DNA from: an uncultured Elusimicrobia bacterium
GTDB taxonomy: Bacteria; Elusimicrobiota; Elusimicrobia; Elusimicrobiales; UBA9959
Length of the DNA stretch: 64,000 nucleotides
Direction: 5' to 3'
Assembly: GCA_903917735.1 (NCBI GenBank)
Contig: CAIXBR010000025.1
Coordinates: forward strand, 9,761-73,760
A program made the translations under genes and the position numbers. Positions 1 to 64,000 of this stretch are shown here, piece by piece. Positions within the stretch are counted from its first letter, which is position 1; each line of letters begins with the position of its first letter. The notes below the pieces were generated by a model. It was not told the DNA's origin, searched no databases, and was given only the letters and a program-made list of their open reading frames with translations.

Positions 1-72
1 ATGTTCACTTCCTACCTTATTTTGCCGATGATGCCGCCGGGGTTATGGCATATTACAGGATATGACCCGCTG

Positions 73-1269
73 TTAAGGCGGAGGTATCGGGACCGGGAGG
101 ACGTCCTCGGTAAAAGGTTTTTTTAGGAAGCGCTCAATGGACTCGGTAAGTCCCCATTCGTCCTTATAAGCCTTAGCCTCGCGGTAGATCTCAAGCGCCT
201 TCGGGCGCATTCCCTTCAGGTCGTAAGCGTTGCCCAACTCGGCCAGCCCCCACACCGCCCAGCGCGCCGGGGGCCGGGCCGGGTCTTCTTTCAGCGTGGC
301 CGCCGCTTTGCCGAAATACTCCGCGGCCTTGTCGTAATCCTTCTGCGCCATGCAGATATCGCCTAGCGTGGTAAAAACGCGCGGCAGGAAAGACTTCCGG
401 TAGCCGGGTTTCTGATCGTAAATGTCCTGCAGGTAGTCCAGCGTCTCCTTAAGGGACTCGTCGTATTTCTTGTCCTCGTAAAGCGACACCACCTCTATGA
501 AATGCATCTGCGGCTGGCGGGGATAGGCCGCGCGCAGTTCCCGGGACCATTTCAGCGCGAGCTCAGTGTTGGCGTATTTGCCGCCGTGCTGCGTATAGAT
601 CTCTATAAGCAGCAGCTTCGCCGCGAACGCGTTAAAGTAGCCCTTGTCCTTGCACAAGGTCAGGTACGACATCCCTTTCTGCACTTCGCCCCGCATCAGG
701 ATTCTGGCGAAGAATTTGATGGCCCCCGGGAGCGTTCCGGCGTAATATTCGTAAAGTCCCAGGCCGAGATAGGCATCATAAAGTTCTGGGTTTATCTGAA
801 TGGCCTTGTTGGTGCTGGAAATGGCTTTTTTACCTTCGAAATACGCCGTTAGCCAGTGATGCTGCAGCACGGCCAGCCGGGCGCGCAGCCCGTACATGCC
901 GCCCATGGCCATGTATGCGTTGGCGTCGCCGGGATGTTTGCTTACCCATTTCTTGCCTATATCGATGGCCTTGTCCGTGAGCTGTGAGTATTCCTTGTCC
1001 AGGCGGGGGTCGGACTCTTCCTCCAGATACTCCAGGTTGGCCCATTTAGCCATGGCTATGCCGAAATGCGGGAACGGATGGTCCGGGTATTTCTGCAGGG
1101 CCAGGTTGAAATTCTTTTCGGCCTCGTCTATGTCTACGGCGTAGATGGCGTCAATTCCCTTCCTGGAAAGAAGGCGCAGGTCATCGGGCAGCGGCTCGTA
1201 GGCGGGCTTGGACGCCGCTATCCCGGACATCAGGCAGATCAGGGCGGCGGAGAGAAATAGTTTGTTCAT
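73..1269 (-). CDS. Secreted TPR-repeat protein
   Basis: ORF 73..1332. Start moved to the internal ATG at 1269 because MNKLFLSAALICLMSGIAAS is a signal-peptide-like N-terminus. The rest is a chain of ~34-aa helical hairpins with TPR spacing (AEKNFNLALQKYPDHP, DAYLGLGLYEYYAG, KAAEYFGKAAATLKE, LGNAYDLKGMRPKALEIYREA). Confidence 0.7.
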   Translation of the reverse strand: MNKLFLSAALICLMSGIAASKPAYEPLPDDLRLLSRKGIDAIYAVDIDEAEKNFNLALQKYPDHPFPHFGIAMAKWANLEYLEEESDPRLDKEYSQLTDKAIDIGKKWVSKHPGDANAYMAMGGMYGLRARLAVLQHHWLTAYFEGKKAISSTNKAIQINPELYDAYLGLGLYEYYAGTLPGAIKFFARILMRGEVQKGMSYLTLCKDKGYFNAFAAKLLLIEIYTQHGGKYANTELALKWSRELRAAYPRQPQMHFIEVVSLYEDKKYDESLKETLDYLQDIYDQKPGYRKSFLPRVFTTLGDICMAQKDYDKAAEYFGKAAATLKEDPARPPARWAVWGLAELGNAYDLKGMRPKALEIYREAKAYKDEWGLTESIERFLKKPFTEDVLPVPIPPP

Positions 1270-1412
1270 AATTAGGGCTTCGCATCGGCGCTTCACCTTT
1301 TGTATTATAAATACTACGGGGTGCTTTGGCAAATCTCGCGGTGCCGGCGCCGGTGGGGGAAACTATAAGGCAGGCGCGAATGCCTGGCCGGGAGGTGTAT
1401 CGAAGTAAGTCT

Positions 1413-2531
1413 ATGAAGGATTTTGCCATCCATATAAACCGCAGCGAAATGAAGCTGGGCAACGAGATCCCGCTTCTGTTGAAACTGCGGCTGAAGAACC
1501 TCTTTAAAAGAAATGTCAAAGCCGAAGGCAGGACGCTTGTAATAAACACCTGTATCATCGGCGATTTCCTTGCCACCCTGCCCGCGCTTAGAACATATAT
1601 CGAAAGTACCGGCCGCAGCGTGGACCTTGTCGTCTCTCCGCCGCTAAAACACCTTGCGGAGGCTATCAGGGGCGTTGACCATGTTTTTACGGCGAGATCG
1701 GTCTGGGACCGGCTCATAGAACACGCCGGCGGCAATAAAGCCCCGGGCGGAGAATACGCCCATGTGCAACTTTTAAGAACAAGCCCCGACGCCGATTCCC
1801 TGCTTAAGCGCATAAAATATTCCAGCCTCGGCACCTACGAGGGCCCGTATTTCAAATATATCGTACATCTCGTTAAAAGCATCTTGTTCAAAACCCCTCT
1901 CAAACAATGGCGCGAGGTCAGCTATGAGTTCGTCGGCCTGAAAGAGCCCGCCCGGAGGCCGGGGTTCGAGGACATATTCGGCTTCTCAGAAATAGATATT
2001 TCCGCCGCCGCCGCCCTCCCGGAACTGTCGGGCGGGGAGAAGAAGGTCCTGATCCATTCCGGCTCCGGCTGGCACATAAAATTGTGGGAGAACGCGAAGT
2101 GGGCGGACCTGCTGAGAAAGATACACGGGTCCGGGAACTATAAAATCATATTTATAGGCAGCGGCGCTTTCGAGGAGGCGTCCTTTAACCAGATCCGTGA
2201 TAGCCTGGATTTCAAGATCTATTCCCTGGTAAACAAAATAGATATCGGTACCACAATGCTGGTAATGCGGCTGTGCGATTATTTTATCGGCATTGACAGC
2301 GGGCCGCGGAACATGGCCCACCTGGCGGACCTGCGCAGCATAACCCTGCTGGGCCCGGCCCCCAACAACTTCATGCCGGTCAACCCGGACGATATCGTGA
2401 TAAACAAGTTCGACTGCAGATGCAAGAGCCTTTTTTATCTGCACAAGATCTCCGGCATGCAGAAGATCTCCGCGGACGAGGTTTTTGAAAATTTCAGGAA
2501 ACTTGCAAAAAGCAAGTCCGGGCGTAACTGA
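1413..2531 (+). CDS. Glycosyltransferase family 9 (LPS heptosyltransferase-like)
   Basis: ORF 1326..2531. Start placed at ATG 1413 (MKDFAI...); 1326 is not excluded. GT9-type motifs are present: LVINTCIIGDFLATLPALR near the N-terminus, KVLIHSGSGWHIKLWENAKWADLL in the middle, and YFIGIDSGPRNMAHL (DSGxxH) near the C-terminus. Confidence 0.7.
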   Translation: MKDFAIHINRSEMKLGNEIPLLLKLRLKNLFKRNVKAEGRTLVINTCIIGDFLATLPALRTYIESTGRSVDLVVSPPLKHLAEAIRGVDHVFTARSVWDRLIEHAGGNKAPGGEYAHVQLLRTSPDADSLLKRIKYSSLGTYEGPYFKYIVHLVKSILFKTPLKQWREVSYEFVGLKEPARRPGFEDIFGFSEIDISAAAALPELSGGEKKVLIHSGSGWHIKLWENAKWADLLRKIHGSGNYKIIFIGSGAFEEASFNQIRDSLDFKIYSLVNKIDIGTTMLVMRLCDYFIGIDSGPRNMAHLADLRSITLLGPAPNNFMPVNPDDIVINKFDCRCKSLFYLHKISGMQKISADEVFENFRKLAKSKSGRN

Positions 2532-2580
2532 GCCGGACCGGCAGGTTTTTTTCGGCTAAGGCGGATTTTAAGGAGCTACG

Positions 2581-3006
2581 ATGAACCTACACTCGTGCAG
2601 ATCCAGGATCCTGGCGTTAGTACTTATGGTCTCAGTGTCGCAGACGGCCTGGTCGGGCAGGCTGGACGTGGACATTACCCAGGTAAGCCCTACTAAAGCG
2701 TTCATCTATTGCCTTGCCTTCCCCGGCGGCGGGCACTACTATCTCTCTAAGATAAATCCGGAATATAAGAACAAATTCTATTTTTTCCTGGGGCTGGGGA
2801 TCGCGTCGGGCGCCCTGATGTATACCCAGACCAGGGTAAAGAACAACGCCTTTCTGGTGCCGACCTTTATGTTCGTAGGCGGCTTGAAACTGTGGGAGTT
2901 CGGGTCCGCTAACGACGGAGCGGAAAAAGAAAGGCTCAAATGGATGGAAGAGCATTTTAAAACCAGCGGCACCGCCGCCCCTCCCGTGAACGCTTCCGGG
3001 AAATAG
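2581..3006 (+). CDS. Hypothetical small membrane protein
   Basis: The ATG is preceded by AAGGAG 5 nt upstream. Signal/TM-like N-terminus (ILALVLMVSVSQTAWS) plus two further hydrophobic segments. No family recognised. Confidence 0.55.
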   Translation: MNLHSCRSRILALVLMVSVSQTAWSGRLDVDITQVSPTKAFIYCLAFPGGGHYYLSKINPEYKNKFYFFLGLGIASGALMYTQTRVKNNAFLVPTFMFVGGLKLWEFGSANDGAEKERLKWMEEHFKTSGTAAPPVNASGK

Positions 3007-3040
3007 CCTTAAACCGCGCGCCGCATCACGCTACGGACCC

Positions 3041-3682
3041 ATGGAAATACCTCTTTTGATCGCCACCGCCTGGCTTATCGGTTTCATAACCGCCATACCG
3101 CTGGGCGCGACGCAGATAGAGATAGCGAAACGCGCCCTGCGCGGCTACATGCGGCAGGCCATGATGATCGCGTTCGGGTCCGCGGCTTCGGATATTATGT
3201 ACGGGCTTATAGCTATGTTCGGTATTGCCCCGTTCCTGCGGGACAACAGGGTGATGACGGCTTTCTGGCTGATCAGCTGGGTGCTGCTTATCGCCCTCGG
3301 CGTTTTTACGCTGCTCCACCACAGCAGGCATATAAACCTGAAACAGTCCGAAAAGGTACTGGGCAGCACCCGGCTGGCGCTGCTCCTTGGTTTCTCGCTG
3401 GCGGTTACGAATTCCCCGATAATGCTGTGGTGGCTGCTCTACGCGGAATTTATCAAGAAGCTCGGGATACTCTCCGTCTTTACGGCAAAAACCTCGGTCG
3501 TTTTCGTGGTTTCCGGAGGGCTGGGGATCGCCTCCTACCTTATCCTGCTTTCCTTCATCCTAAGGCGCGTCGGGAAATTCATCTCGAAAAAAGCGGAGGC
3601 TGCCATCAACATCTCGTTAGGGATAGTGCTGCTCCTCTTGTCGTGCTATCCGCTGGTAAAGGTCCTGCAGTTGTTCCGCTAG
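3041..3682 (+). CDS. LysE/RhtB-type exporter-like membrane protein
   Basis: 213 aa with about six hydrophobic helices. The N-terminal helix LLIATAWLIGFITAIPLGATQIEIAKRAL resembles the first helix of LysE-family translocators. The family call is by recollection, not by search. Confidence 0.5.
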   Translation: MEIPLLIATAWLIGFITAIPLGATQIEIAKRALRGYMRQAMMIAFGSAASDIMYGLIAMFGIAPFLRDNRVMTAFWLISWVLLIALGVFTLLHHSRHINLKQSEKVLGSTRLALLLGFSLAVTNSPIMLWWLLYAEFIKKLGILSVFTAKTSVVFVVSGGLGIASYLILLSFILRRVGKFISKKAEAAINISLGIVLLLLSCYPLVKVLQLFR

Positions 3683-3688
3683 GAGCTC

Positions 3689-4813
3689 TTATTTAAAAAG
3701 TTTAGTGTAGCAGCGCCTTCTTTTATGCTGTTCGTTCTTATAATATTTCCATTGCCCCCGTACGTCCCTGTTCAGCTCAAGCTCCGGGGCCGCATACACC
3801 GTTTTGATTCCGTGGTCGATGCAGGCCTGCTGCGCTTCGCGCATCAGGATGGCGTTAACGCCTTTGCCCTGCATGTCTGGCCGCACCGCGATAAGGTAAA
3901 GATCCAGCACCTCGCTGCGCCTGATCGCGTTCAGAAGATGCAGAAAACCGAAAGGCAGCAGATTGCCCTTTGACTTTTGCAGGGCTTTTGACAAAGACGG
4001 CATGGAAATGGCGACCGCCGCCAGTTCGTTCTTGCCGTCGGCGACCAGTTGTATGAAATCAGGGTTCACAAAAGAGAAATACTGTTTGGTATAAGCCGCT
4101 ATCTGCCTTTCCGAAAGCGCCACAAAGCCGAACAAGTCCTTGTACCCGTCGTTCAGCAGCTCGAACATCTTTTTAGCGTAGGGCAGCACGTCTTTGGACC
4201 TTTTAAGGCGCACCACCTTGAGTTTCAAGCGGCGTTCGGCGATATTCGCTATCCTGAGGATATCCGGCTGAACCGTGTCCGGGATATGGATCCTGTATTC
4301 AACCCAGTCCACTTCTTTCGCGTAGCCCAGCCGCCCCAGATAATCCGGATAATACGGGTGGTTGTAGATGGTGGGCAAGGTCCCCAGCTCGCTGAAGCCC
4401 TCCACGAGCATGCCTTCTTTGTCAAAATCGGTAAAGCCCATCGGACCCTGGATCCCGGTCATGCCCTGTTCCTGGGCCCAGGACTCGACGGCATTGAATA
4501 AGGCCCCGGCGACCTCAATATCCTCCGTAAAATCCAGCCAGCCGAAGCGCGCGTATTTGTTCTTCCAGATCTCTATGTAGCGGTCGTTAATAATGCCCGC
4601 GACCCTGCCGACAATTTCTTTCCCTCTATACGCAAGAAAATACTTGGTCCTGCAAAAATCAAAAGCTGGATTCTTTTTAGAGTCCAGAGTCGCTATCTCG
4701 TCAAAATACAGGGCGGGAACCCAGAAAGGGCTGGCCTTGTACAGACTATTGGGGAACTCAATGAACCGCTTCAGCTGCTTTTTGGTTTTAACTTCTTCTA
4801 TTCGTATAGACAT
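3689..4813 (-). CDS. GNAT-like N-acetyltransferase (374-aa family)
   Basis: The N-terminus KKQLKRFIEFPNSLYKASPFWVPALYFDE and the C-terminal acyl-CoA-binding-like segment IAVRPDMQGKGVNAILM (Q/RxxGxG/A GNAT motif A) match a widespread uncharacterised GNAT family. Confidence 0.55.
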   Translation of the reverse strand: MSIRIEEVKTKKQLKRFIEFPNSLYKASPFWVPALYFDEIATLDSKKNPAFDFCRTKYFLAYRGKEIVGRVAGIINDRYIEIWKNKYARFGWLDFTEDIEVAGALFNAVESWAQEQGMTGIQGPMGFTDFDKEGMLVEGFSELGTLPTIYNHPYYPDYLGRLGYAKEVDWVEYRIHIPDTVQPDILRIANIAERRLKLKVVRLKRSKDVLPYAKKMFELLNDGYKDLFGFVALSERQIAAYTKQYFSFVNPDFIQLVADGKNELAAVAISMPSLSKALQKSKGNLLPFGFLHLLNAIRRSEVLDLYLIAVRPDMQGKGVNAILMREAQQACIDHGIKTVYAAPELELNRDVRGQWKYYKNEQHKRRRCYTKLFK

Positions 4814-5204
4814 TGATGGGTTTTATCCGTGGAATTCTTTTCACGTTTCGGCCGGCGGCTCACTGGTTAAGTCGGCTGACAGCGTAGTGATTTAATAATA
4901 GTACCAAAATTACGCACAGTTTTTCCCATTCTGTAAACCCGTTTGAATTATAAAGCTGCGGCGAGGATCGCCTCGCCATCCCCGCATGTACAGCGAGATC
5001 TTAACCCGGGCAGGCGGCTTTACACCTCTCGCTGGCAGGGTTGAAACTCACTGCAATTACCAGGGGCAGTTATGGGTGTCAATAAAAGCAGTCGTATCTG
5101 AAAAATAGCCACCTAAACTGGCCACCTGACACCGTTTTCCGCTCGTCTTTTTCGGAAGAAATTTTGAATTATCTTTGAAATTACTATATAATTGATACTT
5201 AGTT

Positions 5205-5277
5205 GCCGAGGTAGCTCAACTGGTAGAGCGTTCGCTTCGTAAGCGATAGGTTGTGGGTTCAAGTCCCATCCTCGGCT
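5205..5277 (+). tRNA. trnT: tRNA-Thr (anticodon CGU)
   Basis: Hand-folded cloverleaf. Acceptor GCCGAGG/CCTCGGC, D-arm GCTC-AACTGGTA-GAGC, anticodon stem TTCGC/GCGAT with loop TT-CGT-AA, T-arm GTGGG-TTCAAGT-CCCAT, discriminator T. No encoded CCA. Confidence 0.9.
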
Positions 5278-5343
5278 GAAGATTTTTAGCTATCGGGATT
5301 TGACAAAGCCGTCTTTTCCGTCTGCCGCCTGGTTTCGCGTATC

Positions 5344-7761
5344 ATGGCAAAAAAAAACAATCCGCCCGTTTCAGAACTTGACGACATAAAACTTCCTCCC
5401 GGCGTGAGTCTCGCTCGCAAAGCCATCTGGTGGTGGCTGCCGCTGCTGTACCTCCTTATTTCCGATACCTTCTACCTGCGCACCTACGATTCCGCCCAGG
5501 TAAAGATAACGCTGCTGCAGATGGGAGGCATAGGCATGCTTGGCCTGTGGATATCCCTGCTTATATTGGAAGGCCGGCGCGCTTTCCGCCGAGAGGACTT
5601 CATCTTCCTGGCTCCGTTCTTCGCCTACCTGCTGTACGTGGTGGTTTCCTTCTTCCACGCCCCGTACATGGGGTCCTGCGTGGACGACTTCGTCCGCTAT
5701 CTCCTTTACATGTCGGTCACCCTTATTGTGATAAGGGAGTTCTCACAGGAAGCCATAGACAGGCTGACCAAGATACTACTGATTACGGCCTACATAGCCA
5801 TACTTTACGGCGTGGTGCAGTTCCTGGACACGCGCTTCTTCCCGCCCAAAGACCAGGGGCCAGGACTTGATCCGTTCGTGTGGCGCTGGGCTTTCGGGCC
5901 GCGCGTGTTCTCCACCTACGGCAACCCCAACTTCTTCGGCAATTTCCTAGTGCTGATCCTGCCCATAATAGTTACGCAGTACCTAAAGCGCAAGTCCATT
6001 CTGCTGCTGCCGCTCATTTTCATGGACCTGCTCTGCCTCTACGGCACGCAGACCAAGGGCGCCTTCCTGGGCTTCGGCATTTCCGCGTTCCTTTTCGTCG
6101 TTTTCTACAGCTACTTCTTCCTGAGCGACCGCCTTAAGATCAACAGGGGGAAACTCCTTGCCATAGCCTGTATAATACCCTTATGCGCTTTTTTCGTGAT
6201 TTGCCATCTGGGCAACGCGCTGTCATACAGTTTCCGCATAAATACCTGGCTTTCCACCTGGGAGATGCTGGAATCGCACCCGCTGGTGGGCGTGGGAGTA
6301 GGCAGCTTCAAGGTGGTTTACCCGACGTACCGCCGGCCGGCCATTTTTCACATAGAGGGCAAGCATAACACCGAAACGGACCACGCGGAGGAAGAACACC
6401 TGGAACAGTGGATGGACAACGGGACGATAGGCTTCGGCCTTTACATCTGGATGATAGTGTTCGTTACGATAGTCGGGCTGCGGGGCCTGAGCGCGTATAC
6501 TGAAGGGCTGAAGGGCGCCCGGCCGCCTCCGGTAGCTTACGATCTGCTCGGCTACCTTACCTCCCTGCTGGGCATGCTGGCCCACAATTTTACAGACGTG
6601 AGCATGCGCTTCGTTTCCTCGGGAATATTTCTGGGCCTGCTGCCGGGAGTTATTATCAACCTGTCCCGCGGCCACGCGCTCTGGGAGCTGCACTACAAGG
6701 AAGAGGGACCGTCTTCCCGCTCCGAATCCGAAAAGAAGGCGGAACCGGACGGGGCCTATACCTGGGCCTTGTGGCTGGCCCGGGCGGCCGGCGTGGCCGG
6801 GGTCATCTACGCCGCCTACCTGGTGGTGGGAGAATTCAGCGAACTGCAGGGCCCGCTGCGCAACTACATAGCCTCTGGGGAGATACTGCAGTGGTATATA
6901 GCCTGGATGCTTTTGCTCGGCTGCGTGGGCTTTTTCGTGTACTCCTTCTGTGGAGTGATGCTGAAGGGCGCTTCGGCCGTAGTGCCGGTAGTGGTGCTGG
7001 TCACGCTTCTCCCGATGTATTACTTCTGGGGCTGGTTCAAGGGAGACGTCTACCACAACATGGCGATCTTCTTCTCCAAGCAGGGCAAGTGGGAGGACGC
7101 GATCAGCTATTACGAGAAGGTAAATAAGCTGGACAAGTATTTCATAATGCCCTACTATTTCACCGGCAACGTCTTCAACGACCGGTTCAACATGGAGAAG
7201 GCCTACCATCCCGAGTGGGGGGACAAGAACGGCGAAGCCCGCACCGATTTCGACAGGGCGATGGCCTCCTACGAGGCTGTGCGGTCTATAGCGCCCAACT
7301 ACGTGCAGATGCACCACCAGGTGGGCACGCTGTACATGAAGATGGCCGAATACCTTTCGCACAATAACCAGCCCGCGCAAGCGCAGAAGTACCTGGATAT
7401 GGCGCTGGCCCGGTTCAATCTCTACGAAAACCTGGACCCGGTCTACCCGATTAACTACTACAGGAAAGCGCAGATATATGTAATGCGACAGGACTTTAAG
7501 TCCGCCGAGCGGGAATATCTCAACAATCTGAACGCCTGGAAGTGCCACATACCGGGGCACCTGCACGATACGGCCGAGGCCTATACAAATCTCGGCAATG
7601 TTGAATACGCCATGGGTAAGTTCCGCGAAGCCGCGGACTACTATACCCTGGCCCTGCAGAAGGACCCTGCTTTCGAGCAGGCCAAGCGCAACCTGCCTAT
7701 AGCGCAGAGCCGCGTTCAGACCCGGACGCCGAGCCCGCTTATGGTTCCCGTACGCAGATAG
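5344..7761 (+). CDS. O-antigen-ligase-family (Wzy_C) polytopic membrane protein with C-terminal TPR domain
   Basis: More than 10 hydrophobic helices. Wzy_C-like core (YGNPNFFGNFLVLILPI, GTQTKGAFLGFG, HPLVGVGVGSFKVVYP, HAEEEHLEQWMDNGTIGFGLYIWM). The C-terminal ~250 aa are TPR (WEDAISYYEKVNKLD, AEAYTNLGNVEYAMGKFREAADYYTLALQKDP). Confidence 0.8.
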   Translation: MAKKNNPPVSELDDIKLPPGVSLARKAIWWWLPLLYLLISDTFYLRTYDSAQVKITLLQMGGIGMLGLWISLLILEGRRAFRREDFIFLAPFFAYLLYVVVSFFHAPYMGSCVDDFVRYLLYMSVTLIVIREFSQEAIDRLTKILLITAYIAILYGVVQFLDTRFFPPKDQGPGLDPFVWRWAFGPRVFSTYGNPNFFGNFLVLILPIIVTQYLKRKSILLLPLIFMDLLCLYGTQTKGAFLGFGISAFLFVVFYSYFFLSDRLKINRGKLLAIACIIPLCAFFVICHLGNALSYSFRINTWLSTWEMLESHPLVGVGVGSFKVVYPTYRRPAIFHIEGKHNTETDHAEEEHLEQWMDNGTIGFGLYIWMIVFVTIVGLRGLSAYTEGLKGARPPPVAYDLLGYLTSLLGMLAHNFTDVSMRFVSSGIFLGLLPGVIINLSRGHALWELHYKEEGPSSRSESEKKAEPDGAYTWALWLARAAGVAGVIYAAYLVVGEFSELQGPLRNYIASGEILQWYIAWMLLLGCVGFFVYSFCGVMLKGASAVVPVVVLVTLLPMYYFWGWFKGDVYHNMAIFFSKQGKWEDAISYYEKVNKLDKYFIMPYYFTGNVFNDRFNMEKAYHPEWGDKNGEARTDFDRAMASYEAVRSIAPNYVQMHHQVGTLYMKMAEYLSHNNQPAQAQKYLDMALARFNLYENLDPVYPINYYRKAQIYVMRQDFKSAEREYLNNLNAWKCHIPGHLHDTAEAYTNLGNVEYAMGKFREAADYYTLALQKDPAFEQAKRNLPIAQSRVQTRTPSPLMVPVRR

Positions 7762-7777
7762 CGGCGGTACAAGGATA

Positions 7778-10384
7778 ATGCCAGAACCGGACAATAACAA
7801 CCTCCCCGTCCCGCGCGCGCCGCTCGCCATGCTGCTGGCGGCGGCGTTCTTCGTTTCCCCGCTGCTGTTCTTTACCAGCCTTACGCGCAACCCGTACGAT
7901 CTCCAGATAACCCTTCTTAACGTTTCGGTGCTGGGCGCCGCTGCGCTTTTTATATACGGTTCGATCAAGCGCGGGCGCTGGCTGCTGCCGGCCACGGCGC
8001 TTTCCAGGCCGCTGGCGGCGCTGGCGCTGATATACCTGGTCTCTTTCGCCTGGTCCTGGTTCGGGCACGCCGCTTTTTACCGGCCGGCCATCGCGTCGGA
8101 AGGCCTGCGCGCGGGCCTGTTCTTCTTGATAAACTGCCTGGCCGTTTTTTACCTGGCGCTCGCCGTGCCTTACGGCGGGAAAGACTCCGAGGTGCCCGCC
8201 GGGAAGTGGCTGGCATTCATACTGGGCTGGGGGGCGCTGTGGTTCCTGTTCCCCTGGCTTAAAATGCAGCTGCCCGGCGAAGGGCTGTTCGAGCGGATCT
8301 TCGATCCCTACGGCGCCCTGCTCTGGGTTTCAGGTTTCACAGGGGTCTACCTTCTTATCCGTCGGACCCGCCAGGAGGACATACTGCACCTGGCGCTTTC
8401 CTCCGGAGCTATCGCCTCGCTTTACGGGATAATGGAGTATTTCCACTTCGAGCTGGTCTGGGCGAAACTCGTGAACCCTTACGGCAACCGCTCGGTCTCC
8501 ACTTTCGGGAACCCGAATTTCATTTCCTCCTACACCGTGCTTTTCCTTCCGCTGGCGGCCTCGCTGCTTATGAAGGCCGAGACCAGAGTTAAACGGTTCT
8601 TTTACGGCGTCATCTTCCTGGCCTACGGCGGGATGCTGATGTGCAGCCTTACGCGCTCGTCCTGGATAGGCGCCGCCGTTGCGTTCGTTTTTTTGTTCGC
8701 CTTCGGGGCGCACAGGGAGAAGCTGCGGACTAACAGGAAATTCCTTTACCCTTTCTTCGGCGTCGCCCTGCTACTTATGGTGCTCTGGCCGTCCGACAAC
8801 CTGAAACCTTTCAGCTCAGGGCTTGTAGAGCGCGTCACCGAAGCGACCTCCGGGATAAAGTCTTCCGCCGCGGTCAGCCTGTCGGGAGACTCCGGCCGGA
8901 TATATTCCTCCTTCCACCAGCGCCTGCTTATCTGGACCGGCGCCTGGCAGATGGGTCTGGAAAACCCGCTGCTGGGCAACGGCTGGGGGGAGTTCGAGCT
9001 TTTCTACCCTTTCTTTCAGGGCCGGCTTATAGTTAATTACCCGGTGATACGCGGCCTGCGCACCCACGCCAACAACGCCCATAACGAGCTGCTAGAACAG
9101 TGGTCGCAGACCGGCCTGCTGGGGCTCGGCGCCTACCTGTGGGTACTTGCCACGCTTTTTTACGGCTTCCTGCGCTTTTACCGCTCGGCTGACAGGGAAG
9201 CCCGCTACGACGCCGTTCCGCTAGCCGCTGGCCTGGCCGGCATTCTGGCCGACAACATGCTGAACGTCTCGATACATTTCGCGGTGCCAGCGCTCGGGTT
9301 CTGGTGGGTGGCGGGCGCGCTGGCGCTGAAGACCTCGGGCACTGGGGTTTATCCCGCGTGGCGGCGCCCCCGCGCGGCGGCTGCCGCGGCGTGGGTGCTC
9401 CTAGCCTGCTGCCTGGGGGCCGGCGTTATGTGGGAGCGCCAGTTCATGCGCGAGTTCTATTATTTCAACGGTTTCCGGGCGATGCGCGCAAATAACGCCC
9501 AGGCGGCCGTAGCCGAACTGCACAAGGCCTGGGAGGCGCACCCGCGCGAGGTCAACAGCAATTATGAGATGGGGAACGCTTACGTGCGCGCCGGGGAGCC
9601 GGAGAAAGGGGCCTGGGCCTACCTGGAGGCTCTTAAATCCAACGCGGGCTACGACGAGATCTATTTCAACCTGGCCATAGTGCTCAAGAAACTGAACCGC
9701 ATGGACGAGGCGCTAAAATATCTGAAGATCTCCTCGGTTATAAATCCGCTTAACCAAGTAACCTGGCAGGCTCTGGCGGAAGTGTATCTGGCCGCGCCGG
9801 ATAGGACGGCTATAGCAGCCGCGGCAGCCGCGGACTTCGAGGAGGCGGTGAAGATCTTCCCGCAGGACCCTAACATGTGGAACACGCTGGGATATTTTTA
9901 CACGCTTAAAAAGAACTATTCCTCCGCCCACGCCGCCTACTCGCGCGGGGTCAGGATAGAGCCGGGCAACGCCATGCTGGCGGAGAACCTGGCCGGCGTC
10001 TCGCGCCAACTGGGGCTTAAGAAAGATCCCGACCTGGACTGGCTGGCTTCCTATTCAGCCGTGGCGTCGCACGCGGATTCCGGCGGCGACGTGCCCGTAC
10101 TGCTGCGCCAGGCCAGCGCCCTGCTGGCGGCGGACCCGGGAAACCCGAAGGTCCGCATGCTGCGCGCAAAAATCTTCTTCAGGGCGGGCCGCCTGGCCGA
10201 GGCCAGGGCCGACCTGGAGGCCACACTGGAGGCCAGGCCCGCAGACAACTCCGCGCGCTACGGCTTGGCCGTAGTCTACGAGAAGGAAGGGAACAACCCG
10301 ATGGCCCGGGCACAGTGGGAGCGATTTCTTGAAATTGAGCCGAACAACGCCGCGGTGGCCGCGCGCCTGAAAGCCCTTAAATAG
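7778..10384 (+). CDS. Second O-antigen-ligase-family (Wzy_C) membrane protein with long C-terminal TPR domain
   Basis: Paralogous architecture to 5344..7761: FGNPNFISSYTVLFLPL, SLTRSSWIGAAVAF, NPLLGNGWGEFELFYP, HAHNELLEQWSQTGLLGLGAYLWV. About 330 aa of TPR repeats follow (YEMGNAYVRAGEPEKGAWAYLEALKSN, WNTLGYFYTLKKNYSSAHAAYSRGVRIEP, etc.). AAGGA lies 3 nt upstream of the ATG. Confidence 0.8.
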   Translation: MPEPDNNNLPVPRAPLAMLLAAAFFVSPLLFFTSLTRNPYDLQITLLNVSVLGAAALFIYGSIKRGRWLLPATALSRPLAALALIYLVSFAWSWFGHAAFYRPAIASEGLRAGLFFLINCLAVFYLALAVPYGGKDSEVPAGKWLAFILGWGALWFLFPWLKMQLPGEGLFERIFDPYGALLWVSGFTGVYLLIRRTRQEDILHLALSSGAIASLYGIMEYFHFELVWAKLVNPYGNRSVSTFGNPNFISSYTVLFLPLAASLLMKAETRVKRFFYGVIFLAYGGMLMCSLTRSSWIGAAVAFVFLFAFGAHREKLRTNRKFLYPFFGVALLLMVLWPSDNLKPFSSGLVERVTEATSGIKSSAAVSLSGDSGRIYSSFHQRLLIWTGAWQMGLENPLLGNGWGEFELFYPFFQGRLIVNYPVIRGLRTHANNAHNELLEQWSQTGLLGLGAYLWVLATLFYGFLRFYRSADREARYDAVPLAAGLAGILADNMLNVSIHFAVPALGFWWVAGALALKTSGTGVYPAWRRPRAAAAAAWVLLACCLGAGVMWERQFMREFYYFNGFRAMRANNAQAAVAELHKAWEAHPREVNSNYEMGNAYVRAGEPEKGAWAYLEALKSNAGYDEIYFNLAIVLKKLNRMDEALKYLKISSVINPLNQVTWQALAEVYLAAPDRTAIAAAAAADFEEAVKIFPQDPNMWNTLGYFYTLKKNYSSAHAAYSRGVRIEPGNAMLAENLAGVSRQLGLKKDPDLDWLASYSAVASHADSGGDVPVLLRQASALLAADPGNPKVRMLRAKIFFRAGRLAEARADLEATLEARPADNSARYGLAVVYEKEGNNPMARAQWERFLEIEPNNAAVAARLKALK

Positions 10385-10500
10385 ACTTCCGCCAGGGTGA
10401 GGGGAGGGGATGCACATAGTTCTGTAACAATCCTGTAATATTTAGGCAAACAGGAAAGTGTTAAATATACCGTAGTTGAAAAAGTTTTCGGAGTTTTGCC

Positions 10501-12375
10501 ATGAAAAAAACAAAAGCGGTGAAGATTATGCTGCCGGCCGTCTTCCTGGCCGCATTCGCCGCAGCTGCCGGCCCGCTGTCGGCCGCGCTTTCCGCCCAGG
10601 CCGCGAACAGTTCCATAAGCCGCTCCATGGACCAGGCCATAAGGCTGTACCACGAGGAGCAGGATACCGAGGCGATGGACCGTTTTATGGACATATTGGT
10701 CAAGGGAACGCCCTCCGAAAAGGCCCTGGCCAACGAATATATCACCAAGATCACGCTGCGCATGAACACCGGCGTAAATACCACCAAGGACCGCGGCGCG
10801 GAGCCTACCACCCTCACCGAGGTTTCCCAGCCCAAGCCCGCCGGCCAGTCCTCGGCGCCAAGAAGCCAGCCCGCCGCGCATGCAGAGGCACAAGACGCTG
10901 AGGATGCCGAAAGGGCGCAGCTTGACGATAACCAGGCGCAGAAAGAACGCGTAGGAGAAAAAATATCCTCGAAAATAGCCCTGATGCGGCGCGACCTACT
11001 GCTGGAGCTCGGGAAGGCCGACCCCGTTAAACTGTACATGGGGGACGGGATGCCCAAGGCCATCACGCTGGACCCGAATTTTTTCTTCGCCAGCGAAGCC
11101 ACTTTCCGCGCCGGCACCGACAAGCTGCTTAGCTCCCTGGCCGGGCTTATTTTCACGCTGGGCAAAACTAACTGCCTCATACTGCCGGAGGGTTCGGCCG
11201 AGGGCGACGTAAAGATCAAGAGTATACGCCGCGCGCTGGCGCTTAATTCCTACCTGGAGTCGCGCGGCATTTCCAAGTCCAGGCTGGAGGTGAACCTTAC
11301 AGGCTCCGACGTCCGCTTCCCCAAGGAACTTACCAGTATAAGCGGAATCATTATTCTTTTTGATTATGACAAGCAGCCCCGCCTGAAAGACCTGGAGGAC
11401 ATGCAGACCAAGGGTCCCAAGGTCTCGCTGGGGATTTACCCGACGGCAATAGCCGTGAACAATAACGAGGGGGCGATAGTGGAATTCGCGGCTTTCGAAT
11501 CGCCTATAGGCCAGCCTTCCTGGAAGTTCCAGGTCTTTGAAATACAAAAGGACGGCAGCCGCCTGCAGCTGCAGGAGATCTCTGGTTCCGGCCCGCAGTA
11601 TAACCAGAGCTTCTGGAACGGGCGCAAGAAGTTCTTCGGCGCAGCATATCCCTCAGGCAAATATATGTTCATGGTTACCGCGGCCGACTCGGAGGGGCGC
11701 GAAACCTCTCTCAGCCGCCTGCTGCTGATAAAGCCCACGCCGGCCGAGGAAAAAGCCCTGCAGAACAGGACCGCCGCCCAGAAAGCGGCCGCCAAGGAGA
11801 CCGTAACTTCTTCGGGCGTAAAGACCAGGTCTGTTTCCAGGACCGGCACCGGGGTGAAGGCAGGCAAGATGCTGAAGGCGAAAGGCGCGACGGCGAAAGC
11901 TAAAAATCTGAAAGGGGCGGCCAAGGCGAAGGCGCTTAAGGGCGCCGGGGCCGGCAAGGCGGCGAAGAAGACGGCGCACGGAGCCAAGAAGCAGCCTGCG
12001 GCAGCCGAGGCGGACAGCTCCGCCGCGGCCGGCCAGGACTCAGGTGAGAACGCGCCCGCCGAACAGTCCTCCGGGCAGGTCAGCTATAAAATATATTTCA
12101 AGGAAAATACCACTATCCTTACCGACAACAGCGAGAAAAAACTGGGACAGGTAGCGGAAACTCTAGGCTACTACCCTCAGTCTAACATCCAGCTGACCGG
12201 CTACGCGTACTCCGGAGAGGCTAACGCAGAAGCGATGGCCGAGAACCGGGTGAACTATGTGTCCGCGCGGCTGGCGGAAAAGTATAAAATAGACAAGGCC
12301 CGGATGGAGGTTCAGTCCAAGGTTTCGGAGACCCCGAAGAGTACCGTTGAAATACGGATGACAGGCAAAGAATAG
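10501..12375 (+). CDS. Composite envelope protein: signal peptide, OmpA-like domain, FlgD-Ig-like domain, Lys/Ala-rich basic linker, second OmpA-like domain
   Basis: Signal peptide MKKTKAVKIMLPAVFLAAFAAAAGPLSA. Degenerate OmpA/MotB-like module (ITLDPNFFFASEATFRAGTDKLL...IKSIRRALALNSYLESRGISKSRLEV). FlgD-Ig-like WKFQVFEIQKDGS...FWNGRKKFFGAAYPSGKYMFMVTAADSEGRE. K/A-rich KAGKMLKAKGATAKAKNLKGAAKAKALKGAGAGKAAKK. C-terminal OmpA-like IQLTGYAYSGEANAEAMAENRVNYVSARLAEKYKI. Confidence 0.7.
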   Translation: MKKTKAVKIMLPAVFLAAFAAAAGPLSAALSAQAANSSISRSMDQAIRLYHEEQDTEAMDRFMDILVKGTPSEKALANEYITKITLRMNTGVNTTKDRGAEPTTLTEVSQPKPAGQSSAPRSQPAAHAEAQDAEDAERAQLDDNQAQKERVGEKISSKIALMRRDLLLELGKADPVKLYMGDGMPKAITLDPNFFFASEATFRAGTDKLLSSLAGLIFTLGKTNCLILPEGSAEGDVKIKSIRRALALNSYLESRGISKSRLEVNLTGSDVRFPKELTSISGIIILFDYDKQPRLKDLEDMQTKGPKVSLGIYPTAIAVNNNEGAIVEFAAFESPIGQPSWKFQVFEIQKDGSRLQLQEISGSGPQYNQSFWNGRKKFFGAAYPSGKYMFMVTAADSEGRETSLSRLLLIKPTPAEEKALQNRTAAQKAAAKETVTSSGVKTRSVSRTGTGVKAGKMLKAKGATAKAKNLKGAAKAKALKGAGAGKAAKKTAHGAKKQPAAAEADSSAAAGQDSGENAPAEQSSGQVSYKIYFKENTTILTDNSEKKLGQVAETLGYYPQSNIQLTGYAYSGEANAEAMAENRVNYVSARLAEKYKIDKARMEVQSKVSETPKSTVEIRMTGKE

Positions 12376-12414
12376 GCGGCATTCCCCGCCGTATTATTGT
12401 AAAATTTAAAAGTT

Positions 12415-13980
12415 ATGGCCAAAACAGTCGGCACCAATTATCTCGGCATTTATATTTCCCCGAAGGAAATATGCATAGCCCAGGTCAAGATAGGCAAGGA
12501 CTCCAGGCCGGAGCCCGAGCATCTTATCAAATTCCCTACCGGCTTTCCGATGAAGGGAGGGATGCTGCGCCCGCTTTCCCTCAACAGCGATTTCTTCAAC
12601 GAGAAGGCGGCTTGGATCGACCCTTTCAGGCTGGCGGTCAAGAAGGTAGGCTGGGCGTCAAGCTCCGTCGTGGTCACCCTGTCGCCGCAGTTCGCGATAC
12701 TCCGCTATTTCGTTATGCCCTCCATAGAGCGGCGCTTCTGGAACAAGTCCATCCCGCTCGAGTCCAAGAAATACATTCCCGTCTCTTTCGAAGAGGTGAT
12801 CTACGATTTTAACGCCATTCCCGTCGAGGGCGCCAAAAAGCTGGGGGTGCTGTTCGGACTGACGCAGCGCAAGAGCGTGGAATTCATAACGGAGACGCTT
12901 AAAAGCGCCGGCCTCTCGCTGGCCGCGCTCGAGATAAACGCCGCTTCCATGGAACGCCTGTTCGGCTTTGCCGATCCCAAGGACCACGACGCCAAGGGCT
13001 ATATACATTTCTCGGAGAACTCCACGGTGATGCTGTTCTCTCACGGCGGCTACCCTGTCCTTTATCGCGAAACCGAAACGGACTCAGGCGGCGCGATGAG
13101 CGAGCGCAAGCGCCTGGACGTTAAGGGCGCCATACAATTCGTCGACCGCTACGTAGGCGGCAAGGACTACAAGACCATCGTCCTGAGCGGCGACGACGCC
13201 GAGGCCTGGAGGGCTGCCGCGGAAAAGGAGTCCGCCCCCACCCCGGTGGCCATCTGGGACTGCGGTAAGACATTTTCGCTGAAGGACAACGACGCGGCCT
13301 CCATCTTCGCGATGGGCGCCGCCCTGCGCGGACGCGCCCCGGCCAAACTGACGCTGGATATCTCCGGCATCACCGGCGCTATCCTGCTGGAAAAGCAAGT
13401 ACAGTCCTATGTCTGGAACATTACCTTTATTCTCGGCGCCCTCCTGCTGCTGCTCTCGCTGATAAGCGAGACCCGGCTGCTGCTGCTGAGCTCAAAGATC
13501 TCCGCCCTTAACACCAAGGTCATGGACTATCCCGAGCTGCAGGGGATGGAACCGGAAACTCTCAGGAAGAAGATCGACGGGATACTGACCAACGTTAAGG
13601 TGCTTTCTTCGCTGGTGACCGATACGGACGCCCTGGCGCCCAAGCTTTCCGCCGTAGCCGAAAGGATCCCTCTGGACCTGTGGCTGACGGATATCCATTA
13701 TTCCAATCCGCTGTCGGTCTCCGATATAGTGACCGGCGGCAAAGAGCTGACCCTTAACGGCGAGACAGGCCTGAAAGGCGAGGCCAAAATACGCGCGGTC
13801 GACGCGTTCAACAAGGCGCTGAAAGCGGCGCCTGAGTTCAAGGTCTTTCTGCCGCCTTCGGGCAGCATTGACAACACCACCGAAGAGGGCTCACAGGCCG
13901 CCACGCCTATGCCCGGCCAGGCGGCCGCGCTCACGAAAAGCAGCGCCTTCTCGGTAATGTGCGTGGTCAAAAGGAAATAA
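12415..13980 (+). CDS. pilMN: Type IV pilus assembly protein, PilM-PilN fusion
   Basis: The N-terminal ~320 aa are an actin-like PilM fold (YLGIYISPKEICIAQV..., KKYIPVSFEEVIYDF, LKSAGLSLAALEINAASMERLF). A single TM follows (VWNITFILGALLLLLSLI), then a ~165-aa periplasmic coiled-coil/PilN-like part. It sits directly upstream of pilO. Confidence 0.7.
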   Translation: MAKTVGTNYLGIYISPKEICIAQVKIGKDSRPEPEHLIKFPTGFPMKGGMLRPLSLNSDFFNEKAAWIDPFRLAVKKVGWASSSVVVTLSPQFAILRYFVMPSIERRFWNKSIPLESKKYIPVSFEEVIYDFNAIPVEGAKKLGVLFGLTQRKSVEFITETLKSAGLSLAALEINAASMERLFGFADPKDHDAKGYIHFSENSTVMLFSHGGYPVLYRETETDSGGAMSERKRLDVKGAIQFVDRYVGGKDYKTIVLSGDDAEAWRAAAEKESAPTPVAIWDCGKTFSLKDNDAASIFAMGAALRGRAPAKLTLDISGITGAILLEKQVQSYVWNITFILGALLLLLSLISETRLLLLSSKISALNTKVMDYPELQGMEPETLRKKIDGILTNVKVLSSLVTDTDALAPKLSAVAERIPLDLWLTDIHYSNPLSVSDIVTGGKELTLNGETGLKGEAKIRAVDAFNKALKAAPEFKVFLPPSGSIDNTTEEGSQAATPMPGQAAALTKSSAFSVMCVVKRK

Positions 13981-13984
13981 GGCT

Positions 13985-14590
13985 ATGAACCCCGTTATCG
14001 CCGCTATTCTAGCCAGGCTGCAGTCCTTCTTCAAGGACATGGCCTATAACATCATGATCATCTACGGAGAAAAGGGTTTTGAACCCTTCAAGAAACCGCT
14101 GATCATAGCCGTCCCCTCGCTGATCGTACTTTACGCCGCCGTTTACAGCCCCCTGGGATCGAAGCTTAGCAGCTCCGCCACGCAGGTAGAGAGCATGCGC
14201 GTGGTTGCGGAATACGCGGGAGAATATGAGAACTCCAAGACAAAGCTTTCCGCCTACCAGCGCAAGCTCCCGCTCATAAAGGACAAGGACGAGTGGCTGA
14301 ACTATCTGATAACCAATACCGCCAGAGCTTATGGCGTTTCGTTCGACTCCCTTAGCGCCCAGAAGGAAACAGAAGTGGGCAATTATCTGGTAGTTTCCCG
14401 CGATGTGATGGTGACCACCACGTACGCCAATCTCGGCCGCTGGCTGGCGGATATAGAGAACTCCAAGATCTTCCTGCGGGTGTCCGAACTCACACTGCGC
14501 CGCTCGGTAGAAAATCCGGGCACGATAAAGGTCACGTTCACGCTTTCCACGGTTTTTGCGAAGTTCGGCGGGGGGAGGGCTGCGATATGA
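13985..14590 (+). CDS. pilO: Type IV pilus assembly protein PilO-like
   Basis: 201 aa, one N-terminal TM (LIIAVPSLIVLYAAVY), a coiled coil, then a PilO-type ferredoxin-like C-terminus (VSRDVMVTTTYANLGRWLADIENSKIFLRVSELTLRR). 4-nt gap to pilMN and a 4-nt overlap with the next gene. Confidence 0.65.
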   Translation: MNPVIAAILARLQSFFKDMAYNIMIIYGEKGFEPFKKPLIIAVPSLIVLYAAVYSPLGSKLSSSATQVESMRVVAEYAGEYENSKTKLSAYQRKLPLIKDKDEWLNYLITNTARAYGVSFDSLSAQKETEVGNYLVVSRDVMVTTTYANLGRWLADIENSKIFLRVSELTLRRSVENPGTIKVTFTLSTVFAKFGGGRAAI

Positions 14591-15348
14591 AAAGCCTCAC
14601 CTCGGTACTGGGCTGGACGCTGCTTCTGGCGGTTCTGGCCGTCCCATCCTTCCTTTTTTACAACTGGTGGACAAAAAGCCGCCAGCAGGTTTCCGCCGAG
14701 CTGACCCAGGAAGCGCCCGCCCATAACATTTTCACTACGCCCGATAAAGCCTCCGTGCCGGTTTCCGCCGTGTCTTCCGCACCTGCCCGCCCGGCGCAGC
14801 AGGCCGTCCCGGCCGCGCAGCAGTACGCGCCGGCTCCCCGGCAGTCCCTAGCGGTCTCCCAGCCGGCCGCGCAGGCGGCTGAGCCGCTCCGCAAGCCTGA
14901 GCCCGCGGCGGACCCGGCCCCGTCGGCCTCGGCGCAGGCTCCTCAGCCGCAGCCCGAGCAGGCCGCCCCGGCACAGGGCGTGCAGCCCTCCACGGCTTCA
15001 CTTCAGTCCGTGGCGGTTTCAACCCAGGCCAAACTTACTTCCTATTACAGCCCTAAATCCGACAGGGACCCCACGCTTTCCCCGGACGATTACCGTCGCA
15101 TCAAAGAAATAGAGGATGCGCGCATAGAGGCCGAAAGACAGCAGCGCTGGGCGGAGCGGAACAAGCCGAAAGCCCCCGGCATAGAGACCCGCCTGCGTCT
15201 GCAGGGCATAGTAGGCAATGCCGCCATAATAAACGGAGAGATGTACTCCGCCGGACAGAGCATTATCGGGGTCAAGATCCTGAAGGTGGGCTCTAACTAT
15301 ATAATCGGAGAATACAAAGGGAAGACTTTTAAAAAGGTTCTCAAGTGA
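14587..15348 (+). CDS. PilP-like pilus assembly protein (Pro/Ala/Gln-rich linker)
   Basis: N-terminal TM, a ~110-aa P/A/Q-rich spacer, an RDPT(L)SP motif (cf. the RDPF motif of PilP/GspC-type proteins), and a C-terminal beta-domain LRLQGIVGNAAIINGEMYSAGQSIIGVKILKVGSNYIIGEY. Its position between pilO and pilQ matches pilP. Confidence 0.5.
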   Translation: MKSLTSVLGWTLLLAVLAVPSFLFYNWWTKSRQQVSAELTQEAPAHNIFTTPDKASVPVSAVSSAPARPAQQAVPAAQQYAPAPRQSLAVSQPAAQAAEPLRKPEPAADPAPSASAQAPQPQPEQAAPAQGVQPSTASLQSVAVSTQAKLTSYYSPKSDRDPTLSPDDYRRIKEIEDARIEAERQQRWAERNKPKAPGIETRLRLQGIVGNAAIINGEMYSAGQSIIGVKILKVGSNYIIGEYKGKTFKKVLK

Positions 15349-15408
15349 TTTCAGGCTGGTTAACCGGGTATTATTAACATATAATAGCAGTCAGGAACGG
15401 AGGAGTTT

Positions 15409-17169
15409 ATGAAGATTTTTAAGATTTTGCTTGTTCTAACTCTGGCGTTTGAGCAGCTTGTCTTCCCGATAGCCGGACTTTACGCCCAGGAAGCTCCCGC
15501 CGCCGCGGACAAGAGTTTCAGCCAGGACCTGCAGGGCCCGAGCACTGAGGAGGGGGGCCCCATACTGGAGTCCGGTTCCGACAATCCGCCGCCCGCCACA
15601 ATGCCCCAGGGCCAGACCCCCGGCACCCCTGTTGAGTCCGTCCAGATAGGCGCGGCCCCGAAGGATGCCCCGATGTACGAGGAGGCAGAATCTGTTTCCC
15701 CGCTCGACCGCAAGATAGGCCCCATACGGCTTAAGGGCGCCCCGCTCTCCACTTTCCTCGACGTGGTTTCGGCCCAGTCAAAGGTTAATTTCATCATTAC
15801 CGAAGGGCTCGAGGCCAAGACGATAACCGTTTTTCTGCGCAAAACCACCGTGCGCGAGGCGCTCGAACTACTGCTCAGAGTAAAGGGCCTCACCTACCAG
15901 CGCATAGGCAAGAGCAACACGTATGTCGTACAGAAGCGCTCCGCCGACATGCCCAACCTGATAACCAAGATTTACACGCTCAACTACATACCGCTCATCC
16001 CGATCTCCTCCGTAGGAGAAGAGCTGGCGTCCATAACCTCGCAGGATGTCTCCTCCTCCGGCTCCTCGGGCGGCCAGCAGCAGCAGCAGCAGGCGCAGAA
16101 TTCTCCCGGCGGCGGCAAAGAGACTGAGAGCCCTATTTCCATAATCAACATCGTAAAAAGCGTGCTTTCCAAGAAATACGGCAAGCTGGCCACTGACCCG
16201 CGCACCAACACCCTTGTTATTACGGATGTCCCGGAAGTTTTCCCGCAGGTGGAACAGATAATATCGGAACTGGACAAGAAAGCCCCCCAGATACTCATAG
16301 AGGCCCAGATAGTAGAAATAAACACCGACAGGATGAACGAGCTCGGTATAGAATGGGGCGGCTCCAAAGGCGAGATGGCCTATTTTGCCGGTCCCGCCCG
16401 TCTTACTGACTACGGCCTGCGCCCCGGGTTCTTCTCAGGGGATTCCTGGAAATATTTCTACCCCAGCACTACCGACATAGGCTCCGCTTCGCGCGGCAGC
16501 ACTTCCGGCAGCAGCAGTTCCGGCTCCTCCGGCAGCAGCAGCAGCGGCGGCGGCGGCGGCACGATAGACCCTATATACTCCAGCGGCCAGCAGAGCTCCA
16601 AAGGCGTTTATTACGGCGTATTCAGCCTGGCGCAGCTGTCTGCCCTTTTCCGCGCGCTGATATCAAAAGGCGAAGGGCGCTACCTTGGCAAACCTAAGAT
16701 AGTGGCCATGAACAACAAGACGGCGCTTATACAAATTTCGAAGGACGCCGCCATGGGAACCGTAAGCCAGACGTCCTCGTCCGGTGGCGCTACCGGCAGT
16801 TCCTCCTCAGGCGTGGAACGCCGGCGCATAGGCCTTACCATGAAGGTCACCCCACAGGTGAACAAGGAAGGCTATATCACCATGATAGTCCAGCCTTCCT
16901 ATTCCGATTCCATCGCGTCCGCCGTCACGGTCAACGGCGCTACCGTTTTCGACCCCGTAAGCCGCGGCGCGTCCACTATGGTGCGCGTCAAGAACGGCCA
17001 GACGGTAGTTATAGGCGGCATGCTCGCCTCCACCGAGTCGAAGATTATACGCAAAGTGCCCCTTTTAGGGTATATCCCGATAATAGGCTGGCTGTTTACC
17101 AGCGTCAGCGCCAGACGCACCAACACCGACCTGGTGATCTTCCTCACGCCCACGATACTGGTGGACTAG
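15409..17169 (+). CDS. pilQ: Type IV pilus secretin PilQ
   Basis: Signal peptide and an N0/STN-like domain (FLDVVSAQSKVNFIITEGL...). Secretin_N (LATDPRTNTLVITDVPEVFPQVEQIISELD). Secretin core ending in the classic VPLLGYIPIIGWLFTSVSARRTNTDLVIFLTPTIL. Confidence 0.9.
   Translation: MKIFKILLVLTLAFEQLVFPIAGLYAQEAPAAADKSFSQDLQGPSTEEGGPILESGSDNPPPATMPQGQTPGTPVESVQIGAAPKDAPMYEEAESVSPLDRKIGPIRLKGAPLSTFLDVVSAQSKVNFIITEGLEAKTITVFLRKTTVREALELLLRVKGLTYQRIGKSNTYVVQKRSADMPNLITKIYTLNYIPLIPISSVGEELASITSQDVSSSGSSGGQQQQQQAQNSPGGGKETESPISIINIVKSVLSKKYGKLATDPRTNTLVITDVPEVFPQVEQIISELDKKAPQILIEAQIVEINTDRMNELGIEWGGSKGEMAYFAGPARLTDYGLRPGFFSGDSWKYFYPSTTDIGSASRGSTSGSSSSGSSGSSSSGGGGGTIDPIYSSGQQSSKGVYYGVFSLAQLSALFRALISKGEGRYLGKPKIVAMNNKTALIQISKDAAMGTVSQTSSSGGATGSSSSGVERRRIGLTMKVTPQVNKEGYITMIVQPSYSDSIASAVTVNGATVFDPVSRGASTMVRVKNGQTVVIGGMLASTESKIIRKVPLLGYIPIIGWLFTSVSARRTNTDLVIFLTPTILVD
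16075..16092 (+). repeat. (CAG)6 trinucleotide microsatellite inside pilQ (encodes QQQQQQ)
   Basis: Direct read: cagcagcagcagcagcag. A second run, ggc(agc)4(ggc)5, lies at about 16531..16560. Confidence 0.9.
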
Positions 17170-17240
17170 CGGGAGGCCGTGCTGACGGCTTAAGAATGTC
17201 TTTCGGTCTTAAACCGCTGCACGGCTTATAACGATTATCT

Positions 17241-18989
17241 ATGGCACACAAACTCCTCGGCGAAATAATGATCCAGGCGAAATGGATCGACGAAGAGAAA
17301 CTGAACAAGGCGCTCAAGTTCCAGGTTCAGCAGAGCTGCCTTATAGGCGAGGCCCTGGTCAAGCTGCATTACGCCACAGAAGAGCAGGTGGCCATGGCGC
17401 TGGGCAAGCAGCTCGGCATCCCTTACGCCTCCAAAGAGAACCAGATCCTGAACCCCGAAAAGACCCAGGGGCTAGACAAGATGATCCCCGAGAAGTTTGC
17501 CCGCGACAACGCGGTCATTCCGCTGTTCGTGGAGAACAACGTCCTGGCGGTGGCCATGACGGACCCCACCAACATCATGATGATGGACAACATCAAGCTG
17601 GTGTCCGGCATGGAGATACAGCCCTTCATCTCCACCAAGGCCCAGATACTCAAGGTCATAGACGCTTTCTTCCAGGGCCAGACGAACATGATCGACACGG
17701 TGCTGGACAAGGCCGTGGGCGGCAAGGGGGGGGAAACCTCTGATACCGACGTGATCACCGCGGACGGCAAGCTGGACCTGGACAAGGTCATCATCGGCGA
17801 GTCCAAGGGCGCGCAGTCCATAAAGCTGGTCAACGCCATCATGAAGCAGGCGATCAGCGAGCGGACCAGCGACATCCATCTTGAGAAATTCGACGAGAAA
17901 GTGTCCCTGCGCCTGCGCATAGACGGCGTGCTCTACGAGCGCAGCGCCCCGCCGAACGACCTGGTGGACGCGATGATCTCGCGCGTCAAGATCCTTTCGA
18001 AGCTGGATATTTCCGAGCGGCGCCTGCCGCAGGACGGCAGCTTCTCCATAAAGTACCAGAACCGCGTCATAGAGATCCGCGTTTCCGTCTGCCCGACGGT
18101 GTTCGGCGAGAAGCTCGTCATGCGTATTCTGGACAGGGGCTCGGTGGAGCTCAACGTTAAGATCATAGGCTTCGAGCCGCGCCAGATGGAGGACTTCCTT
18201 AAGGCGGCCTCCGCTCCCAACGGCCTTATCTTCCTTACCGGCCCCACCGGCTCCGGAAAGACCACCACGCTTAACGCCGTGCTTAACACTATCAAGTCTC
18301 CCGAACTGAATATCATGACGCTTGAAGACCCCGTAGAAATCAAGATGGAGGGCATCAGCCAGGTGCAGGTAAAGCCGGCGATCGGCCTCACCATGGCCTC
18401 CGGCCTGCGCTCCTTCCTCCGCCAGGACCCCGACGTCATCCTGGTCGGAGAGGTCCGCGACAACGAGACAGCCGAGGCGTGCCTGAAGGCCGCCATGACG
18501 GGCCATCTCGTGCTTTCCACTCTGCACACCAACAGCGCCCTGGAAGCCATTCCGCGTCTGCTGGACATGGGCATAGAGCGCTACCTGCTCGCCAGCACCC
18601 TGCTCTGCCTGGCCGCCCAGCGCCTGGTGCGCCAGCTCTGCCCCGAATGCAGGATCCCCTACCGGCCCCCGCAGTCCGAGTTGGACCAGCTGGCCGCTGA
18701 GTCCATGCTTAACCCGCTTCCCGACCTGACCAGGCTGACTTTTTACAAGCCCAAAGGCTGCCCCAGGTGCAACAACATGGGCTACAAGGGCCGCAAGGCC
18801 ATCTACGAGGTGTACTTCAACACCGAGGAGATGAAGAAGATCATCTACAAGGACGCCGACGTCCAGAAGATAGCCGTGGAAGCCGCCAAGAGCGGCGCGT
18901 GGAACCTGCGGGCCAGCGGCTGGCGCAAGGTCCTGGCAGGCGTCACCTCCGTGGACGACATGCTCTCCGTAACGGTGAGCGAGCGCTAA
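17241..18989 (+). CDS. pilB: Type IV pilus assembly ATPase PilB (GspE family)
   Basis: T2SSE_N/MshEN-like N-terminus. Walker A GPTGSGKTTTLNA, Asp box, Walker B DPDVILVGEVRD, His box LVLSTLHTN. Tetracysteine motif CPECRIPY...CPRCNNMG. Confidence 0.92.
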   Translation: MAHKLLGEIMIQAKWIDEEKLNKALKFQVQQSCLIGEALVKLHYATEEQVAMALGKQLGIPYASKENQILNPEKTQGLDKMIPEKFARDNAVIPLFVENNVLAVAMTDPTNIMMMDNIKLVSGMEIQPFISTKAQILKVIDAFFQGQTNMIDTVLDKAVGGKGGETSDTDVITADGKLDLDKVIIGESKGAQSIKLVNAIMKQAISERTSDIHLEKFDEKVSLRLRIDGVLYERSAPPNDLVDAMISRVKILSKLDISERRLPQDGSFSIKYQNRVIEIRVSVCPTVFGEKLVMRILDRGSVELNVKIIGFEPRQMEDFLKAASAPNGLIFLTGPTGSGKTTTLNAVLNTIKSPELNIMTLEDPVEIKMEGISQVQVKPAIGLTMASGLRSFLRQDPDVILVGEVRDNETAEACLKAAMTGHLVLSTLHTNSALEAIPRLLDMGIERYLLASTLLCLAAQRLVRQLCPECRIPYRPPQSELDQLAAESMLNPLPDLTRLTFYKPKGCPRCNNMGYKGRKAIYEVYFNTEEMKKIIYKDADVQKIAVEAAKSGAWNLRASGWRKVLAGVTSVDDMLSVTVSER

Positions 18990-19053
18990 CTGCCGGCGGC
19001 GGCATGCGCCTTGAATCTGCTGGCCTAATTTAGTTAAATTTCAGCGGGGAACT

Positions 19054-20277
19054 ATGGGAAAATTCATATACACCGTTCAGGACGCCCAGGGCACGGTCAC
19101 GACCGGCGCCATGGACGCCGACGACGAGGACGGCGCGGTACAATCCCTGCAGACAAAAGGGCTTTTCATCCTCTCCATACAGGCGGAGGACACTAAGGCC
19201 AGGGGCATACTGAACATCAGGAAGTTCAAAAGCGGCAAAGTATCCGGCCGTGAGATGGTGTTCTTCGGTGAGCAGATGGCCACGCTGATAGGCGGCGGCA
19301 TCCCGTTGGTGCGCGCCCTGTCGCTCTTGAGCGAGCACACCGACAACAAGAACCTGGGCGCGGTGCTGGGCGCCATCACGAAGGAAGTCTCCGCCGGCGG
19401 CGCCTTCCACAAGGCCCTGGAAAAACACCCCAAGGTGTTCGACGAGATATGGGTCTCCCTGGTGCAGGCCGGCGAGGTTTCCGGCCAGCTCCCGGCCGTG
19501 CTCCGCCAGATAACCAATTACAGCGAATCCCAGGAGAACGTAAAGTCCAAGATCATCACCGCTATCTCCTACCCCGCCGTGCTGATGACGATGTCGATGG
19601 GCGTGCTGATCTACTTCGTGCTCTACATCGTGCCGGTGTTCGCGGGCATCTTCCGCGACTTTAACCTGACGCTGCCGCTGATAACCCGGATGATAGTGGG
19701 CATCTCCGCCGTAGTGGCCAGGTTCGCCGTGCTGGGGATAGTCAGCGCTATAGCCGGCGTCTTCGCCTTCCGCGCCTACATTTCCACTCCGCCCGGACGC
19801 CTTACCTGGAACCACGTCACGTTCGGCCTCCCGCTGGTCGGCGACCTGGTCCGCTCCATGCAGATAGAGCGCCTGCTTACGACCATGGCCACGCTGATAC
19901 GCTCGGGCGTCAGCATCCTGAACGCGGTGTCGGTGCTGGAGGGGGCTTTCAAGAAGAACCTTATCTTCCAGAACGCCCTAAAAAAAGCCAAGAACGACAT
20001 CGCCAGCGGCCGCTCTATCTCCGAATCCTTCAAAAAGACGGGTATCTTCCCGCCTATGGTGACCGAGATGATGTGGATGGGAGAGGAATCCGGCAAATTG
20101 CCTGATATCATCGGCGTGCTTTCCAAGTATTACCAGGAGCAGATAGACCAGTGGCTGCGGCGCTTCTCTTCAATGATCGACCCGATACTGGTGGTGGGCA
20201 TCGGCGGCATAATCGGCGTCATCGTGATGAGCATCTTCATGCCTATCTTCCAGCTGTCACAGATCAGCTCCGGCTAG
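19054..20277 (+). CDS. pilC: Type IV pilus platform protein PilC (GspF family)
   Basis: 407 aa with two T2SSF repeats (FFGEQMATLIGGGIPLVRALSLL and ERLLTTMATLIRSGVSILNAVSVL). Three TM blocks. Position after pilB. Confidence 0.92.
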   Translation: MGKFIYTVQDAQGTVTTGAMDADDEDGAVQSLQTKGLFILSIQAEDTKARGILNIRKFKSGKVSGREMVFFGEQMATLIGGGIPLVRALSLLSEHTDNKNLGAVLGAITKEVSAGGAFHKALEKHPKVFDEIWVSLVQAGEVSGQLPAVLRQITNYSESQENVKSKIITAISYPAVLMTMSMGVLIYFVLYIVPVFAGIFRDFNLTLPLITRMIVGISAVVARFAVLGIVSAIAGVFAFRAYISTPPGRLTWNHVTFGLPLVGDLVRSMQIERLLTTMATLIRSGVSILNAVSVLEGAFKKNLIFQNALKKAKNDIASGRSISESFKKTGIFPPMVTEMMWMGEESGKLPDIIGVLSKYYQEQIDQWLRRFSSMIDPILVVGIGGIIGVIVMSIFMPIFQLSQISSG

Positions 20278-20306
20278 GCGTGCCAGAAGCAAAGAGGATC
20301 AGAACA

Positions 20307-20783
20307 ATGAAAAAAAACAAAACCAGGGGCTTTACCCTTATAGAACTTATGGTGGTGGTGCTTATTATAGGCATACTGGCCTCCATGGGCGTACCATATT
20401 ATTACAAGACCGTAGAAACCACCAAGGCCGAGAACTCGGTCGCCATAGGTCATCTGCTCGGGAACGCGTACCGGATGTTCCTGATCGACAACCCCGGAAC
20501 CACCATTAGCGGCCAGGTCACCAACAGCTGTAACACCACCAGCTGCAGCACAGGGGACCTCAGCGCCTGCCGGCTGGTGCGGTGCAGCTACGTGGCGCAG
20601 CAGGACTGGCAGAATTCCTCCTATAATTTTTTTGTCGGTCCCGGCTCCTGCGGAGTCGGAGCGACCTCCTGCACGCGCCGGAACGGGGGGAATGCCCCTT
20701 ACAGCACCTGGGGGTATAATTTCGGCACCGACGGGGCCTGCACAACGGTAGGTACCGGCGTGCCGGCCTGCCCCAAGTTCTGA
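20307..20783 (+). CDS. Type IV (pseudo)pilin, probable major subunit, Cys-rich
   Basis: ORF 20151..20783 trimmed to ATG 20307. Class III signal MKKNKTRG|FTLIELMVVVLIIGILASMGVPYY (prepilin N-methylation motif, Glu at +5). The globular part contains 8 Cys. Confidence 0.85.
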   Translation: MKKNKTRGFTLIELMVVVLIIGILASMGVPYYYKTVETTKAENSVAIGHLLGNAYRMFLIDNPGTTISGQVTNSCNTTSCSTGDLSACRLVRCSYVAQQDWQNSSYNFFVGPGSCGVGATSCTRRNGGNAPYSTWGYNFGTDGACTTVGTGVPACPKF

Positions 20784-20787
20784 TCCT

Positions 20788-21243
20788 ATGAAAACACGGA
20801 AAAGGCCCGGACAGACCCTTATAGAGGTTGTTATGGCCACTATGATAGCGGCCATGACCACTACCGCCGTGTTTTCGGTTATACTTTCAAGTTTCGTCTC
20901 CGACGCCAAGGCGGATAAGCGCGACGCCGCGGCGATGGCGCTGAAGCGGGCGCAGGAGACGCTGAAAAGCTACGTGAGCTCGCAGCCCGGGGATTCCACC
21001 TACGTGCCCGGCTCCCCGGCGGGGCACTGGGCGGCGGACAGCGGCGCAGTATGGGCGCTGCGCGAAGGGTCTCATGATGTTTCCTCCATGGTCGCCAGCC
21101 CGCCGCTGACCGTTGCCGGCCAGACGGCGGCGTCTTTAACCTATACCGTGGTAAGCTACAACTGCGGGTTCGGCATAGGCTCGGCCCCCAATTACGAGAC
21201 GGCCTGCAAGCGCGTGGTTTTTCTGCTTACCTACCCGGACTGA
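20788..21243 (+). CDS. Minor pseudopilin
   Basis: MKTRKRPG|QTLIEVVMATMIAAMTTTAVFSV is a prepilin-like leader with Glu+5. 4-nt gap to the preceding pilin gene. Confidence 0.7.
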   Translation: MKTRKRPGQTLIEVVMATMIAAMTTTAVFSVILSSFVSDAKADKRDAAAMALKRAQETLKSYVSSQPGDSTYVPGSPAGHWAADSGAVWALREGSHDVSSMVASPPLTVAGQTAASLTYTVVSYNCGFGIGSAPNYETACKRVVFLLTYPD

Positions 21244-21245
21244 TT

Positions 21246-21923
21246 ATGGCTAAAAGAAAAGGCTTTACGCTGGCCGAACTGGTGCTGGCTATTTTCATCT
21301 TCAGCTTCATGTCAATGTCCCTGGCCACTATTTACGCCACGGCCAACCGGCATATGTTCCAGAATTACCGCCGCAATATAATAAAAACAAACGCCGACTT
21401 TGCCATGAAAGCCATACAGAACAATCTTTCCATGGCCACCCGCCTGGACTCCCCGCCTTACGGCGGCGCCGGCAATATACTCGCTTTCGCCACCAATGTG
21501 GACCAGCTTAACGGCTGTTACCCCATAAGCACCGGAGATACCGCCGCTTGGCACTATTTCTGCGTAACCCCTGACGCCACCCTGCCGGCGGTCAATGACC
21601 TGTATTACCATACCGGGATCATTGCGGGCGGGACCGGCTGCGCGGTGGCCGCTCCCTCTGCCTGGAACGGCCCTTATCCTAATTTCTGCGGTCCCGGGGG
21701 CGGGGGGACCGTTATGCTGCTTATGCAGTATGTCATCCCGCTGGCGCCGCCGCGCAGCCAGTTCGCTTTTTCCCGCAGCGCCGCCGACGGCGTGACCGAA
21801 GTGCCGGATGTGCGCATTATGCTGCGCTCCTACTGGAACGCCGCGAACCGCGGCTTCGGCAGCAGCCAGCGCGATATAGATTTTACGCTGGACACGGTCC
21901 TTACCGTTAACCGGACAAAATAG
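21246..21923 (+). CDS. Minor pseudopilin
   Basis: MAKRKG|FTLAELVLAIFIFSFMSMSLATIY is a prepilin N-methylation motif with Glu+5. 2-nt gap to the upstream gene. Confidence 0.75.
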   Translation: MAKRKGFTLAELVLAIFIFSFMSMSLATIYATANRHMFQNYRRNIIKTNADFAMKAIQNNLSMATRLDSPPYGGAGNILAFATNVDQLNGCYPISTGDTAAWHYFCVTPDATLPAVNDLYYHTGIIAGGTGCAVAAPSAWNGPYPNFCGPGGGGTVMLLMQYVIPLAPPRSQFAFSRSAADGVTEVPDVRIMLRSYWNAANRGFGSSQRDIDFTLDTVLTVNRTK

Positions 21924-21983
21924 TTCCCCCACCGCACAACTCAGAGCATTGAAAATACGGGGTTTCTCTGCTAGACTATTAAT

Positions 21984-22331
21984 ATGAAATCTCTCCGCTG
22001 GAGACGGGGCATGATATTGCTCCAGACGCTTGTTATGTCCGTTATTCTTTCCATGATGGCGGTCATGGTGCTTAAATGGATAATGGGCCGCTATATGATG
22101 GCCGCGCGCAACTACCGCTCCACCACCACAAGGGGCCGGGCTATGGGCTATTATCAGGACCGGTTCGCAAACTGGAACTGGAACACTACGGGTATGCCCG
22201 CTCTTTCCCAGACCACGATAACCGAATCGTATCCCTCCGGGACAGCCCAACAGGTATGCGTACGTTCTTTAGGCAACGGAAAATTCCAGGTCACCTCCGA
22301 CCAGGACACTGTCGGCGGCGCCTGTCCCTGA
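21984..22331 (+). CDS. PilX/GspK-like minor pilin (no Glu+5)
   Basis: MKSLRWRRG|MILLQTLVMSVILSMMAVMVLKW is a pilin-like hydrophobic N-terminus with Gln instead of Glu at +5, as in GspK/PilX-type subunits. The small globular domain has 2 Cys. Confidence 0.5.
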   Translation: MKSLRWRRGMILLQTLVMSVILSMMAVMVLKWIMGRYMMAARNYRSTTTRGRAMGYYQDRFANWNWNTTGMPALSQTTITESYPSGTAQQVCVRSLGNGKFQVTSDQDTVGGACP

Positions 22332-22396
22332 GAGCCCTCTATGCAGACATCATCGTATCTTCCCGGGGCTGAGCGCTGCGCGCACTGGCGGAGCCG

Positions 22397-23296
22397 GTGA
22401 ACGCCCTGGCGCTGGCGGCGATACTGCTGTCGGCCCCGGCTTCCGGAGCCGCCCGCGCCGCCGCCCCGCCCGCCGTGGCTTGGCACACAAAGACCTCACC
22501 TCATTTCGAGATCATGCACGAATCCGTCTGGTCCCCCGGCGCGATAGCGCTGGAACTGGAGAAGATGTATTCCTCCATGCGCCTGAACCTGGCCATGTTC
22601 GCGCCCTGGATGGTGAGCGAGAAGGCCAAGGTTTACATCTATTCCTCCCAGGATTCCTTCCTTAGTGGGGAATTCAAGCCGCCCCGCTGGTCGAAAGGGC
22701 TGGCTTACGTCTCAAAAAAAACCATCGTCGTTTACGACACCGGGGATATAGGGAAGCTGAAAAGCGTTATCGCCCACGAGCTTACCCATCTTTATTTCGA
22801 GGGCTACTTCTCTGAGAAACTCAAGTATCCCCCGCAGTGGCTCAATGAAGGCCTGGCCGTCTATATGGAGGAATCAGCCAACCCGGAAAGCGGGCCCTGG
22901 AGCAGGGCACTGGCCTACTTCCCGCAGGACAGGCGCGTGCCGTTCGAGAAGTTCTTCTATCTGAACATAGCGCAGGTGGATTCCGACACCAAGATAGCCG
23001 ACTGGTATCTGCAGGCTTACGGCGCCGTCCTTTACCTGTACAGGCCCGCTACCCGGCTGCAGTTCAAGAGCTTCTGCGAGGCCCTCAGGGGGGGAATGGG
23101 GCTGGAGGACGCGCTTTGGCGCAATTACAGGCTGGGGTCGGGCGCGGATTTCGGGAACAAGTGGTCCGCCTGGCTTGAGGAATACGCCCGGCCGGATAAG
23201 GACGGCCTGCGGTCAGCCAGCCCGTCGGCTAGCTTCAATTTTAAGCCGGTGCAGCTCTCTTCCTACACTTTCGTAAATTTCGGGGCAAAGAAATAG
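22397..23296 (+). CDS. Secreted MA-clan (gluzincin) zinc metallopeptidase-like protein
   Basis: GTG start at 22397 with GGAG upstream. Signal peptide LALAAILLSAPASGAARA. HExxH (VIAHELTHLYFE) followed 20 residues later by NEGLAVYME, a candidate third-ligand Glu. Confidence 0.6.
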   Translation: MNALALAAILLSAPASGAARAAAPPAVAWHTKTSPHFEIMHESVWSPGAIALELEKMYSSMRLNLAMFAPWMVSEKAKVYIYSSQDSFLSGEFKPPRWSKGLAYVSKKTIVVYDTGDIGKLKSVIAHELTHLYFEGYFSEKLKYPPQWLNEGLAVYMEESANPESGPWSRALAYFPQDRRVPFEKFFYLNIAQVDSDTKIADWYLQAYGAVLYLYRPATRLQFKSFCEALRGGMGLEDALWRNYRLGSGADFGNKWSAWLEEYARPDKDGLRSASPSASFNFKPVQLSSYTFVNFGAKK

Positions 23297-23323
23297 GCGC
23301 GGCAGCCGTAAAGCCGCCGCGCC
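23296..23323. terminator. GC-rich hairpin between convergent genes (possible bidirectional terminator)
   Basis: GGCGCGGC (23296..23303) pairs with GCCGCGCC (23316..23323). There is no clear U-tract on either strand. Confidence 0.3.
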
Positions 23324-23368
23324 TCTCGCCCGCCCTCCATCCATCCATCCGTCTGACTGTCCGGCCAG

Positions 23369-26176
23369 CTAACAGATCCCGGCTTTCTTGATAGCCAGGT
23401 GCTCCTTAAGGTAGGTCCCGGTGTGCGAGTCGCGGACCTTCAGCACGTCGCAGACCGGCCCGGAGAAGACCAGTTTCCCTCCGGCGTCCCCGCCTTCCGG
23501 GCCCAGCTCTATCAGCCAGTCGGAGGCCGCTATCACGTCCAAGTTGTGCTCTATCACCAGCACGGTATTCCCGGCGTCCGCCAAGCGGTGCAGCACTTTG
23601 AGGAGTTTTTCCACGTCGGCGAAATGCAGCCCCGTGGTGGGTTCGTCCAGAATGTATAGCGTGCGGCCGGTGGCGCGCTTAGCCAGCTGTTCCGCAAGTT
23701 TCAGGCGCTGGGCCTCACCGCCGGACAGCGTGGTGGCGCTCTGGCCAAGCTTCAGATAGTCCAACCCCACCTCGCTCATGGTGGAGAGGATCTTCGCTAT
23801 GCGCGGGATCTCGGAGAACAGGCCCCGCGCTTCTTCCACGGAAAGGTCAAGCACGTCGGCGATGCTTTTCCCCTTGAAGCGCACCGCCAGCGTGTCGTCG
23901 TTGAACCTGTGGCCGCCGCACTCGTCGCACTTCACGTAGACGTCGGGCAGGAACTGCATCTGTATCTTTATGGTGCCGTCGCCCTGGCAGGCTTCGCAGC
24001 GCCCGCCTTTCACGTTGAACGAGAAGCGGCCCGGCTCATAGCCGCGGCGCTTGGCCTCGGGCAGCGCCGCGAACAGGTCGCGTATGTGGTTGAAGACGCC
24101 GCTGTAGGTGGAGGGGTTGGAACGCGGAGTGCGCCCTATCGGCGACTGGTCCACTATGATGACCTTGTCTATCAGGTCAAGGCCCTTCATGGACTTGAAT
24201 ACCCCGGGGGCCTCTTTTGAGCCGTAGAGCTCTTTGGCGAGCGCCTTATACACTATCTCATAAAGAAGGGTCGATTTGCCCGAACCCGAGACGCCGCAGA
24301 TGCTGACGAACAGCCCCAGCGGGATCTTCACGTCGATGTCCTTCAGGTTGAACTGCCGCGCCCCGGTGAATTCCAGGAATTTCCCGGAATGCCTGCGCGG
24401 CTCGCGCTTTACCGTGGTGGAGAGCGCGCCGATGAGGAAAGGCCCGGTCACCGACTTTTTATCCTTGATTATCTGGGAGGGGGTGCCCTGCGACACCACG
24501 TAGCCGCCGGCAAGGCCCGCGCCCGGTCCGAGGTCTATTACATGGTCAGCGCCGCGTATAACCGCCTCGTCGTGCTCTACAACGATCAGGGTGTTGCCGA
24601 TGTCGCGCAGGGATTTAAGGGTGTTTATCAGCTTGGCGTTGTCGCGCTGGTGCAGGCCTATGGTAGGCTCATCCAGCACGTAGAGCACGCCGGTCAGACC
24701 GGAGCCTATCTGTGTTGCCAGCTGTATGCGTTGGGCCTCGCCACCGGACAGGGTTTCGGAGCGGCGGTCGAGCGAAATATAGCCGAGGCCTACGTTGGTC
24801 AGGAAGGTGAGGCGGGAATTTATTTCCTTAAGTATCAGGCGGGCTATCGCGCGCTCTTTCTCGCTAAGGTCCACTGAGGCCATGAAGTTTTTTGTGGCGG
24901 CTATATGGAGTTCTGACACCTGGGCGATGTTCCTGCCGCCCACCAGCACGCTAAGCCCCTCGGGCTTAAGCCGCAGGCCTTTGCAGGACGGGCAGACCGT
25001 TTCGCGCATGAACTTTGTATAGATCTCTTCTTTTACGAATTCAGATTCGCTCTCCGCGTGGCGGCGCTTCAGATTGGTGATCACGCCTTCGAACTCACCG
25101 GCGCCGCTCAGGAGGATATCCCGGTGCGCTTTCGGCAGGTCTTTCCAGGGCTTGTCCAGGTCGATCCCGTTTACGTCCGCGGCGGCGTTAAGCATTTCTG
25201 CGTAATAGCCGGACCAGGAGCCCTTCCACCGGTGGGTGCGCGTGGTCACCGGGTTGGCCCAGGCTTCAAGCGCACCGCCGTTGACGGACTTGCTCCTGTC
25301 CGGCACCACAAGGTCCGGGTCTATCTCTATCTTTATGCCGAGGCCGCCGCATTCATGGCAGGCGCCATGGGGGGTGTTGAAAGAGAAAAGCCTGGGCTCC
25401 AGTTCCGGGAAGCTGATGCCGCAGGAAGGACAGGCGTTCTTCTCGCTATAAAGCGAGGCCTCCCCGCCGGCTTCGGCGCTCAGGAGGCCCTTGGACTGGG
25501 CCAGGGCCAGCTCTACGGCCTCGCTCAGGCGCTCCCTGTCTCCGGCCGCTACGGTGAACTCGTCCACGAAAAGGTCGATGTCGTGTTTGATATAGCGTCC
25601 CAGCGCCGGCGGGGTTTCAAGAGCGAACACCTTGCCGTCGGCGCGCGCCCTGGTGAAGCCGCCCTTGCGCAGGCGGGCAAAAAGCTCCTCGTATGTGCCG
25701 CTGCGGCCTCGTACCAGGGGAGAGAAAATGCGGGTCTTTTTGCCGCCGTATTTGGCCAGTATCTCGGCGGTTATCCCCTGGGCCGACCAGGCTTTTATGG
25801 GCTTATGGCAGGACGGGCAATAGGGCCGTCCCGCCTTGGCGAACAGCAACCGCAGGTAGTCGTAGATCTCGGTGACGGTGCCCACTGTCGAGCGCGGGTT
25901 CTTAGAGGGGGAATGCTGCTGTATGGCTATGGCGGGAGAGAGCCCCTCTATGGAGTCCACATCGGGCTTATCCATCTGCTCCAGGAACTGCCGGGCGTAG
26001 GCCGAAAGGGATTCCACATAGCGCCGCTGGCCCTCGGCATAAATAGTATCGAAGGCCAGGGTGGACTTACCCGAGCCGGAAAGCCCGGTTATAACCACCA
26101 GTTTATTCTTGGGTATTTCCAGACTGATGTTCTTGAGATTATGCGAGCGGGCGCCGCTGATAATGATTTTATCCAT
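23369..26176 (-). CDS. uvrA: Excinuclease ABC subunit A
   Basis: ORF 23369..26203. Start at ATG 26176 ([19 protein letters not shown]). Two ABC modules ([23 protein letters not shown]; [13 protein letters not shown]), LSGGEAQR signatures twice, and zinc-finger CxxC pairs. Confidence 0.95.
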
Positions 26177-26220
26177 AAAGTTCAAAGGCGGCTCTGTCCT
26201 CACCGCAGAAAGCTTACATG

Positions 26221-27819
26221 CTACTTTCCCCGGTACCGGTCGACTACCGTCGGCTTAAGGAATTTGTCAGAGGTCTCAGGGTAATCCACTGTGTAGTGCA
26301 GGCCGCGGCTTTCCTTCCTTTTGCGCGCAGAACGTATTATCACGCCCGCAAGGCAGGCGATGTTGCGCAACTCCAACAGGTCGCGGGTGGGCAGAAAGTC
26401 CCAATAGTACCTGACTATCTCCTCGGAAATTATTTTCACGCGCGCGCTGGCGCGGGCCAGGCGCTTATCGCTGCGCACTATCCCCACGTAGTTCCACATA
26501 AGCGTGCGGATCTCGTCCCAGTTGTGCTTTATTATCACTGCTTCGTCGGAGGGGCGGGCGTTGCCGGTGGTCCAGTGCACGGGCCTGGCCGCGGGCCCGC
26601 GGCCGATATCCCCGCCTTTTATGGTTTCGGCGGCCCGATGGGCGAAGACGCAGGCCTCCAGCAGCGAGTTGGAGGCCAGGCGGTTGGCGCCGTGAAGTCC
26701 AGTGTGAGAGACTTCCCCTATGGCGTACAGGCCGGGCATCGCGGTACGCCCGTATTCGTCCACCTTCACGCCGCCGCAGAAGAAATGCGCGGCAGGCACC
26801 ACCGGGATCGGCTTCTTTGTTATGTCTATGCCCAGGCCCAGGCATTTGGCGTAGATATTGGGAAAGCGCTTTTTAAGGAAAGCAGCTTTCAAATGGGTCA
26901 TGTCCAGGTAAACGCATTCGGCGCCGGTGCGCTTCAGCTCCGAGTCTATGGCCCTGGCCACTATATCGCGCGGGGCCAGTTCCTGGTAGCGCGAGTAATT
27001 TTTCATGAAGGCGCCGCCGTCCGCGCCGCGCAGGATACCGCCTTCGCCGCGCAGAGCCTCGGAAATAAGAAAGGACTTCTCCTGCGGGTGGTACAGGCAG
27101 GTGGGATGTAACTGGACGAATTCCATGTTGGCGAGCTCAAGCCCCGCCCGATAGGCCATCGCCATCCCGTCCCCGGTGGCTACGTCGGGGTTGGTGGTAT
27201 AGCGGTATACCTTGCCGGCCCCGCCCGAGGCCAGCACGGTGCTGCCCGCCAGAAAACTGTGGACCCTGCCGGTTTTATCCTCAAGCGCGTAAACGCCAAG
27301 ACAGATGTTGCGCGCGGGGCGCACCCTGACGGGGCGGTTCCTGAGTATCAGGTCTACCGCCGAGTAATAGGGGAAGAACGTTATGTTCCTGTCGGCTTTG
27401 CAGGCTTCAAGCAGCGCCCGCTCTATTTCGCGGCCGGTGGCATCCGCGGCGTGCAGTATGCGGCGGCGGGAGTGGCCGCCCTCGAGCCCCAGCTCGAACA
27501 CGCCGTTCCTGACGGTGAAGTTCGCTCCGAGGGCCACCAGTTCCTCTATGCGGGGGGGGGCCTCGGTTATAGTCAGGTCCACTATATGCCTGTCGCAGAG
27601 GCCGGCGCCGGTGCGCAGCGTGTCGGCTATGTGAAGTTCGAAGTTGTCGTCGGCGGCGGTTACGGCGGCTATGCCGCCCTGCGCCAGATTGCTGTTGGAA
27701 ATTTCAGGGGAACGCTTGGTCAGGACGGCGACGGTGCCGGAGGCCGCCAGCTTGTGCGCGGCAAGAAGGCCGGCCGCCCCGCTGCCGATCACAAGAAAAT
27801 CGTGTTTATATATGGACAT
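26221..27819 (-). CDS. nadB: L-aspartate oxidase
   Basis: FAD dinucleotide fold [15 protein letters not shown], plus the flavoprotein motifs LAQGGIAA and [17 protein letters not shown]. 532 aa, typical for NadB. Confidence 0.93.
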
Positions 27820-27947
27820 TTCGCTTTTCTTCGCCGTCGGAAAGATTTACAATAACATATGTACGCGGACTGCGGTCGCAATATCGCTGAGGACACGAGT
27901 TTGTGCGGTGCGGCACAGTACAATTACCGCAATATATTTTAACAAAT

Positions 27948-29048
27948 ATGACAAGGAAGCAGGACTTCAAGAAAAAGCTGTTCATCTACACGCCCATCGC
28001 CGTGTCACTGTGCATACTCGGCGCCCTGGTTTATCCGAACCTGGACACCCTGCTGGCCACTGTAAAGACGGCCAAGCCGTTCTATCTGTTCTGTTCCCTT
28101 TTGTTTTCCTTTACCAGCTACCTTTTCATGGGGATGTCCCTCTGGGAAGTCCTTAAGATCCTGGGGCACCCGCTTCCTTTCTGGGAGGCTTCCGGGGTGT
28201 CTTTCGTCTCCACCACCGTAAATTATTTCGTCTCCTCGGGCGGGGTCAGCGGCTTCGCCACCAGGGCGCATCTGCTGAGCAAGCGCCATATTCCTTACGG
28301 CATAAGCGTGACCTCCTCGGTAGTCATCAGCGTTTTTATATATTTGGTCCTGGCTGTCATAATCGTGGAAGGCATGTTCCTGCAGATGCTGAAATCCAGC
28401 AACTACGGCATAAGCCTGTTCCAGGGCGTGGCAGGGGTGCTGTTCGTGCTCACTTTCGCCTTCCTCCTGATCCTGCTGTTCTTCCACCACGAACTGCGCT
28501 CCACCTGGTCGCGCAAACTTTACCACCTGGTCAACCGGATCCTGTTCGCCTTCTCGAAGACGCGGATACCGGAAGAGACGTTCCTGCAGTTCGAAGCTCA
28601 GCTCTCCAGCGGCATACAGACCATTCAGGCGCGCAGGTACGAACTGCCAATGGTGCTGGCCTACGTCTGCCTGGACTGGGTCAGCAATATATTAATACTC
28701 CATTACGCTTTCAGGGCGGTCGGCGCGCATATGCACACCAGCACCTTGGTGATAGGCTTCGCGCTGGGCCAGATAATGACCGTGATCCCTATACTCCCGG
28801 GCGGCCTTGGCGCCATGGAAGCAGCTATGACGGCGGCGTATTCGGGCATGGGCATACCGGTGGGCATGGCCCTTACCGCCAGCCTCGTGTTCAGGCTTTT
28901 TTATTATCTGATCCCTGCCTTCGGCAGCATCTTTATTTACTGGGGCCTGCGCATGTCCGAGCCCCGCTATGATTTTTCCGGACGGTCCCACCGCCGCAAG
29001 AAGCAGGGAGAACAGCATGATAGAGAAATTCCAGAACAGCTCCCCTGA
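27948..29048 (+). CDS. Flippase-like polytopic membrane protein (UPF0104 / MprF transmembrane-domain family)
   Basis: ORF 27903..29048 trimmed to ATG 27948. About 8 TM helices. The overall pattern (basic N-terminus, RAHLLSKRHIPYG loop, PGGLGAMEAAM near the C-terminus) is typical of the LPG_synthase_TM family. Confidence 0.6.
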   Translation: MTRKQDFKKKLFIYTPIAVSLCILGALVYPNLDTLLATVKTAKPFYLFCSLLFSFTSYLFMGMSLWEVLKILGHPLPFWEASGVSFVSTTVNYFVSSGGVSGFATRAHLLSKRHIPYGISVTSSVVISVFIYLVLAVIIVEGMFLQMLKSSNYGISLFQGVAGVLFVLTFAFLLILLFFHHELRSTWSRKLYHLVNRILFAFSKTRIPEETFLQFEAQLSSGIQTIQARRYELPMVLAYVCLDWVSNILILHYAFRAVGAHMHTSTLVIGFALGQIMTVIPILPGGLGAMEAAMTAAYSGMGIPVGMALTASLVFRLFYYLIPAFGSIFIYWGLRMSEPRYDFSGRSHRRKKQGEQHDREIPEQLP

Positions 29049-29529
29049 GCTGGCCCCGACTGCCTGGGTCCACGGCTCCGCCTGCCTGATGGGGCGGGTG
29101 AAGCTTGGCGAGGACGTGTCGGTATGGCCGGGCGCTGTCCTCAGAGGTGACGTGGACAGGGTAGAAGTGGGCCGCGGCTCCAACATACAGGACCTGGCTG
29201 TGCTGCACCCTAACCGCGACAAGCCCGTGCTTATAGGAGAAGGCGTTACGGTTGGCCACTCCGCCATAATACACGGCTCCGTAGTCGGGGACCATTGCCT
29301 GGTCGGCATGGGAGCCGTGGTGATGGACTGCGAGATAGGGAAATACTGCATTATCGCCGCGGGGGCTGTAATAACCCCGGGCTCCACGATCCCCGATAGG
29401 AGCATGGTAATGGGCGCGCCCGGCAAGGTGAAGCGTCCCCTGACCGAAGAGGAATGCGGCGTGCTGGTCAAGTCGGAAAAGGATTACATCATGCTCGCAG
29501 GATACTATCGGCAGGGAGGGGGAAAATGA
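29017..29529 (+). CDS. Gamma-carbonic-anhydrase-like / left-handed beta-helix (hexapeptide repeat) protein
   Basis: Start at ATG 29017 (MIEKFQNSSPEL). WVHGSACLMGRVKLGEDVSVWPGAVLRGDVDRVEVGRGSNIQDLAVLH and GHSAIIHG match the YrdA/PaaY family. It overlaps the upstream gene by 32 nt. Confidence 0.8.
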   Translation: MIEKFQNSSPELAPTAWVHGSACLMGRVKLGEDVSVWPGAVLRGDVDRVEVGRGSNIQDLAVLHPNRDKPVLIGEGVTVGHSAIIHGSVVGDHCLVGMGAVVMDCEIGKYCIIAAGAVITPGSTIPDRSMVMGAPGKVKRPLTEEECGVLVKSEKDYIMLAGYYRQGGGK

Positions 29530-29900
29530 GCGGCCGCAGGATAGTAATGATAGAGGACAGCAAGGCAGCCTCCGCCGTGCTCAAGGAAGTGCTGGAGGCT
29601 GAAGGGCACACGGTCCTGCACGCGGCCGACGGGGTAAGTGGTCTTGCGCTGGCCCGCCGCGAGAAGCCCGACCTGATACTGCTGGACCTGCTGCTGCCGA
29701 AGCTGAACGGCTACGACGTGTGCAACGCGCTGATGCGCGATAATCTCACCCGCCATACTCCGATATTGATAATTTCCACGCTGGACACCCCGGAAAGCAT
29801 TGAAAAGGCCAAGCTATGCGGCGCGCGCAATTTCATGAAAAAGCCCTACAACCTGGAAGACCTGCTCCGGGAAATAAAGCGGCTTCTTCCTCAAACATAA
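29526..29900 (+). CDS. Stand-alone response-regulator receiver (CheY-like) protein
   Basis: The ATG at 29526 overlaps the upstream TGA (ATGA). REC hallmarks: acidic pocket IVMIEDS, phospho-acceptor LILLDLLLP, ILIISTL, and Lys in FMKKP. Confidence 0.85.
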   Translation: MSGRRIVMIEDSKAASAVLKEVLEAEGHTVLHAADGVSGLALARREKPDLILLDLLLPKLNGYDVCNALMRDNLTRHTPILIISTLDTPESIEKAKLCGARNFMKKPYNLEDLLREIKRLLPQT

Positions 29901-29920
29901 GGGATATTTATTCCCGCCTG

Positions 29921-30598
29921 ATGAAGGCCTTCGGCCCGCAGGGCTGGTGGCCTGTCACGCCTTCAGGCGGGACTGTCCCGGCATATACCTCCGGGGTTTA
30001 CGGGCAGCGCTGCGGCCGGGACATTTTCGAGATCTGCGCCGGAGCCATCCTGACGCAGAATACGGCCTGGAAGAACGTAGAGAAAGCGCTAGAGGGACTT
30101 AACGGGGCGGGACTCCTGTCGCCGGGAAAGCTGGCCGCCTGCCCGCTGCCGCGGCTGGAAAAGGCGATACGAAGCAGCGGTTATTATAAGAAGAAAGCCC
30201 GCCGCCTTAAAGATTTCTGCCGCAGGGCACTGAGGGAGCACCCTGAAGGCTTTCAGAAGTGGTTCGGCGCGGCTGGAACCGGGGACCTACGCGCGGAACT
30301 CCTGTCGTACAATGGCGTCGGAGCGGAAACGGCGGACTGCATGGTCCTGTACGCGGCAGGGAAGGCCTCTTTCGTGATAGACGCTTATACACGGAGAATA
30401 GGGGAAAGGGCGGGGCTCGGGCAAGGGCTTTCTTATGAGGGCTGGAAGGAGGAATTCGAGAGCGGGCTGCCGTCCGACGTAAAAATGTATAATGAGTATC
30501 ACGCCCTGCTGGTAAGACTTGGGAAGGATTTTTGCGGAAAAACCGCGCCCCTGTGCGGCAACTGCCCGGTAAACCCGGTTTGCGGAAAAAGAATATGA
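29921..30598 (+). CDS. Endonuclease III-family HhH-GPD protein with Fe-S cluster loop
   Basis: HhH LLSYNGVGAETADCMVLY, catalytic-region VIDAYTRR, and a C-terminal C-x6-C-x2-C-x5-C (CGKTAPLCGNCPVNPVC). The first ATG is 29921; a non-ATG start a few codons upstream is possible. Confidence 0.75.
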   Translation: MKAFGPQGWWPVTPSGGTVPAYTSGVYGQRCGRDIFEICAGAILTQNTAWKNVEKALEGLNGAGLLSPGKLAACPLPRLEKAIRSSGYYKKKARRLKDFCRRALREHPEGFQKWFGAAGTGDLRAELLSYNGVGAETADCMVLYAAGKASFVIDAYTRRIGERAGLGQGLSYEGWKEEFESGLPSDVKMYNEYHALLVRLGKDFCGKTAPLCGNCPVNPVCGKRI

Positions 30599-31653
30599 AA
30601 AACATTGAACAGATAGGAAATTTCTTGGACAATGGCGAATTCGCCAGGGCCCTGGCCGCGCTTGGCGGGAAGCTGCCCAAAACGGGAAAAGGGCGCTGGC
30701 TTTTGCTTAAGGGCGAAGCGCTGCGCGGGCTGGGGCTTTTCGGCGCGGCTATACGGGAGTATTGCGCCGCTCGCGCCGCGGCGAAGGGAGATAAGGAACT
30801 GGAGCTGGAGGCCCTTCTGAGCGAAGCCCGCTGCAACAGAGCGCTAGGCAACGAGGATACCGCCGTCGGGACCGCTAAAAAAGCTTTGGCGCTTTCAAAG
30901 GAACTGGATATTTACCTTGTGGAGGCTTCTCTTGAGTGGGCGCTTGCCCTGCGGCTGGTGGGCAGGCTGCCTGAGGCCGCTAAGCTGTTGGAGGGTCTGC
31001 TGAAGGCCTACAGGAAAGCCGGCGACCTGGCCGGCGCGGCTTTCGCTCTTTGGGCGCTGGGAGGCCTTTACCGGCTGCAGGGCCGCTACGCCGAGGGGAT
31101 AAACGCTTTTGAAGAGTCACTGAAAGCCGCCAGGAAAGACAAGGACGGGGCTGCTGAGGGCTACGCCCTGTTCGGCCTGGGCGGTATCCTGCGGGTGGCG
31201 GGTTTCATGGGCCGCGCGCTGGACTGCTATGTGCGGGCGCGCAGATCATTCGCCAGGACCGACGACGCTTTCGCCAAGGCCTACGCCGAATGCGGCACCT
31301 CCAACGTGCTGCGCCAGCTTGGCCGCCTTGAGGAGGCCTACGCCGGTTATACCCGCGCGCACAAACTTTACTCCGGTCTCTCCGACTGGGCGGACCTGGG
31401 TTTCGTGGAGTGGGGGATGGGCGAAATAAAAAAGAAGAACGGGAATTTCACCGAAGCGCTGAACCATTACCGCAAAGCCGCCGGCCTCTTCAAAGGCCGC
31501 TCCGAGCCGCGCGGCGAGGCCCTGACCCTGCTTTCGCTGGCCGCCCTCTATTACCTGATGGGCGAAACCGCCAAAGCCGAGCGCCAGCACGACACCGCCC
31601 TAAAATTCATCCGCTCCCAAGGTTTGCACACCCACCTTGAAACCTTCACCTGA
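30595..31653 (+). CDS. TPR-repeat protein (cytoplasmic)
   Basis: The ATG at 30595 overlaps the upstream stop (ATGA). About 8 TPR-like hairpins (AAFALWALGGLYRLQGRYAEGINAFEESL, GYALFGLGGILRVAGFMGRALDCYVRA, etc.). Confidence 0.7.
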   Translation: MKNIEQIGNFLDNGEFARALAALGGKLPKTGKGRWLLLKGEALRGLGLFGAAIREYCAARAAAKGDKELELEALLSEARCNRALGNEDTAVGTAKKALALSKELDIYLVEASLEWALALRLVGRLPEAAKLLEGLLKAYRKAGDLAGAAFALWALGGLYRLQGRYAEGINAFEESLKAARKDKDGAAEGYALFGLGGILRVAGFMGRALDCYVRARRSFARTDDAFAKAYAECGTSNVLRQLGRLEEAYAGYTRAHKLYSGLSDWADLGFVEWGMGEIKKKNGNFTEALNHYRKAAGLFKGRSEPRGEALTLLSLAALYYLMGETAKAERQHDTALKFIRSQGLHTHLETFT

Positions 31654-31677
31654 TCAGCTCTTTTTAAAACCAGAGCG

Positions 31678-31706
31678 AACCGCCGGGAAACCGGCGGTTT
31701 TATTTG
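31678..31706 (+). terminator. Rho-independent terminator of the TPR operon (also the group II intron target)
   Basis: Stem AACC(C)GCCGG / CCGGCGGTT (9 bp, one bulged C), GAAA loop, then a TTTTATTT tail. It starts 24 nt after the stop codon. Confidence 0.7.
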
Positions 31707-32086
31707 TGTGCCCAGCATGAAACCAAGCTAGGAGGTGAAAGTCCTCCGAGGAGACAGGTCGCAGAAAACTCAAGCGAAACGCAAGGCGGTCAGCCGCGAG
31801 GCCGACGCTGAAAGAAGCGCGTAGCGAAAGTCCGAGCCGACGAACAGAAACTGGATAAGAGGCGCTGCCGACCGGGGCGAGCGGGCAAATGACCGCGAAG
31901 CCCCTGCGACCAAAGGGCGGCGGCGTAAATCCGGCGGTTGCGGATGGAAGGGTTGGTTTCTTACCTGGGGAGGTCTCGCCTTATGCCCGAAAGGGCGACC
32001 TGCGAAGCGGGGAGCGAGAAGTCAGCAGAGGCCGTAGTACCCGCGTAGGCGGGGAAGGGCCGAACAGAAGGAGAGCTAAACCTGAC

Positions 32087-33476
32087 ATGAACCTTGAAGA
32101 CACCGGGCGGCACAAGTCCATACAGATGGAGCTGCCGTTGCTGTACAGCGGTGAAACCGCTGGAAGGCGGCGGAGCGCCGAAGCGTTGACGGCGGTTTAT
32201 GACGAGGGTAGTTCAAGCGGCCACCGCCTGATGGAATGGGTGGTGGAGAACGGGAACATGGAGTGCGCGCAGAAGCGAGTGCGGCGCAACAGGGGCAGTC
32301 CGGGCATAGACGGGATGAACGTTGAGGAGTTGCCGGAGTATCTGGCTGCGGCGTGGGGGCAAATCCGGCTGGAGTTGTTGGCCGGGACCTACCAGCCCAA
32401 GTCGGTGAAACGGGTAGAAATCCCGAAACCGAACGGTGGGGTACGACAATTGGGTATCCCGACGGCGGTAGACCGGATGATACAGCAGATGGTGCTGAAC
32501 GTTCTGCAACCGGAGTTTGACCGGACATTCTCGGAGCACAGTTACGGTTTCCGGCCCGGACGGAGCGCGCAGCAGGCGGTGAAGGCGGCGCGGAGCTACA
32601 TTCAGGACGGGCGCGTGTGGGTGGTTGACGTTGACCTTGAGAAGTTCTTTGACAGGGTGAACCACGACATACTGATGAGCCGGCTGGCTAGGAGGATAAA
32701 GGATAAACGGGTGCTGGGGCTAATCCGCCGCTACCTTGAGGCCGGAGTAATGGCGCACGGGGTGGTGGCGGAGCGGTGGGAGGGCACGCCGCAGGGCGGG
32801 CCGTTGTAACCGCTGCTGGGCTAACGTGCTATTGGACGAGGTTGATAAAGAGCTGGAGAAGCGGGGCCACGCGTTTGTGCGCTACGCGGACGACGGGAAC
32901 GTATACGTTCGGTCGGAGGCGGCGGCGCTGGGCGTGATGGAAACGCTGAAGCGTTTATACGCGAAACTACGGCTGAAAATCAACGAGGCCAAGAGCGGGG
33001 TCAAGCGTGTGCGGGACAGTCAATACTTGGGCTACGGTATTTGGGTGACCAAGGGGATTGTCAGGCACTGCGTGAGCCGGAAAGCCCTGAAGGCGATGAA
33101 GGCGCGTGTGCGGCAGATAACGCAGCGCAAAGGCGGACGAAGTCTGGAAGAGATGGCGAAAGAGCTAAAGGCGTACCTGCCCGGCTGGAAGGAGTATTTC
33201 CAGTTGGCGGAGACCCCCGGCATATTCGCTGGATTGAACGGATGGATACGTCGCCGATTGAGGATGGTACGTCTGAAACAGTGGAAAAGAGGGAGGACGA
33301 TATACCGGGAACTGCGTGCTGCGGGCGTTTCACCCAAAGCCGCGGCCTCGGTGTCTGCCTGCCCGCGCCGCTGGTGGAGGATGGCCGGGACCTCGGCGCT
33401 TAACGTCGCAATGCCGAACAGCTGCTTCGCGAAACTTGGTGTTCCCCGGCTGGCGGAGGTAAATGCCGCTTTCTGA
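32087..33476 (+). pseudogene. Group II intron-encoded reverse transcriptase/maturase, disrupted (nonsense + frameshift)
   Basis: ATG 32087 with AAGGAG upstream. RT motifs are present: GSPGIDGMNVEEL, IPKPNGGVRQLGIPTAVDRMIQQ, YGFRPGRSAQQAV, VVDVDLEKFFDRVNHD, FVRYADDGNVYV. A maturase X-like region follows (GWKEYFQL...RRRLRMVRLKQWKR). The conserved GTPQGGPLSPLLANVLLD reads GTPQGGPL-TAA-PLL-G(+1 nt), so the frame is lost at 32807..32820. Confidence 0.8.
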
Positions 33477-33477
33477 A

Positions 33478-33508
33478 CCGCCGGATGCGGACCCGCATGT
33501 CCAGGTGG
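33478..33508 (+). other. Group II intron domain V (catalytic hairpin)
   Basis: Hand fold: lower helix CCGCC-GG / CC-(A)-GGTGG, 2-nt bulge GT on the 3' strand, upper helix ATGCG/CGCAT, tetraloop GACC. Triad positions 2-4 read CGC with a G.U wobble at the central G. This is the variant seen in class C introns such as the Oceanobacillus iheyensis intron. Confidence 0.6.
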
Positions 33509-33611
33509 TGTGGGAGGGGTTCGGCGGCACACTTGCCGCCGCCTCTATCCCGATTCCTGAATGAGCAAGATTTCTTGCAAAAACCGTGAGACTGTACTAT
33601 GCTACCGGCGT

Positions 33612-33766
33612 GACTTCACGGAAGGTCCAGCCAAGGGCATGGGTTCGGCGGGCCCTGTCGCAGGGCGAGGCTTGCGTAAGCGCCGAGCCCGAGAGAGGAG
33701 CCGCGGCCACGGTGTGGCCGACGCGGTGACAGCCGGGCACATGCCCTTGGCTGGACCCGACTTCAC
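33612..33766. mobile_element. MITE-like element: 18-bp perfect terminal inverted repeats flanked by an 8-bp direct repeat
   Basis: GACTTCAC (33612..33619), then GGAA, then IR-L GGTCCAGCCAAGGGCATG (33624..33641). A 98-nt GC-rich core with internal hairpins follows. Then IR-R CATGCCCTTGGCTGGACC (33740..33757), C, and GACTTCAC (33759..33766). No credible ORF. Confidence 0.5.
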
Positions 33767-33797
33767 ATCTCGCGGTTCTTTGTTATAGCGTGCGGTA

Positions 33798-34517
33798 TTA
33801 CAGCTTGAAGTCCCAGCCGAGGTAGAGCTCTCGGGCCTGGGGGTCGTTCAGCAGCTTGTCGGCGTTGCCGTCGATAAGGATCTGCCCCTGGTAGATGAGA
33901 TAGGAACGGTCGGTGATGGAAAGCGTCTCGCGCACGTTGTGGTCCGTAATAAGGATACCTATGCCTTTCTCCTTCAAGTGAAGGATGATCTTCTTTAGGT
34001 CGCTCACGGTGATAGGGTCGATGCCGACAAAAGGTTCGTCCAGGAGGATGATCTTCGGGTCGTTTATCATCACGCGCGCCACCTCCAGGCGCCGCTTCTC
34101 GCCGCCGGACAGCGTCCAGGCCTTCTGCCCCTTAAGCTTCAGCAGCCCGAACTCACCCAGCAGCGCTTCAACCCGCTCCCGCATAACCTTCTTGTCCGGA
34201 GTGGTCCGCTCAAGAATAGCCTCAAGGTTCTCGGCCACCGTAAGGCCCCGGAACACCGTAGGTTCCTGCGCCAGGTAGCCTATCCCGCCCCGCGCCCGCT
34301 GGTACATCGGCTCCGAAGTCACATCGTGCCCGTCCATAAGGACCGCGCCGGCGTCCGGTTCGAGAAAACCCACCAGCATATGGAAAGTAGTGGTTTTTCC
34401 CGCGCCGTTGGGACCGAGCAGGCCGCAAACCTCGCCGGAGTTGACGTTAAGCGAAATGCCGTTAACCACCGGGCGTCGGCCAAAGTGTTTTTCAAGCAGG
34501 CGGCATTCAAGTTTCAT
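33798..34517 (-). CDS. lptB: LPS export ABC transporter ATP-binding protein LptB
   Basis: Start at ATG 34517 (MKLECRLLEKHF). Walker A GPNGAGKTTTF, signature LSGGEKRRLEVAR, Walker B IILLDEPF. It is adjacent to the lptA/lptC-like genes. Confidence 0.9.
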   Translation of the reverse strand: MKLECRLLEKHFGRRPVVNGISLNVNSGEVCGLLGPNGAGKTTTFHMLVGFLEPDAGAVLMDGHDVTSEPMYQRARGGIGYLAQEPTVFRGLTVAENLEAILERTTPDKKVMRERVEALLGEFGLLKLKGQKAWTLSGGEKRRLEVARVMINDPKIILLDEPFVGIDPITVSDLKKIILHLKEKGIGILITDHNVRETLSITDRSYLIYQGQILIDGNADKLLNDPQARELYLGWDFKL

Positions 34518-34539
34518 AGGCGGAAAGAACAAGGTTCTG

Positions 34540-35238
34540 CTACTTTTTAATGGCTGGGAGCGCCGTCTTCACTCCGGCTCCCGTATCTTTTACCCAGCCG
34601 GTCACGTTATTATAGAACTTTATATCCCGGCTGTCCCTGAAGAACTGTATCTTGTTCGCGTTTATGGCGAAATTGTATCCCTCGCGTGTGCCCACCGCCA
34701 GCGGCGTGGACTCATGCATCGTGAAGGTCCGTTCCAGATTATTGTACATCCCCATCCCGGAGAACATATCCATGTTCTCCGTAGAAAGGGCCAGGTTCCC
34801 GTCAAAATACATATGCCCGGACTTGTTCTCCACCTTGGCGGTCCTGGACTTCGCGTTCAGAACGCGCCCGTCCGCGCCGGTGTATTTCATGCGGACCGGC
34901 AGAGCGCCGCTGTTAAGGTAGGCCTCCTCGGAGGTCTCGATATAGATGGCCCGGTCGCAGTATACTTCCACCTGGGATTTATCTACGAAGCGTCGCAGCG
35001 TATAAATAGAGCCCTTTATGTTCCAGGTCTGGACGGGCCGGGCGTAAAGCGCATAATCGGCCTTAAGAGTGTAATGGGGATTACGGAACGAAACATTGCC
35101 TTCAAAGACCTCCTGGTCCTTGGCGCGGTCCATTTTCCACTTGTCGCTCTTTACCACGGACCCCATCATGAGGTCCTCGCCGGCGGCCAGCGGCAGGGCG
35201 ACTGGCATCAGGAGGAGGGAGAGTAAAAGTTTTATCAT
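34540..35238 (-). CDS. lptA: LptA/OstA-N family periplasmic LPS transport protein
   Basis: Signal peptide MIKLLLSLLLMPVALPLAAG. Repetitive beta-jellyroll-type sequence (FEGNVSF..., YFDGNLAL...). Position between lptC and lptB. Confidence 0.7.
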   Translation of the reverse strand: MIKLLLSLLLMPVALPLAAGEDLMMGSVVKSDKWKMDRAKDQEVFEGNVSFRNPHYTLKADYALYARPVQTWNIKGSIYTLRRFVDKSQVEVYCDRAIYIETSEEAYLNSGALPVRMKYTGADGRVLNAKSRTAKVENKSGHMYFDGNLALSTENMDMFSGMGMYNNLERTFTMHESTPLAVGTREGYNFAINANKIQFFRDSRDIKFYNNVTGWVKDTGAGVKTALPAIKK

Positions 35239-35738
35239 TTTCCTGAAAGCCGGGTTTCCTGGTGCTGTATCTCTATCTCGGATAGGTCGGGATTAGCGAC
35301 AAAGCCCCGGCCTTTTATGACTGTGTGGCCCCTGTAGATGGTTACGGCTTCCTCCGTCCAGATCTTTCCGCGGGCGGAGCTATAGTAAAGCTTGGTGGTT
35401 TTGAGCCGCATCCCGTCCTTCTTCGAGTCCACCTGCACGTCGTCGGTCAGCTCGGCCGCCTTTTCGCGCATCTGCAGCACGCCGGTCCTGGAGGTTATTT
35501 CCGAGGTGACCTTCCCCAGGTCATAGAATTGTATCTTCGGAAAGTCGAAGGAAATAACGCTTTTCTTCTCGTCCAGCCGGCCTCCGGCCGAGTCCAGCCG
35601 CCAGCGCAAAGAACTGGAGTCCGATTCCGCTATGGAAAATTTCTTAAGCAGGCTCACCCCGGGAGCCGCCTCACGGTGCTCTCCGGCCGAGCAGCCGGCC
35701 AGGGCCGCCGCCATAAGAAGAAAGCCGAGCTTATTCAA
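35235..35738 (-). CDS. lptC: LptC-like LPS export protein (lipoprotein-type signal)
   Basis: MNKLGFLLMAAALAGCSAG contains a lipobox. About 150 aa beta-rich with LptC-like size and position. 4-nt overlaps with both neighbours. Confidence 0.6.
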   Translation of the reverse strand: MNKLGFLLMAAALAGCSAGEHREAAPGVSLLKKFSIAESDSSSLRWRLDSAGGRLDEKKSVISFDFPKIQFYDLGKVTSEITSRTGVLQMREKAAELTDDVQVDSKKDGMRLKTTKLYYSSARGKIWTEEAVTIYRGHTVIKGRGFVANPDLSEIEIQHQETRLSGK

Positions 35739-36715
35739 CCCAGGCCTTCTTTGAGCAGGTCGCGCTCGTCGATGATCCCGACAGGTCGCCCTGTTCTGGA
35801 ATTGGTGACCGGCAGGGTATCTACATTCTTTTCGGAAATTATGCGCGCGGCCTCCATCGCCATCGTCTCAGGGTGCACCGTCATGGGCTTGCGCGTCATC
35901 ACTTCGCCTACCGGGGTAGAAAGATCGGTAAAGCCTTTCTGTAGCTGGCGGCGAATATCGCCGTCGGTGAAATAACCGGACAACCGCCCGCCTTTTCCCG
36001 TAACCGATACCGCTCCGGCTCTTGTGTCCGTCATCACCTTCAGGGCCGCCGCCAGGCTGGAAGTTTCCTTTATGACCGGGTTTTCGCGGCCCTTGTGCAT
36101 CAGGTCGGCCACTTTTAAATTCAGCAGTTTGCCCAGGTTGCCTCCCGGGTGCAACCGCGCGAAGCGGGTCTTATCGAAGCCTTTAAGGGTCATTAGAGTT
36201 ACGGCCAGCGCGTCGCCCAGGGCCAGCATGGCCGTGGTGGAGGAGGTAGGCACTATACCGTACGGACAAGCCTCGCCTTTTACGTGCAGCCTCAGGACCA
36301 CGTCGGAGCGGCGCGCCATGCGCGAGCCGGGATTGTTGGTTATGGAAATTACCGAAAGGCCCTGCCTGCTGAGTATCGGCAGCAGTTTTTCCATCTCTTC
36401 CGTTTCGCCGGAATAGGAGAGCGCGAGCGCGATGTCGTCCGCGGCTATCATGCCCAGGTCGCCGTGCAGGGATTCCACAGGATGCAGGTAGATGCTGCGC
36501 GTGCCGGTGGAGGCCAGCGTGGCGGCTATCTTGCGCGCGATAAGGCCGGACTTGCCCACGCCCAGCAGCACAACCTTGCCCGGGCAGGCGGCCAGCAGTC
36601 TCACCGCCTTCAGGAACGATGCATCCAGGGTTTTTGAAAGGCCGGCTACAGCGCGGCTTTCGGCGGCTATCACGCCGCAGGCCGTTTTTAATATCAGTTT
36701 TTCCTTGGCGGTCAT
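35735..36715 (-). CDS. kdsD: Arabinose-5-phosphate isomerase (KpsF/GutQ/KdsD family)
   Basis: SIS domain (VVLLGVGKSGLIARKIAATLASTGTRSIYLHP, ALSYSGETEE) followed by two CBS motifs. 326 aa. Confidence 0.9.
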   Translation of the reverse strand: MTAKEKLILKTACGVIAAESRAVAGLSKTLDASFLKAVRLLAACPGKVVLLGVGKSGLIARKIAATLASTGTRSIYLHPVESLHGDLGMIAADDIALALSYSGETEEMEKLLPILSRQGLSVISITNNPGSRMARRSDVVLRLHVKGEACPYGIVPTSSTTAMLALGDALAVTLMTLKGFDKTRFARLHPGGNLGKLLNLKVADLMHKGRENPVIKETSSLAAALKVMTDTRAGAVSVTGKGGRLSGYFTDGDIRRQLQKGFTDLSTPVGEVMTRKPMTVHPETMAMEAARIISEKNVDTLPVTNSRTGRPVGIIDERDLLKEGLG

Positions 36716-36716
36716 T

Positions 36717-36980
36717 TTATTTAGCCGGCAGTTTGTGTGGGTTAAGCCAAGGGGTCATCTCCGGCGGTATTTCGCGCTGGTCGTAAGGGGGAGGGAGCTT
36801 GTGCAGCAGGTAGCTCAGCCCGAAGAAGAGGACTATCAGCGTCAGGTATATCCAGGCCAGCGTCTTTAAATGCCAGCGCCAGTCCGGGAACCACGCCGGA
36901 GGCATGGTCAGGTCGGTGTTGCATTTCTTGCAGAATTTAAGAGCGGCCCTGTTTTCCTGTCCACAGTTGGGGCATTTCAT
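36717..36980 (-). CDS. Zinc-ribbon membrane protein (87 aa)
   Basis: MKCPNCGQENRAALKFCKKCNTDL has CxxC...CxxC. One TM follows (LAWIYLTLIVLFFGLSYLL), then a Pro-rich tail. Its stop lies 1 nt from the kdsD start. Confidence 0.55.
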   Translation of the reverse strand: MKCPNCGQENRAALKFCKKCNTDLTMPPAWFPDWRWHLKTLAWIYLTLIVLFFGLSYLLHKLPPPYDQREIPPEMTPWLNPHKLPAK

Positions 36981-37004
36981 GTGTTATTCCTCTGGTTTAG
37001 TCTG

Positions 37005-37853
37005 TCACTTTGAACTGATATTGGAAATTTCCAGCGCCAGCCTGTCCACCCGGTTCAGCGCGGCTACCATAGGCTTTACGGCGTCCAGCCTGATGGAATT
37101 CGGGCCGTCGGAGAGCGCCTTGGCCGGGTTGGGGTGCGCCTCGAAGAAAAGGCCGGCAATCTTGAGCGCAGCAGCGGCCTTCGCCAGCGGCATGATGAAG
37201 CCCCTGTCCCCGCCCGTAGCCGTACCCAGCCCGCCGGGCTTCTGCACCGAGTGGGTACAGTCGAAGATGACCGGGTAACCGAAATCTTTCATTATCTCCA
37301 GGGAGCGCATGTCCACCACCAGGTTGCCGTAGCCGAAAGAGGAGCCGCGCTCTGTAAGCATTATCCCGGCCGCCCCGCGGCTCTCCAGCTTTTTTACGAT
37401 GTTCTCGGCTTCCCAGGGGGAAAGGAACTGGCCTTTTTTAACATTCACGGCCCGGCCGGTATCGGCGCAGGCGAAAAGCAGGTCGGTCTGACGGCACATG
37501 AAGGCTGGCACCTGCAGGATGTCGGCGGCCTCGGCCACGCGCGCGGCCTGAGCGGGCTCGTGTACGTCCACCAGCAGCGGCATGCCCAGCCGGTTCTTAA
37601 GGTCTTTAAGGAAGTCCAGCGCGGTCTCCATCCCTATGCCCCGGAAGGACTTGTGGGAGGTGCGGTTCGCCTTGTCGAAAGAGGCCTTCAGCACGAACGG
37701 GGTCTTGAGGGCCGCGAATATGGCCTTCAGTTTTTCAGCCTCCGCGGTGTAAGACTTCGGGGTCTCTATCACGCAGGGGCCCGCTATATAAGCTAGCGGC
37801 CTGTCGTTGGAGAATACTACGTTCTTTACCCTGACCTCTTTTTGTTTAGTCAC
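37005..37853 (-). CDS. kdsA: 3-deoxy-8-phosphooctulonate (KDO-8-P) synthase
   Basis: 282 aa of the DAHP-synthase-I/KdsA family: FVLKASFDKANRTS, VDVHEPAQA, QVPAFMCRQTDLL, NVKKGQF, ERGSSFGY, VIFDCTHSVQ. Confidence 0.92.
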   Translation of the reverse strand: MTKQKEVRVKNVVFSNDRPLAYIAGPCVIETPKSYTAEAEKLKAIFAALKTPFVLKASFDKANRTSHKSFRGIGMETALDFLKDLKNRLGMPLLVDVHEPAQAARVAEAADILQVPAFMCRQTDLLFACADTGRAVNVKKGQFLSPWEAENIVKKLESRGAAGIMLTERGSSFGYGNLVVDMRSLEIMKDFGYPVIFDCTHSVQKPGGLGTATGGDRGFIMPLAKAAAALKIAGLFFEAHPNPAKALSDGPNSIRLDAVKPMVAALNRVDRLALEISNISSK

Positions 37854-37876
37854 ACTGGCTCCTCGGGGACCTCGCC

Positions 37877-39490
37877 CTATTTACAGGCGACGGCTTCCTT
37901 CTTCTTGTTCTTTACCGCCGCGGCCACGAAGCTGAAGAACAGCGGGTGCGGCATCAGCGGCCTGGATTTAAATTCCGGGTGGAACTGCACGCCCACGAAC
38001 CACGGGTGGTCCTTAAGCTCCACTATCTCCGGCAGGTTTATGCTCTTGTTCATGCCGCTTATCCGAAGGCCGTTCTTTTCGCAGAGCGGCGCGTACTTGG
38101 GGTTGAACTCATAGCGGTGGCGGTGGCGCTCCGAGATCTGCGAGCTGCCGTAGATCCTGTGCGCCAGCGTGCCCGGCTTTATGGAGCAGGGCCAGGCGCC
38201 CAGGCGCATGGTGCCGCCCTTGTTCTTTACGTCTTTCTGTTCGGCCATCAGGTCCACTACCGGGTATTTTGTCTTCGGGTTGAACTCGGTGGAGTGCGCG
38301 CCCTTAAGGCCCAGCACGTTCCTGGCGAATTCTATGGTGGTGCACTGCATGCCCAGGCAGATGCCCAGGAAAGGCAGTTTATACTCGCGTGCGTAGCGCA
38401 CGGCCTCTATCTTGCCCTCAATGCCCCTGTCCCCGAAGCCGCCCGGCACTATCAGGCCGTCCGCCTTGGCCAGGCGTTCCTGGCAATCCTTCTCCTCAAC
38501 GTCCACGTAAACGAATTCGGCCTTAACGCCGTTGGCTATGGCGCCGTGCTCCACGGCCTCCACCAGGGATTTGTAGGAGTCCTTCAGCTTGGTGTACTTG
38601 CCGGCTATGGCTATGCGCACCGGCAGGGCGGAGGCTGCCTTCTTGCGGCGCTGGGTAAACTCGGTCCACTCGTCGAAGTCCCACTTGGCGCTCCTGAGCC
38701 TGAGCAACATCATGATCTGCTCGTCCAGGCCCTGCTTCTTCAGCTCGAATGGCACGTCGTAGATGGAGGGGGAATCCGGCGCGTCTATCACGGCTTCCTT
38801 CGGCACGCTGGTGAAAAGGGCGATCTTGTTCTTGATGTCGCGGGCCAGCGGCTTCTCGGCGCGGCAGACAATGATATCGGGGTCTATGCCTATCTCGCGC
38901 AGCTTGTTCACCGAGTGCTGCGTCGGCTTGGTCTTGAGCTCGTCGGAGGCGGAAAGGTACGGGACCAGCGTGACGTGCAGGTAAAGGACGTCGCTGCGGG
39001 TGCGGTCGGGCCGCATTTGGCGCGCGGCTTCCAGGAAAGGCAGGCTCTCTATGTCGCCCACGGTGCCGCCGATCTCGATGATAGTGATGTCGAAGCCTTC
39101 GCCGGCTTTCACGAAGCGGCGCTTGATCTCGTCGGTAATGTGGGGGATAACCTGCACGGTCTGGCCCAGGTAGCCGCCTTTGCGCTCGCAGGCGATCACC
39201 GTCTGGTAGATCTGCCCGGCCGTCATGATGTTGACCCGGCCGGTGTCGATGCCGAGGAAGCGTTCGTAATAGCCAAGGTCCAGGTCGGTCTCGGCGCCGT
39301 CGTCGGTGACGAACACCTCGCCGTGCTGCAGCGGGGCCATGGTGCCGGCGTCCACGTTGATGTACGGGTCGCATTTTATGATGGTGACGGAGAGCCCGTG
39401 CGCTTTAAGCAGGCGGCCTATCGAGGCCGCGGTTATACCCTTGCCCAGCGAACTCACCACACCGCCAGTAACAAATATATATCTTGTCAT
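37877..39490 (-). CDS. pyrG: CTP synthase
   Basis: MTRYIFVTGGVVSSLGKGI amidoligase N-terminus, the DPYINVDAGTM motif, and a GATase domain with FLGICLGMQ and HRHRYEFN. Confidence 0.95.
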   Translation of the reverse strand: MTRYIFVTGGVVSSLGKGITAASIGRLLKAHGLSVTIIKCDPYINVDAGTMAPLQHGEVFVTDDGAETDLDLGYYERFLGIDTGRVNIMTAGQIYQTVIACERKGGYLGQTVQVIPHITDEIKRRFVKAGEGFDITIIEIGGTVGDIESLPFLEAARQMRPDRTRSDVLYLHVTLVPYLSASDELKTKPTQHSVNKLREIGIDPDIIVCRAEKPLARDIKNKIALFTSVPKEAVIDAPDSPSIYDVPFELKKQGLDEQIMMLLRLRSAKWDFDEWTEFTQRRKKAASALPVRIAIAGKYTKLKDSYKSLVEAVEHGAIANGVKAEFVYVDVEEKDCQERLAKADGLIVPGGFGDRGIEGKIEAVRYAREYKLPFLGICLGMQCTTIEFARNVLGLKGAHSTEFNPKTKYPVVDLMAEQKDVKNKGGTMRLGAWPCSIKPGTLAHRIYGSSQISERHRHRYEFNPKYAPLCEKNGLRISGMNKSINLPEIVELKDHPWFVGVQFHPEFKSRPLMPHPLFFSFVAAAVKNKKKEAVACK

Positions 39491-39557
39491 TTTACTCCCC
39501 GCGCGTATGCGCCAAAGTTCTGAAGAGCCTCCCCGCCGGGGGGGGGGCCGGCCCGGG

Positions 39558-40298
39558 CTAACGGCCCCGGGCTAAAAATATTTCTGCGGCCTTAAGGTCC
39601 TCGGGCACGTCTATGGCGGGCCCTAGCGGGGGCACTTCGGCCACGGAGATATTCATGCCGTTCTCGAGCGCGCGCAGCTGTTCAAGGCGCTCAAGCCGCT
39701 CGAGAGGACTGGGCTTGAGCTTAACGAACCGTTTCAGGGCTTCGCGGCGGTAGATGTAGAAGCCGCAATGTTTGTAGTAAGGGTAGCCTTTCAGGTCCGA
39801 CAGCTGGTGGTGGAACGGGATAGCGCAACGGGAGAAGTAAAGCGCCCTGCCCCCCTTGTTCATGGCCACCTTAACGCAGTTGGGGTTCTCAATGTCCTTA
39901 GCTTCTTGTATGCGCGTGCAGGCGGTGCCTATCTGGCAATCCGGCGAATCTTTCAGCTTTTTACAGGCTTTCTTCAGGGTGGCTGCGGTCATGAACGGTT
40001 CGTCACCCTGTATGTTGATGATAAATTCAGCCCTGGTCCCGCGGGACGCCTCATATACCCTGTCCGTGCCGGACTGGCAGCGGGAGCTGGTCATTACGGC
40101 GCGGGCACCGATAGAGCGCGCGAAGGAGAGAACAGCCTCATGTTCGGTGGCTATCGTCACGTCACCAAGCCCGGCCTTCACCGCGGCTTCCCAGCACCAC
40201 TGTATGACAGGCTTGCCGGCAAGGGGCGACAGCACCTTGCCGGGGAAACGCTGAGACCCGTAGCGGGCCGGTATTACGATCAAGCAGTTTTTATCCAT
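39558..40298 (-). CDS. kdsB: 3-deoxy-manno-octulosonate cytidylyltransferase (CMP-KDO synthetase)
   Basis: LIVIPARYGSQRFPGKVLSPLAGKPVIQW, INIQGDEPF and ERLEQLRALENG are typical KdsB motifs. 246 aa. Confidence 0.9.
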   Translation of the reverse strand: MDKNCLIVIPARYGSQRFPGKVLSPLAGKPVIQWCWEAAVKAGLGDVTIATEHEAVLSFARSIGARAVMTSSRCQSGTDRVYEASRGTRAEFIINIQGDEPFMTAATLKKACKKLKDSPDCQIGTACTRIQEAKDIENPNCVKVAMNKGGRALYFSRCAIPFHHQLSDLKGYPYYKHCGFYIYRREALKRFVKLKPSPLERLERLEQLRALENGMNISVAEVPPLGPAIDVPEDLKAAEIFLARGR

Positions 40299-41296
40299 GA
40301 TCTGGCGCTGTCGAGAAGTTCTTCGGACGTGACGGACGCGGTGCCGAGCTTGCCTACTACTATGCCGGCCGCGAAATTGGCGGCGGTGGCGGCCTCCTCC
40401 GGGGAGGCACCGGCGGCCCAGGTAAGGGCCAGCGTGGAGATCACGGTGTCGCCGGCGCCAGTAACGTCGAATACCTCCACCGCGCGGGTGGGGATATGCG
40501 TGCTGCGCACGGACGCGCCGTCGCGTTTAAAAAGGGTCATGCCGTGTTCGCCCTGCGTTATAAGGAGCGAACGGCAGGCCAGCTTCGCCAGTATCTCCCG
40601 TCCCAGCTTCTCGGCCGCCTCCTGGCCGTCGCGTGGGGTGAGACGCATTCCTCCGAAGGCTTCCAGCGTGTTGGGCGTTATGCAGGAAACCCCGCGGTAA
40701 AGCTGGAAGTGTTCGACTTTCGGGTCCACAAAGACGGGAACCCGGCGCTTGAGCGACATTTCAATGGCGGCGCGTATAGTGCCGGGCTCCAGCAGGCCTT
40801 TGCCGTAATCCGAAAGTATTACCGCCTGACAGCCGGCCTTCAATTCCGCTTCCAACGCCGCCAGAGCGGCTTTGCGCGCGGCGTGGGACATGTTGGCGGG
40901 GGTCTCCCGGTCGAAGCGCACCACCTGCTGGTGCTCCGCTATCACGCGGGTCTTCTCAATGGTGGGGAAATTCTCGTCGCGAATAAGAAAAGCGGGACTG
41001 ATGCCGGACTTTCCCAGCAGCGCGCGAAACTCGGCAGCCGCCGCGTCCTTGCCAGTGACGGAGATAAGAGAGGGAACGGCCCCCAACGCGGCTATGTTCA
41101 CGGCCACGTTGGCCGAGCCGCCGCAGACCGTGGACTCGGAGGTCACTCGGACCACGGGGACCGGGGCTTCGGGGGAGATGCGCTTTACCGAACCTTTGAT
41201 GTAACGGTCCAACATCATATCGCCGAACACCGCTATTTTCCTGCCACGGAAACCCGCAACTATGGAGGAAAGCCGCTTAAATCCAGCCTGATTCAT
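40280..41296 (-). CDS. hldE: D-beta-D-heptose 7-phosphate kinase (RfaE/HldE domain I only; PfkB family)
   Basis: Start at ATG 41296 (MNQAGFKRL...). IAVFGDMMLDRYIKGSVKRISPEAPVPVV and VTGAGDTVISTLAL are HldE-kinase/ribokinase motifs. No C-terminal adenylyltransferase domain. Confidence 0.8.
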   Translation of the reverse strand: MNQAGFKRLSSIVAGFRGRKIAVFGDMMLDRYIKGSVKRISPEAPVPVVRVTSESTVCGGSANVAVNIAALGAVPSLISVTGKDAAAAEFRALLGKSGISPAFLIRDENFPTIEKTRVIAEHQQVVRFDRETPANMSHAARKAALAALEAELKAGCQAVILSDYGKGLLEPGTIRAAIEMSLKRRVPVFVDPKVEHFQLYRGVSCITPNTLEAFGGMRLTPRDGQEAAEKLGREILAKLACRSLLITQGEHGMTLFKRDGASVRSTHIPTRAVEVFDVTGAGDTVISTLALTWAAGASPEEAATAANFAAGIVVGKLGTASVTSEELLDSARSWIKTA

Positions 41297-41363
41297 AATA
41301 TATATATTATAGCAGAAGGCAAGAGAAAGCAAAAGAAAGCAAAGGATGGCAGCGGCAGGTAAG

Positions 41364-42176
41364 CTAGGGAGTAATAGTGCGGCGGACCAGTTTAGCCGTC
41401 ACCGAACCTATGAAGATCTCGGCTTTAAGCATCATCGGCAGTTTAAGTTCGTCGTCCGTTATCCAGACCAGCATGCGGCGCCCGGCTTTGGCCACGAAGA
41501 GGCCCTCATCGCCGACCATCGGCTCGAACATGATGCATTTCTTTTTGCCGTAGCCTGTGGAGATAGTTTCCCGTTTGCCGGCTTTTATGGACAGGCGCCA
41601 GTCCCGCCTGGTATTCACGTCCATTTCCACCTTGCCGCCGGGCTCGATGGAGAGGGCGCGCAGGCGGTATACCGCCGAGAGCACGTCGTTAACCGGCTTA
41701 AGGAGCGGGCCCTCGAAAGAGGAAGTCTGGCGGGAGCGGTTCATTTTCTCGCCGAAGAAGCGCTTCCCGGGGCCGTCGAAGACGACCCACTCGTTAAAGA
41801 AATATTTACCCTCGGAAACTTTCTTGTAGTAACCGTAGGAGTGAAGATCGGCGGCATCCATCCAGGAGTCATTGCGGTCAGCCACTTTATAGAAGCTGGC
41901 GATAAAGGAACCGGACTTGGCCTCGGACAAGATATGCCAGGCGGGGCGCGAGGATATATCCACTGCGCCGGCTATCTTGATGTAGGATCTTCCGACGTAA
42001 ATGGCTCCCCAGTAGATATCGTACTCAAGCGTCTCGCCGTTGACCAGACCGGGCACCGTGCCCTCCACGGCGGAGGTGCTGGGGGGAAGCTTCCAGTACG
42101 GGTGTGAAAGGAGCTCCTCTCCGGCGGAAGCGGGGACGCAGAAAAACAGGAACAGGACCAGGGCTTTAATAACCAT
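41364..42176 (-). CDS. DUF3108-like secreted beta-rich protein
   Basis: Signal peptide MVIKALVLFLFFCVPASAG. ETLEYDIYWGAIYVGRSYIKI and the overall ~250-aa beta pattern resemble DUF3108. The call is by recollection only. Confidence 0.5.
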   Translation of the reverse strand: MVIKALVLFLFFCVPASAGEELLSHPYWKLPPSTSAVEGTVPGLVNGETLEYDIYWGAIYVGRSYIKIAGAVDISSRPAWHILSEAKSGSFIASFYKVADRNDSWMDAADLHSYGYYKKVSEGKYFFNEWVVFDGPGKRFFGEKMNRSRQTSSFEGPLLKPVNDVLSAVYRLRALSIEPGGKVEMDVNTRRDWRLSIKAGKRETISTGYGKKKCIMFEPMVGDEGLFVAKAGRRMLVWITDDELKLPMMLKAEIFIGSVTAKLVRRTITP

Positions 42177-42717
42177 AGTGAAGCTTCAGGTAAAGGATAA
42201 TAAGTATGGCGGCCAGCCCGGAAAGGCCGCGCCATTCCTTGTTCTTAATGAAAACCGCCCGCGAGTAGGCGCCGCTCTCGAAGAAGGAGCTGAACGTGCA
42301 GGGGCAGGCGAGTATGGCCGGAACGGCCTTGCAATAGTCTTCGAAGGCCTGGCCGTAAGTGGAGCGCAGGAATTCCTCCTCGGCTTTTATGGTAACCCAA
42401 TAGATCCAGGCGAAGGCGGCGCCCACGCCGGCCCACAGAACCGCGGTCAGGAGGGGTTTCGCTGTGGAAGTCATGGCTATCAGCATGCCGGAGGTCATGA
42501 CGAGCGTGCCCAGATAGAGAGGGTTGCGCACTACGGCGTAGGGGCCATGGGTAGTGAGCGTTCTGGATTTCACTATGGAGGCGCTGGCAGCCAGGCGGAT
42601 AAACTGGCCCAGCAGCATCACAGCCGCGCCGGCCAGGAAAAAAGTCCTGCTGTCCGGGCGCGACGCGCCGAGGGCGATAATAGTGAGCACCATAGAGATG
42701 AATACACGTTTTTTCAT
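42166..42717 (-). CDS. ICMT/PEMT-family membrane methyltransferase-like protein
   Basis: 183 aa, 4-5 TM, with the C-terminal motif region HGPYAVVRNPLYLGTLVMTSG...EEEFLRSTYGQAFEDY characteristic of isoprenylcysteine/phospholipid methyltransferase-family proteins. Confidence 0.6.
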   Translation of the reverse strand: MKKRVFISMVLTIIALGASRPDSRTFFLAGAAVMLLGQFIRLAASASIVKSRTLTTHGPYAVVRNPLYLGTLVMTSGMLIAMTSTAKPLLTAVLWAGVGAAFAWIYWVTIKAEEEFLRSTYGQAFEDYCKAVPAILACPCTFSSFFESGAYSRAVFIKNKEWRGLSGLAAILIILYLKLHYGY

Positions 42718-43295
42718 ATTTTTTCCTTTGACAGGTCCGGTAACGCCCGGGCCAGCGCCGGCAGGTCCCTGTACCTTTCCGCGCCGGGGGAGGGCACTAC
42801 TGCCCTGCCTTCGCCCGTCAGCACCAGCCTGCCTTTTATGCCGGCCGTGCGGGCCAGCTCCAGGTCGCTTTTTTTGTCCCCGGCTACAAAGGAGCGGCGG
42901 AGGTCTATGGACAGTTCTCTGGCCGCCTCCTTTATCAGGCCGGCCCGCGGCTTGCGGCAGGCGCAGCCTTCGTCCGGACCGTGCGGGCAGAAATATACGG
43001 CGTCCAGTTCTACGCCCGCCTTTTTCAGTTCCCTGACCAGCTTCAGATTAATCTCCCTGGAGCGGGCCAGAGTCATGTAGCCCCGGGCCACGGCGGACTG
43101 GTTGGTAAGGACCACAAGTCTGTACCCTTTGGCCGCGATAAGACGCAGGGCCTTAGCAGCTCCGGTGTAAAGTTTGAGCTGGGCGGGCCGGGTAATATAA
43201 GTGCCGGGGCGGTTAAGATTGATAGTGCCGTCCCTGTCGAGGAAAGCGGCCGGGGCCCTGGGGCCGCACCGGGGGCTGGAAGGCCAGGCGCGCAT
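42714..43295 (-). CDS. gmhB: D,D-heptose 1,7-bisphosphate phosphatase (HAD-IIIA)
   Basis: Start placed at ATG 43295, sharing one base with the lpxK stop. FLDRDGTIN (HAD motif I), VVLTNQSAVARG, Zn-loop FCPHGPDEGCACRKP, and FVAGDKKSDLE. Confidence 0.8.
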   Translation of the reverse strand: MRAWPSSPRCGPRAPAAFLDRDGTINLNRPGTYITRPAQLKLYTGAAKALRLIAAKGYRLVVLTNQSAVARGYMTLARSREINLKLVRELKKAGVELDAVYFCPHGPDEGCACRKPRAGLIKEAARELSIDLRRSFVAGDKKSDLELARTAGIKGRLVLTGEGRAVVPSPGAERYRDLPALARALPDLSKEKI

Positions 43296-44404
43296 CAGTT
43301 TTCTGCTCCAGCGGATCTCTCCACCAGCCGCATGAGCTCCTTCCACCCGTCGCAGAGGAAGACTATCTTAACTGAAAATATCAGCACGCCGCTCTTAAGT
43401 ATTTCCTGCCACCCGGCTGGGAAGCGTGCGAAATCCTTGTACGTGGTTATAAGCGGCAGCCCATCGCGCGCCGCCTGCGCGGCGGCAAGCTCCGCCGGGG
43501 TAAAAGCGTGGTGGTCGGGGTAGCGCCAGATCTGTTTCAGGTCTATCTTCATTTTCAGGAGGGCCGCCTCGAATGAGGCAGGGTCCCCTATGCCTGAAAG
43601 GGCCGCGGCCGGCCGGCCCCTGATGGCATCCAGGTCCACCGGACGCGCGGTGGCGGGGTTGAGGAATTTTTCAGGCGCATGCATGCTCTCTATTATTTTA
43701 GCGTCCGGGCTGACAGCGCGGATATCAGCGCGCAGTGAATCTATGGCGGCCTGCGGGACACGCTCGCAATGCGTGATTATCACGGCCGAAGCCCGGTCCA
43801 GACCGTCGGCGCTTTCCCGCAGGTTGCCATAGGGAAGCATCTGGTCCGACGAGAAGGGGGCGGTAGCGTTCACCAGCACTATGTCTGCGTCGCGCTCCAG
43901 CGCGAAATGCTGAAAGCCGTCGTCCATCAGCAGCAGGTCCGCGCCGAGTTCCTGCACGGCCTTGAGGCCCGCGGCGTAGCGGTCAGCTGAGACCAGCACC
44001 GGCACGCCCGCGTCCTCCAGCATGCGGTACAGCATCAGCGCTTCATCCCCTGTCTGGTCCAGGGCGAAATCCCGCCCCCTGGCCAGCACGGTGACAGAGG
44101 AGGAGCGGGCCGCGCGTCCGTAGCCCCGTATAAGGATGGCCGGCTTGCGGCCTGTGGCCGCCAGCTCCCTGGCTACCGCTACCACAGTGGAGGTCTTGCC
44201 TGTGCCGCCCGCCGAGATATTACCGAAGCAGATCACCGGAACCGGCAGGCGCCGCCGGCGCAGAACGCCGGAGTCGTAAAGACTTTTTCGGGCGCGTATT
44301 ATGGCCGAATAAGCCAGGGAGAGGGACCTGAGCAGCAACCGCCCGGCCGCGGCCCGCTTCAGCGCGTAGCGCGCCCGCTCAGGAGTAAGAGGCGAGTCGG
44401 TCAT
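43295..44404 (-). CDS. lpxK: Tetraacyldisaccharide 4'-kinase
   Basis: Start at ATG 44404 (ATGA overlap with the upstream GT9 stop). P-loop VICFGNISAGGTGKTSTVVAVAREL, RGYGR, DDGFQH. Confidence 0.88.
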   Translation of the reverse strand: MTDSPLTPERARYALKRAAAGRLLLRSLSLAYSAIIRARKSLYDSGVLRRRRLPVPVICFGNISAGGTGKTSTVVAVARELAATGRKPAILIRGYGRAARSSSVTVLARGRDFALDQTGDEALMLYRMLEDAGVPVLVSADRYAAGLKAVQELGADLLLMDDGFQHFALERDADIVLVNATAPFSSDQMLPYGNLRESADGLDRASAVIITHCERVPQAAIDSLRADIRAVSPDAKIIESMHAPEKFLNPATARPVDLDAIRGRPAAALSGIGDPASFEAALLKMKIDLKQIWRYPDHHAFTPAELAAAQAARDGLPLITTYKDFARFPAGWQEILKSGVLIFSVKIVFLCDGWKELMRLVERSAGAEN

Positions 44405-45339
44405 TTTACCGCCCCCAGTGAGAGCAGGTGCGCCCTGAGGAGCTCCCATACAGTTTCGAACGGCAGGACGGAAAGCTCTCCCTGCGCCCAGGAATGCAGC
44501 GGGCCCGGGGGAGTCCAGTTAGCGGGGGAATTCTCGGGCGCGTAGATGGTGAAAGTAGGAGTGCTTTGGCTTACTGCTACATGCATGGGCCCGGAACTTG
44601 TACCGACGTGCAGGTTCGTCCGTTTTAAGAGAGCGGCCAGGTCCAGCAGGTCGAAATCCGGGCACAGAGGATGCTTTTCCGACGCGGAGGCCAGAGCGGC
44701 TTTCACATATTCCCGTTCGCCCGGCCCCCAAAGGAAGATAACTCTGGCCCCGTACGCGGTCTTAAGATTGTCCGCCAGGCGGACGAAGTGTTCCGCGGGC
44801 CAGCGGCGGTGGTCGCGCGGACTTGTTATATCGAAGGTTACTGTAAGCGGGGCAGGGGGAAGACTGTCCAGAAAAGCCCCGGCCCTAGCGGCGTTGGCGG
44901 GTGCGAAGGAGAGTTCCGGCTGGGGTCCGTCCGCCGGTATACCAAGCGGCTCCAGCAGTTGCAGCCGGTCGAACACCGTATAGCCGTTATCCTCCCGCTT
45001 AACCGGCATCAGGTTGTAAAAGATATGGCCGGCGGAATAATGGAAAGCGAGGCGTTTTTTCGCCCCGGAAAAAAGGGAATAGAAGCCCGACGAAGTGGAG
45101 CGCATGAAGTCGAACGAGATATCTATACCGGCCCGGCGTATGGCGGAGAGCGGCTTATCCTCGCGGCAGAAGACACCTGAAAGGCGGGGGTTGTTCTCCA
45201 GTATCTTCCTCGAAGGACGGCGGGTAAGAAAATAAAGCCGGGAGTCCGGGATCCCTTTTTTCAACGCGCGCAACAGCGGCGTGGTCAGGATCACGTCGCC
45301 TATTCCCTTGAAGACTATTATTAGTATGCCTGGACCCAT
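44401..45339 (-). CDS. Glycosyltransferase family 9 (heptosyltransferase)
   Basis: Start at ATG 45339 (MGPGILIIVFKGIGDVILTTPLLRALKK). C-terminal VGTSSGPMHVAV (DSGxxH-type) motif. Confidence 0.8.
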   Translation of the reverse strand: MGPGILIIVFKGIGDVILTTPLLRALKKGIPDSRLYFLTRRPSRKILENNPRLSGVFCREDKPLSAIRRAGIDISFDFMRSTSSGFYSLFSGAKKRLAFHYSAGHIFYNLMPVKREDNGYTVFDRLQLLEPLGIPADGPQPELSFAPANAARAGAFLDSLPPAPLTVTFDITSPRDHRRWPAEHFVRLADNLKTAYGARVIFLWGPGEREYVKAALASASEKHPLCPDFDLLDLAALLKRTNLHVGTSSGPMHVAVSQSTPTFTIYAPENSPANWTPPGPLHSWAQGELSVLPFETVWELLRAHLLSLGAVK

Positions 45340-45378
45340 ATAATTGCGGCTAGCAACGGAAGGCAAAAGCGGTTAATG

Positions 45379-45645
45379 TCATTTGCCCCTGTATTTAGGG
45401 TCGTTATACATTTTAAACTGGCGGTAGATCTTGAGCTTGACCTTGCCGGACGCTACTTCGGAGACCAGTTGCGTCAACTCGTCCTCCAGGTCTTTTTTCT
45501 GCGCCGCCATCACTTCGAGCCTGGAAGCGCAGGCAGCCTTGTGCTCAACGGAGGCGTCCGCTCGGGAGACCTGCTCTTTCATGTGATATATCTTCAGCTG
45601 GATGATGCTGAGCTTATCGGCCAGGCTGCCTATCGTTTCAGCCAT
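45379..45645 (-). CDS. Small coiled-coil protein, DUF4254-related (88 aa)
   Basis: GGAGG lies 6 nt upstream of ATG 45645. [23 protein letters not shown] resembles the (D/E)xLSIxxLKxWH helix of DUF4254-type proteins. It overlaps the upstream small ORF by 8 nt. Confidence 0.5.
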
Positions 45646-45835
45646 TTATAGCCTCCAGCACTTTTTCGTCAATGCGCTCTATCAGGTCGTTGCGCTTTTG
45701 ATTAAGTTTGTCGATATTTTTTTTAGCGGCGGCTATGGCGGGAACGTCGCCTACCCTGGCCTTATCCTCTTCATGCCAGAGTTCCGTGTTGGTCAGAGCA
45801 AGTTCGCTTACAAGTTTGCCTATTCCGTCGTTCAT
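45638..45835 (-). CDS. Small DUF4254-like protein (65 aa)
   Basis: GAGG lies 7 nt upstream of the [17 protein letters not shown]...[16 protein letters not shown] matches the LWxxED...R / DxxNxxRxxxIxxID pattern I associate with DUF4254, which is often found next to heptosyltransferases. Confidence 0.55.
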
Positions 45836-45855
45836 GTTTTTACCTCGCGAAAGAT

Positions 45856-45885
45856 ATTATAGCAATAGCGGCAAGGCGGTTGTAA
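45856..45885 (-). promoter_or_regulatory. Sigma-70-like internal promoter upstream of the DUF4254-like pair
   Basis: On the minus strand: -35 TTACAA (45885..45880), an 18-nt spacer, and -10 TATAAT (45861..45856). The predicted TSS is ~14 nt upstream of ATG 45835. Confidence 0.35.
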
Positions 45886-45904
45886 CCTGCCACCCGCCTC
45901 CGGT

Positions 45905-46714
45905 TTAAAGCCTTGAGGCGCCGCGCTCCAGCTGCAGGACCAGGTCCCAGATATTGTCGCCGCCGCGTATGAATAGGCGGTCGAGAGTAGTGGCTTTGCG
46001 GTCCCAGGGCCAGGGGGTCTTTCCCTGTCTGAAACTGAAGTCGAAGACGTAGCCTGTCTCCAGGGCCGTCTCCCTTAGGGCGGGGATATAAGCGCCGTCG
46101 CCGTATGGATAGGCGAAGGCGAACATCTCGCGGCCGAAGGCGGCCTCCAGCTGACGCTTGGATTCGGCCATTTCCCAGGCCGCGTCTCCCGGCTTAAGGG
46201 CCGAGAGGTGGGGATGGTTCATGGTGTGCGAGCCGTATTCTATCACGCCGCTGTCCTGCATTTCCTTCAGCTGCGCGAGCGTGGCCATGTTCACCCAACC
46301 CTCCGAGGCCGGGTTATGCCAGGAGTTAACTTTGCCGATAGTGTTGTAAACCACGAAGATATTGCCCTTGGCGCCCAGCTCCTTCAGTATCGGCCAGGCG
46401 TGCAGGTAGTTGTTCTCGTAGCCGTCGTCGAATGTTATCACAACGGCTTTTTCCGGCAGAACCGCCTCTCCCCGCCAGGCTTTAAGCAGGTCCGAAAAAA
46501 GCAGGGTGGCGTAGCCGTGATCCAGCAGGTATTTTACCTGTGCGCGGAACTTCTCCGGGCTTATCCAGAGCTCTTTCAGCTTCGAACCGGCCGGCGCAAC
46601 GCCTATCTTGTGGTAACAAAGCACCCGCAATCCCGGAGTTTTTTCGCGCCACCAGGTCCATCGCGCGCTTGCCGCTAGCGCGGCCAGAATGATGATCGAG
46701 ACAAGTATAGACAT
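45905..46714 (-). CDS. Polysaccharide deacetylase (NodB/CE4) with N-terminal TM anchor
   Basis: TM MSILVSIIILAALAASA. CE4 motifs VVITFDDGYENNY and GSHTMNHPHL, plus FAYPYG. Confidence 0.85.
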   Translation of the reverse strand: MSILVSIIILAALAASARWTWWREKTPGLRVLCYHKIGVAPAGSKLKELWISPEKFRAQVKYLLDHGYATLLFSDLLKAWRGEAVLPEKAVVITFDDGYENNYLHAWPILKELGAKGNIFVVYNTIGKVNSWHNPASEGWVNMATLAQLKEMQDSGVIEYGSHTMNHPHLSALKPGDAAWEMAESKRQLEAAFGREMFAFAYPYGDGAYIPALRETALETGYVFDFSFRQGKTPWPWDRKATTLDRLFIRGGDNIWDLVLQLERGASRL

Positions 46715-46726
46715 ATCAGCTCCGGT

Positions 46727-48232
46727 TTATCGTTTTGCCGCCAGGCTGGCCGCGTTAAAGACCTCTTCCACGGTAAGCAGCCGCATACAAAGGAAATGGC
46801 CGCGAGGGCATTTTTTTGAACCATGCAGGGCGCAGGGGCGGCACGCCAGCGGGGTTTCCACTACGCGGTTCCCGGGGCCGTAGGGGAAGAAACCCAGCTC
46901 CCGTGTGGTAGGGCCGAATATCCCGACGGCTGGCACACCCATGGCCGCGGCTATATGCATCGGGCCCGAATCGTTAGAGACAAAAACCTTAAGGGGGCGT
47001 ATCGCCTCCATCAGCCCCGGCATGCTGGTCTTCCCGGTAAGGTTAAGGCAGTGCTCCGGGCCGGCCCTGCGCTCTATCCCGGCGTTCCAGTCCTTTTCGC
47101 CCGGACCACCCACCATAAGCACCTTGCCGCCGTAATGCGCGGAGAGCCGCCTGATAAGGCGGGCCCATTTCTCGGCCGGCCAGCGCTTCGTAGGCCAGGC
47201 CGAGCCCGTGTTCACGCCGGCGCACAGGCTTCCGGGAGGGGGGAGGCCGGCCGCGGCTCCGGCGGCGGCCCGCAGGCCGGGGAAGGCCGTCTTGAGGTTC
47301 TCGGCCAGCGGGGAAAGCAGGGACAGGTTGCGCTCCACGTCATGCAGGAGCCAAGAGAAAGGGACCTTGTGCGTAAGGAAGAAACTTCCGGCGCTTGAGG
47401 AAAAACCCACCCGCGCCGGAATGCCGGCCCGCCAGGCCAGCAGCGCACTCCTGAGCGAACGGTGCGGAATAATGGCGGCGTCGAACCCGCGCGCGCGCAG
47501 TTGGGCGGCAAGCCGCCTGAATTCAGCCAGGCCCGAAGCGGCGGTCTTTTTCCTGTCTTCGATTATTTCGGCCGCCAGGCCCGAAGCCGCGAAAATCCCC
47601 GCAGTCTCCGGGCGTGTGACCACCGTAACGGCGGCCCGCGGAAAAACCTCACGCAGCTTTTTAAGCAGCGGCAGCGTCAGCACGCAGTCGCCGAGGAAAG
47701 CGGTCTGCACAAGGCAGATCTTGAGCGGCCCCGGTCCCAGGGCGGGTTTCCCGCCGCCGGGAGTCCAGTCGCCCAGCTCAGGGCCGCGATGCACGGCCGG
47801 CACGTCCAGCGGAGCCAGCACCTCAAGATAGCGGTCAAGCGTGTGCTTCTCAAGCGAGGGACTGGGGATGCGGAAGTCCACGAACAGCCTGCGGGAAAGC
47901 GCCGCCTTGCGGTAGCGCAGTTTTAGCGGCGCGCGGGCCGCCAGGCAGAGCAGGCGGCTGCGCAGCGTGGCGTGCAGGTCTATAATAACATCGTAACCGC
48001 CGGCGTTCACGTCGCGCACAGCCCGCGCTAAGCCGGTGAAAGGGATAACCCGGTCTATAAATGCGCTCTTGGAAACGGCGCCCTGGAACTGGGGCTTGAC
48101 GATTATATCCAACCGCGCCCCGGGCCATTTAGCGCGCAGGTTGCGGAAGACCGGGGCCGTCAGGATGATGTCGCCGAGCGAGGACATCCTGATGACCAGT
48201 ATCTTCGGGTTGTTATTTAGTATGTCAACCAT
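46727..48232 (-). CDS. Glycosyltransferase family 9 with a duplicated N-terminal half (501 aa)
   Basis: Two successive GT9 N-domain starts are seen (KILVIRMSSLGDIILTAPVFRNLRAKWP and KICLVQTAFLGDCVLTLPLLKKLREVFP). One C-domain follows (VFVSNDSGPMHIAAAMG). Confidence 0.8.
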   Translation of the reverse strand: MVDILNNNPKILVIRMSSLGDIILTAPVFRNLRAKWPGARLDIIVKPQFQGAVSKSAFIDRVIPFTGLARAVRDVNAGGYDVIIDLHATLRSRLLCLAARAPLKLRYRKAALSRRLFVDFRIPSPSLEKHTLDRYLEVLAPLDVPAVHRGPELGDWTPGGGKPALGPGPLKICLVQTAFLGDCVLTLPLLKKLREVFPRAAVTVVTRPETAGIFAASGLAAEIIEDRKKTAASGLAEFRRLAAQLRARGFDAAIIPHRSLRSALLAWRAGIPARVGFSSSAGSFFLTHKVPFSWLLHDVERNLSLLSPLAENLKTAFPGLRAAAGAAAGLPPPGSLCAGVNTGSAWPTKRWPAEKWARLIRRLSAHYGGKVLMVGGPGEKDWNAGIERRAGPEHCLNLTGKTSMPGLMEAIRPLKVFVSNDSGPMHIAAAMGVPAVGIFGPTTRELGFFPYGPGNRVVETPLACRPCALHGSKKCPRGHFLCMRLLTVEEVFNAASLAAKR

Positions 48233-48328
48233 ACTAAAAAATTATATCATTTATCAAAATGCGGCCCGTATGGACTTATCCGCGCAGGGTACCGCCGGCG
48301 TTGTAATGAAGATTTAATTTAAATACCA

Positions 48329-48363
48329 TTGACAGGAGACAGGTTTTAGTATATCTATATAAT
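48329..48363 (+). promoter_or_regulatory. AT-rich promoter-like region upstream of the fibre operon
   Basis: Consensus TTGACA at 48329..48334. TATATC (15-nt spacer), TATCTA (17-nt spacer) and a perfect TATAAT at 48358..48363 (23-nt spacer) abut ATG 48364. No Shine-Dalgarno is present, so the mRNA may be leaderless. The exact -10 is ambiguous. Confidence 0.3.
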
Positions 48364-48897
48364 ATGCGCGCAAAACTTGCCGGCACAGCCCTGTTCTTTT
48401 TACTGATAGCGGGATGGCTGTATAATTATTCCGCGGCCCTCATGAAGTCGGGCGTCTACCGCCTGTTCATAAGCGAACAGACCACCGTGGGCAATTCCAT
48501 GCCGAAAACCGGGGGAGCCTACTCCCTGCTGGGCAGCACCGGCCAGCTGGGCGGAGGGGCGCTGGCCGGAGGCAGATATACCGTTACCTGGGGCGTGGTC
48601 AACTCATGGCGCCCGCCGCAGACGGATGTCTCCGCCGCCCACGTCTATCCTAATCCCTGCTACTCCGCTAAAAACTGCAGGGAAATCACCTTCACACGGC
48701 TTACACTTTACGCGACCATAAATGTCTTTACAATTTCCGGGGAAAGGGTTGTTACTATAAAAAAGACCAGCGATATCGACAGCGAAGCGTGGAACCTCCG
48801 CAACGAGGCCGGCGCCAAAGTGGCGAGCGGCCTTTACCTGTACATAATTAATGGCGGCAATTCCACCAAGAAAGGGAAAATAGTGATCGTAAGGTAA
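48364..48897 (+). CDS. Small secreted/anchored protein with C-terminal FlgD-Ig / T9SS-type-A-CTD-like beta-sandwich
   Basis: Hydrophobic N-terminus MRAKLAGTALFFLLIAGWLY. Three xYxL/T motifs surround a Gly-rich stretch. The C-terminal VYPNPC...ITF...INVFTISGERVVTI...WNLRNEAGAKVASGLYLYII...KKGKIVIVR follows the T9SS CTD / FlgD_ig pattern. Confidence 0.65.
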   Translation: MRAKLAGTALFFLLIAGWLYNYSAALMKSGVYRLFISEQTTVGNSMPKTGGAYSLLGSTGQLGGGALAGGRYTVTWGVVNSWRPPQTDVSAAHVYPNPCYSAKNCREITFTRLTLYATINVFTISGERVVTIKKTSDIDSEAWNLRNEAGAKVASGLYLYIINGGNSTKKGKIVIVR

Positions 48898-48902
48898 AAA
48901 CT

Positions 48903-51900
48903 ATGAAAAAACTAATTTTAGCCGCCGCGGTCGCGCTCTGCCTGCCTTTGGGGGCTTTCCCGGGAGATATCAGCATCGGGGCCGTTCCAGGCTCGATAAA
49001 CTACCAGGGCCGCCTGGAGCGCGACAACGCGCCTATAACCGGCATTATTCATCTCCATTTCCGCATCTATAATTCCGCCACAGGCAGCGGCGCGGGGGCC
49101 TGCGGCGGGATAAACCAGCCCTGTCTGTGGATGAGTAATGAAATCCCCGTGGATGCCGCTCAGGGAGTTTTCAGCGCCACACTCACCCCGCCCATAACAG
49201 TATTCTCTTCCTCCCAGCAGCTTTACCTTGAGGTGCAGGTGGAAAGCGACGTGCTGGCCCCGCGCGAACCGCTCAACAGCGTGGCCTACGCGCTTGTGGC
49301 CAAAAGACTGGAGGACGGATCCAGCGTATCTCTTTCATCGCTGACCGCAGCATACCAAGTGTTCCTGGCCACCACCAGCGGCAACAACGTTGGGATAGGC
49401 ACGATCTCTCCGGCGTATAAACTGACAGTCAATGGCTCCATAAAGATGATGGGGGTTACCGATAAAATATATTTTCAGGACGGGACCAGCATGGGGACCG
49501 CCGGGGTCGGAGATGCCGTGGGCGGAGTTACCTCTCCTGGAGGCAGCACTATCGAATCCGGTACCGGCGGCAGCGGCATGATGAGTTTTAAAACCTCTCA
49601 AGTTGAGAGAATGCGAATAGCCGATTCCTCCATGGACGGCAGGGTCGGCATAGGTACTGCGGCTATAACCAGCCCCATGGGGACACTTGATGTGGACGGG
49701 GCATTGTATGTTGGCAACGAGGGGATCTACGACCGGGATGATTCCGAGCTTAATATTAAACAAGACCTGGTGGTCGAAGGCGGGAAGATCAGGGGGACCG
49801 GGAACAACTATCTTTCAATGGGCGAAACCGCCGATACCCTTGTAGCGGCTACCGGCAATACGCCGCGGCTATGGCTCGATTCTTCAGGAAACCTCGGCGT
49901 GGGCGCCGCGGCTGCCGCTGGAGAAAGGGTGCACTCCAACGGCAATCTCCGGGCGGACAAAGGCGTCCGCGGCGACGCGGTTTCCATAGGCAGCTATAGC
50001 GGCTGGGCCACGGCCCCCAACGAAGTACGCTCCCAGGATGGTTCCGACCTGCTGCTGCAGCAGAGCAACCAGTCCTTCAACGTAGGCATCGGCACCGCGG
50101 CGCCGCGCGAGAAGCTGCATGTACACGGCACCGTGCGCGCGGACTACGGCATAGCCGCCGCCACGGCCACCTTCTCCGGTGACGTAAGGATGACCGGAGA
50201 TTTAACCGTCAACGGGAACAATCATCAGGTCTACCTGACCAGCACTACCATCTACGGCAGCCTTCAGGTTAACGGGGAGATGAACTCGCCTATCTTTGGC
50301 AGCCCGGCGTATAAATCATCTACACAGACGTTTACAGGACTGAACACTTTCCTGCACCAGGTGGTGGTCTCAAGCGATATTCTGACGCTTAACCGTATAG
50401 GCGCGGGAGTTTCGGATTTCGATTTCCCCGACACTAAATATCTGCAGGTAGGCGACAGCAAGACTGAATTCGCCCACGATAACGCCATAGCCTACCTGGT
50501 AGGCGGGTCAGCAGCCAACGCCAAGCTTGACTTCTATCGTGGCGGCACCGAGGCCGCGCGCTTCGAAACTCAGAACGGCGCCAACCTGGCGCTGGTGGTG
50601 AATGGCCAGACCAAGACGCTTACCGACGCCACTTACCACCGCATACAGAACAGCGTGGTGTGGATCTCCACAGGCTACGCCTCCACGCCGTCCATCTTCG
50701 TCAGTTCCTGGATGGGCAACGTCGGAATGGGCACCTCGGTGATGGACCCCAACTGGCGCCTGACTGTCAACGGCAACATAAGGATCTCCGGAACCGGCAG
50801 CGGCCTTATCTTCCCGGATGGCACAAGCCTGCTGACCGGCAACCTGTCCGCCACTACGGTCGGCGGCGTGTCCAGCAACGGCAACGCGGTAGTCCAGTCG
50901 GACGCCGACCTGTCAGGCACTGGTAGTGTAGTTCTGCGCGCCGGTTCTGTGGACGGCCTTACGGTAAATTCCGGCGGGAATGTAGGCATAGGCACTTTGG
51001 ACCCTATTTCAAAGCTTAACATACGAGGAGGAGACCTGGTGCTGGGCACACCGGTTACTTACCCAGAGAACGGAATAGAAGACCTGATAGTGGCGGGTGA
51101 TATAGTTTTTGACGGGGCGCTGGTGCAACGCTCCGTTTCCATGGTGAACCTTTCCAACCTGTTAGTGGCCGGCAACGTGTACCTGTCCACGGCCCCGGGA
51201 GCGATGACCGGAATAGGCAACACCAGCCCTGGACATAGCCTGGACGTCACCGGGGATATCAATGCAAGCGGGTCCGTCTTCACCGGAGGAACCGCCCGCA
51301 TTTCCAACACCGGCATCATCGGCAGCGGCGGCACTAACACCACCTGGGACGGGGCAACAATAAACGTGAACCGCGGCGGCACCGGGTCCGCCACGCTGAC
51401 CGCCGGCGCAATACTTTACGGCAACGGGACCTCAGCGATAGGCATGCTGCCTGTGCTTCCGAGCGGGCAGCTGCTGATAGGCAACGGGGCCGGCGCCCCC
51501 ACGGAGGCCGGTCTTACCGGCACCCTTAAGCAGATCACGGTCACACCCGCGGCCGGAAGCATAACTCTTTCACTGCCGCAGAACATAGACGCCACCGCTA
51601 CGCCTGTCTTTGCCGGGATAACCGTAGGCTCTCTTACCGGAGTAATTAAAGGGGCGGCCGGGGTTTTTAGCACTATGAACGGCACTGCCAACTACAGTAC
51701 CTATTGGTCGGACGCCAATACGATAGCGGCTGAGCAATACACGGCTCTTTCCCGCGGTGGCTCCAACGCCGACCTTTCCTCCGTAGCGACCGGTAGTATT
51801 ATTTACAAGGCCGCTTCCGCGCTGGCCGCCACCGGGTCCCTGACCGGCATGCTTAGGGGCAACGGCACCGCAGCCCCCGATGCGATGACCGGGACAGCGA

Positions 51901-52877
51901 ATACCCTGGTCAAATGGGGGACTGGCGGCAGCAATATAATCAATAGCCTGATAACGGATGACGGGACGAACGTCAATATGAACGGCCATGCGGTGATAAA
52001 CGTCTCTTACCCTTCGGCGAACACAGATGCCGCCACAAAGGTCTATGTCGACGACGCGACGGGCAGCGGCAGCTCCAGCCGTGGCTGGAACAAGAACGGC
52101 AATTCACTTTCCGGAGGGGAGTGGTTGGGAAGCAACGACGGCATAAACCTTGTATTTAAAACCAACAGTACAACCGCTATGACCATAACCACAGGCCAGT
52201 ATATACAGCTGACCCACCCGCTGGAGGTAGCTTACGGCGGAACGGGCAACACCACCGGCAATGCGGCGACAGTAACCACGAACGCCAATCTTAACGGCGT
52301 AGTGACGAGCGTAGGCAACACGACCTCTATCGGCATTGGCGCCATAACCAATGCCATGCTGGCCAATACTGCGGTCGCTAACCTGTCCAACACGAACACC
52401 GGTGACGAAACAGCCGCCACCATAAGGACAAAGATAGGCGCGGCGGCGGCTGGTAATGATGGTTATCTGTCGCAGGGAAACTGGACCACTTTCAACAATA
52501 AGCAGCCGGCCGGCAACTATATTACAGGTCTGACTGGAGACGTCACCGCTGCCGGCCCCGGTTCAGTGGGTGCTACTATAGCTAATGGAGCCGTGACCCT
52601 CGCCAAAATGGCTAGTATGGCTACAGCTTCGTTCATCGGGCGTAATTCGGGAGGGGCCGGTGCTCCGGAAGTCTTAGCCGCCGCCACGGTAAAAACCATG
52701 CTTAACCTGTCCGGCACCAACTCCGGCGACCAGACCGATATAACGGGCAACGCGGGCACCGCCACAAAGCCTCAAGTTTCCGGAACAGCGACACACGCCG
52801 TATGCTGGAAAGCCGACGGCTCTTTAGGGTCCTGCTCGACAGTGGTCAGCGGAACCGGAACGTGTACCTGCAGTTAA
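48903..52877 (+). CDS. Giant (1324 aa) secreted phage-tail-fibre-like repeat protein
   Basis: Signal peptide MKKLILAAAVALCLPLGA. Seven copies of an N-V/L-G-I/V/M-G-T...L-x-V-x-G unit. GGTG/GGS knuckle motifs (VNRGGTGSATL, LSRGGSNADL, VAYGGTGNTTG). A tail-fibre-like INVSYPSANTDAATKVYVDDA element. The tail is Gly/Thr/Asn/Ala-rich and ends in a Cys motif. AAGG lies 9 nt upstream of the ATG. Confidence 0.85.
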   Translation: MKKLILAAAVALCLPLGAFPGDISIGAVPGSINYQGRLERDNAPITGIIHLHFRIYNSATGSGAGACGGINQPCLWMSNEIPVDAAQGVFSATLTPPITVFSSSQQLYLEVQVESDVLAPREPLNSVAYALVAKRLEDGSSVSLSSLTAAYQVFLATTSGNNVGIGTISPAYKLTVNGSIKMMGVTDKIYFQDGTSMGTAGVGDAVGGVTSPGGSTIESGTGGSGMMSFKTSQVERMRIADSSMDGRVGIGTAAITSPMGTLDVDGALYVGNEGIYDRDDSELNIKQDLVVEGGKIRGTGNNYLSMGETADTLVAATGNTPRLWLDSSGNLGVGAAAAAGERVHSNGNLRADKGVRGDAVSIGSYSGWATAPNEVRSQDGSDLLLQQSNQSFNVGIGTAAPREKLHVHGTVRADYGIAAATATFSGDVRMTGDLTVNGNNHQVYLTSTTIYGSLQVNGEMNSPIFGSPAYKSSTQTFTGLNTFLHQVVVSSDILTLNRIGAGVSDFDFPDTKYLQVGDSKTEFAHDNAIAYLVGGSAANAKLDFYRGGTEAARFETQNGANLALVVNGQTKTLTDATYHRIQNSVVWISTGYASTPSIFVSSWMGNVGMGTSVMDPNWRLTVNGNIRISGTGSGLIFPDGTSLLTGNLSATTVGGVSSNGNAVVQSDADLSGTGSVVLRAGSVDGLTVNSGGNVGIGTLDPISKLNIRGGDLVLGTPVTYPENGIEDLIVAGDIVFDGALVQRSVSMVNLSNLLVAGNVYLSTAPGAMTGIGNTSPGHSLDVTGDINASGSVFTGGTARISNTGIIGSGGTNTTWDGATINVNRGGTGSATLTAGAILYGNGTSAIGMLPVLPSGQLLIGNGAGAPTEAGLTGTLKQITVTPAAGSITLSLPQNIDATATPVFAGITVGSLTGVIKGAAGVFSTMNGTANYSTYWSDANTIAAEQYTALSRGGSNADLSSVATGSIIYKAASALAATGSLTGMLRGNGTAAPDAMTGTANTLVKWGTGGSNIINSLITDDGTNVNMNGHAVINVSYPSANTDAATKVYVDDATGSGSSSRGWNKNGNSLSGGEWLGSNDGINLVFKTNSTTAMTITTGQYIQLTHPLEVAYGGTGNTTGNAATVTTNANLNGVVTSVGNTTSIGIGAITNAMLANTAVANLSNTNTGDETAATIRTKIGAAAAGNDGYLSQGNWTTFNNKQPAGNYITGLTGDVTAAGPGSVGATIANGAVTLAKMASMATASFIGRNSGGAGAPEVLAAATVKTMLNLSGTNSGDQTDITGNAGTATKPQVSGTATHAVCWKADGSLGSCSTVVSGTGTCTCS

Positions 52878-54151
52878 TTTTTGGGAAACGAACCGCGTAT
52901 AGCGGCCTTTGTTCTTTCAGTGGCGCCGCGCAGGGAGGAGAGGACCTTTAAGGCGTTCTCCTGCGCGGTTTTAAGGGCGGCGGAGTCGGTGAGCAATAAA
53001 TTCAGAGCCTCGGCCATTTGAGGGGCGGTTTCCGCAAGGAAGCCGCCTTTTTCTTTCAGCAGCACGTCCCCGGCGTGACGGGCGTTGCGGTAATTGGGGC
53101 CGAACAGTGCGGGTTTGGCGAACAGGGCTGGTTCCAGCAGATTGTGCCCGCCGGTGTCGTCCAGCGTACCGCCCACAAAACAGACAGTGGAAACGGCGTA
53201 GAAGGCCTGCAGCAGCCCCATGGCGTCCACCAGTAGGCAGTCGGCGGCGGGTGCCGCGCCGGCGCCGGACCAGCGCGTGAACGGGACTTTCCGCTCGTTT
53301 AGAATATTTTCAGTTTCGGCTATACGCTCAAGGTGGCGCGGCACTATGGCCAGTTTAAGCGCGGGGGTCTTCTTTCTAGCTTCCAGCCAGGCGTCGATGA
53401 GAACCGGTTCCTCCGGCGGATGCGAGCTGCCGGCCGTAAAGACCGGCGCGCCCCGCCAGCCTGCGGCGGCTATAAATTCTTTAACCTTATCCTGGCCGGC
53501 GGCCGACGCGCCCAACATATCGTGCTTGAGGTTCCCTGTCACTGAAACCTTATCTTCAAGGCCGGGCAGCAGTCGGAACCTGGCGGCGTCCTCCTCCGTC
53601 TGGGCCAGCACCTGCTTTATCCCGGAGAAAGCCAACCGCGAGAGAGGGCTTATAGTCCGGTACAGGGCTGCGGTACTTGGGGAAATCCTGGCGTTCACCA
53701 TGAATACCGGCACCCCATAGCTGGCGGCGGCATAAAGAGTGGCCGGCCAGATCTCGGTTTCCACCAGCAGCAGGGCCAACGGCCGGTTCTTAGCTATGAA
53801 ATTTGCGGCCAGGGGATAAAAGTCCAGCGGGGCCATCAGCCCCCGGACGCCCAGGCGCGCGGCTTCGGCGCGTCCGGCCGAGGTGGAAGAGGTTATTAAC
53901 AGCGGCGCTTTGAAAGCGGCGGCAAGTTCAGGGGCTAGCTTCGCTATGGCTTTTACTTCGCCCATGGAGGCGGCGTGTATCCATAGGGGGCGGGGGCCCG
54001 GAGCGCCGGCACCTAAAGCCAGGCGCTCCTTAAGTTCTCCGCCCAGGCCTTTCATAAGGGCGCGGCGGGGGGAAAGCAGGAAGAACACGGCATAAAGCCC
54101 CGCTATGACAGGCGCCAGCAGGCTGTAAATAAATAAAAGGATATATCCCAT
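52874..54151 (-). CDS. waaA: 3-deoxy-D-manno-octulosonic acid (KDO) transferase
   Basis: N-terminal TM, PLWIHAASMGEVKAIAKLAPEL, and the C-terminal GT-B motif FVGGTLDDTGGHNLLEPA. 425 aa. Confidence 0.9.
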   Translation of the reverse strand: MGYILLFIYSLLAPVIAGLYAVFFLLSPRRALMKGLGGELKERLALGAGAPGPRPLWIHAASMGEVKAIAKLAPELAAAFKAPLLITSSTSAGRAEAARLGVRGLMAPLDFYPLAANFIAKNRPLALLLVETEIWPATLYAAASYGVPVFMVNARISPSTAALYRTISPLSRLAFSGIKQVLAQTEEDAARFRLLPGLEDKVSVTGNLKHDMLGASAAGQDKVKEFIAAAGWRGAPVFTAGSSHPPEEPVLIDAWLEARKKTPALKLAIVPRHLERIAETENILNERKVPFTRWSGAGAAPAADCLLVDAMGLLQAFYAVSTVCFVGGTLDDTGGHNLLEPALFAKPALFGPNYRNARHAGDVLLKEKGGFLAETAPQMAEALNLLLTDSAALKTAQENALKVLSSLRGATERTKAAIRGSFPKN

Positions 54152-54195
54152 GTATAAAGGGTTTTCCGCGCCTCTGCGGTGAATCTTTGAATTCG

Positions 54196-54825
54196 TTATT
54201 TTTTCGCGGCGGCGCTCTTCTTTTTTTTCTTCGAGAGCCAGGGCAGGGCGAATACGGCGGAGTATTTGGGGGAGAAAGCGCCTGTGTCGAAAGAGACGCC
54301 TATCTTAGAGGCTTCCAGGCGCTCAAAAAGGGCCTTGATCAGTTCGTTCTCGTAAAGCGGAACGGCGGTGGCTTCCTGCGGGGGCAGGTCCGGCTCGGGG
54401 CAGGCGGCTATATAGATGGCGGGGCCCAGTTCGAAGCCCTCGGGTTCCGCTTCCCTTATGACCAGGTCCGCAGTAACCCCGACGGCCGTCTGCATGAAAA
54501 CCTGGGCCGCTATCCGGCCCAGACGCTTACGCGTGTCGTCCGCGGGGTTCGCCAGTTTCTCTTCGAAACTTTTGCCAAGGGTAAGTATGCCGGCGGTCAG
54601 CGGTTGCCGCGACGCGCCGTTTATCCGGCCCGCTATCTCGTCTTCCGGCGGGAGATATTCGAACACTACGGCGGCCTCGAGGGCGGCGGCAAGGCCGGCG
54701 GCGTGCTCACGCACCGCTTTTTCATCAGCGAGGCCCGCCGCCTCAAGGTCCAGCTTGTGCTTGCGCGCCTTGCGCAGCACCTCGTAGGAGTAGACCGGTA
54801 TTTTGAACTTCTTTATCTTTCGCAT
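54196..54825 (-). CDS. Hypothetical protein (209 aa, poly-Lys C-terminus)
   Basis: Long ORF co-directional with secF/waaA and no TM. It may be distantly related to stand-alone methionine-synthase-activation-domain-like proteins, but I cannot support that from sequence alone. Confidence 0.45.
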   Translation of the reverse strand: MRKIKKFKIPVYSYEVLRKARKHKLDLEAAGLADEKAVREHAAGLAAALEAAVVFEYLPPEDEIAGRINGASRQPLTAGILTLGKSFEEKLANPADDTRKRLGRIAAQVFMQTAVGVTADLVIREAEPEGFELGPAIYIAACPEPDLPPQEATAVPLYENELIKALFERLEASKIGVSFDTGAFSPKYSAVFALPWLSKKKKKSAAAKK

Positions 54826-54857
54826 CTGTTGCCGCCGTCAGCCGCCGAGGCTCTGGA

Positions 54858-55748
54858 TTATTTCCTGCCCTTGCGCTCCCACTGGTACACCATCGGGGTG
54901 CAGAGAGCTATGGTGGAGTACACGCCCGTAACCGTGCCTATCAACATGCAGAAGGCGAAGTTATTTATAGAGCTGCCGCCGAAGAGATACAGCACCAGCA
55001 CGGTTACGAAGACCGTGAAAGTGGTTATTATCGTCCTGGACAGGCACTCGTTCACGCTAAGGTTGATCAGCTCTCCCAAAGGCATCTTGGGGAACAACTT
55101 GATGTTCTCGCGCATGCGGTCGAAGATGACGATGGTGTCGTTGATGGAGTAGCCGGCTATCGTCAGGAAGGCCGCCACTATGACCAGGTCCACCTCGCGG
55201 TTGGTGAGCGACATCGCCGTCAGCGCGACGAAAACGTCGTGCAGCAGGCCTATGACGCCCGCGGTGCCCCAGACCGGGTTAGAGAACCGGAAGGCCACGT
55301 AGACAATGATGCCGAACATCGACAGTATCATCGCGAACAGGGCTTTCTTGGCTAGGTCGCGGCCCACCACGGGGCCCACGTAGTCGCGTTTTTCTTCGGT
55401 GAACGAGGCTCCCTGCATGGTCTTGAGGGCCGCTATTATCTGGTTGGCTTTCTCGTTAACATTCTCCTGCGTGCCCTTAACTTTTATTGCGTAGGAGTTC
55501 TCGGTGGCGAAGCTCTGTATGCTGGCGTCCACCTTACCCGCGTCCATGGCGGCCCTGAGGGCCGCAATCTCCACGGGCTTGTCGAACTTGACCTGTATCA
55601 GCGTGCCGCCGGTGAAGTCCAGGCCCATGTTCAGCCCTTTTATGGAAAGGGAGAGGATCCCGGTCAGGACGATAACCCCGGATATAGCGAAGAATATATG
55701 GCGGAGTTTTATGAAGTTGATGTCGGTTTTATGGAGTATCCTTATCAT
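54858..55748 (-). CDS. secF: Protein translocase subunit SecF
   Basis: LDFTGGTLIQVKF, a 6-TM pattern, and GYSINDTIVIFDRMREN. 4-nt overlap with secD. Confidence 0.92.
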   Translation of the reverse strand: MIRILHKTDINFIKLRHIFFAISGVIVLTGILSLSIKGLNMGLDFTGGTLIQVKFDKPVEIAALRAAMDAGKVDASIQSFATENSYAIKVKGTQENVNEKANQIIAALKTMQGASFTEEKRDYVGPVVGRDLAKKALFAMILSMFGIIVYVAFRFSNPVWGTAGVIGLLHDVFVALTAMSLTNREVDLVIVAAFLTIAGYSINDTIVIFDRMRENIKLFPKMPLGELINLSVNECLSRTIITTFTVFVTVLVLYLFGGSSINNFAFCMLIGTVTGVYSTIALCTPMVYQWERKGRK

Positions 55749-57178
55749 ATGCTGAGCTCCTTGGGGTTGGATGTGAGCCAGAATTCATATATCGCCCTGG
55801 TCACGAATACCGAGGTGAACATACCTATCAGCAGACCGATGGTCAGCGTAACGGCGAAGCCCTTGACCGGGCCGGAGCCGAACTGGAACAGGAAGATGGC
55901 CGCTATCCAGGTGGTAACGTTCGAGTCCAGGATGGCACTCCAGGCCTTGTCGTAGCCGGTGGGGATGATCATCGCCACGGGCTTGGACAGGGCCATTTCC
56001 TCGCGCATACGCTCAAGTATCAGCACGTTCGCGTCTATGGCCATGGCCAGCGACAAGATCATGCCGGCTATGCCGGGCAGCGTCAGCGTGGCGTTGAAGT
56101 AGCCCATCGCGGCTATAAGGAACACGAAGTTGAGGAACAGCGCCACGTCGGCTATAAGACCGCCGCCCTTGTAATAGACGGCCATGAAGAGCACTACCAG
56201 CAGGAACCCCGCCAGCGAGGCCATCAGGCCTTTCTTTATGGAGTCTTCGCCGAGGCCGGGGCCCACTACGCGTTTCTCGATTATGTTGACCGGCGCGGGC
56301 AGGGAGCCGGCGCGCAGGATTATGGCCAGGTCCCGGGCTTCTTCCATGGAGAAAGAACCTTCGATAACCCCGGAGCCGCCGCCGATGCGGCTCTTTATCA
56401 CGGGGGCCGAGTGCACAACGCCGTCGAGCACTATAGCCAGGTACTTGCCCACATTGGCGCCGGTGAACTCCTCAAAGCGCCTGCCGCCTTCCTTGTTGAA
56501 AGTGAAGCCTATGCTGGGCGTGCCGAACTGGCGGTCCGTCTCCACGCGGGCGTTCTCAAGGTAAGCGCCGGTCACCGGGACAGTGTCGTCGAGCACGTAG
56601 TAGCGGGTCCGGTCATTGTCTTGGCCGGCAGTGGCCTTTGCAAGCACCGTGCCCTTGGGAAGCAGCTTTGCTATTTCGGGGATAGGCGTGCCGTCCTTGT
56701 TCAGGGGGGAAGCGTCCATCGACTCGGCTTTGGAAACCACGGCCTGGGCCTCGGTAGAGTTGTTGACCAGGCGGAACTCCAGCAGCGCCGTCTTGCCGAT
56801 CAGGTTCTCGGCCTCTTCGGTGTTGGAAATGCCGGGCAGGTCCACCGCTATCCAGCGCTCGCCCTGGCGGGAGATGGGGGTTTCGCCCACGCCGTACTGG
56901 TCGATGCGGTTGCGGATGATCTCTATGGCGCGGGTCACCGCGTCGTAAACTTTCTCTTTCTTCTCGAGCTTCGCCACGTCCAGTTCGAGCAGGAGGTGGG
57001 TGCCGCCCCGGAGGTCCAGACCCAGGTTAAGAATGCCCTTCGGGCGCAGGCGCACGGCTTCAAGCTTGGCGCGTTCGTCCGGGGTCTTCGTGTACCAATC
57101 GACGGTGGGGTACAGCAGCCAGACCGAGAGGATCAGGAGGCCCAGAATAGAGCCTATCTTCCAATGTAATTTATTCAT
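55745..57178 (-). CDS. secD: Protein translocase subunit SecD
   Basis: LNLGLDLRGGTHLLLE, a periplasmic P1 domain, and the C-terminal TM bundle with AIDANVLILERMREE. Confidence 0.92.
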   Translation of the reverse strand: MNKLHWKIGSILGLLILSVWLLYPTVDWYTKTPDERAKLEAVRLRPKGILNLGLDLRGGTHLLLELDVAKLEKKEKVYDAVTRAIEIIRNRIDQYGVGETPISRQGERWIAVDLPGISNTEEAENLIGKTALLEFRLVNNSTEAQAVVSKAESMDASPLNKDGTPIPEIAKLLPKGTVLAKATAGQDNDRTRYYVLDDTVPVTGAYLENARVETDRQFGTPSIGFTFNKEGGRRFEEFTGANVGKYLAIVLDGVVHSAPVIKSRIGGGSGVIEGSFSMEEARDLAIILRAGSLPAPVNIIEKRVVGPGLGEDSIKKGLMASLAGFLLVVLFMAVYYKGGGLIADVALFLNFVFLIAAMGYFNATLTLPGIAGMILSLAMAIDANVLILERMREEMALSKPVAMIIPTGYDKAWSAILDSNVTTWIAAIFLFQFGSGPVKGFAVTLTIGLLIGMFTSVFVTRAIYEFWLTSNPKELSI

Positions 57179-57202
57179 TTTCCCTATCGCTCCTTAATTA
57201 AG

Positions 57203-57475
57203 TTACTTGCCCTGGGGGACAACGGCCCCGACAGCGCTGCGCGTGAAAACCGCTTTAACGCCCTTGGCTATTTCAAGCTCCACTTCGTCGTCTTTGGCCG
57301 TGGTGATGACGCCTATCATTCCCCCGCGGGTCACTACCTTGTCTCCGGGCTTGAGAGCGTCAAGCATCTGTTTGGTTTCTTTCAGCTGTTTCTGCTGGGG
57401 GCGTATAAGCAGGAAATAGAAGATAACGGCTACCGCCGCGAAAGGGACGAGCTGCATAAGTGCGTTCTGGTTCAT
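57203..57475 (-). CDS. yajC: Preprotein translocase subunit YajC
   Basis: 90 aa. Single TM, then IRPQQKQLKETKQMLDALKPGDKVVTRGGMIGVI, the canonical YajC motif. Confidence 0.88.
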   Translation of the reverse strand: MNQNALMQLVPFAAVAVIFYFLLIRPQQKQLKETKQMLDALKPGDKVVTRGGMIGVITTAKDDEVELEIAKGVKAVFTRSAVGAVVPQGK

Positions 57476-57539
57476 TGTTCCTCCGTCGTATACTTATTGA
57501 AATCTTATTATAGCAAATAGTGCCTGATTTTCTCAGCCC

Positions 57540-58679
57540 TCATGCCTCGGGCTTCATATACGAGTCCATGAAGTCTTTCTTCGCCTGCCGGAACGTCCCG
57601 GAAGCTATGGCCAGGCGCATCATCTTCGTCTGGTTTATAAGGAAACGCAGGTTATGTATAGAGATCAGCTGGCTGACCAGCAGTTCCTTGGCCTTGTAGA
57701 GGTGCGACAGGTAGCCGCGGGAATAATTCCGGCAGCAGATGCAGTCGCAGTCCGGGTCAAGCGGGGAGTCGTCGTTCTTGAACGGCGCGTTCTTTACGTA
57801 GAGCTTGCCCTGCGAGGTGAGCGCCTGCCCGTTGCGCGCGTTCCTGGTGGGCAGCACGCAGTCGAACATGTCGACCCCGAGCTCCACCGAATTCCAAATG
57901 TCCTCCGGGGTGCCCAGCCCCATGAAGTACACGGGCTTGCCCTTCGGAAGGTTCTCCATGACGGCGGAGAGCGAATCCATCATCTGCGCCTTGCTCTCGC
58001 CCACGCAGAGCCCGCCCACGGCGAAACCGTCCGGGTTCAGCTCCGCCATGTGTTTGGCGGCTTCGGCCCGCAGGTCGGTGTAGATGGAACCCTGTATTAT
58101 ACCGAACAGCAGCGGCCGACGGCCGGGTTCCATGTGGCGAGTTTTCTCGGTGAAGTGCGCTTTGGCCCGCTCCGCCCAGTGCTTGGTTTTCTTAAGCGCG
58201 TCCATGGCGTCGGCGCGGGAGGCCGGGTTCTTAACGCAGACGTCCAGGCAGGTCCAGATGGAGGAGCCGATAGAGGCCTGGTAGTCTATAACCTTCTCCG
58301 GGGTGAAGAAATGCGGGCTGCCGTCGATATGCGAGGCGAAATGCACGCCGTTCTCGGTTATTTTGCGGAGGCGGCTGAGGCTGTACACCTGGAAGCCGCC
58401 GGAGTCGGTAAGCACCGGGCCGGGGTGGTTCATGAAGCCGTTGAGGCCGCCGAATTTTTCCAGCGTGGGCAGGCCCGGGCGTAGGTAAAGGTGGTAGGTG
58501 TTGGAGAGCAGGCATTCGGCCCCAATCTCAGCCAGGTCCCGCTGGGAGACGGCCTTTACGGTGCCTTGAGTGGCCACCGGCATGAAGACGGGAGTGTGCA
58601 CCAGCCCGCGGTTCGTCTTTACCACGGCGGCCCTCGCCGCGGTATCGGCGTCTTTATGAAGAATTTCAAAATGAGGCAT
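57540..58679 (-). CDS. tgt: Queuine tRNA-ribosyltransferase
   Basis: TNRGLVHTPVFMPVATQGTVK, LTDSGGFQV, GFAVGGL, and the zinc motif CDCICCRNYSRGYLSHL. Confidence 0.95.
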   Translation of the reverse strand: MPHFEILHKDADTAARAAVVKTNRGLVHTPVFMPVATQGTVKAVSQRDLAEIGAECLLSNTYHLYLRPGLPTLEKFGGLNGFMNHPGPVLTDSGGFQVYSLSRLRKITENGVHFASHIDGSPHFFTPEKVIDYQASIGSSIWTCLDVCVKNPASRADAMDALKKTKHWAERAKAHFTEKTRHMEPGRRPLLFGIIQGSIYTDLRAEAAKHMAELNPDGFAVGGLCVGESKAQMMDSLSAVMENLPKGKPVYFMGLGTPEDIWNSVELGVDMFDCVLPTRNARNGQALTSQGKLYVKNAPFKNDDSPLDPDCDCICCRNYSRGYLSHLYKAKELLVSQLISIHNLRFLINQTKMMRLAIASGTFRQAKKDFMDSYMKPEA

Positions 58680-58689
58680 AGTTTTCCTT

Positions 58690-59736
58690 TTATAGTATCA
58701 GCATCGAGTCGCCGTAGGAATAGAACCGGTACTTCTCCTTCACGGCTTCGGCATAGGCCTTAAAAAGCAATTCACGCCCGGCAAAAGCCGCGGTCATATA
58801 CAGCGGGGCGGACTCGGGCACATGCAGATTGGTTATAAACGCTCCGGCGGTTTTAAAGCGGTAGCCCGGGCGGATGAAAAGCCCGGCCTTCCCGCTCCCC
58901 GGCCGCACCAGGCCGCTTTCGTCCGAAAAAGTTTCAAGCGTGCGCATGGAGGAAGTTCCTACCGCCACCAGCCTGCCGCCGGCCGCGCGGTGGCGGTTTA
59001 TGGCCTCCGCCGCTTCGGAGGAAACCGCGCATTCTTCCTCCATCATCACGTGCGCGCCCGGGTCTTCCGACCTGACAGGCCGGAAAGTGCCCCACCCTAT
59101 GTGAAGCGTAACGAATACGGCCTTCACTCCGCCCGCCTCAAGCCTGGCGAACAGTTCAGGGGTAAAATGGAAGCCGGCTGTGGGCGCGGCTATGGAGCCG
59201 GCCTCCGCCGCGTAGACGGTCTGATATTTGTCCTCGTCCGGGGGAGCCGCCGTACCGCGCCGCTTGCGGGCATTAAGGATATACTGAGGCAGAGGCACTG
59301 CGCCGTTCGCGGCCAGGTAGGCCTCATCCACGGGCGCGGAGAACCTGAAAGTGTAGCTGCCGTCGGGGTTGCGCGCCTGGCACTGCGCCTTTACGCCTCC
59401 GGGGCAGGTAAGCTCCTGGCCGTCCCGTACCTTGCGGCACAGGGCGGTCCAGGTAAAGCTATCTCCGGAGACCGGCCCCATCAGAAGGATCTCGGACCTG
59501 CCTCCGCCGGGCTTTTTCGCCTCAAGGCGGGCTTTCCAGACGCGGCTGCGGTTAAGCACCAGCAGGTCGCGCGGACCCAGGAATTCCGGCAGGTCCCGGA
59601 AATGCCTGTGAGAAAGGGAGCACCCGGCGCGGTCCACGGCCAGCAACCGCGAGAGGTCGCGCGGCTCGGCGGGCCGGTCCGCTATCAGCGGGTCTATTTC
59701 AAGCGAGGAGAATTCTTTCAGAGCGTCTTCAGTCAT
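58690..59736 (-). CDS. queA: S-adenosylmethionine:tRNA ribosyltransferase-isomerase
   Basis: PAEPRDLSRLL, GSIAAPTAGFHFT, VTLHIGWGTFRPV and VAVGTSSMRTLE are QueA hallmarks. Confidence 0.93.
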   Translation of the reverse strand: MTEDALKEFSSLEIDPLIADRPAEPRDLSRLLAVDRAGCSLSHRHFRDLPEFLGPRDLLVLNRSRVWKARLEAKKPGGGRSEILLMGPVSGDSFTWTALCRKVRDGQELTCPGGVKAQCQARNPDGSYTFRFSAPVDEAYLAANGAVPLPQYILNARKRRGTAAPPDEDKYQTVYAAEAGSIAAPTAGFHFTPELFARLEAGGVKAVFVTLHIGWGTFRPVRSEDPGAHVMMEEECAVSSEAAEAINRHRAAGGRLVAVGTSSMRTLETFSDESGLVRPGSGKAGLFIRPGYRFKTAGAFITNLHVPESAPLYMTAAFAGRELLFKAYAEAVKEKYRFYSYGDSMLIL

Positions 59737-60865
59737 AATCTAATATCGCCGCCCCCGGATAATAGTGGCGCAGTATCCTCTTGTAGGGGCGGCCCCGGTT
59801 AGCCATTTCCCTGGCGCCATCCTGGCACATGCCCACGCCGTGTCCCCAGCCGCGCCCGGCGAACTCATAGCCGCCCTTTACCGGGCTTATGCGCGTTATG
59901 AGGGTGCTGCGGAATTCATAGCTTCCGAAACGCTTCCTGATATCCGAGGTCTTCACGTTGATAGAGCCGGAGTCAGTAGTAAACTTTATAGAAACGGGCC
60001 TGCCCGAACGGTCCTTCTGATACACGCTGACGGACCTCAGTTTCAAGCCGGTGGAGCCCTGCGACTGGGCGAATTTCAGCAGGTCCTGGGCCGACACGTA
60101 CATTTCCCATTGGAAGTGCTTGGAAGACTTGCAGAAAGGGTCCACTACGCCGTATAGGGGTTTTATCACGTCCTCTCCCCAGGCCGAATTCACGCTAGCC
60201 GTGTGGCCGCCGCAGCAGGCGTGGAAGAAAGCCGTGATCAGTTTCCCCTTATATTTCAGCACCTCGCCGCGGGTGGAATTGACCGCCTCTATTATCCGGG
60301 AATTTATCTTATTGGTCCCGTTGTAAACCTGCATCTCTACCCCGTTCGTCACGTCGTAATCGTGAGAGGGGTCGATGAACTTCAGCGCGTAGGTGCGGGA
60401 AGCCACGGCCTGCGCCTTCAGTGCCTCCAGCGGCCAGTCGGCGCTCATCTCGTCCGGCAGCACGCCGTAAAGATATTCCTCTACGGTGAGATACTCTATT
60501 ATATCCAGCTTTCTCTCGGGGGTAGCCCTTATAAGGATGTCGCCCTTGTAAAGATTCCCGCTAAGGCGGATGCGTTCAGCCCCATCGGCTGCCAGGAGTT
60601 TTATAGGGGAGGACAGCTCCTGTTTGCCCACCAGCAGGCCGGCGCCGCCCGCGCGCACATCGTAGGAGGAGTTTTCCAGCAGCAGATATTTCTGGCCGCT
60701 ATGCACTTCCAGCACATAGATGTGCGCCGAGGTTTTAAGCTTGAGGGACGGGGAACTCCGGGAGATGGCCACCCTGATGCGCGGGGCGTCCTCAATGACC
60801 CCGTCGGCGCAGCGCCCGGGCGCGGCGCAGGGGAAAAGCAGGAGCAGAGCGAAGAGGCGTTTCAT
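59729..60865 (-). CDS. SpoIID/LytB domain protein (peptidoglycan remodelling)
   Basis: Signal peptide. EEYLYGVLPDEMSADWPLEALKAQAVASRTYAL, AFFHACCGGHT and GHGVGMCQDGA are classic SpoIID-domain motifs. Confidence 0.85.
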   Translation of the reverse strand: MKRLFALLLLFPCAAPGRCADGVIEDAPRIRVAISRSSPSLKLKTSAHIYVLEVHSGQKYLLLENSSYDVRAGGAGLLVGKQELSSPIKLLAADGAERIRLSGNLYKGDILIRATPERKLDIIEYLTVEEYLYGVLPDEMSADWPLEALKAQAVASRTYALKFIDPSHDYDVTNGVEMQVYNGTNKINSRIIEAVNSTRGEVLKYKGKLITAFFHACCGGHTASVNSAWGEDVIKPLYGVVDPFCKSSKHFQWEMYVSAQDLLKFAQSQGSTGLKLRSVSVYQKDRSGRPVSIKFTTDSGSINVKTSDIRKRFGSYEFRSTLITRISPVKGGYEFAGRGWGHGVGMCQDGAREMANRGRPYKRILRHYYPGAAILDYD

Positions 60866-60872
60866 CAGCGAT

Positions 60873-61898
60873 TCAAAGGAGTTCGTTCTGACGGGGGAGT
60901 TTTAAGCCCAGGTGCGCGGCGGCTTTCTGCGTTATCACGCGCCCCCGTGTGGTGCGCTGGATGAAGCCGCCCTGCATCAGGAAAGGTTCTATTACGTCGG
61001 TAAGCGTGTCGGTCTCTTCCGAGACCGCCACTGCCAGGGTCTCTATGCCTACGGGGCCGCCGCCGAATTTTTCAGCTATGGTCAGCAGGATGCGGCGGTC
61101 CAGGTTGTCGAGGCCCTCGGGATCTATCTCCAGCGAGGTCATCGCGGCTTCGGTCACGTCGACAGTTATCACGCCGTTGGCCCTGACGTCCGCGAAATCG
61201 CGTACGCGCTTCAGCAGGCGGTTGGCTATGCGCGGGGTTCCGCGTGCGCGCCTGGCTATCAGCGCGAGGGCGGGCTTTTCCGCCCGCGTGCCGAGTATGC
61301 CGGCCGAGCGTACGAGTATCTGCGTTATCTCTTCCTCACCGTAGAAGCCGAGGTTGAAAACTATACCGAACCTGTCCCTGAGCGGGCCGGTAAGCAGGCC
61401 GCTGCGGGTGGTGGCGCCGACCAGCGTGAAGCGCGGCACGGCCAGCTTGAGCGTGGTGGCGCCCGGCCCCTGCCCTGTGTTAATGAAGAAGAGGAAATCT
61501 TCCATCACCGGGTAAAGGGCCTCTTCCACAGCGGCGTTAAGCCGGTGTATCTCGTCGATAAAAAGGATGTCGCCCTCCGACAGCTCCGTGGTAAGCATGG
61601 CCGCCAGGTCGCCCGGCTTAGAAAGGACCGGGCCGGAGGTCACTTTTATGTTAACACCCATTTCGCGGGCGAGTATATAGGAAAGCGTTGTCTTGCCGAG
61701 GCCGGGGGGGGAGTAAAAAAGGCAATGGTCCAGCGGCTCCTTTCTGCCGCGGGCGGCCTGTATGAAAACCTTCAGGTTTTCTTTCAGTTTGGCCTGGCCC
61801 ACGAACTCGTCCAGCGTGGTGGGGCGCAGGGCCGATTCCAAGCGGGCGCTGTCGCCGGCTGCGGGACGGGCGGAAAGTATATCTTCGTTCTTTGGCAT
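60873..61898 (-). CDS. ruvB: Holliday junction branch migration helicase RuvB
   Basis: [11 protein letters not shown], Walker [11 protein letters not shown], Walker [10 protein letters not shown], and [18 protein letters not shown]. Confidence 0.95.
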
Positions 61899-61904
61899 TG
61901 TCGT

Positions 61905-62513
61905 TTACTTGGGAGACAGGCGGCGCAGGGCCAGCCTTATTATGGTTTCCGTGTTCGCGGAGGGGCCGGCTTCGGCCGCCGCCTCCTCAAGGGCCGCCCT
62001 TGCCTCTCCCGACCGGAATCCCAGGGCGACAAGAGCTGTAAGGGCCTGCGTGTATACCCCCGAGGCCGCGCTGAATCCCGCCGCCGAGGCCGCGCCGGCC
62101 GCCGGCAGTTTGTCTTTCAATGCCGAGATGAGCTTGTCCGCGGTCTTGGCAGTGAAACCGAAGATGGCGGTGAGCCGCCTGGCGTCCTTCGCCGCCACCG
62201 CGCTGATGAAATCCGGCATGGACTTCATGGCCTTGCCGAGGTAGTCCATGGCTTTTTTCGCCCCCGTGTTCGGCACGGCGTCGCGCAGCAGGTCGAACAG
62301 GCGCTTTTCCTCCTGTGAGCGGAACCCGTAAAGAGCGGTGCCGCCGTACATGCTGATGGATTCGGCTATAAAAACTTCCACGGTGGCGCCTTCAGGCCCG
62401 AGCGCCTCCAGAGAAGGCCCGCTGAAAAAAACTTCATAGCCGAGGCCGATGGTCTCTATCACGGCGCTTTCCTCGTTACGCGCCACTATGCGGCCGCGCA
62501 GGTAGGCGATCAT
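61905..62513 (-). CDS. ruvA: Holliday junction DNA helicase RuvA
   Basis: Start at ATG 62513 (MIAYLRGRIV), which overlaps the ruvC stop (ATGA). HhH region LLRDAVPNTGAKKAMDYL and a C-terminal domain III. Confidence 0.9.
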   Translation of the reverse strand: MIAYLRGRIVARNEESAVIETIGLGYEVFFSGPSLEALGPEGATVEVFIAESISMYGGTALYGFRSQEEKRLFDLLRDAVPNTGAKKAMDYLGKAMKSMPDFISAVAAKDARRLTAIFGFTAKTADKLISALKDKLPAAGAASAAGFSAASGVYTQALTALVALGFRSGEARAALEEAAAEAGPSANTETIIRLALRRLSPK

Positions 62514-63028
62514 GCTATGCCCGCCTTTGTTTTGGCCGTTGCCACAGCCTTTGCGAAAGGGGCCAGGCGCAGGTGGCAAAGCGCGGCGGCCATGGCGTCC
62601 GCTACGTCGTCGGGTTCGGGGACCGAGGCGAGCTTGAGGATGATCTGGACCACCCGCTGCATCTGCTTCTTCTCGGCCGTGCCGCTGCCGGAGATGGTCT
62701 TTTTAATGGTTTTAGGATTATAGGCGCTTATGGGCAGGCCGCTCTTTTCGCAGGCCAGCAGGATAACGCCGCGCGCGTGCGTGGTATTGGCCTGGGTATC
62801 GGCTCTTTTGGAAAAAAAAACTTCTTCTATAGCCGCCTCCGCGGGCGCATGCGTTCTTATAACGGAGGAAAGCTCGTCGAAAATGGAGGCCAGGCGCTTC
62901 TCGAGAAGAGTGTTCTTGGGGGTGTGTATCAGGCCGGAAGCGGCAAGCACGGGGGGGGCGGAGCCGTCCTTATCAAGGACGGCCCAGCCGGTCCTGTCCA
63001 GCCCCGGGTCTATGCCGAGTATTCTCAT
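62510..63028 (-). CDS. ruvC: Crossover junction endodeoxyribonuclease RuvC
   Basis: MRILGIDPGLDRTGWAVLD, catalytic E in AIEEVFF, and the C-terminal DVADAMAAALCH. Confidence 0.92.
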   Translation of the reverse strand: MRILGIDPGLDRTGWAVLDKDGSAPPVLAASGLIHTPKNTLLEKRLASIFDELSSVIRTHAPAEAAIEEVFFSKRADTQANTTHARGVILLACEKSGLPISAYNPKTIKKTISGSGTAEKKQMQRVVQIILKLASVPEPDDVADAMAAALCHLRLAPFAKAVATAKTKAGIA

Positions 63029-63783
63029 TACTTTTCAAGTTTTTCCATCACCGAGTCGGGGATGTTGAAGTTGGAGTAGACCTTCTGCACGTCGTCGTGG
63101 TCTTCCAACTCGTCCATCAGGCTGAGGACCTGGGAGGCCTTGTCTTCGCCGATGTTTACCTCGTTCTTGGGCAGCATGGTGATTTCGGCGGAGGAGAGAG
63201 GGATCTTCTTCTCCTCGAGCTTGGTCTTCACGGCTTCGAAGTCCTTGGGTGAGGTTATTATTTCGTATTCGGAGGAATCCGGGACCGAACGGAAATCGTC
63301 GGCTCCGATCTCGAGCGCCAGGGTCATCAGTTCCTCTTCTTTGGCCTCTTCCCTGCTGACGGTGATATAGCCTTTTTGTTCGAACATCCAGGCCACGCTG
63401 TTGCTGGAACCCATGTTGCCGCCGTGCTGGTCCAGTATTTTGCGTATTTCGCTGGCGGCGCGGTTCTTGCTATCGGTGGTAACATTGATGATCACGGCTA
63501 TGCCGCCGGGACCGTAGGCTTCGTAAGTTATTTCTTCGTACATGACCCCGGGTTCCTGGCCGGTGCCGCGCCTTATCGCGCGCTTGACGTTCTCCAAAGG
63601 CATGTTGCTGTCTTTCGCGTCCTGTATGGCTGAACGCAGGCGTGGATTATCGTCGGGATTTCCGCCGCCGGCCTTTGCCGCGATGGCTATTTCCTTGATG
63701 ATCTTGGTCCAGACCTTGCCTCTTTTGGCGTCAGTTATGGCTTTCTTGTGTTTTATACCCGCCCAGTGAGAATGTCCGCCCAT
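63028..63783 (-). CDS. yebC: YebC/PmpR family DNA-binding transcriptional regulator
   Basis: MGGHSHWAGIKHKKAITDAKRGKVWTKIIKEI is the family N-terminus. 251 aa. The yebC-ruvC-ruvA-ruvB order is conserved. Confidence 0.93.
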   Translation of the reverse strand: MGGHSHWAGIKHKKAITDAKRGKVWTKIIKEIAIAAKAGGGNPDDNPRLRSAIQDAKDSNMPLENVKRAIRRGTGQEPGVMYEEITYEAYGPGGIAVIINVTTDSKNRAASEIRKILDQHGGNMGSSNSVAWMFEQKGYITVSREEAKEEELMTLALEIGADDFRSVPDSSEYEIITSPKDFEAVKTKLEEKKIPLSSAEITMLPKNEVNIGEDKASQVLSLMDELEDHDDVQKVYSNFNIPDSVMEKLEK

Positions 63784-63931
63784 GGTAAGACTCCTTGATC
63801 CGCTGAAGAAGTTGGCTTAAAATCTGGTCGCCTGACAGGCATAGCCCCTGACACGACACCGGCAAAGCCTTGCCGCAATTATGACTGCGGCTAAATAAAT
63901 TCTATAATAATATGAATAGTTTAACAACCCA

Positions 63932-64000
63932 GCCCTCTTAGCTCAACTGGATAGAGCAACTGCCTTCGAAGCAGCAGGTTAGAGGTTCGAGTCCTCTAGA
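63932..64000 (+). tRNA. trnR: tRNA-Arg (anticodon UCG), truncated by the window end
   Basis: Acceptor GCCCTCT, D-arm GCTC-AACTGGATA-GAGC, anticodon stem CTGC/GCAG with loop CT-TCG-AA, T-arm AGAGG-TTCGAGT-CCTCT. The 3' acceptor strand is cut after AGA. Confidence 0.85.

Follow-up and report, generated by a model that had tools for sequence, protein, structure and literature searches.

The closest described systems are the type IVa pilus (T4aP) machines of Myxococcus xanthus (PilBTCMNOPQ/PilA) and Thermus thermophilus, which have single large pil clusters. An 18-kb cluster of 14 genes (g01 to g14), located at 5344–23296 of the window, that is, the whole 64-kb stretch of DNA that was analysed, shares with these machines a PilB-type ATPase, PilC, PilM, PilO, a secretin and class III major and minor pilins. 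The host is an Elusimicrobiales bacterium. Unlike in M. xanthus and T. thermophilus, PilM and PilN are here fused into a single polypeptide, the PilP-like protein has a TM anchor instead of being a lipoprotein, AMIN domains are missing from the secretin, and the locus contains no pilT, pilD, pilotin or TsaP gene but three extra conserved genes, g01–g03. It is proposed, with moderate confidence, that the locus encodes a complete envelope-spanning filament machine of the T4aP kind, probably from one transcript, in which g03 would be a tether, g01 and g02 would serve O-glycosylation and g14 would be independent.

Layout and synteny of the locus

All 14 genes lie on the + strand, as seen from the ORF list together with Pfam and NCBIfam scans, and the successive intergenic distances from g01 to g14 are 16, 116, 39, 4, -4, 60, 71, 64, 29, 4, 2, 60 and 65 nt, so that the co-directional arrangement with a maximum gap of 116 nt described in an earlier note on this DNA is confirmed. 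A tRNA-Thr(CGU) gene (5205–5277, + strand), which that note had missed, lies directly 5' of the cluster and marks where the syntenic block begins on the left; of 40 loci, 34 have this tRNA gene ahead of their first Wzy_C-TPR gene, and the top sigma70-like site (5164–5192) precedes the tRNA gene. At the opposite end, a GC-rich 13-bp hairpin (23295–23324) lies between g14 and uvrA, whose stops converge, and resembles a bidirectional terminator. Terminator-like hairpins were seen at the cluster end only and the genes are compact and co-directional; judged from these features, the 18-kb locus is probably transcribed as a single unit. LPS genes, including LptABC, KdsAB, WaaA, LpxK and heptosyltransferases, are abundant in the wider window, and a GT9 gene is located upstream of the cluster.

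About 80 loci from Elusimicrobia share this gene order, with protein identities as low as about 30%, and each core or accessory gene is on the same strand in 85–100% of the loci covering its position. In essentially every sufficiently long Elusimicrobial locus, g01, g02 and g03 adjoin the pil core, and the syntenic block begins at the same point despite differing upstream genes; in lineages with rearranged pilB and pilC, a TPR protein is still inside the cluster. The earlier note had asked whether the flanking genes travel with the pil core in relatives. Both Wzy_C-TPR genes and the OmpA-composite gene do so, even where the upstream neighbourhood differs, while the peptidase gene, though conserved as a neighbour, has the reverse orientation in Elusimicrobium-like genomes. 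However, uvrA and tRNA-Thr, which are unrelated neighbours, are retained just as widely across the phylogeny, and because of this "frozen" synteny, co-travel alone is no proof that g01, g02 and g14 serve the pilus.

Two loci of Candidatus Omnitrophota (L083 and L084) have an identical core order of PilM-PilN fusion, PilO, small GspB/PilP-like protein, secretin, MshEN-PilB, PilC and pilins, but differ in having a small HTH gene upstream and no Wzy_C-TPR, OmpA-composite or gluzincin genes. L084 ends with a bona fide PilT (TIGR01420, 449 bits, cut-off 319). Since g01–g03 accompany the core in Elusimicrobia and are absent from the homologous Omnitrophota clusters, they are lineage-specific additions of the Elusimicrobia.

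Flanking genes

The product of g03 (10501–12375) is a periplasmic protein and the proposed peptidoglycan tether of the machine. Its signal peptide is followed by a helical N-domain, which is conserved, and by a long helix; then come a degenerate OmpA-like domain, an Ig-like sandwich, a disordered linker rich in Lys and Ala and, at the C-terminus, another OmpA-like domain. The C-terminal domain matches OmpA in Pfam with 38.6 bits (cut-off 27.2), has PDB profile matches to 9uu2 and 3td3, and superimposes on both in Foldseek with TM values of 0.7–0.8; in the AF2 model the Ig-like beta-sandwich covers aa 305–411, and the second, degenerate OmpA-like domain, which is seen in the AF2 model only, covers aa 176–290. 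The earlier label of an OmpA/FlgD-Ig composite therefore stands for the OmpA part (Pfam) and the Ig-like fold (AF2), but its FlgD part has no Pfam support. The gene is present in 68 of 68 loci, in each directly upstream of PilMN, and within the searches run its family was found in Elusimicrobia only.

Peptidoglycan-binding accessory proteins of other envelope machines, such as TagL (T6SS), PorE (T9SS), MotY/MotB, ExeA/GspA and TsaP/FimV, were compared with g03. An OmpA-like fold in a protein from the machine's own operon is the shared feature, with TagL, PorE and MotY retrieved by Foldseek, and across AF2, Foldseek and PDB profile results the g03 domains resemble the peptidoglycan-binding modules of OmpA, OprF, Pal, PorE, TagL and MotY. 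In contrast to these proteins, g03 combines a conserved helical head, an Ig-like domain and two OmpA-like domains in a five-part architecture that is unique to it, and the pocket of its C-terminal domain is without the canonical DAP-binding Asp, which is replaced by Tyr570, while R583 is invariant. Peptidoglycan anchoring via the OmpA-like domains is a reasonable prediction from sequence and model; g03 most likely ties the alignment complex or the secretin to peptidoglycan and would replace both the AMIN domains missing from the secretin and TsaP/FimV-type anchors.

The cluster is headed by two paralogues, g01 (5344–7761, 805 aa) and g02 (7778–10384, 868 aa), each encoding a Wzy_C membrane enzyme of the WaaL superfamily with a C-terminal TPR domain, which in g02 is a superhelix of about 10 repeats. 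In Pfam, Wzy_C is matched by g01 with E = 9e-12 (45.5 bits, cut-off 31.7), together with TPR families, and by g02 with E = 2.7e-16 (60.1 bits, same cut-off), whereas PglL_A and Wzy_C_2 are absent from both (Pfam, E ≤ 0.01). The profile of the g02 TM domain has WaaL (7tpg, E = 6.8e-8) as its sole PDB match, spanning the catalytic periplasmic loop, in which R428, H430 and H435 are invariant; the g01/g02 family thus combines the Wzy_C domain with the conserved loop Arg and His. The AF2 model of g02 has a pLDDT of 87.9, and its helices, together with the positive-inside rule, point to a periplasmic TPR domain. Among the loci, g01 is on the + strand in 46 of 51 and g02 is present in 61 of 64.

Similar to g01 and g02, the Wzy_C-family O-oligosaccharyltransferases PglL, TfpO/PilO and WsfB are polytopic membrane proteins with a Wzy_C catalytic loop, and Wzy_C plus TPR has published precedent among protein O-oligosaccharyltransferases, for instance WsfB and PglL, for which a C-terminal TPR domain is reported (PMC2943079). 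In g01 and g02, however, the TPR domain is much longer (about 300 aa). The tfpO gene lies beside pilin genes, and g01 and g02 are likewise placed beside them, but as a pair that heads the operon and does not adjoin the pilin gene itself. As WaaL-superfamily enzymes, g01 and g02 would use undecaprenyl-pyrophosphate-linked glycans and, like WsfB and PglL, most likely attach them by O-glycosylation to the pilins or to some other envelope protein; such a role is a reasonable and plausible prediction from sequence.

The last gene, g14 (22397–23296), encodes a gluzincin metallopeptidase with a signal peptide (Peptidase_MA_2, 43.4, cut-off 32.4) that aligns to the M1 aminopeptidase core; H127-E128-x-x-H131...E151, the clan MA pattern of HExxH with a downstream Glu as third zinc ligand, is invariant in 30 orthologues. 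In the Elusimicrobium-like loci L058, L059, L063 and L064, the orthologue is on the opposite strand. The gene is a conserved neighbour whose membership in the machine is doubtful, and its product probably acts independently, in the periplasm or after secretion, and not as a pilin-maturation factor. The earlier note had suggested that the flanking genes may substitute for glycosylation, peptidoglycan-anchoring and maturation functions. The first two are plausible in view of the Wzy_C/WaaL plus TPR architecture and the OmpA-like domains, but the third is not supported, since a soluble gluzincin with a signal peptide cannot plausibly stand in for a membrane aspartyl prepilin peptidase, PilD-type class III sites are found in each of the four pilin-like proteins, and the peptidase gene is inverted in the Elusimicrobium-like loci.

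Given the many LPS genes in the window, the Wzy_C proteins could also act on LPS or EPS, and the corresponding alternative, which we consider unlikely, is that the core (g03/g04 to g13) alone is the pilus, with envelope-glycan enzymes (O-antigen ligase/polymerase or EPS polymerase) and a housekeeping peptidase as neighbours by conserved order. The conserved tRNA-Thr and uvrA genes fit this, as do the O-antigen ligase as sole solved relative of g02, the IctB family as top NCBIfam match of g01, the unmatched PglL-specific domains, the GT9 gene upstream, the LPS core and transport genes occupying much of the window and the peptidase inversion in some lineages. However, WaaL and Wzy enzymes are not known to have a large TPR domain in the periplasm. 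One is present in protein O-oligosaccharyltransferases (PMC2943079), and g01 and g02 stay on the pil block, on the same strand and with 16-nt and 116-nt gaps, while upstream genes change, a TPR protein remaining in the cluster even in the divergent lineages with rearranged pilB and pilC.

Core machine and pilins

The earlier identities of the two Wzy_C plus TPR proteins, PilM-PilN, PilO, the secretin, PilB, PilC, the pilins and Peptidase_MA_2 hold in Pfam and NCBIfam scans, although no core protein reaches its NCBIfam equivalog cut-off and T2SS models do about as well as T4aP models. The core could be read in a second way, which is judged improbable, as a T2SS-like device in which a short periplasmic endopilus pushes folded proteins via the secretin, with the gluzincin as cargo and no retraction ATPase needed. 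The secreted-type peptidase g14 adjoining the cluster agrees with such a device, but its position on the other strand in Elusimicrobium-like genomes does not.

The alignment complex begins with g04 (12415–13980), a PilM-PilN fusion, which is atypical for a T4aP, with an actin-like cytoplasmic domain, one TM segment (about aa 335–357 in the TM scan) and a 160-aa periplasmic domain. This topology is that of T2SS GspL, with its cytoplasmic actin-like domain, TM and periplasmic domain, and as such speaks for the T2SS-like device, but the N-domain of g04 matches PilM structures (3jc8_M, 2ych and 5eox, E of about 2e-6) and not GspL; weak PilM_2 and TIGR01175 matches were also obtained, and the PilN part is a putative assignment from topology alone. 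Next to it, g05 (13985–14590) is a PilO/GspM-like bitopic protein that matches Pfam PilO with 29.4 bits (cut-off 22) and also the GspM models T2SSM and T2SSM_b. The product of g06 (14587–15348) is PilP/GspB-like, with a TM anchor at the N-terminus, a linker rich in Pro and Ala, and a small beta domain at the C-terminus. Its motif SYxxPKSxRDPTLSP, RDP(T/F)xSP in the alignment, aligns to M. xanthus PilP below significance. The earlier description as PilP-like is thus supported by the TM-linker architecture and the motif, but the family match is only sub-threshold (PF16537, GspB HR, E = 0.0012); the Omnitrophota counterpart has a weak T2SSB/GspB match too. It has been reported that OutB/GspB, with the same TM-linker-HR architecture, scaffolds a secretin (PMC12274547), which suits a place for g06 in the favoured T4aP machine, and the resemblance of the TM-anchored, HR-like g06 to GspB/GspC is a further point for the T2SS-like device.

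The outer-membrane secretin, g07 (15409–17169), matches Pfam Secretin (E = 2.9e-41), Secretin_N and, weakly, STN, but is not an AMIN-bearing PilQ of the T4aP type, as no AMIN domain was found in it by Pfam scan. In NCBIfam, it scores 205.8 bits with GspD (cut-off 351), 199 with PilQ (cut-off 284) and 133 with MshL (cut-off 250), all below cut-off. The assembly ATPase, g08 (17241–18989), is of the PilB/GspE type with an N-terminal MshEN-like domain (Pfam T2SSE, E = 8e-130, and MshEN); its best NCBIfam score is that of TIGR02538 (PilB), 576 bits with a cut-off of 675, followed by GspE with 537 (cut-off 630), while NF053729 is passed (44.1, cut-off 38). In the MshEN motif (RLGxx...Q, present twice and c-di-GMP-binding in MshE), both key Arg are replaced by Leu, although Arg occurs in some orthologues. 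The inner-membrane platform, g09 (19054–20277), is of the PilC/GspF type, with two T2SSF domains (E = 1.3e-56) and NCBIfam matches, including GspF at 352.6 bits (cut-off 424). By Pfam and NCBIfam, g08 and g09 provide the PilB-type ATPase and PilC platform of a T4aP. GspD, GspE and GspF models score equal to or above PilQ and PilC models, as a T2SS-like device would have it, and yet all three T2SS equivalog scores stay under their cut-offs.

The major pilin, g10 (20307–20783, 158 aa), has the leader MKKNKTRG↓FTLIE and a Cys-rich head, its KTRG↓FTLIE corresponding to the class III major-pilin signature G↓FxxxE. A long GTG ORF considered for this pilin was rejected, and the start is at 20307. N_methyl and TIGR02532 (32.8, cut-off 16.3) are passed, and of 46 loci, 42 have a single g10-type pilin after PilC. 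The protein is orthologous across the phylum at 38–69% identity in the alignment; this good conservation, in place of hypervariability, again suits a T2SS. However, GspG (TIGR01710) is matched by the N-terminal helix only, with 37.9 bits (cut-off 88.85), and neither a T2SSG head in g10 nor GspH, I, J or K among the pilins was assigned by Pfam or NCBIfam. Just three minor pilins follow, namely g11 (20788–21243, RPG↓QTLIE), g12 (21246–21923, 225 aa, KRKG↓FTLAE) and g13 (21984–22331), a small pilin-like protein whose N-terminus, (K/R)(K/R)G↓x(I/V)LLQ, is conserved and has Gln and not Glu at +5, and which has no match to Pfam or NCBIfam family models; a GspK-like protein is absent. The class III site G↓(F/Q/M)xxx(E/Q) is kept in all four. 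In addition, neither a GspC PDZ domain nor known substrates are found here. The secretion device raised in the earlier note thus has no positive support, g04 being of PilM and not GspL type and the pilin having no GspG signature.

In the favoured T4aP machine, PilC, driven by PilB, would pull pilins that PilD has processed out of the inner membrane, and these pilins would polymerise through the alignment complex, consisting of PilMN, PilO and the TM-anchored g06, and the secretin.

Pilin maturation, retraction and conservation in the phylum

As the earlier note had stated, PilD, PilT, a pilotin and PilY1 are not recognisable in the 64 kb. In tblastn, bona fide PilT matches PilB only, no PilD was found by Pfam on candidate ORFs, including gaps, or by eye on other translations, and AMIN, LysM, PilY1 and pilotin models had no match in the window in Pfam and NCBIfam scans. 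Similarly, no PilT lies within ±10 kb of the about 80 Elusimicrobial loci, which is in line with a T2SS-like device. It is ordinary, however, for pil loci to lack pilD and pilT, so that their absence does not argue for the non-retractile fibre suggested earlier, and the Omnitrophota sister cluster has pilT in cis, which also counts against the T2SS-like device. In published surveys, pilD is reported across Elusimicrobiota and pilT in free-living members, the latter being a further point against that device. Since canonical prepilin signals are kept and pilD and pilT are so reported, neither a maturation substitute nor a non-retractile machine is supported. The conserved prepilin-peptidase sites imply that PilD is required and must be encoded elsewhere in the genome, where PilT may be encoded as well. 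A role mainly in DNA uptake (competence) has been proposed for the pilin and pilD genes retained in Endomicrobia, relatives of this lineage (PMC8809381). This proposal and weak ComP_DUS matches of pilins in related clusters speak for such a pilus here, but it is very improbable, since these matches are sub-threshold and outside this window, from which comEA, comEC and dprA are absent, and it is in any case a statement on use and not on the machine, compatible with the favoured T4aP reading. Judged from sequence comparison, this is an operon for a type IV pilus-like machine that has hardly changed across the Elusimicrobia, a phylum that has been little studied.

Layout and conservation of the operon

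The type IV pilus-like operon comprises 14 co-directional open reading frames on the + strand (g01–g14, window 5344–23296), which were assigned by Pfam and NCBIfam scans. It opens with two proteins that join Wzy_C to TPR motifs (g01, 5344–7761; g02, 7778–10384), followed by g03 (10501–12375), which carries a C-terminal OmpA domain, the PilM-PilN fusion PilMN with its PilM domain (g04, 12415–13980), the PilO/GspM protein g05 (13985–14590), and g06 (14587–15348), for which only a sub-threshold match to the GspB homology region (PF16537) was obtained. Next come the secretin g07 (15409–17169), with Secretin_N, a weak STN match and no AMIN domain, the PilB/GspE ATPase g08 with an MshEN domain (17241–18989), PilC/GspF (g09, 19054–20277), and the major pilin g10 (20307–20783; true start 20307; N-terminus KTRG/FTLIE). 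Pilin-type N-termini are also found in g11 (RPG/QTLIE), g12 (KRKG/FTLAE), and g13 (RRG/MILLQ), and the Peptidase_MA_2 protein g14 (22397–23296) closes the series. The successive gaps of 16, 116, 39, 4, −4, 60, 71, 64, 29, 4, 2, 60, and 65 nt agree with the earlier note, which had claimed 14 co-directional genes and a largest gap of 116 nt. A tRNA-Thr(CGU) gene (5205–5277, +) lies 67 nt upstream of g01, and a strong hairpin (23295–23324) separates g14 from the convergent uvrA. Since the best sigma70-like site of the region (5164–5192) is located in front of the tRNA, the operon may be transcribed by read-through from the tRNA promoter.

A first search with the PilMN fusion detected 125 relatives, all named ones being from Elusimicrobia, and a scan with one genome per species yielded 76 loci, every one in an Elusimicrobial MAG. 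As determined by tblastn of the window proteins, the order g01–g14 is kept on a single strand in nearly all loci long enough to contain it, as far as Elusimicrobium minutum-like genomes, where PilMN identity is 33%. When each gene is counted only in loci covering its expected position, g03 is present in 68/68, g02 in 61/64, g01 in 46/51, g05–g09 in 57/59 up to 47/47, and the minor pilins in 34/40 to 44/46. Distant g02 homologues (40% identity) occur in the same cluster, but their upstream neighbours are entirely different; in very divergent lineages, g03-g04-g05-g06 stay together even where pilB and pilC have been relocated, and some of these lineages have a single Wzy_C-TPR gene. The 14 genes form a real cluster that has been conserved strongly as a unit. 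The tRNA-Thr(CGU) gene also precedes the first Wzy_C-TPR gene in 34 of 40 related loci, among them some that are E. minutum-like and some that are very divergent, and uvrA is a conserved neighbour in about 20 loci (tblastn); thus, gene order in Elusimicrobia is conservative beyond function.

Affiliation of the machine and its relatives outside Elusimicrobia

A PilMN profile searched against 1.84 billion representative proteins matched 573 of them at E ≤ 1e-10, and the named members of the distant tier belong to Candidatus Omnitrophota. The loci of that phylum show the same core order, namely PilMN, PilO, a small GspB/PilP-like protein, secretin, MshEN-PilB, PilC, and pilins, but they are without the Wzy_C-TPR gene, the OmpA-composite protein, and the gluzincin. 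The core is therefore an older T4aP-like module common to both phyla, and g01–g03, along with the place taken by g14, were added in Elusimicrobia. One Omnitrophota cluster (L084, GCA_034717435.1) ends with a bona fide PilT/PilU ATPase (15187–16248; TIGR01420, 449 bits versus a cut-off of 319), whereas no PilT was found near the Elusimicrobial loci; with the Omnitrophota PilT as query, tblastn gave one match each in the window and in all 85 loci, and in every case this was PilB. In a related PilMN-type cluster on a groundwater metagenome contig (L085), a 330-aa FliG_M protein (8696–9688) lies between PilO and the secretin, and such a flagellar-rotor-like protein is unexpected within a pilus operon.

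Scores of the NCBIfam models, all below the curated cut-offs, are divided between pilus and type II secretion families: g08 scores narrowly higher with PilB (576 bits) than with GspE (537), g09 scores higher with GspF (353) than with the PilC models (303 and 287), and g07 scores about equally with GspD (206) and PilQ (199). The N-terminal helix of g10 likewise matches T4a pilins and GspG alike. The PilM domain of g04 matches solved PilM structures, the GspG head of the T2SS is missing from the g10 pilin, and pilT occurs in the sister cluster, and on these grounds the machine is filed as a divergent T4aP-like system within the superfamily of type IV filaments and not as a T2SS; ‘generic’, as Denise et al. 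2019 use the term, is a label that would fit it. The MshEN domain of PilB passes its model, but both key arginines, which contact c-di-GMP, are Leu here: the two N-terminal half-motifs (window 17241–17420) are KLLGE... and CLIGE.... As RLGE is kept in some PilB orthologues, including the E. minutum-like one, c-di-GMP control may differ between lineages.

The rest of the window was covered by Pfam scans of candidate ORFs and gaps, inspection of the remaining translations by eye, and the Pfam labels of neighbouring assemblies; no prepilin peptidase, PilT, LysM protein, AMIN protein, or PilY1 was found in the 64 kb. Flank walking revealed neither pilD nor pilT within about 6 kb to the left and about 2 kb to the right, and neither is present in two divergent loci (L070 and L074). 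A pil locus without pilD and pilT is normal. The data speak neither for nor against the non-retractile or secretory function that the earlier note had considered. According to published KEGG-based surveys, symbiotic Elusimicrobiota have PilABCDQM(E), free-living members have PilTABCDQM, and pilD occurs in all Endomicrobium genomes examined there.

The other genes of the window encode LPS transport and core functions (LptABC, KdsA/B, KpsF, WaaA, LpxK, heptosyltransferases), together with uvrA, nadB, pyrG, SecDF, YajC, Tgt, QueA, SpoIID, RuvABC, YebC, and a group II intron. The intron (31790–33476, +) was matched in Rfam by RF02001 (31790–31959, 125.6 bits) and RF01998 (31984–32060); its reverse-transcriptase/maturase frame is split into two ORFs (31889–32809 and 32826–33476) and is possibly interrupted. 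The stretch 48364–52877 (+) encodes a protein of 177 aa that scores 36 bits with the model for T9SS type A C-terminal sorting domains (TIGR04183, cut-off 23) and, after it, a Gly/Thr/Ser-rich protein of 1324 aa for which neither Pfam nor NCBIfam gave a match.

Pilins, g06, and the g14 peptidase

All four pilin-like proteins have Gly at −1 and a hydrophobic stretch from +1 to +20, and three have Glu5, which is the substrate signature of PilD. A hypervariable major pilin was suggested by the failure of tblastn to find g10 in most loci and was refuted by direct extraction, which recovered one orthologous Cys-rich major pilin in 42 of 46 loci at 38–69% identity (alignment A7 of the g10 orthologues). 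The heads of g10 and its orthologues contain 6–10 cysteines, always an even number, and end in a conserved C-P-x-F; three to five disulfides are suggested by these features, more than is usual in a type IV pilin. The minor pilins could not be identified as GspH/I/J/K or FimU/PilV/W/X, because PDB profile searches and NCBIfam matched the N-terminal helix only.

The g06 protein is built from a TM anchor and a Pro/Ala-rich linker, together with the motif SYxxPKSxRDPTLSP, which is similar to that of Myxococcus xanthus PilP, and a small beta domain at the C-terminus. OutB/GspB, which has the same layout of TM anchor, linker, and small C-terminal domain, has been reported to scaffold the T2SS secretin (PMC12274547).

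In the terminal peptidase g14, the HExxH...E motif is invariant, and a Sec-type signal peptide is present. In four Elusimicrobium-like loci (L058, L059, L063, and L064), its orthologue is inverted and runs in the same direction as uvrA, and thus cannot belong to the pil transcript there. The proposal that this peptidase substitutes for the maturation enzyme is contradicted by its Sec signal and soluble topology, by the retained PilD sites, and by the strand inversion in some lineages, and g14 was rejected as a pilin-maturation factor.

Accessory proteins g01–g03 and their possible role in the machine

The AF2 model of g02 is confident (pLDDT 87.9, pTM 0.86) and shows a polytopic membrane domain, in which R428, H430, and H435, all invariant, lie on a large loop (336–436); after four more helices comes a TPR superhelix of about 10 repeats (570–868). 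A hydropathy scan alone was insufficient for the topology of g01 and g02, for which the AF2 helices and the positive-inside rule were needed; the Arg/Lys-rich loops 466–478 and 518–532 place the TPR domain of g02 in the periplasm. Foldseek with the whole model was dominated by TPR proteins (OGT, SPY, APC) and was uninformative on the membrane domain; this swamping was bypassed with a TM-only profile, whose sole PDB match was the O-antigen ligase WaaL (7tpg, E = 6.8e-8). Pfam detected neither PglL_A nor Wzy_C_2. In the protein O-oligosaccharyltransferases WsfB and PglL, Wzy_C is joined to a C-terminal TPR motif (PMC2943079, review). An alternative context for the Wzy_C proteins is the LPS biogenesis region at 33798–54151, which encodes LptB, LptA, LptC, KpsF, KdsA, KdsB, an RfaE-like kinase, a GmhB-like HAD protein, LpxK, several GT9 heptosyltransferases, a polysaccharide deacetylase, and WaaA.

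The domain layout of g03 was derived from a 32-sequence alignment and an AF2 model (mean pLDDT 72; domain pLDDT about 85–93). A signal peptide is followed by a highly conserved helical head (aa 40–90), a long helix (127–172), a degenerate OmpA-like domain (176–290), an Ig-like sandwich (305–411), a disordered Lys/Ala-rich linker, and a C-terminal OmpA-like domain (528–621). Its neighbours in sequence and fold are the peptidoglycan-binding domains of Acinetobacter baumannii OmpA, OprF, and Pal, as well as the machine-associated PorE (T9SS), TagL (T6SS), and MotY. The canonical Arg is invariant, but the canonical Asp is replaced by Tyr in the C-terminal domain, so peptidoglycan binding by g03 is probable rather than certain.

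The earlier suggestion that the flanking genes are lineage-specific accessory parts is supported for g01–g03, with glycosylation and peptidoglycan anchoring being plausible, and is not supported for maturation by the peptidase. It is a further, and taken as a whole rather improbable, step to suppose that in Elusimicrobia the pilus machine itself has come to include protein glycosylation and cell-wall anchoring. The inner-membrane Wzy_C pair would then bind the assembly complex through its long periplasmic TPR arms and glycosylate pilins during loading, or the arms would also serve as the missing pilotin or factor for secretin assembly, and g03 would form a new periplasmic ring in place of AMIN, TsaP, and FimV. 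Such a machine-integrated O-oligosaccharyltransferase pair is not known from any type IV filament system; if pilin-directed, it would represent a new O-oligosaccharyltransferase architecture relevant to glycoengineering. A peptidoglycan-bound ring of g03 would be a third independent way to anchor a secretin machine, after AMIN domains and LysM proteins.

Elusimicrobia are a deep-branching, almost uncultured phylum, and to our knowledge their surface structures have so far only been listed through automatic annotation. The finding has no bearing on any long-standing open question of pilus biology, and the main interest of the cluster lies in the pair of machine-linked Wzy_C-TPR proteins and in g03, with its unusual combination of two OmpA-like domains and an Ig-like one. 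One 14-gene pilus operon is nearly intact throughout Elusimicrobia, its core is common to Omnitrophota, and three Elusimicrobia-specific genes have been added; this conserved core with its three additions provides a concrete and testable model for the acquisition of new parts by type IV filament machines.

Follow-up and report, generated by a model that had tools for sequence, protein, structure and literature searches.

Two adjacent genes of an uncultured Elusimicrobia bacterium, one encoding a small protein of 177 residues and the other a giant protein of 1324 residues, are, as judged from sequence comparison, an old, ancestral two-gene unit of Elusimicrobia. The giant protein is very probably a surface fibre of the type described in Bdellovibrio bacteriovorus as mosaic adhesive trimer (MAT), and we hold, with somewhat more belief than doubt, that in Elusimicrobiales this two-gene operon builds a cell-surface fibre together with a small partner. 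In this account, the giant protein would be a Sec-exported, non-S74 member, or a close analogue, of the MAT fibres, which are bacterial proteins related to phage tail fibres, and its plan would consist of a signal peptide, a base of about 115 residues, a repeat shaft of about 650 residues, and a distal part of about 530 residues. The small protein would be a dedicated secreted partner of the fibre.

The features of the locus are collected in Table 1. The window is the whole stretch of DNA that was analysed, 64,000 nucleotides (64 kb) in length. The two ORFs, their flanking genes, and the sequence motifs quoted in a preliminary description of this DNA were all located again. The small gene and the giant gene are separated by a spacer of 5 nt. 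In the same window, a group II intron reverse transcriptase is encoded at 31.8–33.5 kb.

Table 1. Features of the small gene–giant gene locus (positions within the window)
Feature	Position	Strand	Residues	Remarks
GT9 heptosyltransferase gene	46727..48232	-		One flank of the pair
Conserved upstream region and promoter	48304..48363	+		Hexamers plus conserved upstream motif
Small gene	48364..48897	+	177 aa	ORF
Small protein, signal peptide	48364..48438	+	1-25	Alignments; AF2 helix 2-28
Small protein, conserved segment	48439..48624	+	26-87	Three Y-x-L/V motifs, Gly-rich linkers
Small protein, T9SS type-A-like beta-sandwich	48625..48897	+	88-177 and stop	TIGR04183, AF2, Foldseek
Giant gene	48903..52877	+	1324 aa	ORF
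Giant protein, signal peptide	48903..48965	+	1-21	MKK, then hydrophobic stretch
Giant protein, beta-rich N-terminal domain	48966..49307	+	~22-135	Conserved columns, AF2
Giant protein, conserved shaft	49308..51272	+	136-790	Six xVGxGT...L-x-V-x-G units and a seventh at the C-terminal end
Giant protein, variable distal part	51273..52877	+	791-1324 and stop	Variable alignment columns, tip cassettes
TTAA palindrome, overlapping stop codons	52874..52877	.		Giant TAA 52875..52877 (+), waaA stop 52874..52876 (-)
waaA (Kdo transferase) gene	52874..54151	-		Other flank of the pair

Strong homologues were identified for both proteins, about 77 for the giant protein and about 91 for the small protein, and all those carrying an organism name belong to Elusimicrobia; with such numbers of homologues, the reality of the two proteins is more than chance. 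Synteny was counted over 64 species-level Elusimicrobia loci, the denominators being the loci that could be tested for each neighbour. The small gene is located directly upstream of the giant gene in 60 of 61 loci, the GT9 gene upstream of the pair in 52 of 53 (49 divergent and three co-directional), and a convergent waaA downstream of the pair in 36 of 37. The two genes also stay together in one locus where the LPS context is lost (L060) and in four where it is rearranged (L006, L059, L062, and L065), and the spacer between them is mostly 4–30 nt across the loci. The small protein, with identity of 56–76% and a length fixed at 177 residues, is more conserved than the giant protein. The two genes thus form a conserved pair, as supposed in the preliminary description, which had proposed conservation of the small ORF with the giant gene as a test, but the words "orphan" and "inserted" used there do not apply, since the arrangement is an ancestral synteny in at least 50 species and the base composition of the locus is ordinary. 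The maintenance of the pair inside the lipid A/core-oligosaccharide cluster across the order suggests that attachment or expression of the fibre may be coupled to the LPS core.

The coupling of expression through the stop codons had been put more strongly, as a physical interlock between the giant gene and waaA. The overlap of the two stop codons is present here, there is no room for a terminator between the genes, and no terminator-like site was detected at the overlap, but the interlock is overstated because the overlap is not conserved in relatives: two relatives have gaps of 1 and 9 nt between the giant gene and waaA, and in relatives L004 and L005 the two genes are separated by additional ones.

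At the start of the operon, TTGACA (48329..48334) occupies positions -35 to -30 as counted from the A of ATG, and TATCTA (48352..48357) occupies positions -12 to -7, with the canonical spacing of 17 nt, placing the transcription start on the A of ATG. A TATAAT (48358..48363) adjoins the ATG at a distance of 23 nt from TTGACA, and thus cannot be the -10 element of a transcript containing that ATG. Both TTGACA and TATAAT, originally proposed as the promoter, are therefore present, but the -10 element is better assigned to TATCTA. Among 26 distinct upstream sequences, 18 have TTGAC precisely at -35 relative to the start codon and 14 have TATCTA at -12 to -7; their consensus reads tAAcaAa.AgTTAActTAAatgtCaTTGACA.gac.c.GgTTTTcaTaTATCTATATAatATG, and a motif, TAACAA..AGTTAAC, is conserved at about -60 to -43. 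No SD-like purine run is found before the ATG of the small gene, and the conserved promoter geometry fits a leaderless transcript, as had been suspected. Both genes would be driven from this one conserved promoter, with the transcription start on the ATG of the small gene.

The signal peptide of the giant protein is common to all its homologues and is modelled by AF2 as a helix at residues 2–12; what it implies is export across the inner membrane. Directly after it follows the N-terminal domain of about 115 residues, in which many columns are invariant (sequence pattern, INYQGRLERDNAP...LYLEVQVESD..PREPLNSVAYA..AKRLEDG) and for which AF2 predicts an all-beta structure with one C-terminal helix (pLDDT 81–91 for residues 30–130). 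No significant fold match to this domain was found in PDB, in agreement with what is stated for the MAT N-domain (PMC10769870), and neither Pfam nor NCBIfam contains a model that matches it in the giant protein. An exhaustive profile search found the domain in 25,879 representative proteins (E ≤ 1e-3). Of the 150 matches listed among these, nearly all have it at about residues 20–150, and a few have it at a more internal position or more than once.

The shaft carries xVGxGT...L-x-V-x-G units at residues 162, 247, 330, 393, 606, 693, and about 770, the seventh being MTGIGNTSPGHSLDVTGDINA. Upon comparison of the giant-family profile with PDB, the top five matches were five distinct MAT sequences of Bdellovibrio, 8ond (Bd2133; E=2.8e-15), 8oml (2.4e-8), 8on4 (1.1e-5), 8ojn/8onb/8onc (Bd3182; 9.9e-5), and 8ol4/8onf (1.6e-4), these PDB entries holding only C-terminal parts of the fibres. 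The N-terminal domain of the giant protein is present also in six relatives of the Bd2133 shaft; a search with a fragment of Bd2133 itself gave short proteins only. The MAT fibres of B. bacteriovorus are characterized by a signal peptide, a conserved beta-rich N-domain of about 130 residues without significant structural match, a trimeric shaft, and variable tips, and fall into S74 and non-S74 subgroups, the latter including Bd2133 and Bd1334 (Caulton et al. 2024; PMC10769870). The giant protein resembles them in the signal peptide followed by a beta-rich N-domain (the N-domains being compared by description only), in the long repeat shaft, which is homologous to the solved beta-helix/beta-prism segments of MAT shafts, in the conserved base with exchangeable C-terminal tips and no S74, and in the kinship with phage tail fibres outside phage context. 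It differs from MAT in that it represents a single locus conserved order-wide, whereas the Bdellovibrio MATs form a 21-member paralogue set, that its gene is fixed within the lipid A/core gene cluster, that a secreted small protein bearing a C-terminal domain (CTD) of T9SS type precedes it (60 of 61 loci), no such partner being mentioned in the MAT paper, and that its hosts are groundwater and sediment Elusimicrobia, which are not known predators. The giant protein had been described as tail-fibre-like, in agreement with these matches to trimeric fibre structures and with the repeat modules in common with S74-bearing fibre proteins; the accompanying statement that no characterized system has this composition does not hold for the giant protein alone, since it matches the MAT fibres.

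The structure-prediction test of a fibre fold consists of a monomer model. The AF2 model of the giant protein has low confidence (pLDDT 55; pTM 0.28), confidence being limited to the base domain and isolated blocks, and shows no PDB fold match at E<1e-3. Monomeric solenoids usually receive confident AF2 predictions, and the poor monomer model is compatible with an obligate oligomer and proves nothing. The lack of a significant fold match, a composition rich in Gly, Thr, Ala, and Ser, and the name "beta strand repeat-containing protein" given by NCBI to one homologue would agree with a monomeric beta-solenoid adhesin or an S-layer-like coat, with incidental sharing of motifs and with the small protein as an unrelated neighbour. 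This reading is very unlikely, however, because the profile matches to the trimeric MAT structures are significant and specific, the pattern of confident regions in the model fits an obligate oligomer, and the small gene remains paired with the giant gene, also outside the LPS context.

Across the homologues of the giant protein, residues 1–790 are conserved and the remainder is variable. The distal part contains GGTG..LT.G..L.GNGT modules, with GGTG motifs at residues 825 and 1112, and a DAATKVYVD element; the element INVSYPSANTDAATKVYVDDA quoted in the preliminary description is present in the giant protein. The protein ends with a tip of type A, with four Cys (HAVCWKADGSLGSCS...GTCTCS), which is one of at least four tip cassettes (A/B/C/D) among the homologues. 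These cassettes are uncoupled from base similarity: different tip types are carried by giant proteins that are 93%, 91%, 89%, and 88% identical over residues 20–790, the nearest neighbour has the same tip type in only 36 of 66 giant proteins, and pairs with the same tip have an identity of 0.576 over residues 20–790, compared with 0.561 in pairs with different tips. S74 (PF13884) was matched by Pfam neither in the giant protein nor in its last 330 residues; it is absent from all of the about 77 close homologues and is carried by distant matches only. In the present account the distal tip is exchanged by recombination between lineages, and would presumably set what the fibre binds.

Repeats of the type xVGIGT...KL-x-V-x-G are common to the giant protein, the phage S74 fibres (T5 L-shaped fibre and endosialidase family), and the large bacterial S74 fibres, the GGTG..LT.G..L.GNGT modules are shared with S74-bearing fibre proteins, and all these proteins are long, with variable tips. 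Unlike the phage S74 fibres, the giant protein has no S74, no PHROG match (E≤0.01), and no phage neighbourhood, and carries a Sec signal peptide and a bacterial base domain. The tail-fibre-type motifs might be taken to indicate a remnant of a prophage or tailocin, with a domesticated tail fibre newly inserted among the LPS genes, and a BppL_N domain in one homologue points in the same direction, as do two marginal tblastn matches among 50,697 phage records (E=2e-4; one to the distal tail fibre of a Thermus phage, the other to a protein of a Rhodobacter phage) and 108 matches in BFVD, mostly phage fibre-like or S74, which were obtained with the low-confidence model at TM-scores below 0.12. Such an origin is nevertheless extremely improbable, and effectively refuted, given the ancestral synteny with ordinary GC content, the absence of phage structural or integrase families among the scanned ORFs of the window and of phage genes in about 60 related contexts, the lack of a PHROG match, and the combination of a Sec signal peptide with a bacterial N-domain that is found in tens of thousands of proteins. 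The preliminary description had already judged the locus not to be a prophage and had named pairs inside prophages of relatives as its refutation; the pairs of relatives lie outside prophages.

The small protein carries a signal peptide with a nearly invariant Ala at -1 (A25 in at least 90% of sequences). The segment of about 55 residues that follows is nearly invariant, with the motifs Y32-R-L, Y53-S-L, and Y72-T-V around a Gly-rich stretch; E38, K48, Y53, G57, and G63 are invariant in an alignment of 92 sequences, and at least 90% of these sequences also share R33 and Y72, R33 being invariant only in an alignment of 29 sequences. Despite this near-invariance, residues 32–81 gave pLDDT below 50 (AF2 with the 92-sequence alignment), and the segment by itself is predicted to lack structure. 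It has no match in Pfam, NCBIfam, or PDB. The C-terminal domain, VYPNP...SGLYLY...KKGKIVIVR, includes the motifs YPNP, GLY-x-Y, and a C-terminal K-x-K-hydrophobic, scores 36.0 bits with TIGR04183 (cut-off 23) and 25.1 bits with PF18962, just under the gathering score of 27, and is modelled with pLDDT 74–95. Foldseek matched it to PorZ (5m11; E=2e-6), PorU (6za2; 5.8e-5), the NucA CTD (8glk_D; 4.4e-4; TM-score 0.74 on target), and the CTDs of mirolase and RgpB, with FlgD ranked lower, and the small-protein profile matched PorZ in PDB (E=7.7e-4). The domain was initially called T9SS/FlgD-Ig-like, an assignment that these comparisons support. Conservation is about the same in the two halves of the small protein, and two Cys of the CTD are invariant.

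The C-terminal residues of the small protein, about 90 in number, thus match TIGR04183, form the same beta-sandwich as the retained T9SS type A CTDs of PorZ and PorU (P. gingivalis), and are preceded by a Sec signal peptide. Porphyromonas gingivalis attaches T9SS cargo to anionic LPS, and the small gene sits among LPS genes. In a true T9SS system, the small protein would be a cargo transported via a SprA-like translocon, and the fibre would ride on it; either a PorU-like sortase would remove the CTD, with covalent joining of the N-terminal segment to LPS, the product of the neighbouring genes, or a PorV/PorQ-like barrel would retain the CTD. This system would account for the lasting LPS synteny and is in line with the TIGR04183 score, the three sequence motifs, and the best fold matches, one of which was caught in the translocon (8glk_D). 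It is improbable, however, since no T9SS gene was found in the 64-kb window or in the ±10-kb flanks that were read, the literature search gave no report of T9SS in Elusimicrobia, and T9SS is known from Bacteroidota and relatives but is not known from Elusimicrobia. In about 1.2 Mb of Elusimicrobia sequence a single CTD protein was found, a weak sample because the same region is repeated many times. Only about 60 residues, predicted to be disordered, precede the CTD, so that there is no folded passenger domain, and a passenger of this size is atypical for T9SS cargo. The CTD is also, unlike in T9SS cargo, as conserved as the remainder, with the two invariant Cys.

The close tie between the small gene and the fibre gene, and a region of its product that may fold only on the fibre, are reminiscent of the phage tail-fibre assembly chaperones. 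The small protein might be a periplasmic chaperone that guides trimerization and is then released. The conserved segment is disordered alone, as expected for binding to a folding intermediate, the operonic pairing is strict, and S74, which accompanies the same repeats in distant relatives, is missing from the giant protein. Unlike the phage chaperones, the small gene is located upstream rather than downstream, its product is secreted with a T9SS-type CTD, and no sequence similarity to known fibre chaperones was found in the Pfam, NCBIfam, PHROG, and PDB comparisons. We consider such a transient role unlikely, because we know of no fibre chaperone with a T9SS-type sorting or anchoring domain, the two halves are about equally conserved, with two invariant Cys in the CTD, a partner is also missing for other non-S74 proteins that carry this N-domain, and the non-S74 MATs of Bdellovibrio are described without one (PMC10769870).

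As a partner of the fibre, the small protein may instead stay in place as its anchor or adaptor at the outer membrane or LPS, a role that we regard as a serious candidate although short of an even chance. The segment of about 55 residues would fold onto the fibre base, and the T9SS-type CTD would dock the complex to an outer-membrane component or LPS. The segment and the fibre base show a weak residual co-evolution (r about 0.3). A small partner of this kind is lacking for other proteins that carry the N-domain, indicating that the partner is not a general requirement of N-domain fibres. A more specific version, in which the small protein supplies the missing anchor for a MAT-type fibre, its disordered segment clamping the trimeric base with the three motifs and its CTD binding LPS or a PorV-like barrel, has a low probability. 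If true, it would mean that a phylum not known for type IX secretion attaches proteins by a T9SS-like pathway or uses the CTD fold independently of that machinery, and would account for the operon staying in the LPS core cluster.

The attachment of the MAT base was left open in the 2024 paper, which does not identify what the N-domain binds on the cell surface (PMC10769870), and the titles and abstracts of later papers citing it do not address anchoring of the base. The present locus offers a natural candidate, and a single-copy fibre with one small secreted partner, located almost always in the lipid A/core cluster, makes the anchoring question testable. With 25,879 representative clusters, the family of the base domain is very large, and no Pfam or NCBIfam model corresponds to it in the giant protein. 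Tail-fibre-like adhesins with recombining tips are herewith extended to non-predatory, uncultivated Elusimicrobia, in which attachment, be it to particles, to hosts, or to other cells, may depend on the tips.

The two genes were found where the preliminary description had placed them, a small gene for a 177-aa protein and, after a spacer of 5 nt, the gene for the giant protein of 1324 aa, flanked by a divergent GT9 heptosyltransferase gene on the left and the convergent Kdo transferase gene (waaA) on the right. All sequence motifs listed before were recovered: seven xVGxGT...L-x-V-x-G units, the GGTG motif twice, the DAATKVYVD element and, in the small protein, the features described for it. 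The stop codons of the giant gene and waaA indeed share TTAA in the window, and no terminator-like site was detected there, in line with the remark that no room is left for a terminator, but the overlap is not kept in relatives. The wider window carries a lipid A/Kdo/heptose cluster (LptC, KdsD, KdsA, KdsB, PfkB kinase, LpxK, two GT9 enzymes and a polysaccharide deacetylase), which is followed by SecDF-YajC.

A total of about 77 strong homologues were identified for the giant protein (42-65% identity, 1000-1450 aa) and about 91 for the small protein (46-76% identity, nearly all exactly 177 aa), the small protein being the better conserved, and every organism-named homologue of either protein belongs to Elusimicrobia. 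A synteny scan, limited to one genome per species, gave 66 loci, of which 64 hold a clear homologue of the giant. The small gene was located immediately 5' of the giant gene in 60 of the 61 loci with enough flank (three loci were checked by hand), and thus the small ORF is kept with the giant gene; a large GT9 gene was found upstream in 52 of 53 loci (49 divergent and 3 co-directional), and convergent waaA downstream in 36 of 37. The pair was therefore wrongly described as inserted between LPS core genes: the order of the pair, GT9 and waaA is kept across species, and the GC content of the pair is ordinary (0.53-0.60, like the remainder of the window). In the members that diverge most (32-38% identity) the arrangement of the LPS genes differs, with adjacency kept, and in one MAG (L060) the pair stands between isoprenoid genes and a transporter, the two genes still together. 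Since synteny is kept across the loci and the pair is intact in L060 outside the LPS context, the unit is formed by the two genes together, and an old, almost universal linkage joins it to the LPS core genes. The alternative that the locus is a prophage remnant is effectively excluded, because phage databases gave only two marginal sequence matches and no PHROG, and because no phage structural gene was detected among the window ORFs scanned, as had been stated, nor any phage gene in the related gene contexts read in detail.

Positions of the features in the window and in loci (L numbers) with homologues of the giant protein or its base domain in related genomes
Feature	Sequence	Positions	Strand	Description
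Further GT9 gene	window	1326..2531
Two tandem large proteins	window	5344-10384		805 and 868 aa; each O-antigen ligase-like Wzy_C with C-terminal TPR repeats
Type IV pilus/T2SS-like cluster	window	10501-20277		624-aa OmpA-C-terminal-domain protein, PilM-like, PilO-like, 253-aa ORF without assigned family, secretin, PilB-type ATPase, PilC-type platform protein
Group II intron	window	31790-33476		Rfam D1-D4 models match at 31790..32060
Intron reverse transcriptase/maturase, first ORF	window	31889..32809		RVT_1
Intron reverse transcriptase/maturase, second ORF	window	32826..33476		remaining RVT_1 and GIIM, in a different frame
DUF4254	window	45379-45850		two adjoining short ORFs, about 65-73 aa and 88-95 aa
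Upstream motif	window	48304-48325		TAACAA..AGTTAAC(T)TAAA, conserved
TATAAT hexamer	window	48358..48363		rejected as -10 element
Small gene	window	48364..48897	+	177 aa
Giant gene	window	48903..52877	+	1324 aa
Base domain of giant	window	48966-49307		no model matched in Pfam or NCBIfam
209-aa gene	window	54196-54825		between waaA and secF; no Pfam or NCBIfam family match
Two extra genes	L004	13646-16494		between giant and waaA, same strand as giant; 519 aa (GILT thiol-reductase-like domain) and 425 aa (no family)
Long frame holding small gene	L049	8112-9974		621 codons, stop to stop
Long frame holding small gene	L053	8767-9975		403 codons, stop to stop
Giant homologues of CAZJUL01 MAG	L061 / L072	1878-3548 / 4166-4825		on two contigs of one MAG
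Laminin_G_3/CTD protein	L074	8742-14703		>2350 aa; Laminin_G_3 domains and Por_Secre_tail/FlgD_ig C-terminal domain

Near the fibre operon, no machinery for export across the outer membrane is visible other than the secretin system of the pilus/T2SS-like cluster. The split of DUF4254 also occurs in L001, L003 and L005 and is therefore not an error, and the 209-aa gene is kept in nearly all relatives (25-87% identity). In the CAZJUL01 MAG, giant homologues are carried on two contigs, one of which shows the usual order of GT9, small and giant genes; on the other contig the giant homologue (44% identity) lacks a small gene within 1.8 kb upstream, and this copy may be a paralogue or else an artefact of binning. 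The frames holding the small gene in L049 and L053 are far longer than elsewhere, and an N-terminal extension or fusion of the small protein is possible there. The thiol-reductase-like protein of L004 attracts attention because the fibre tips are Cys-rich.

The 60 nt 5' of the small gene are conserved among species whose proteins are only about 60-70% identical. Counted from the A of ATG, TTGAC stood at exactly -35 in 18 of 26 distinct upstream sequences, and TATCTA at -12 to -7 in 14. The TATAAT hexamer, noted before as part of a consensus promoter, abuts the ATG and hence is not the -10 element. The earlier suggestion of a leaderless start without Shine-Dalgarno sequence gained support, because the spacing of TTGAC and TATCTA is fixed relative to the ATG and no Shine-Dalgarno-like run is present upstream; this geometry fits a leaderless transcript that would start at 48364. 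Nearly all loci have only a short spacer between the small gene and the giant gene, which fits one operon. The conserved motif about 43-60 nt upstream of the ATG lies within the intergenic region shared with the divergent GT9 gene, and may be the site of a regulator or belong to the GT9 promoter.

With the giant sequence alone as query, Pfam, PHROGs, NCBIfam, PADLOC and PDB gave no match. Its tail-fibre-like nature was borne out by the family profile, of which the best five matches in PDB were five distinct fibre sequences of Bdellovibrio bacteriovorus, 8ond (Bd2133; E=2.8e-15), 8oml (2.4e-8), 8on4 (1.1e-5), 8ojn/8onb/8onc (9.9e-5) and 8ol4/8onf (1.6e-4), followed by phage tail fibre gp9 (1e-3). 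These Bdellovibrio proteins, the mosaic adhesive trimer (MAT) fibres, are intertwined trimers on the cell surface and kin of phage fibres, each with a signal peptide, a conserved beta-rich N-terminal domain of about 130 aa without significant PDB fold match, and diverse C-terminal tips; among 21 MATs, the S74 chaperone stands at the end in 13 and not in 8 (Caulton et al. 2024, PMC10769870). The giant protein is similar in its signal peptide, the following beta-rich domain of about 115 aa and the diverse tips, and resembles the non-S74 subgroup in that no S74 domain was found by Pfam scan of the whole protein and of its C-terminal part; distant relatives with its repeat modules do carry S74. 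On these sequence features, the giant would best be filed as a member of the MAT kind in the non-S74 subgroup. One main rival to an anchoring role of the small protein is that it acts in trans as an assembly chaperone in place of S74.

Residues 1-790 of the giant are conserved in the alignment with dozens of invariant positions, and the last 530 residues or so are variable. Within the AF2 model the base domain (residues about 22-135) is predicted with the highest confidence (pLDDT 81-91), and no significant PDB fold match was obtained for it. The domain belongs to a very large protein family: when its profile was searched exhaustively, 25,879 representative proteins matched at E<=1e-3 and 2,625 at 1e-10, and in nearly all of the 150 matches listed it is located at about residues 20-150, directly after the signal peptide. 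Cluster look-ups of 20 relatives of this domain gave mostly Elusimicrobiota MAG proteins. Next after the orthologues come other Elusimicrobiota proteins, 600-1000 aa long, and therefore some lineages have several such fibres. A search with the Bd2133 shaft fragment returned only proteins of <360 aa, six of which also carry the base domain.

The AF2 monomer model of residues 1-1200 showed mean pLDDT 55 and pTM 0.28, and Foldseek of the monomer model against PDB gave no match at E<1e-3. The poor monomer model is compatible with an obligate oligomer and is no demonstration of a fibre fold. Another main rival would make the giant a monomeric adhesin built of repeats. The 108 matches of the model in BFVD to predicted viral fibre-like and S74 proteins give soft support only, because the TM-scores are negligible (below 0.12).

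At least four unrelated C-terminal tip cassettes were distinguished, A (the type in the window, n=22), B (n=42), C (n=3) and D (n=4). The mean identity over residues 20-790 was 0.576 for same-tip pairs versus 0.561 for different-tip pairs, the nearest neighbour had the same tip type in 36 of 66 cases, and pairs with bases 93%, 91%, 89% and 88% identical carry different tips. The tips are thus mosaic, and the tip type is almost independent of base similarity. No meaningful DNA repeats were found as a source of the tip variation. A diversity-generating retroelement was rejected as such a source, the nearby reverse transcriptase being that of a group II intron; its split into two ORFs suggests a frameshift, decay or assembly error.

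The small protein starts with a cleavable-looking signal peptide, Ala25 at -1 being nearly invariant in the alignment. The FlgD-Ig/T9SS-CTD-like nature ascribed to its C-terminus was upheld: it scores 36 bits with the NCBI model for T9SS type A, above the cut-off of 23, and falls narrowly below the T9SS model of Pfam (25.1 against 27). Residues 88-177 form a confident beta-sandwich in AF2 with the 92-sequence alignment, and in PDB the folds that match best belong to the CTDs of PorZ (E=2e-6) and PorU (5.8e-5), followed by that of NucA captured in the translocon (4.4e-4; TM-score 0.74 relative to the target), with mirolase and RgpB also matched and FlgD lower in the ranking; at the sequence level the small-protein profile matched PorZ (7.7e-4). 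The invariant residues of the CTD are P96, N97, P98, C99, C105, the run G156-L157-Y158, and G171. In the middle segment of about 60 aa, E38, K48, Y53, G57 and G63 are invariant among the 92 sequences, and many more residues, including R33 and Y72, are conserved in at least 90%. Residues 32-81 show pLDDT <50 despite this conservation, and gave no known match in family and PDB profile searches; a segment conserved yet not folding alone would be expected of a region ordered on a partner.

In the preferred account, both proteins, having signal peptides, would cross the inner membrane via Sec. The giant would form a MAT-type fibre, putatively trimeric and surface-displayed, with the conserved base toward the cell and the recombining tip outward; homology and mosaicism are observed here, and trimeric state and orientation are carried over from the Bdellovibrio work. 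The disordered segment of the small protein may bind the fibre base, its CTD may fix the complex to an outer-membrane component or LPS, and the lasting place among lipid A/core genes may reflect coupling of the fibre with the outer membrane or LPS. For MATs, the surface element bound by the N-domain was called unidentified (PMC10769870), and the question of what it binds is not addressed in titles or abstracts of later papers citing that study.

Several observations count against the anchor model. In a mirror-tree test the residual correlation between the small segment and the fibre base was weak (r 0.31-0.38) and no higher than between the giant's own parts. Other fibres with the same base domain lack such a partner, none being found beside base-domain proteins in the contexts examined. 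No T9SS genes were detected in the available sequence (window and flanks), and no report of T9SS in the phylum was found in the literature. A further main rival is that the pair is a true T9SS cargo/attachment system; no CTD-bearing protein other than the small one was found in the window and all loci. Separately, the Laminin_G_3/CTD protein of L074 is encoded 3' of a distant fibre of S74 type that shares the base domain, so that fibres and CTD proteins are neighbours in another lineage too, in different form.

Three features are new: a small partner that is obligatory and has a T9SS-type CTD, a fixed place inside the LPS core cluster, and a conserved promoter of leaderless type, all in a phylum without known type IX secretion. 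The locus is moderately interesting at present, and would be considerably more so if the small partner proves to be the anchor.
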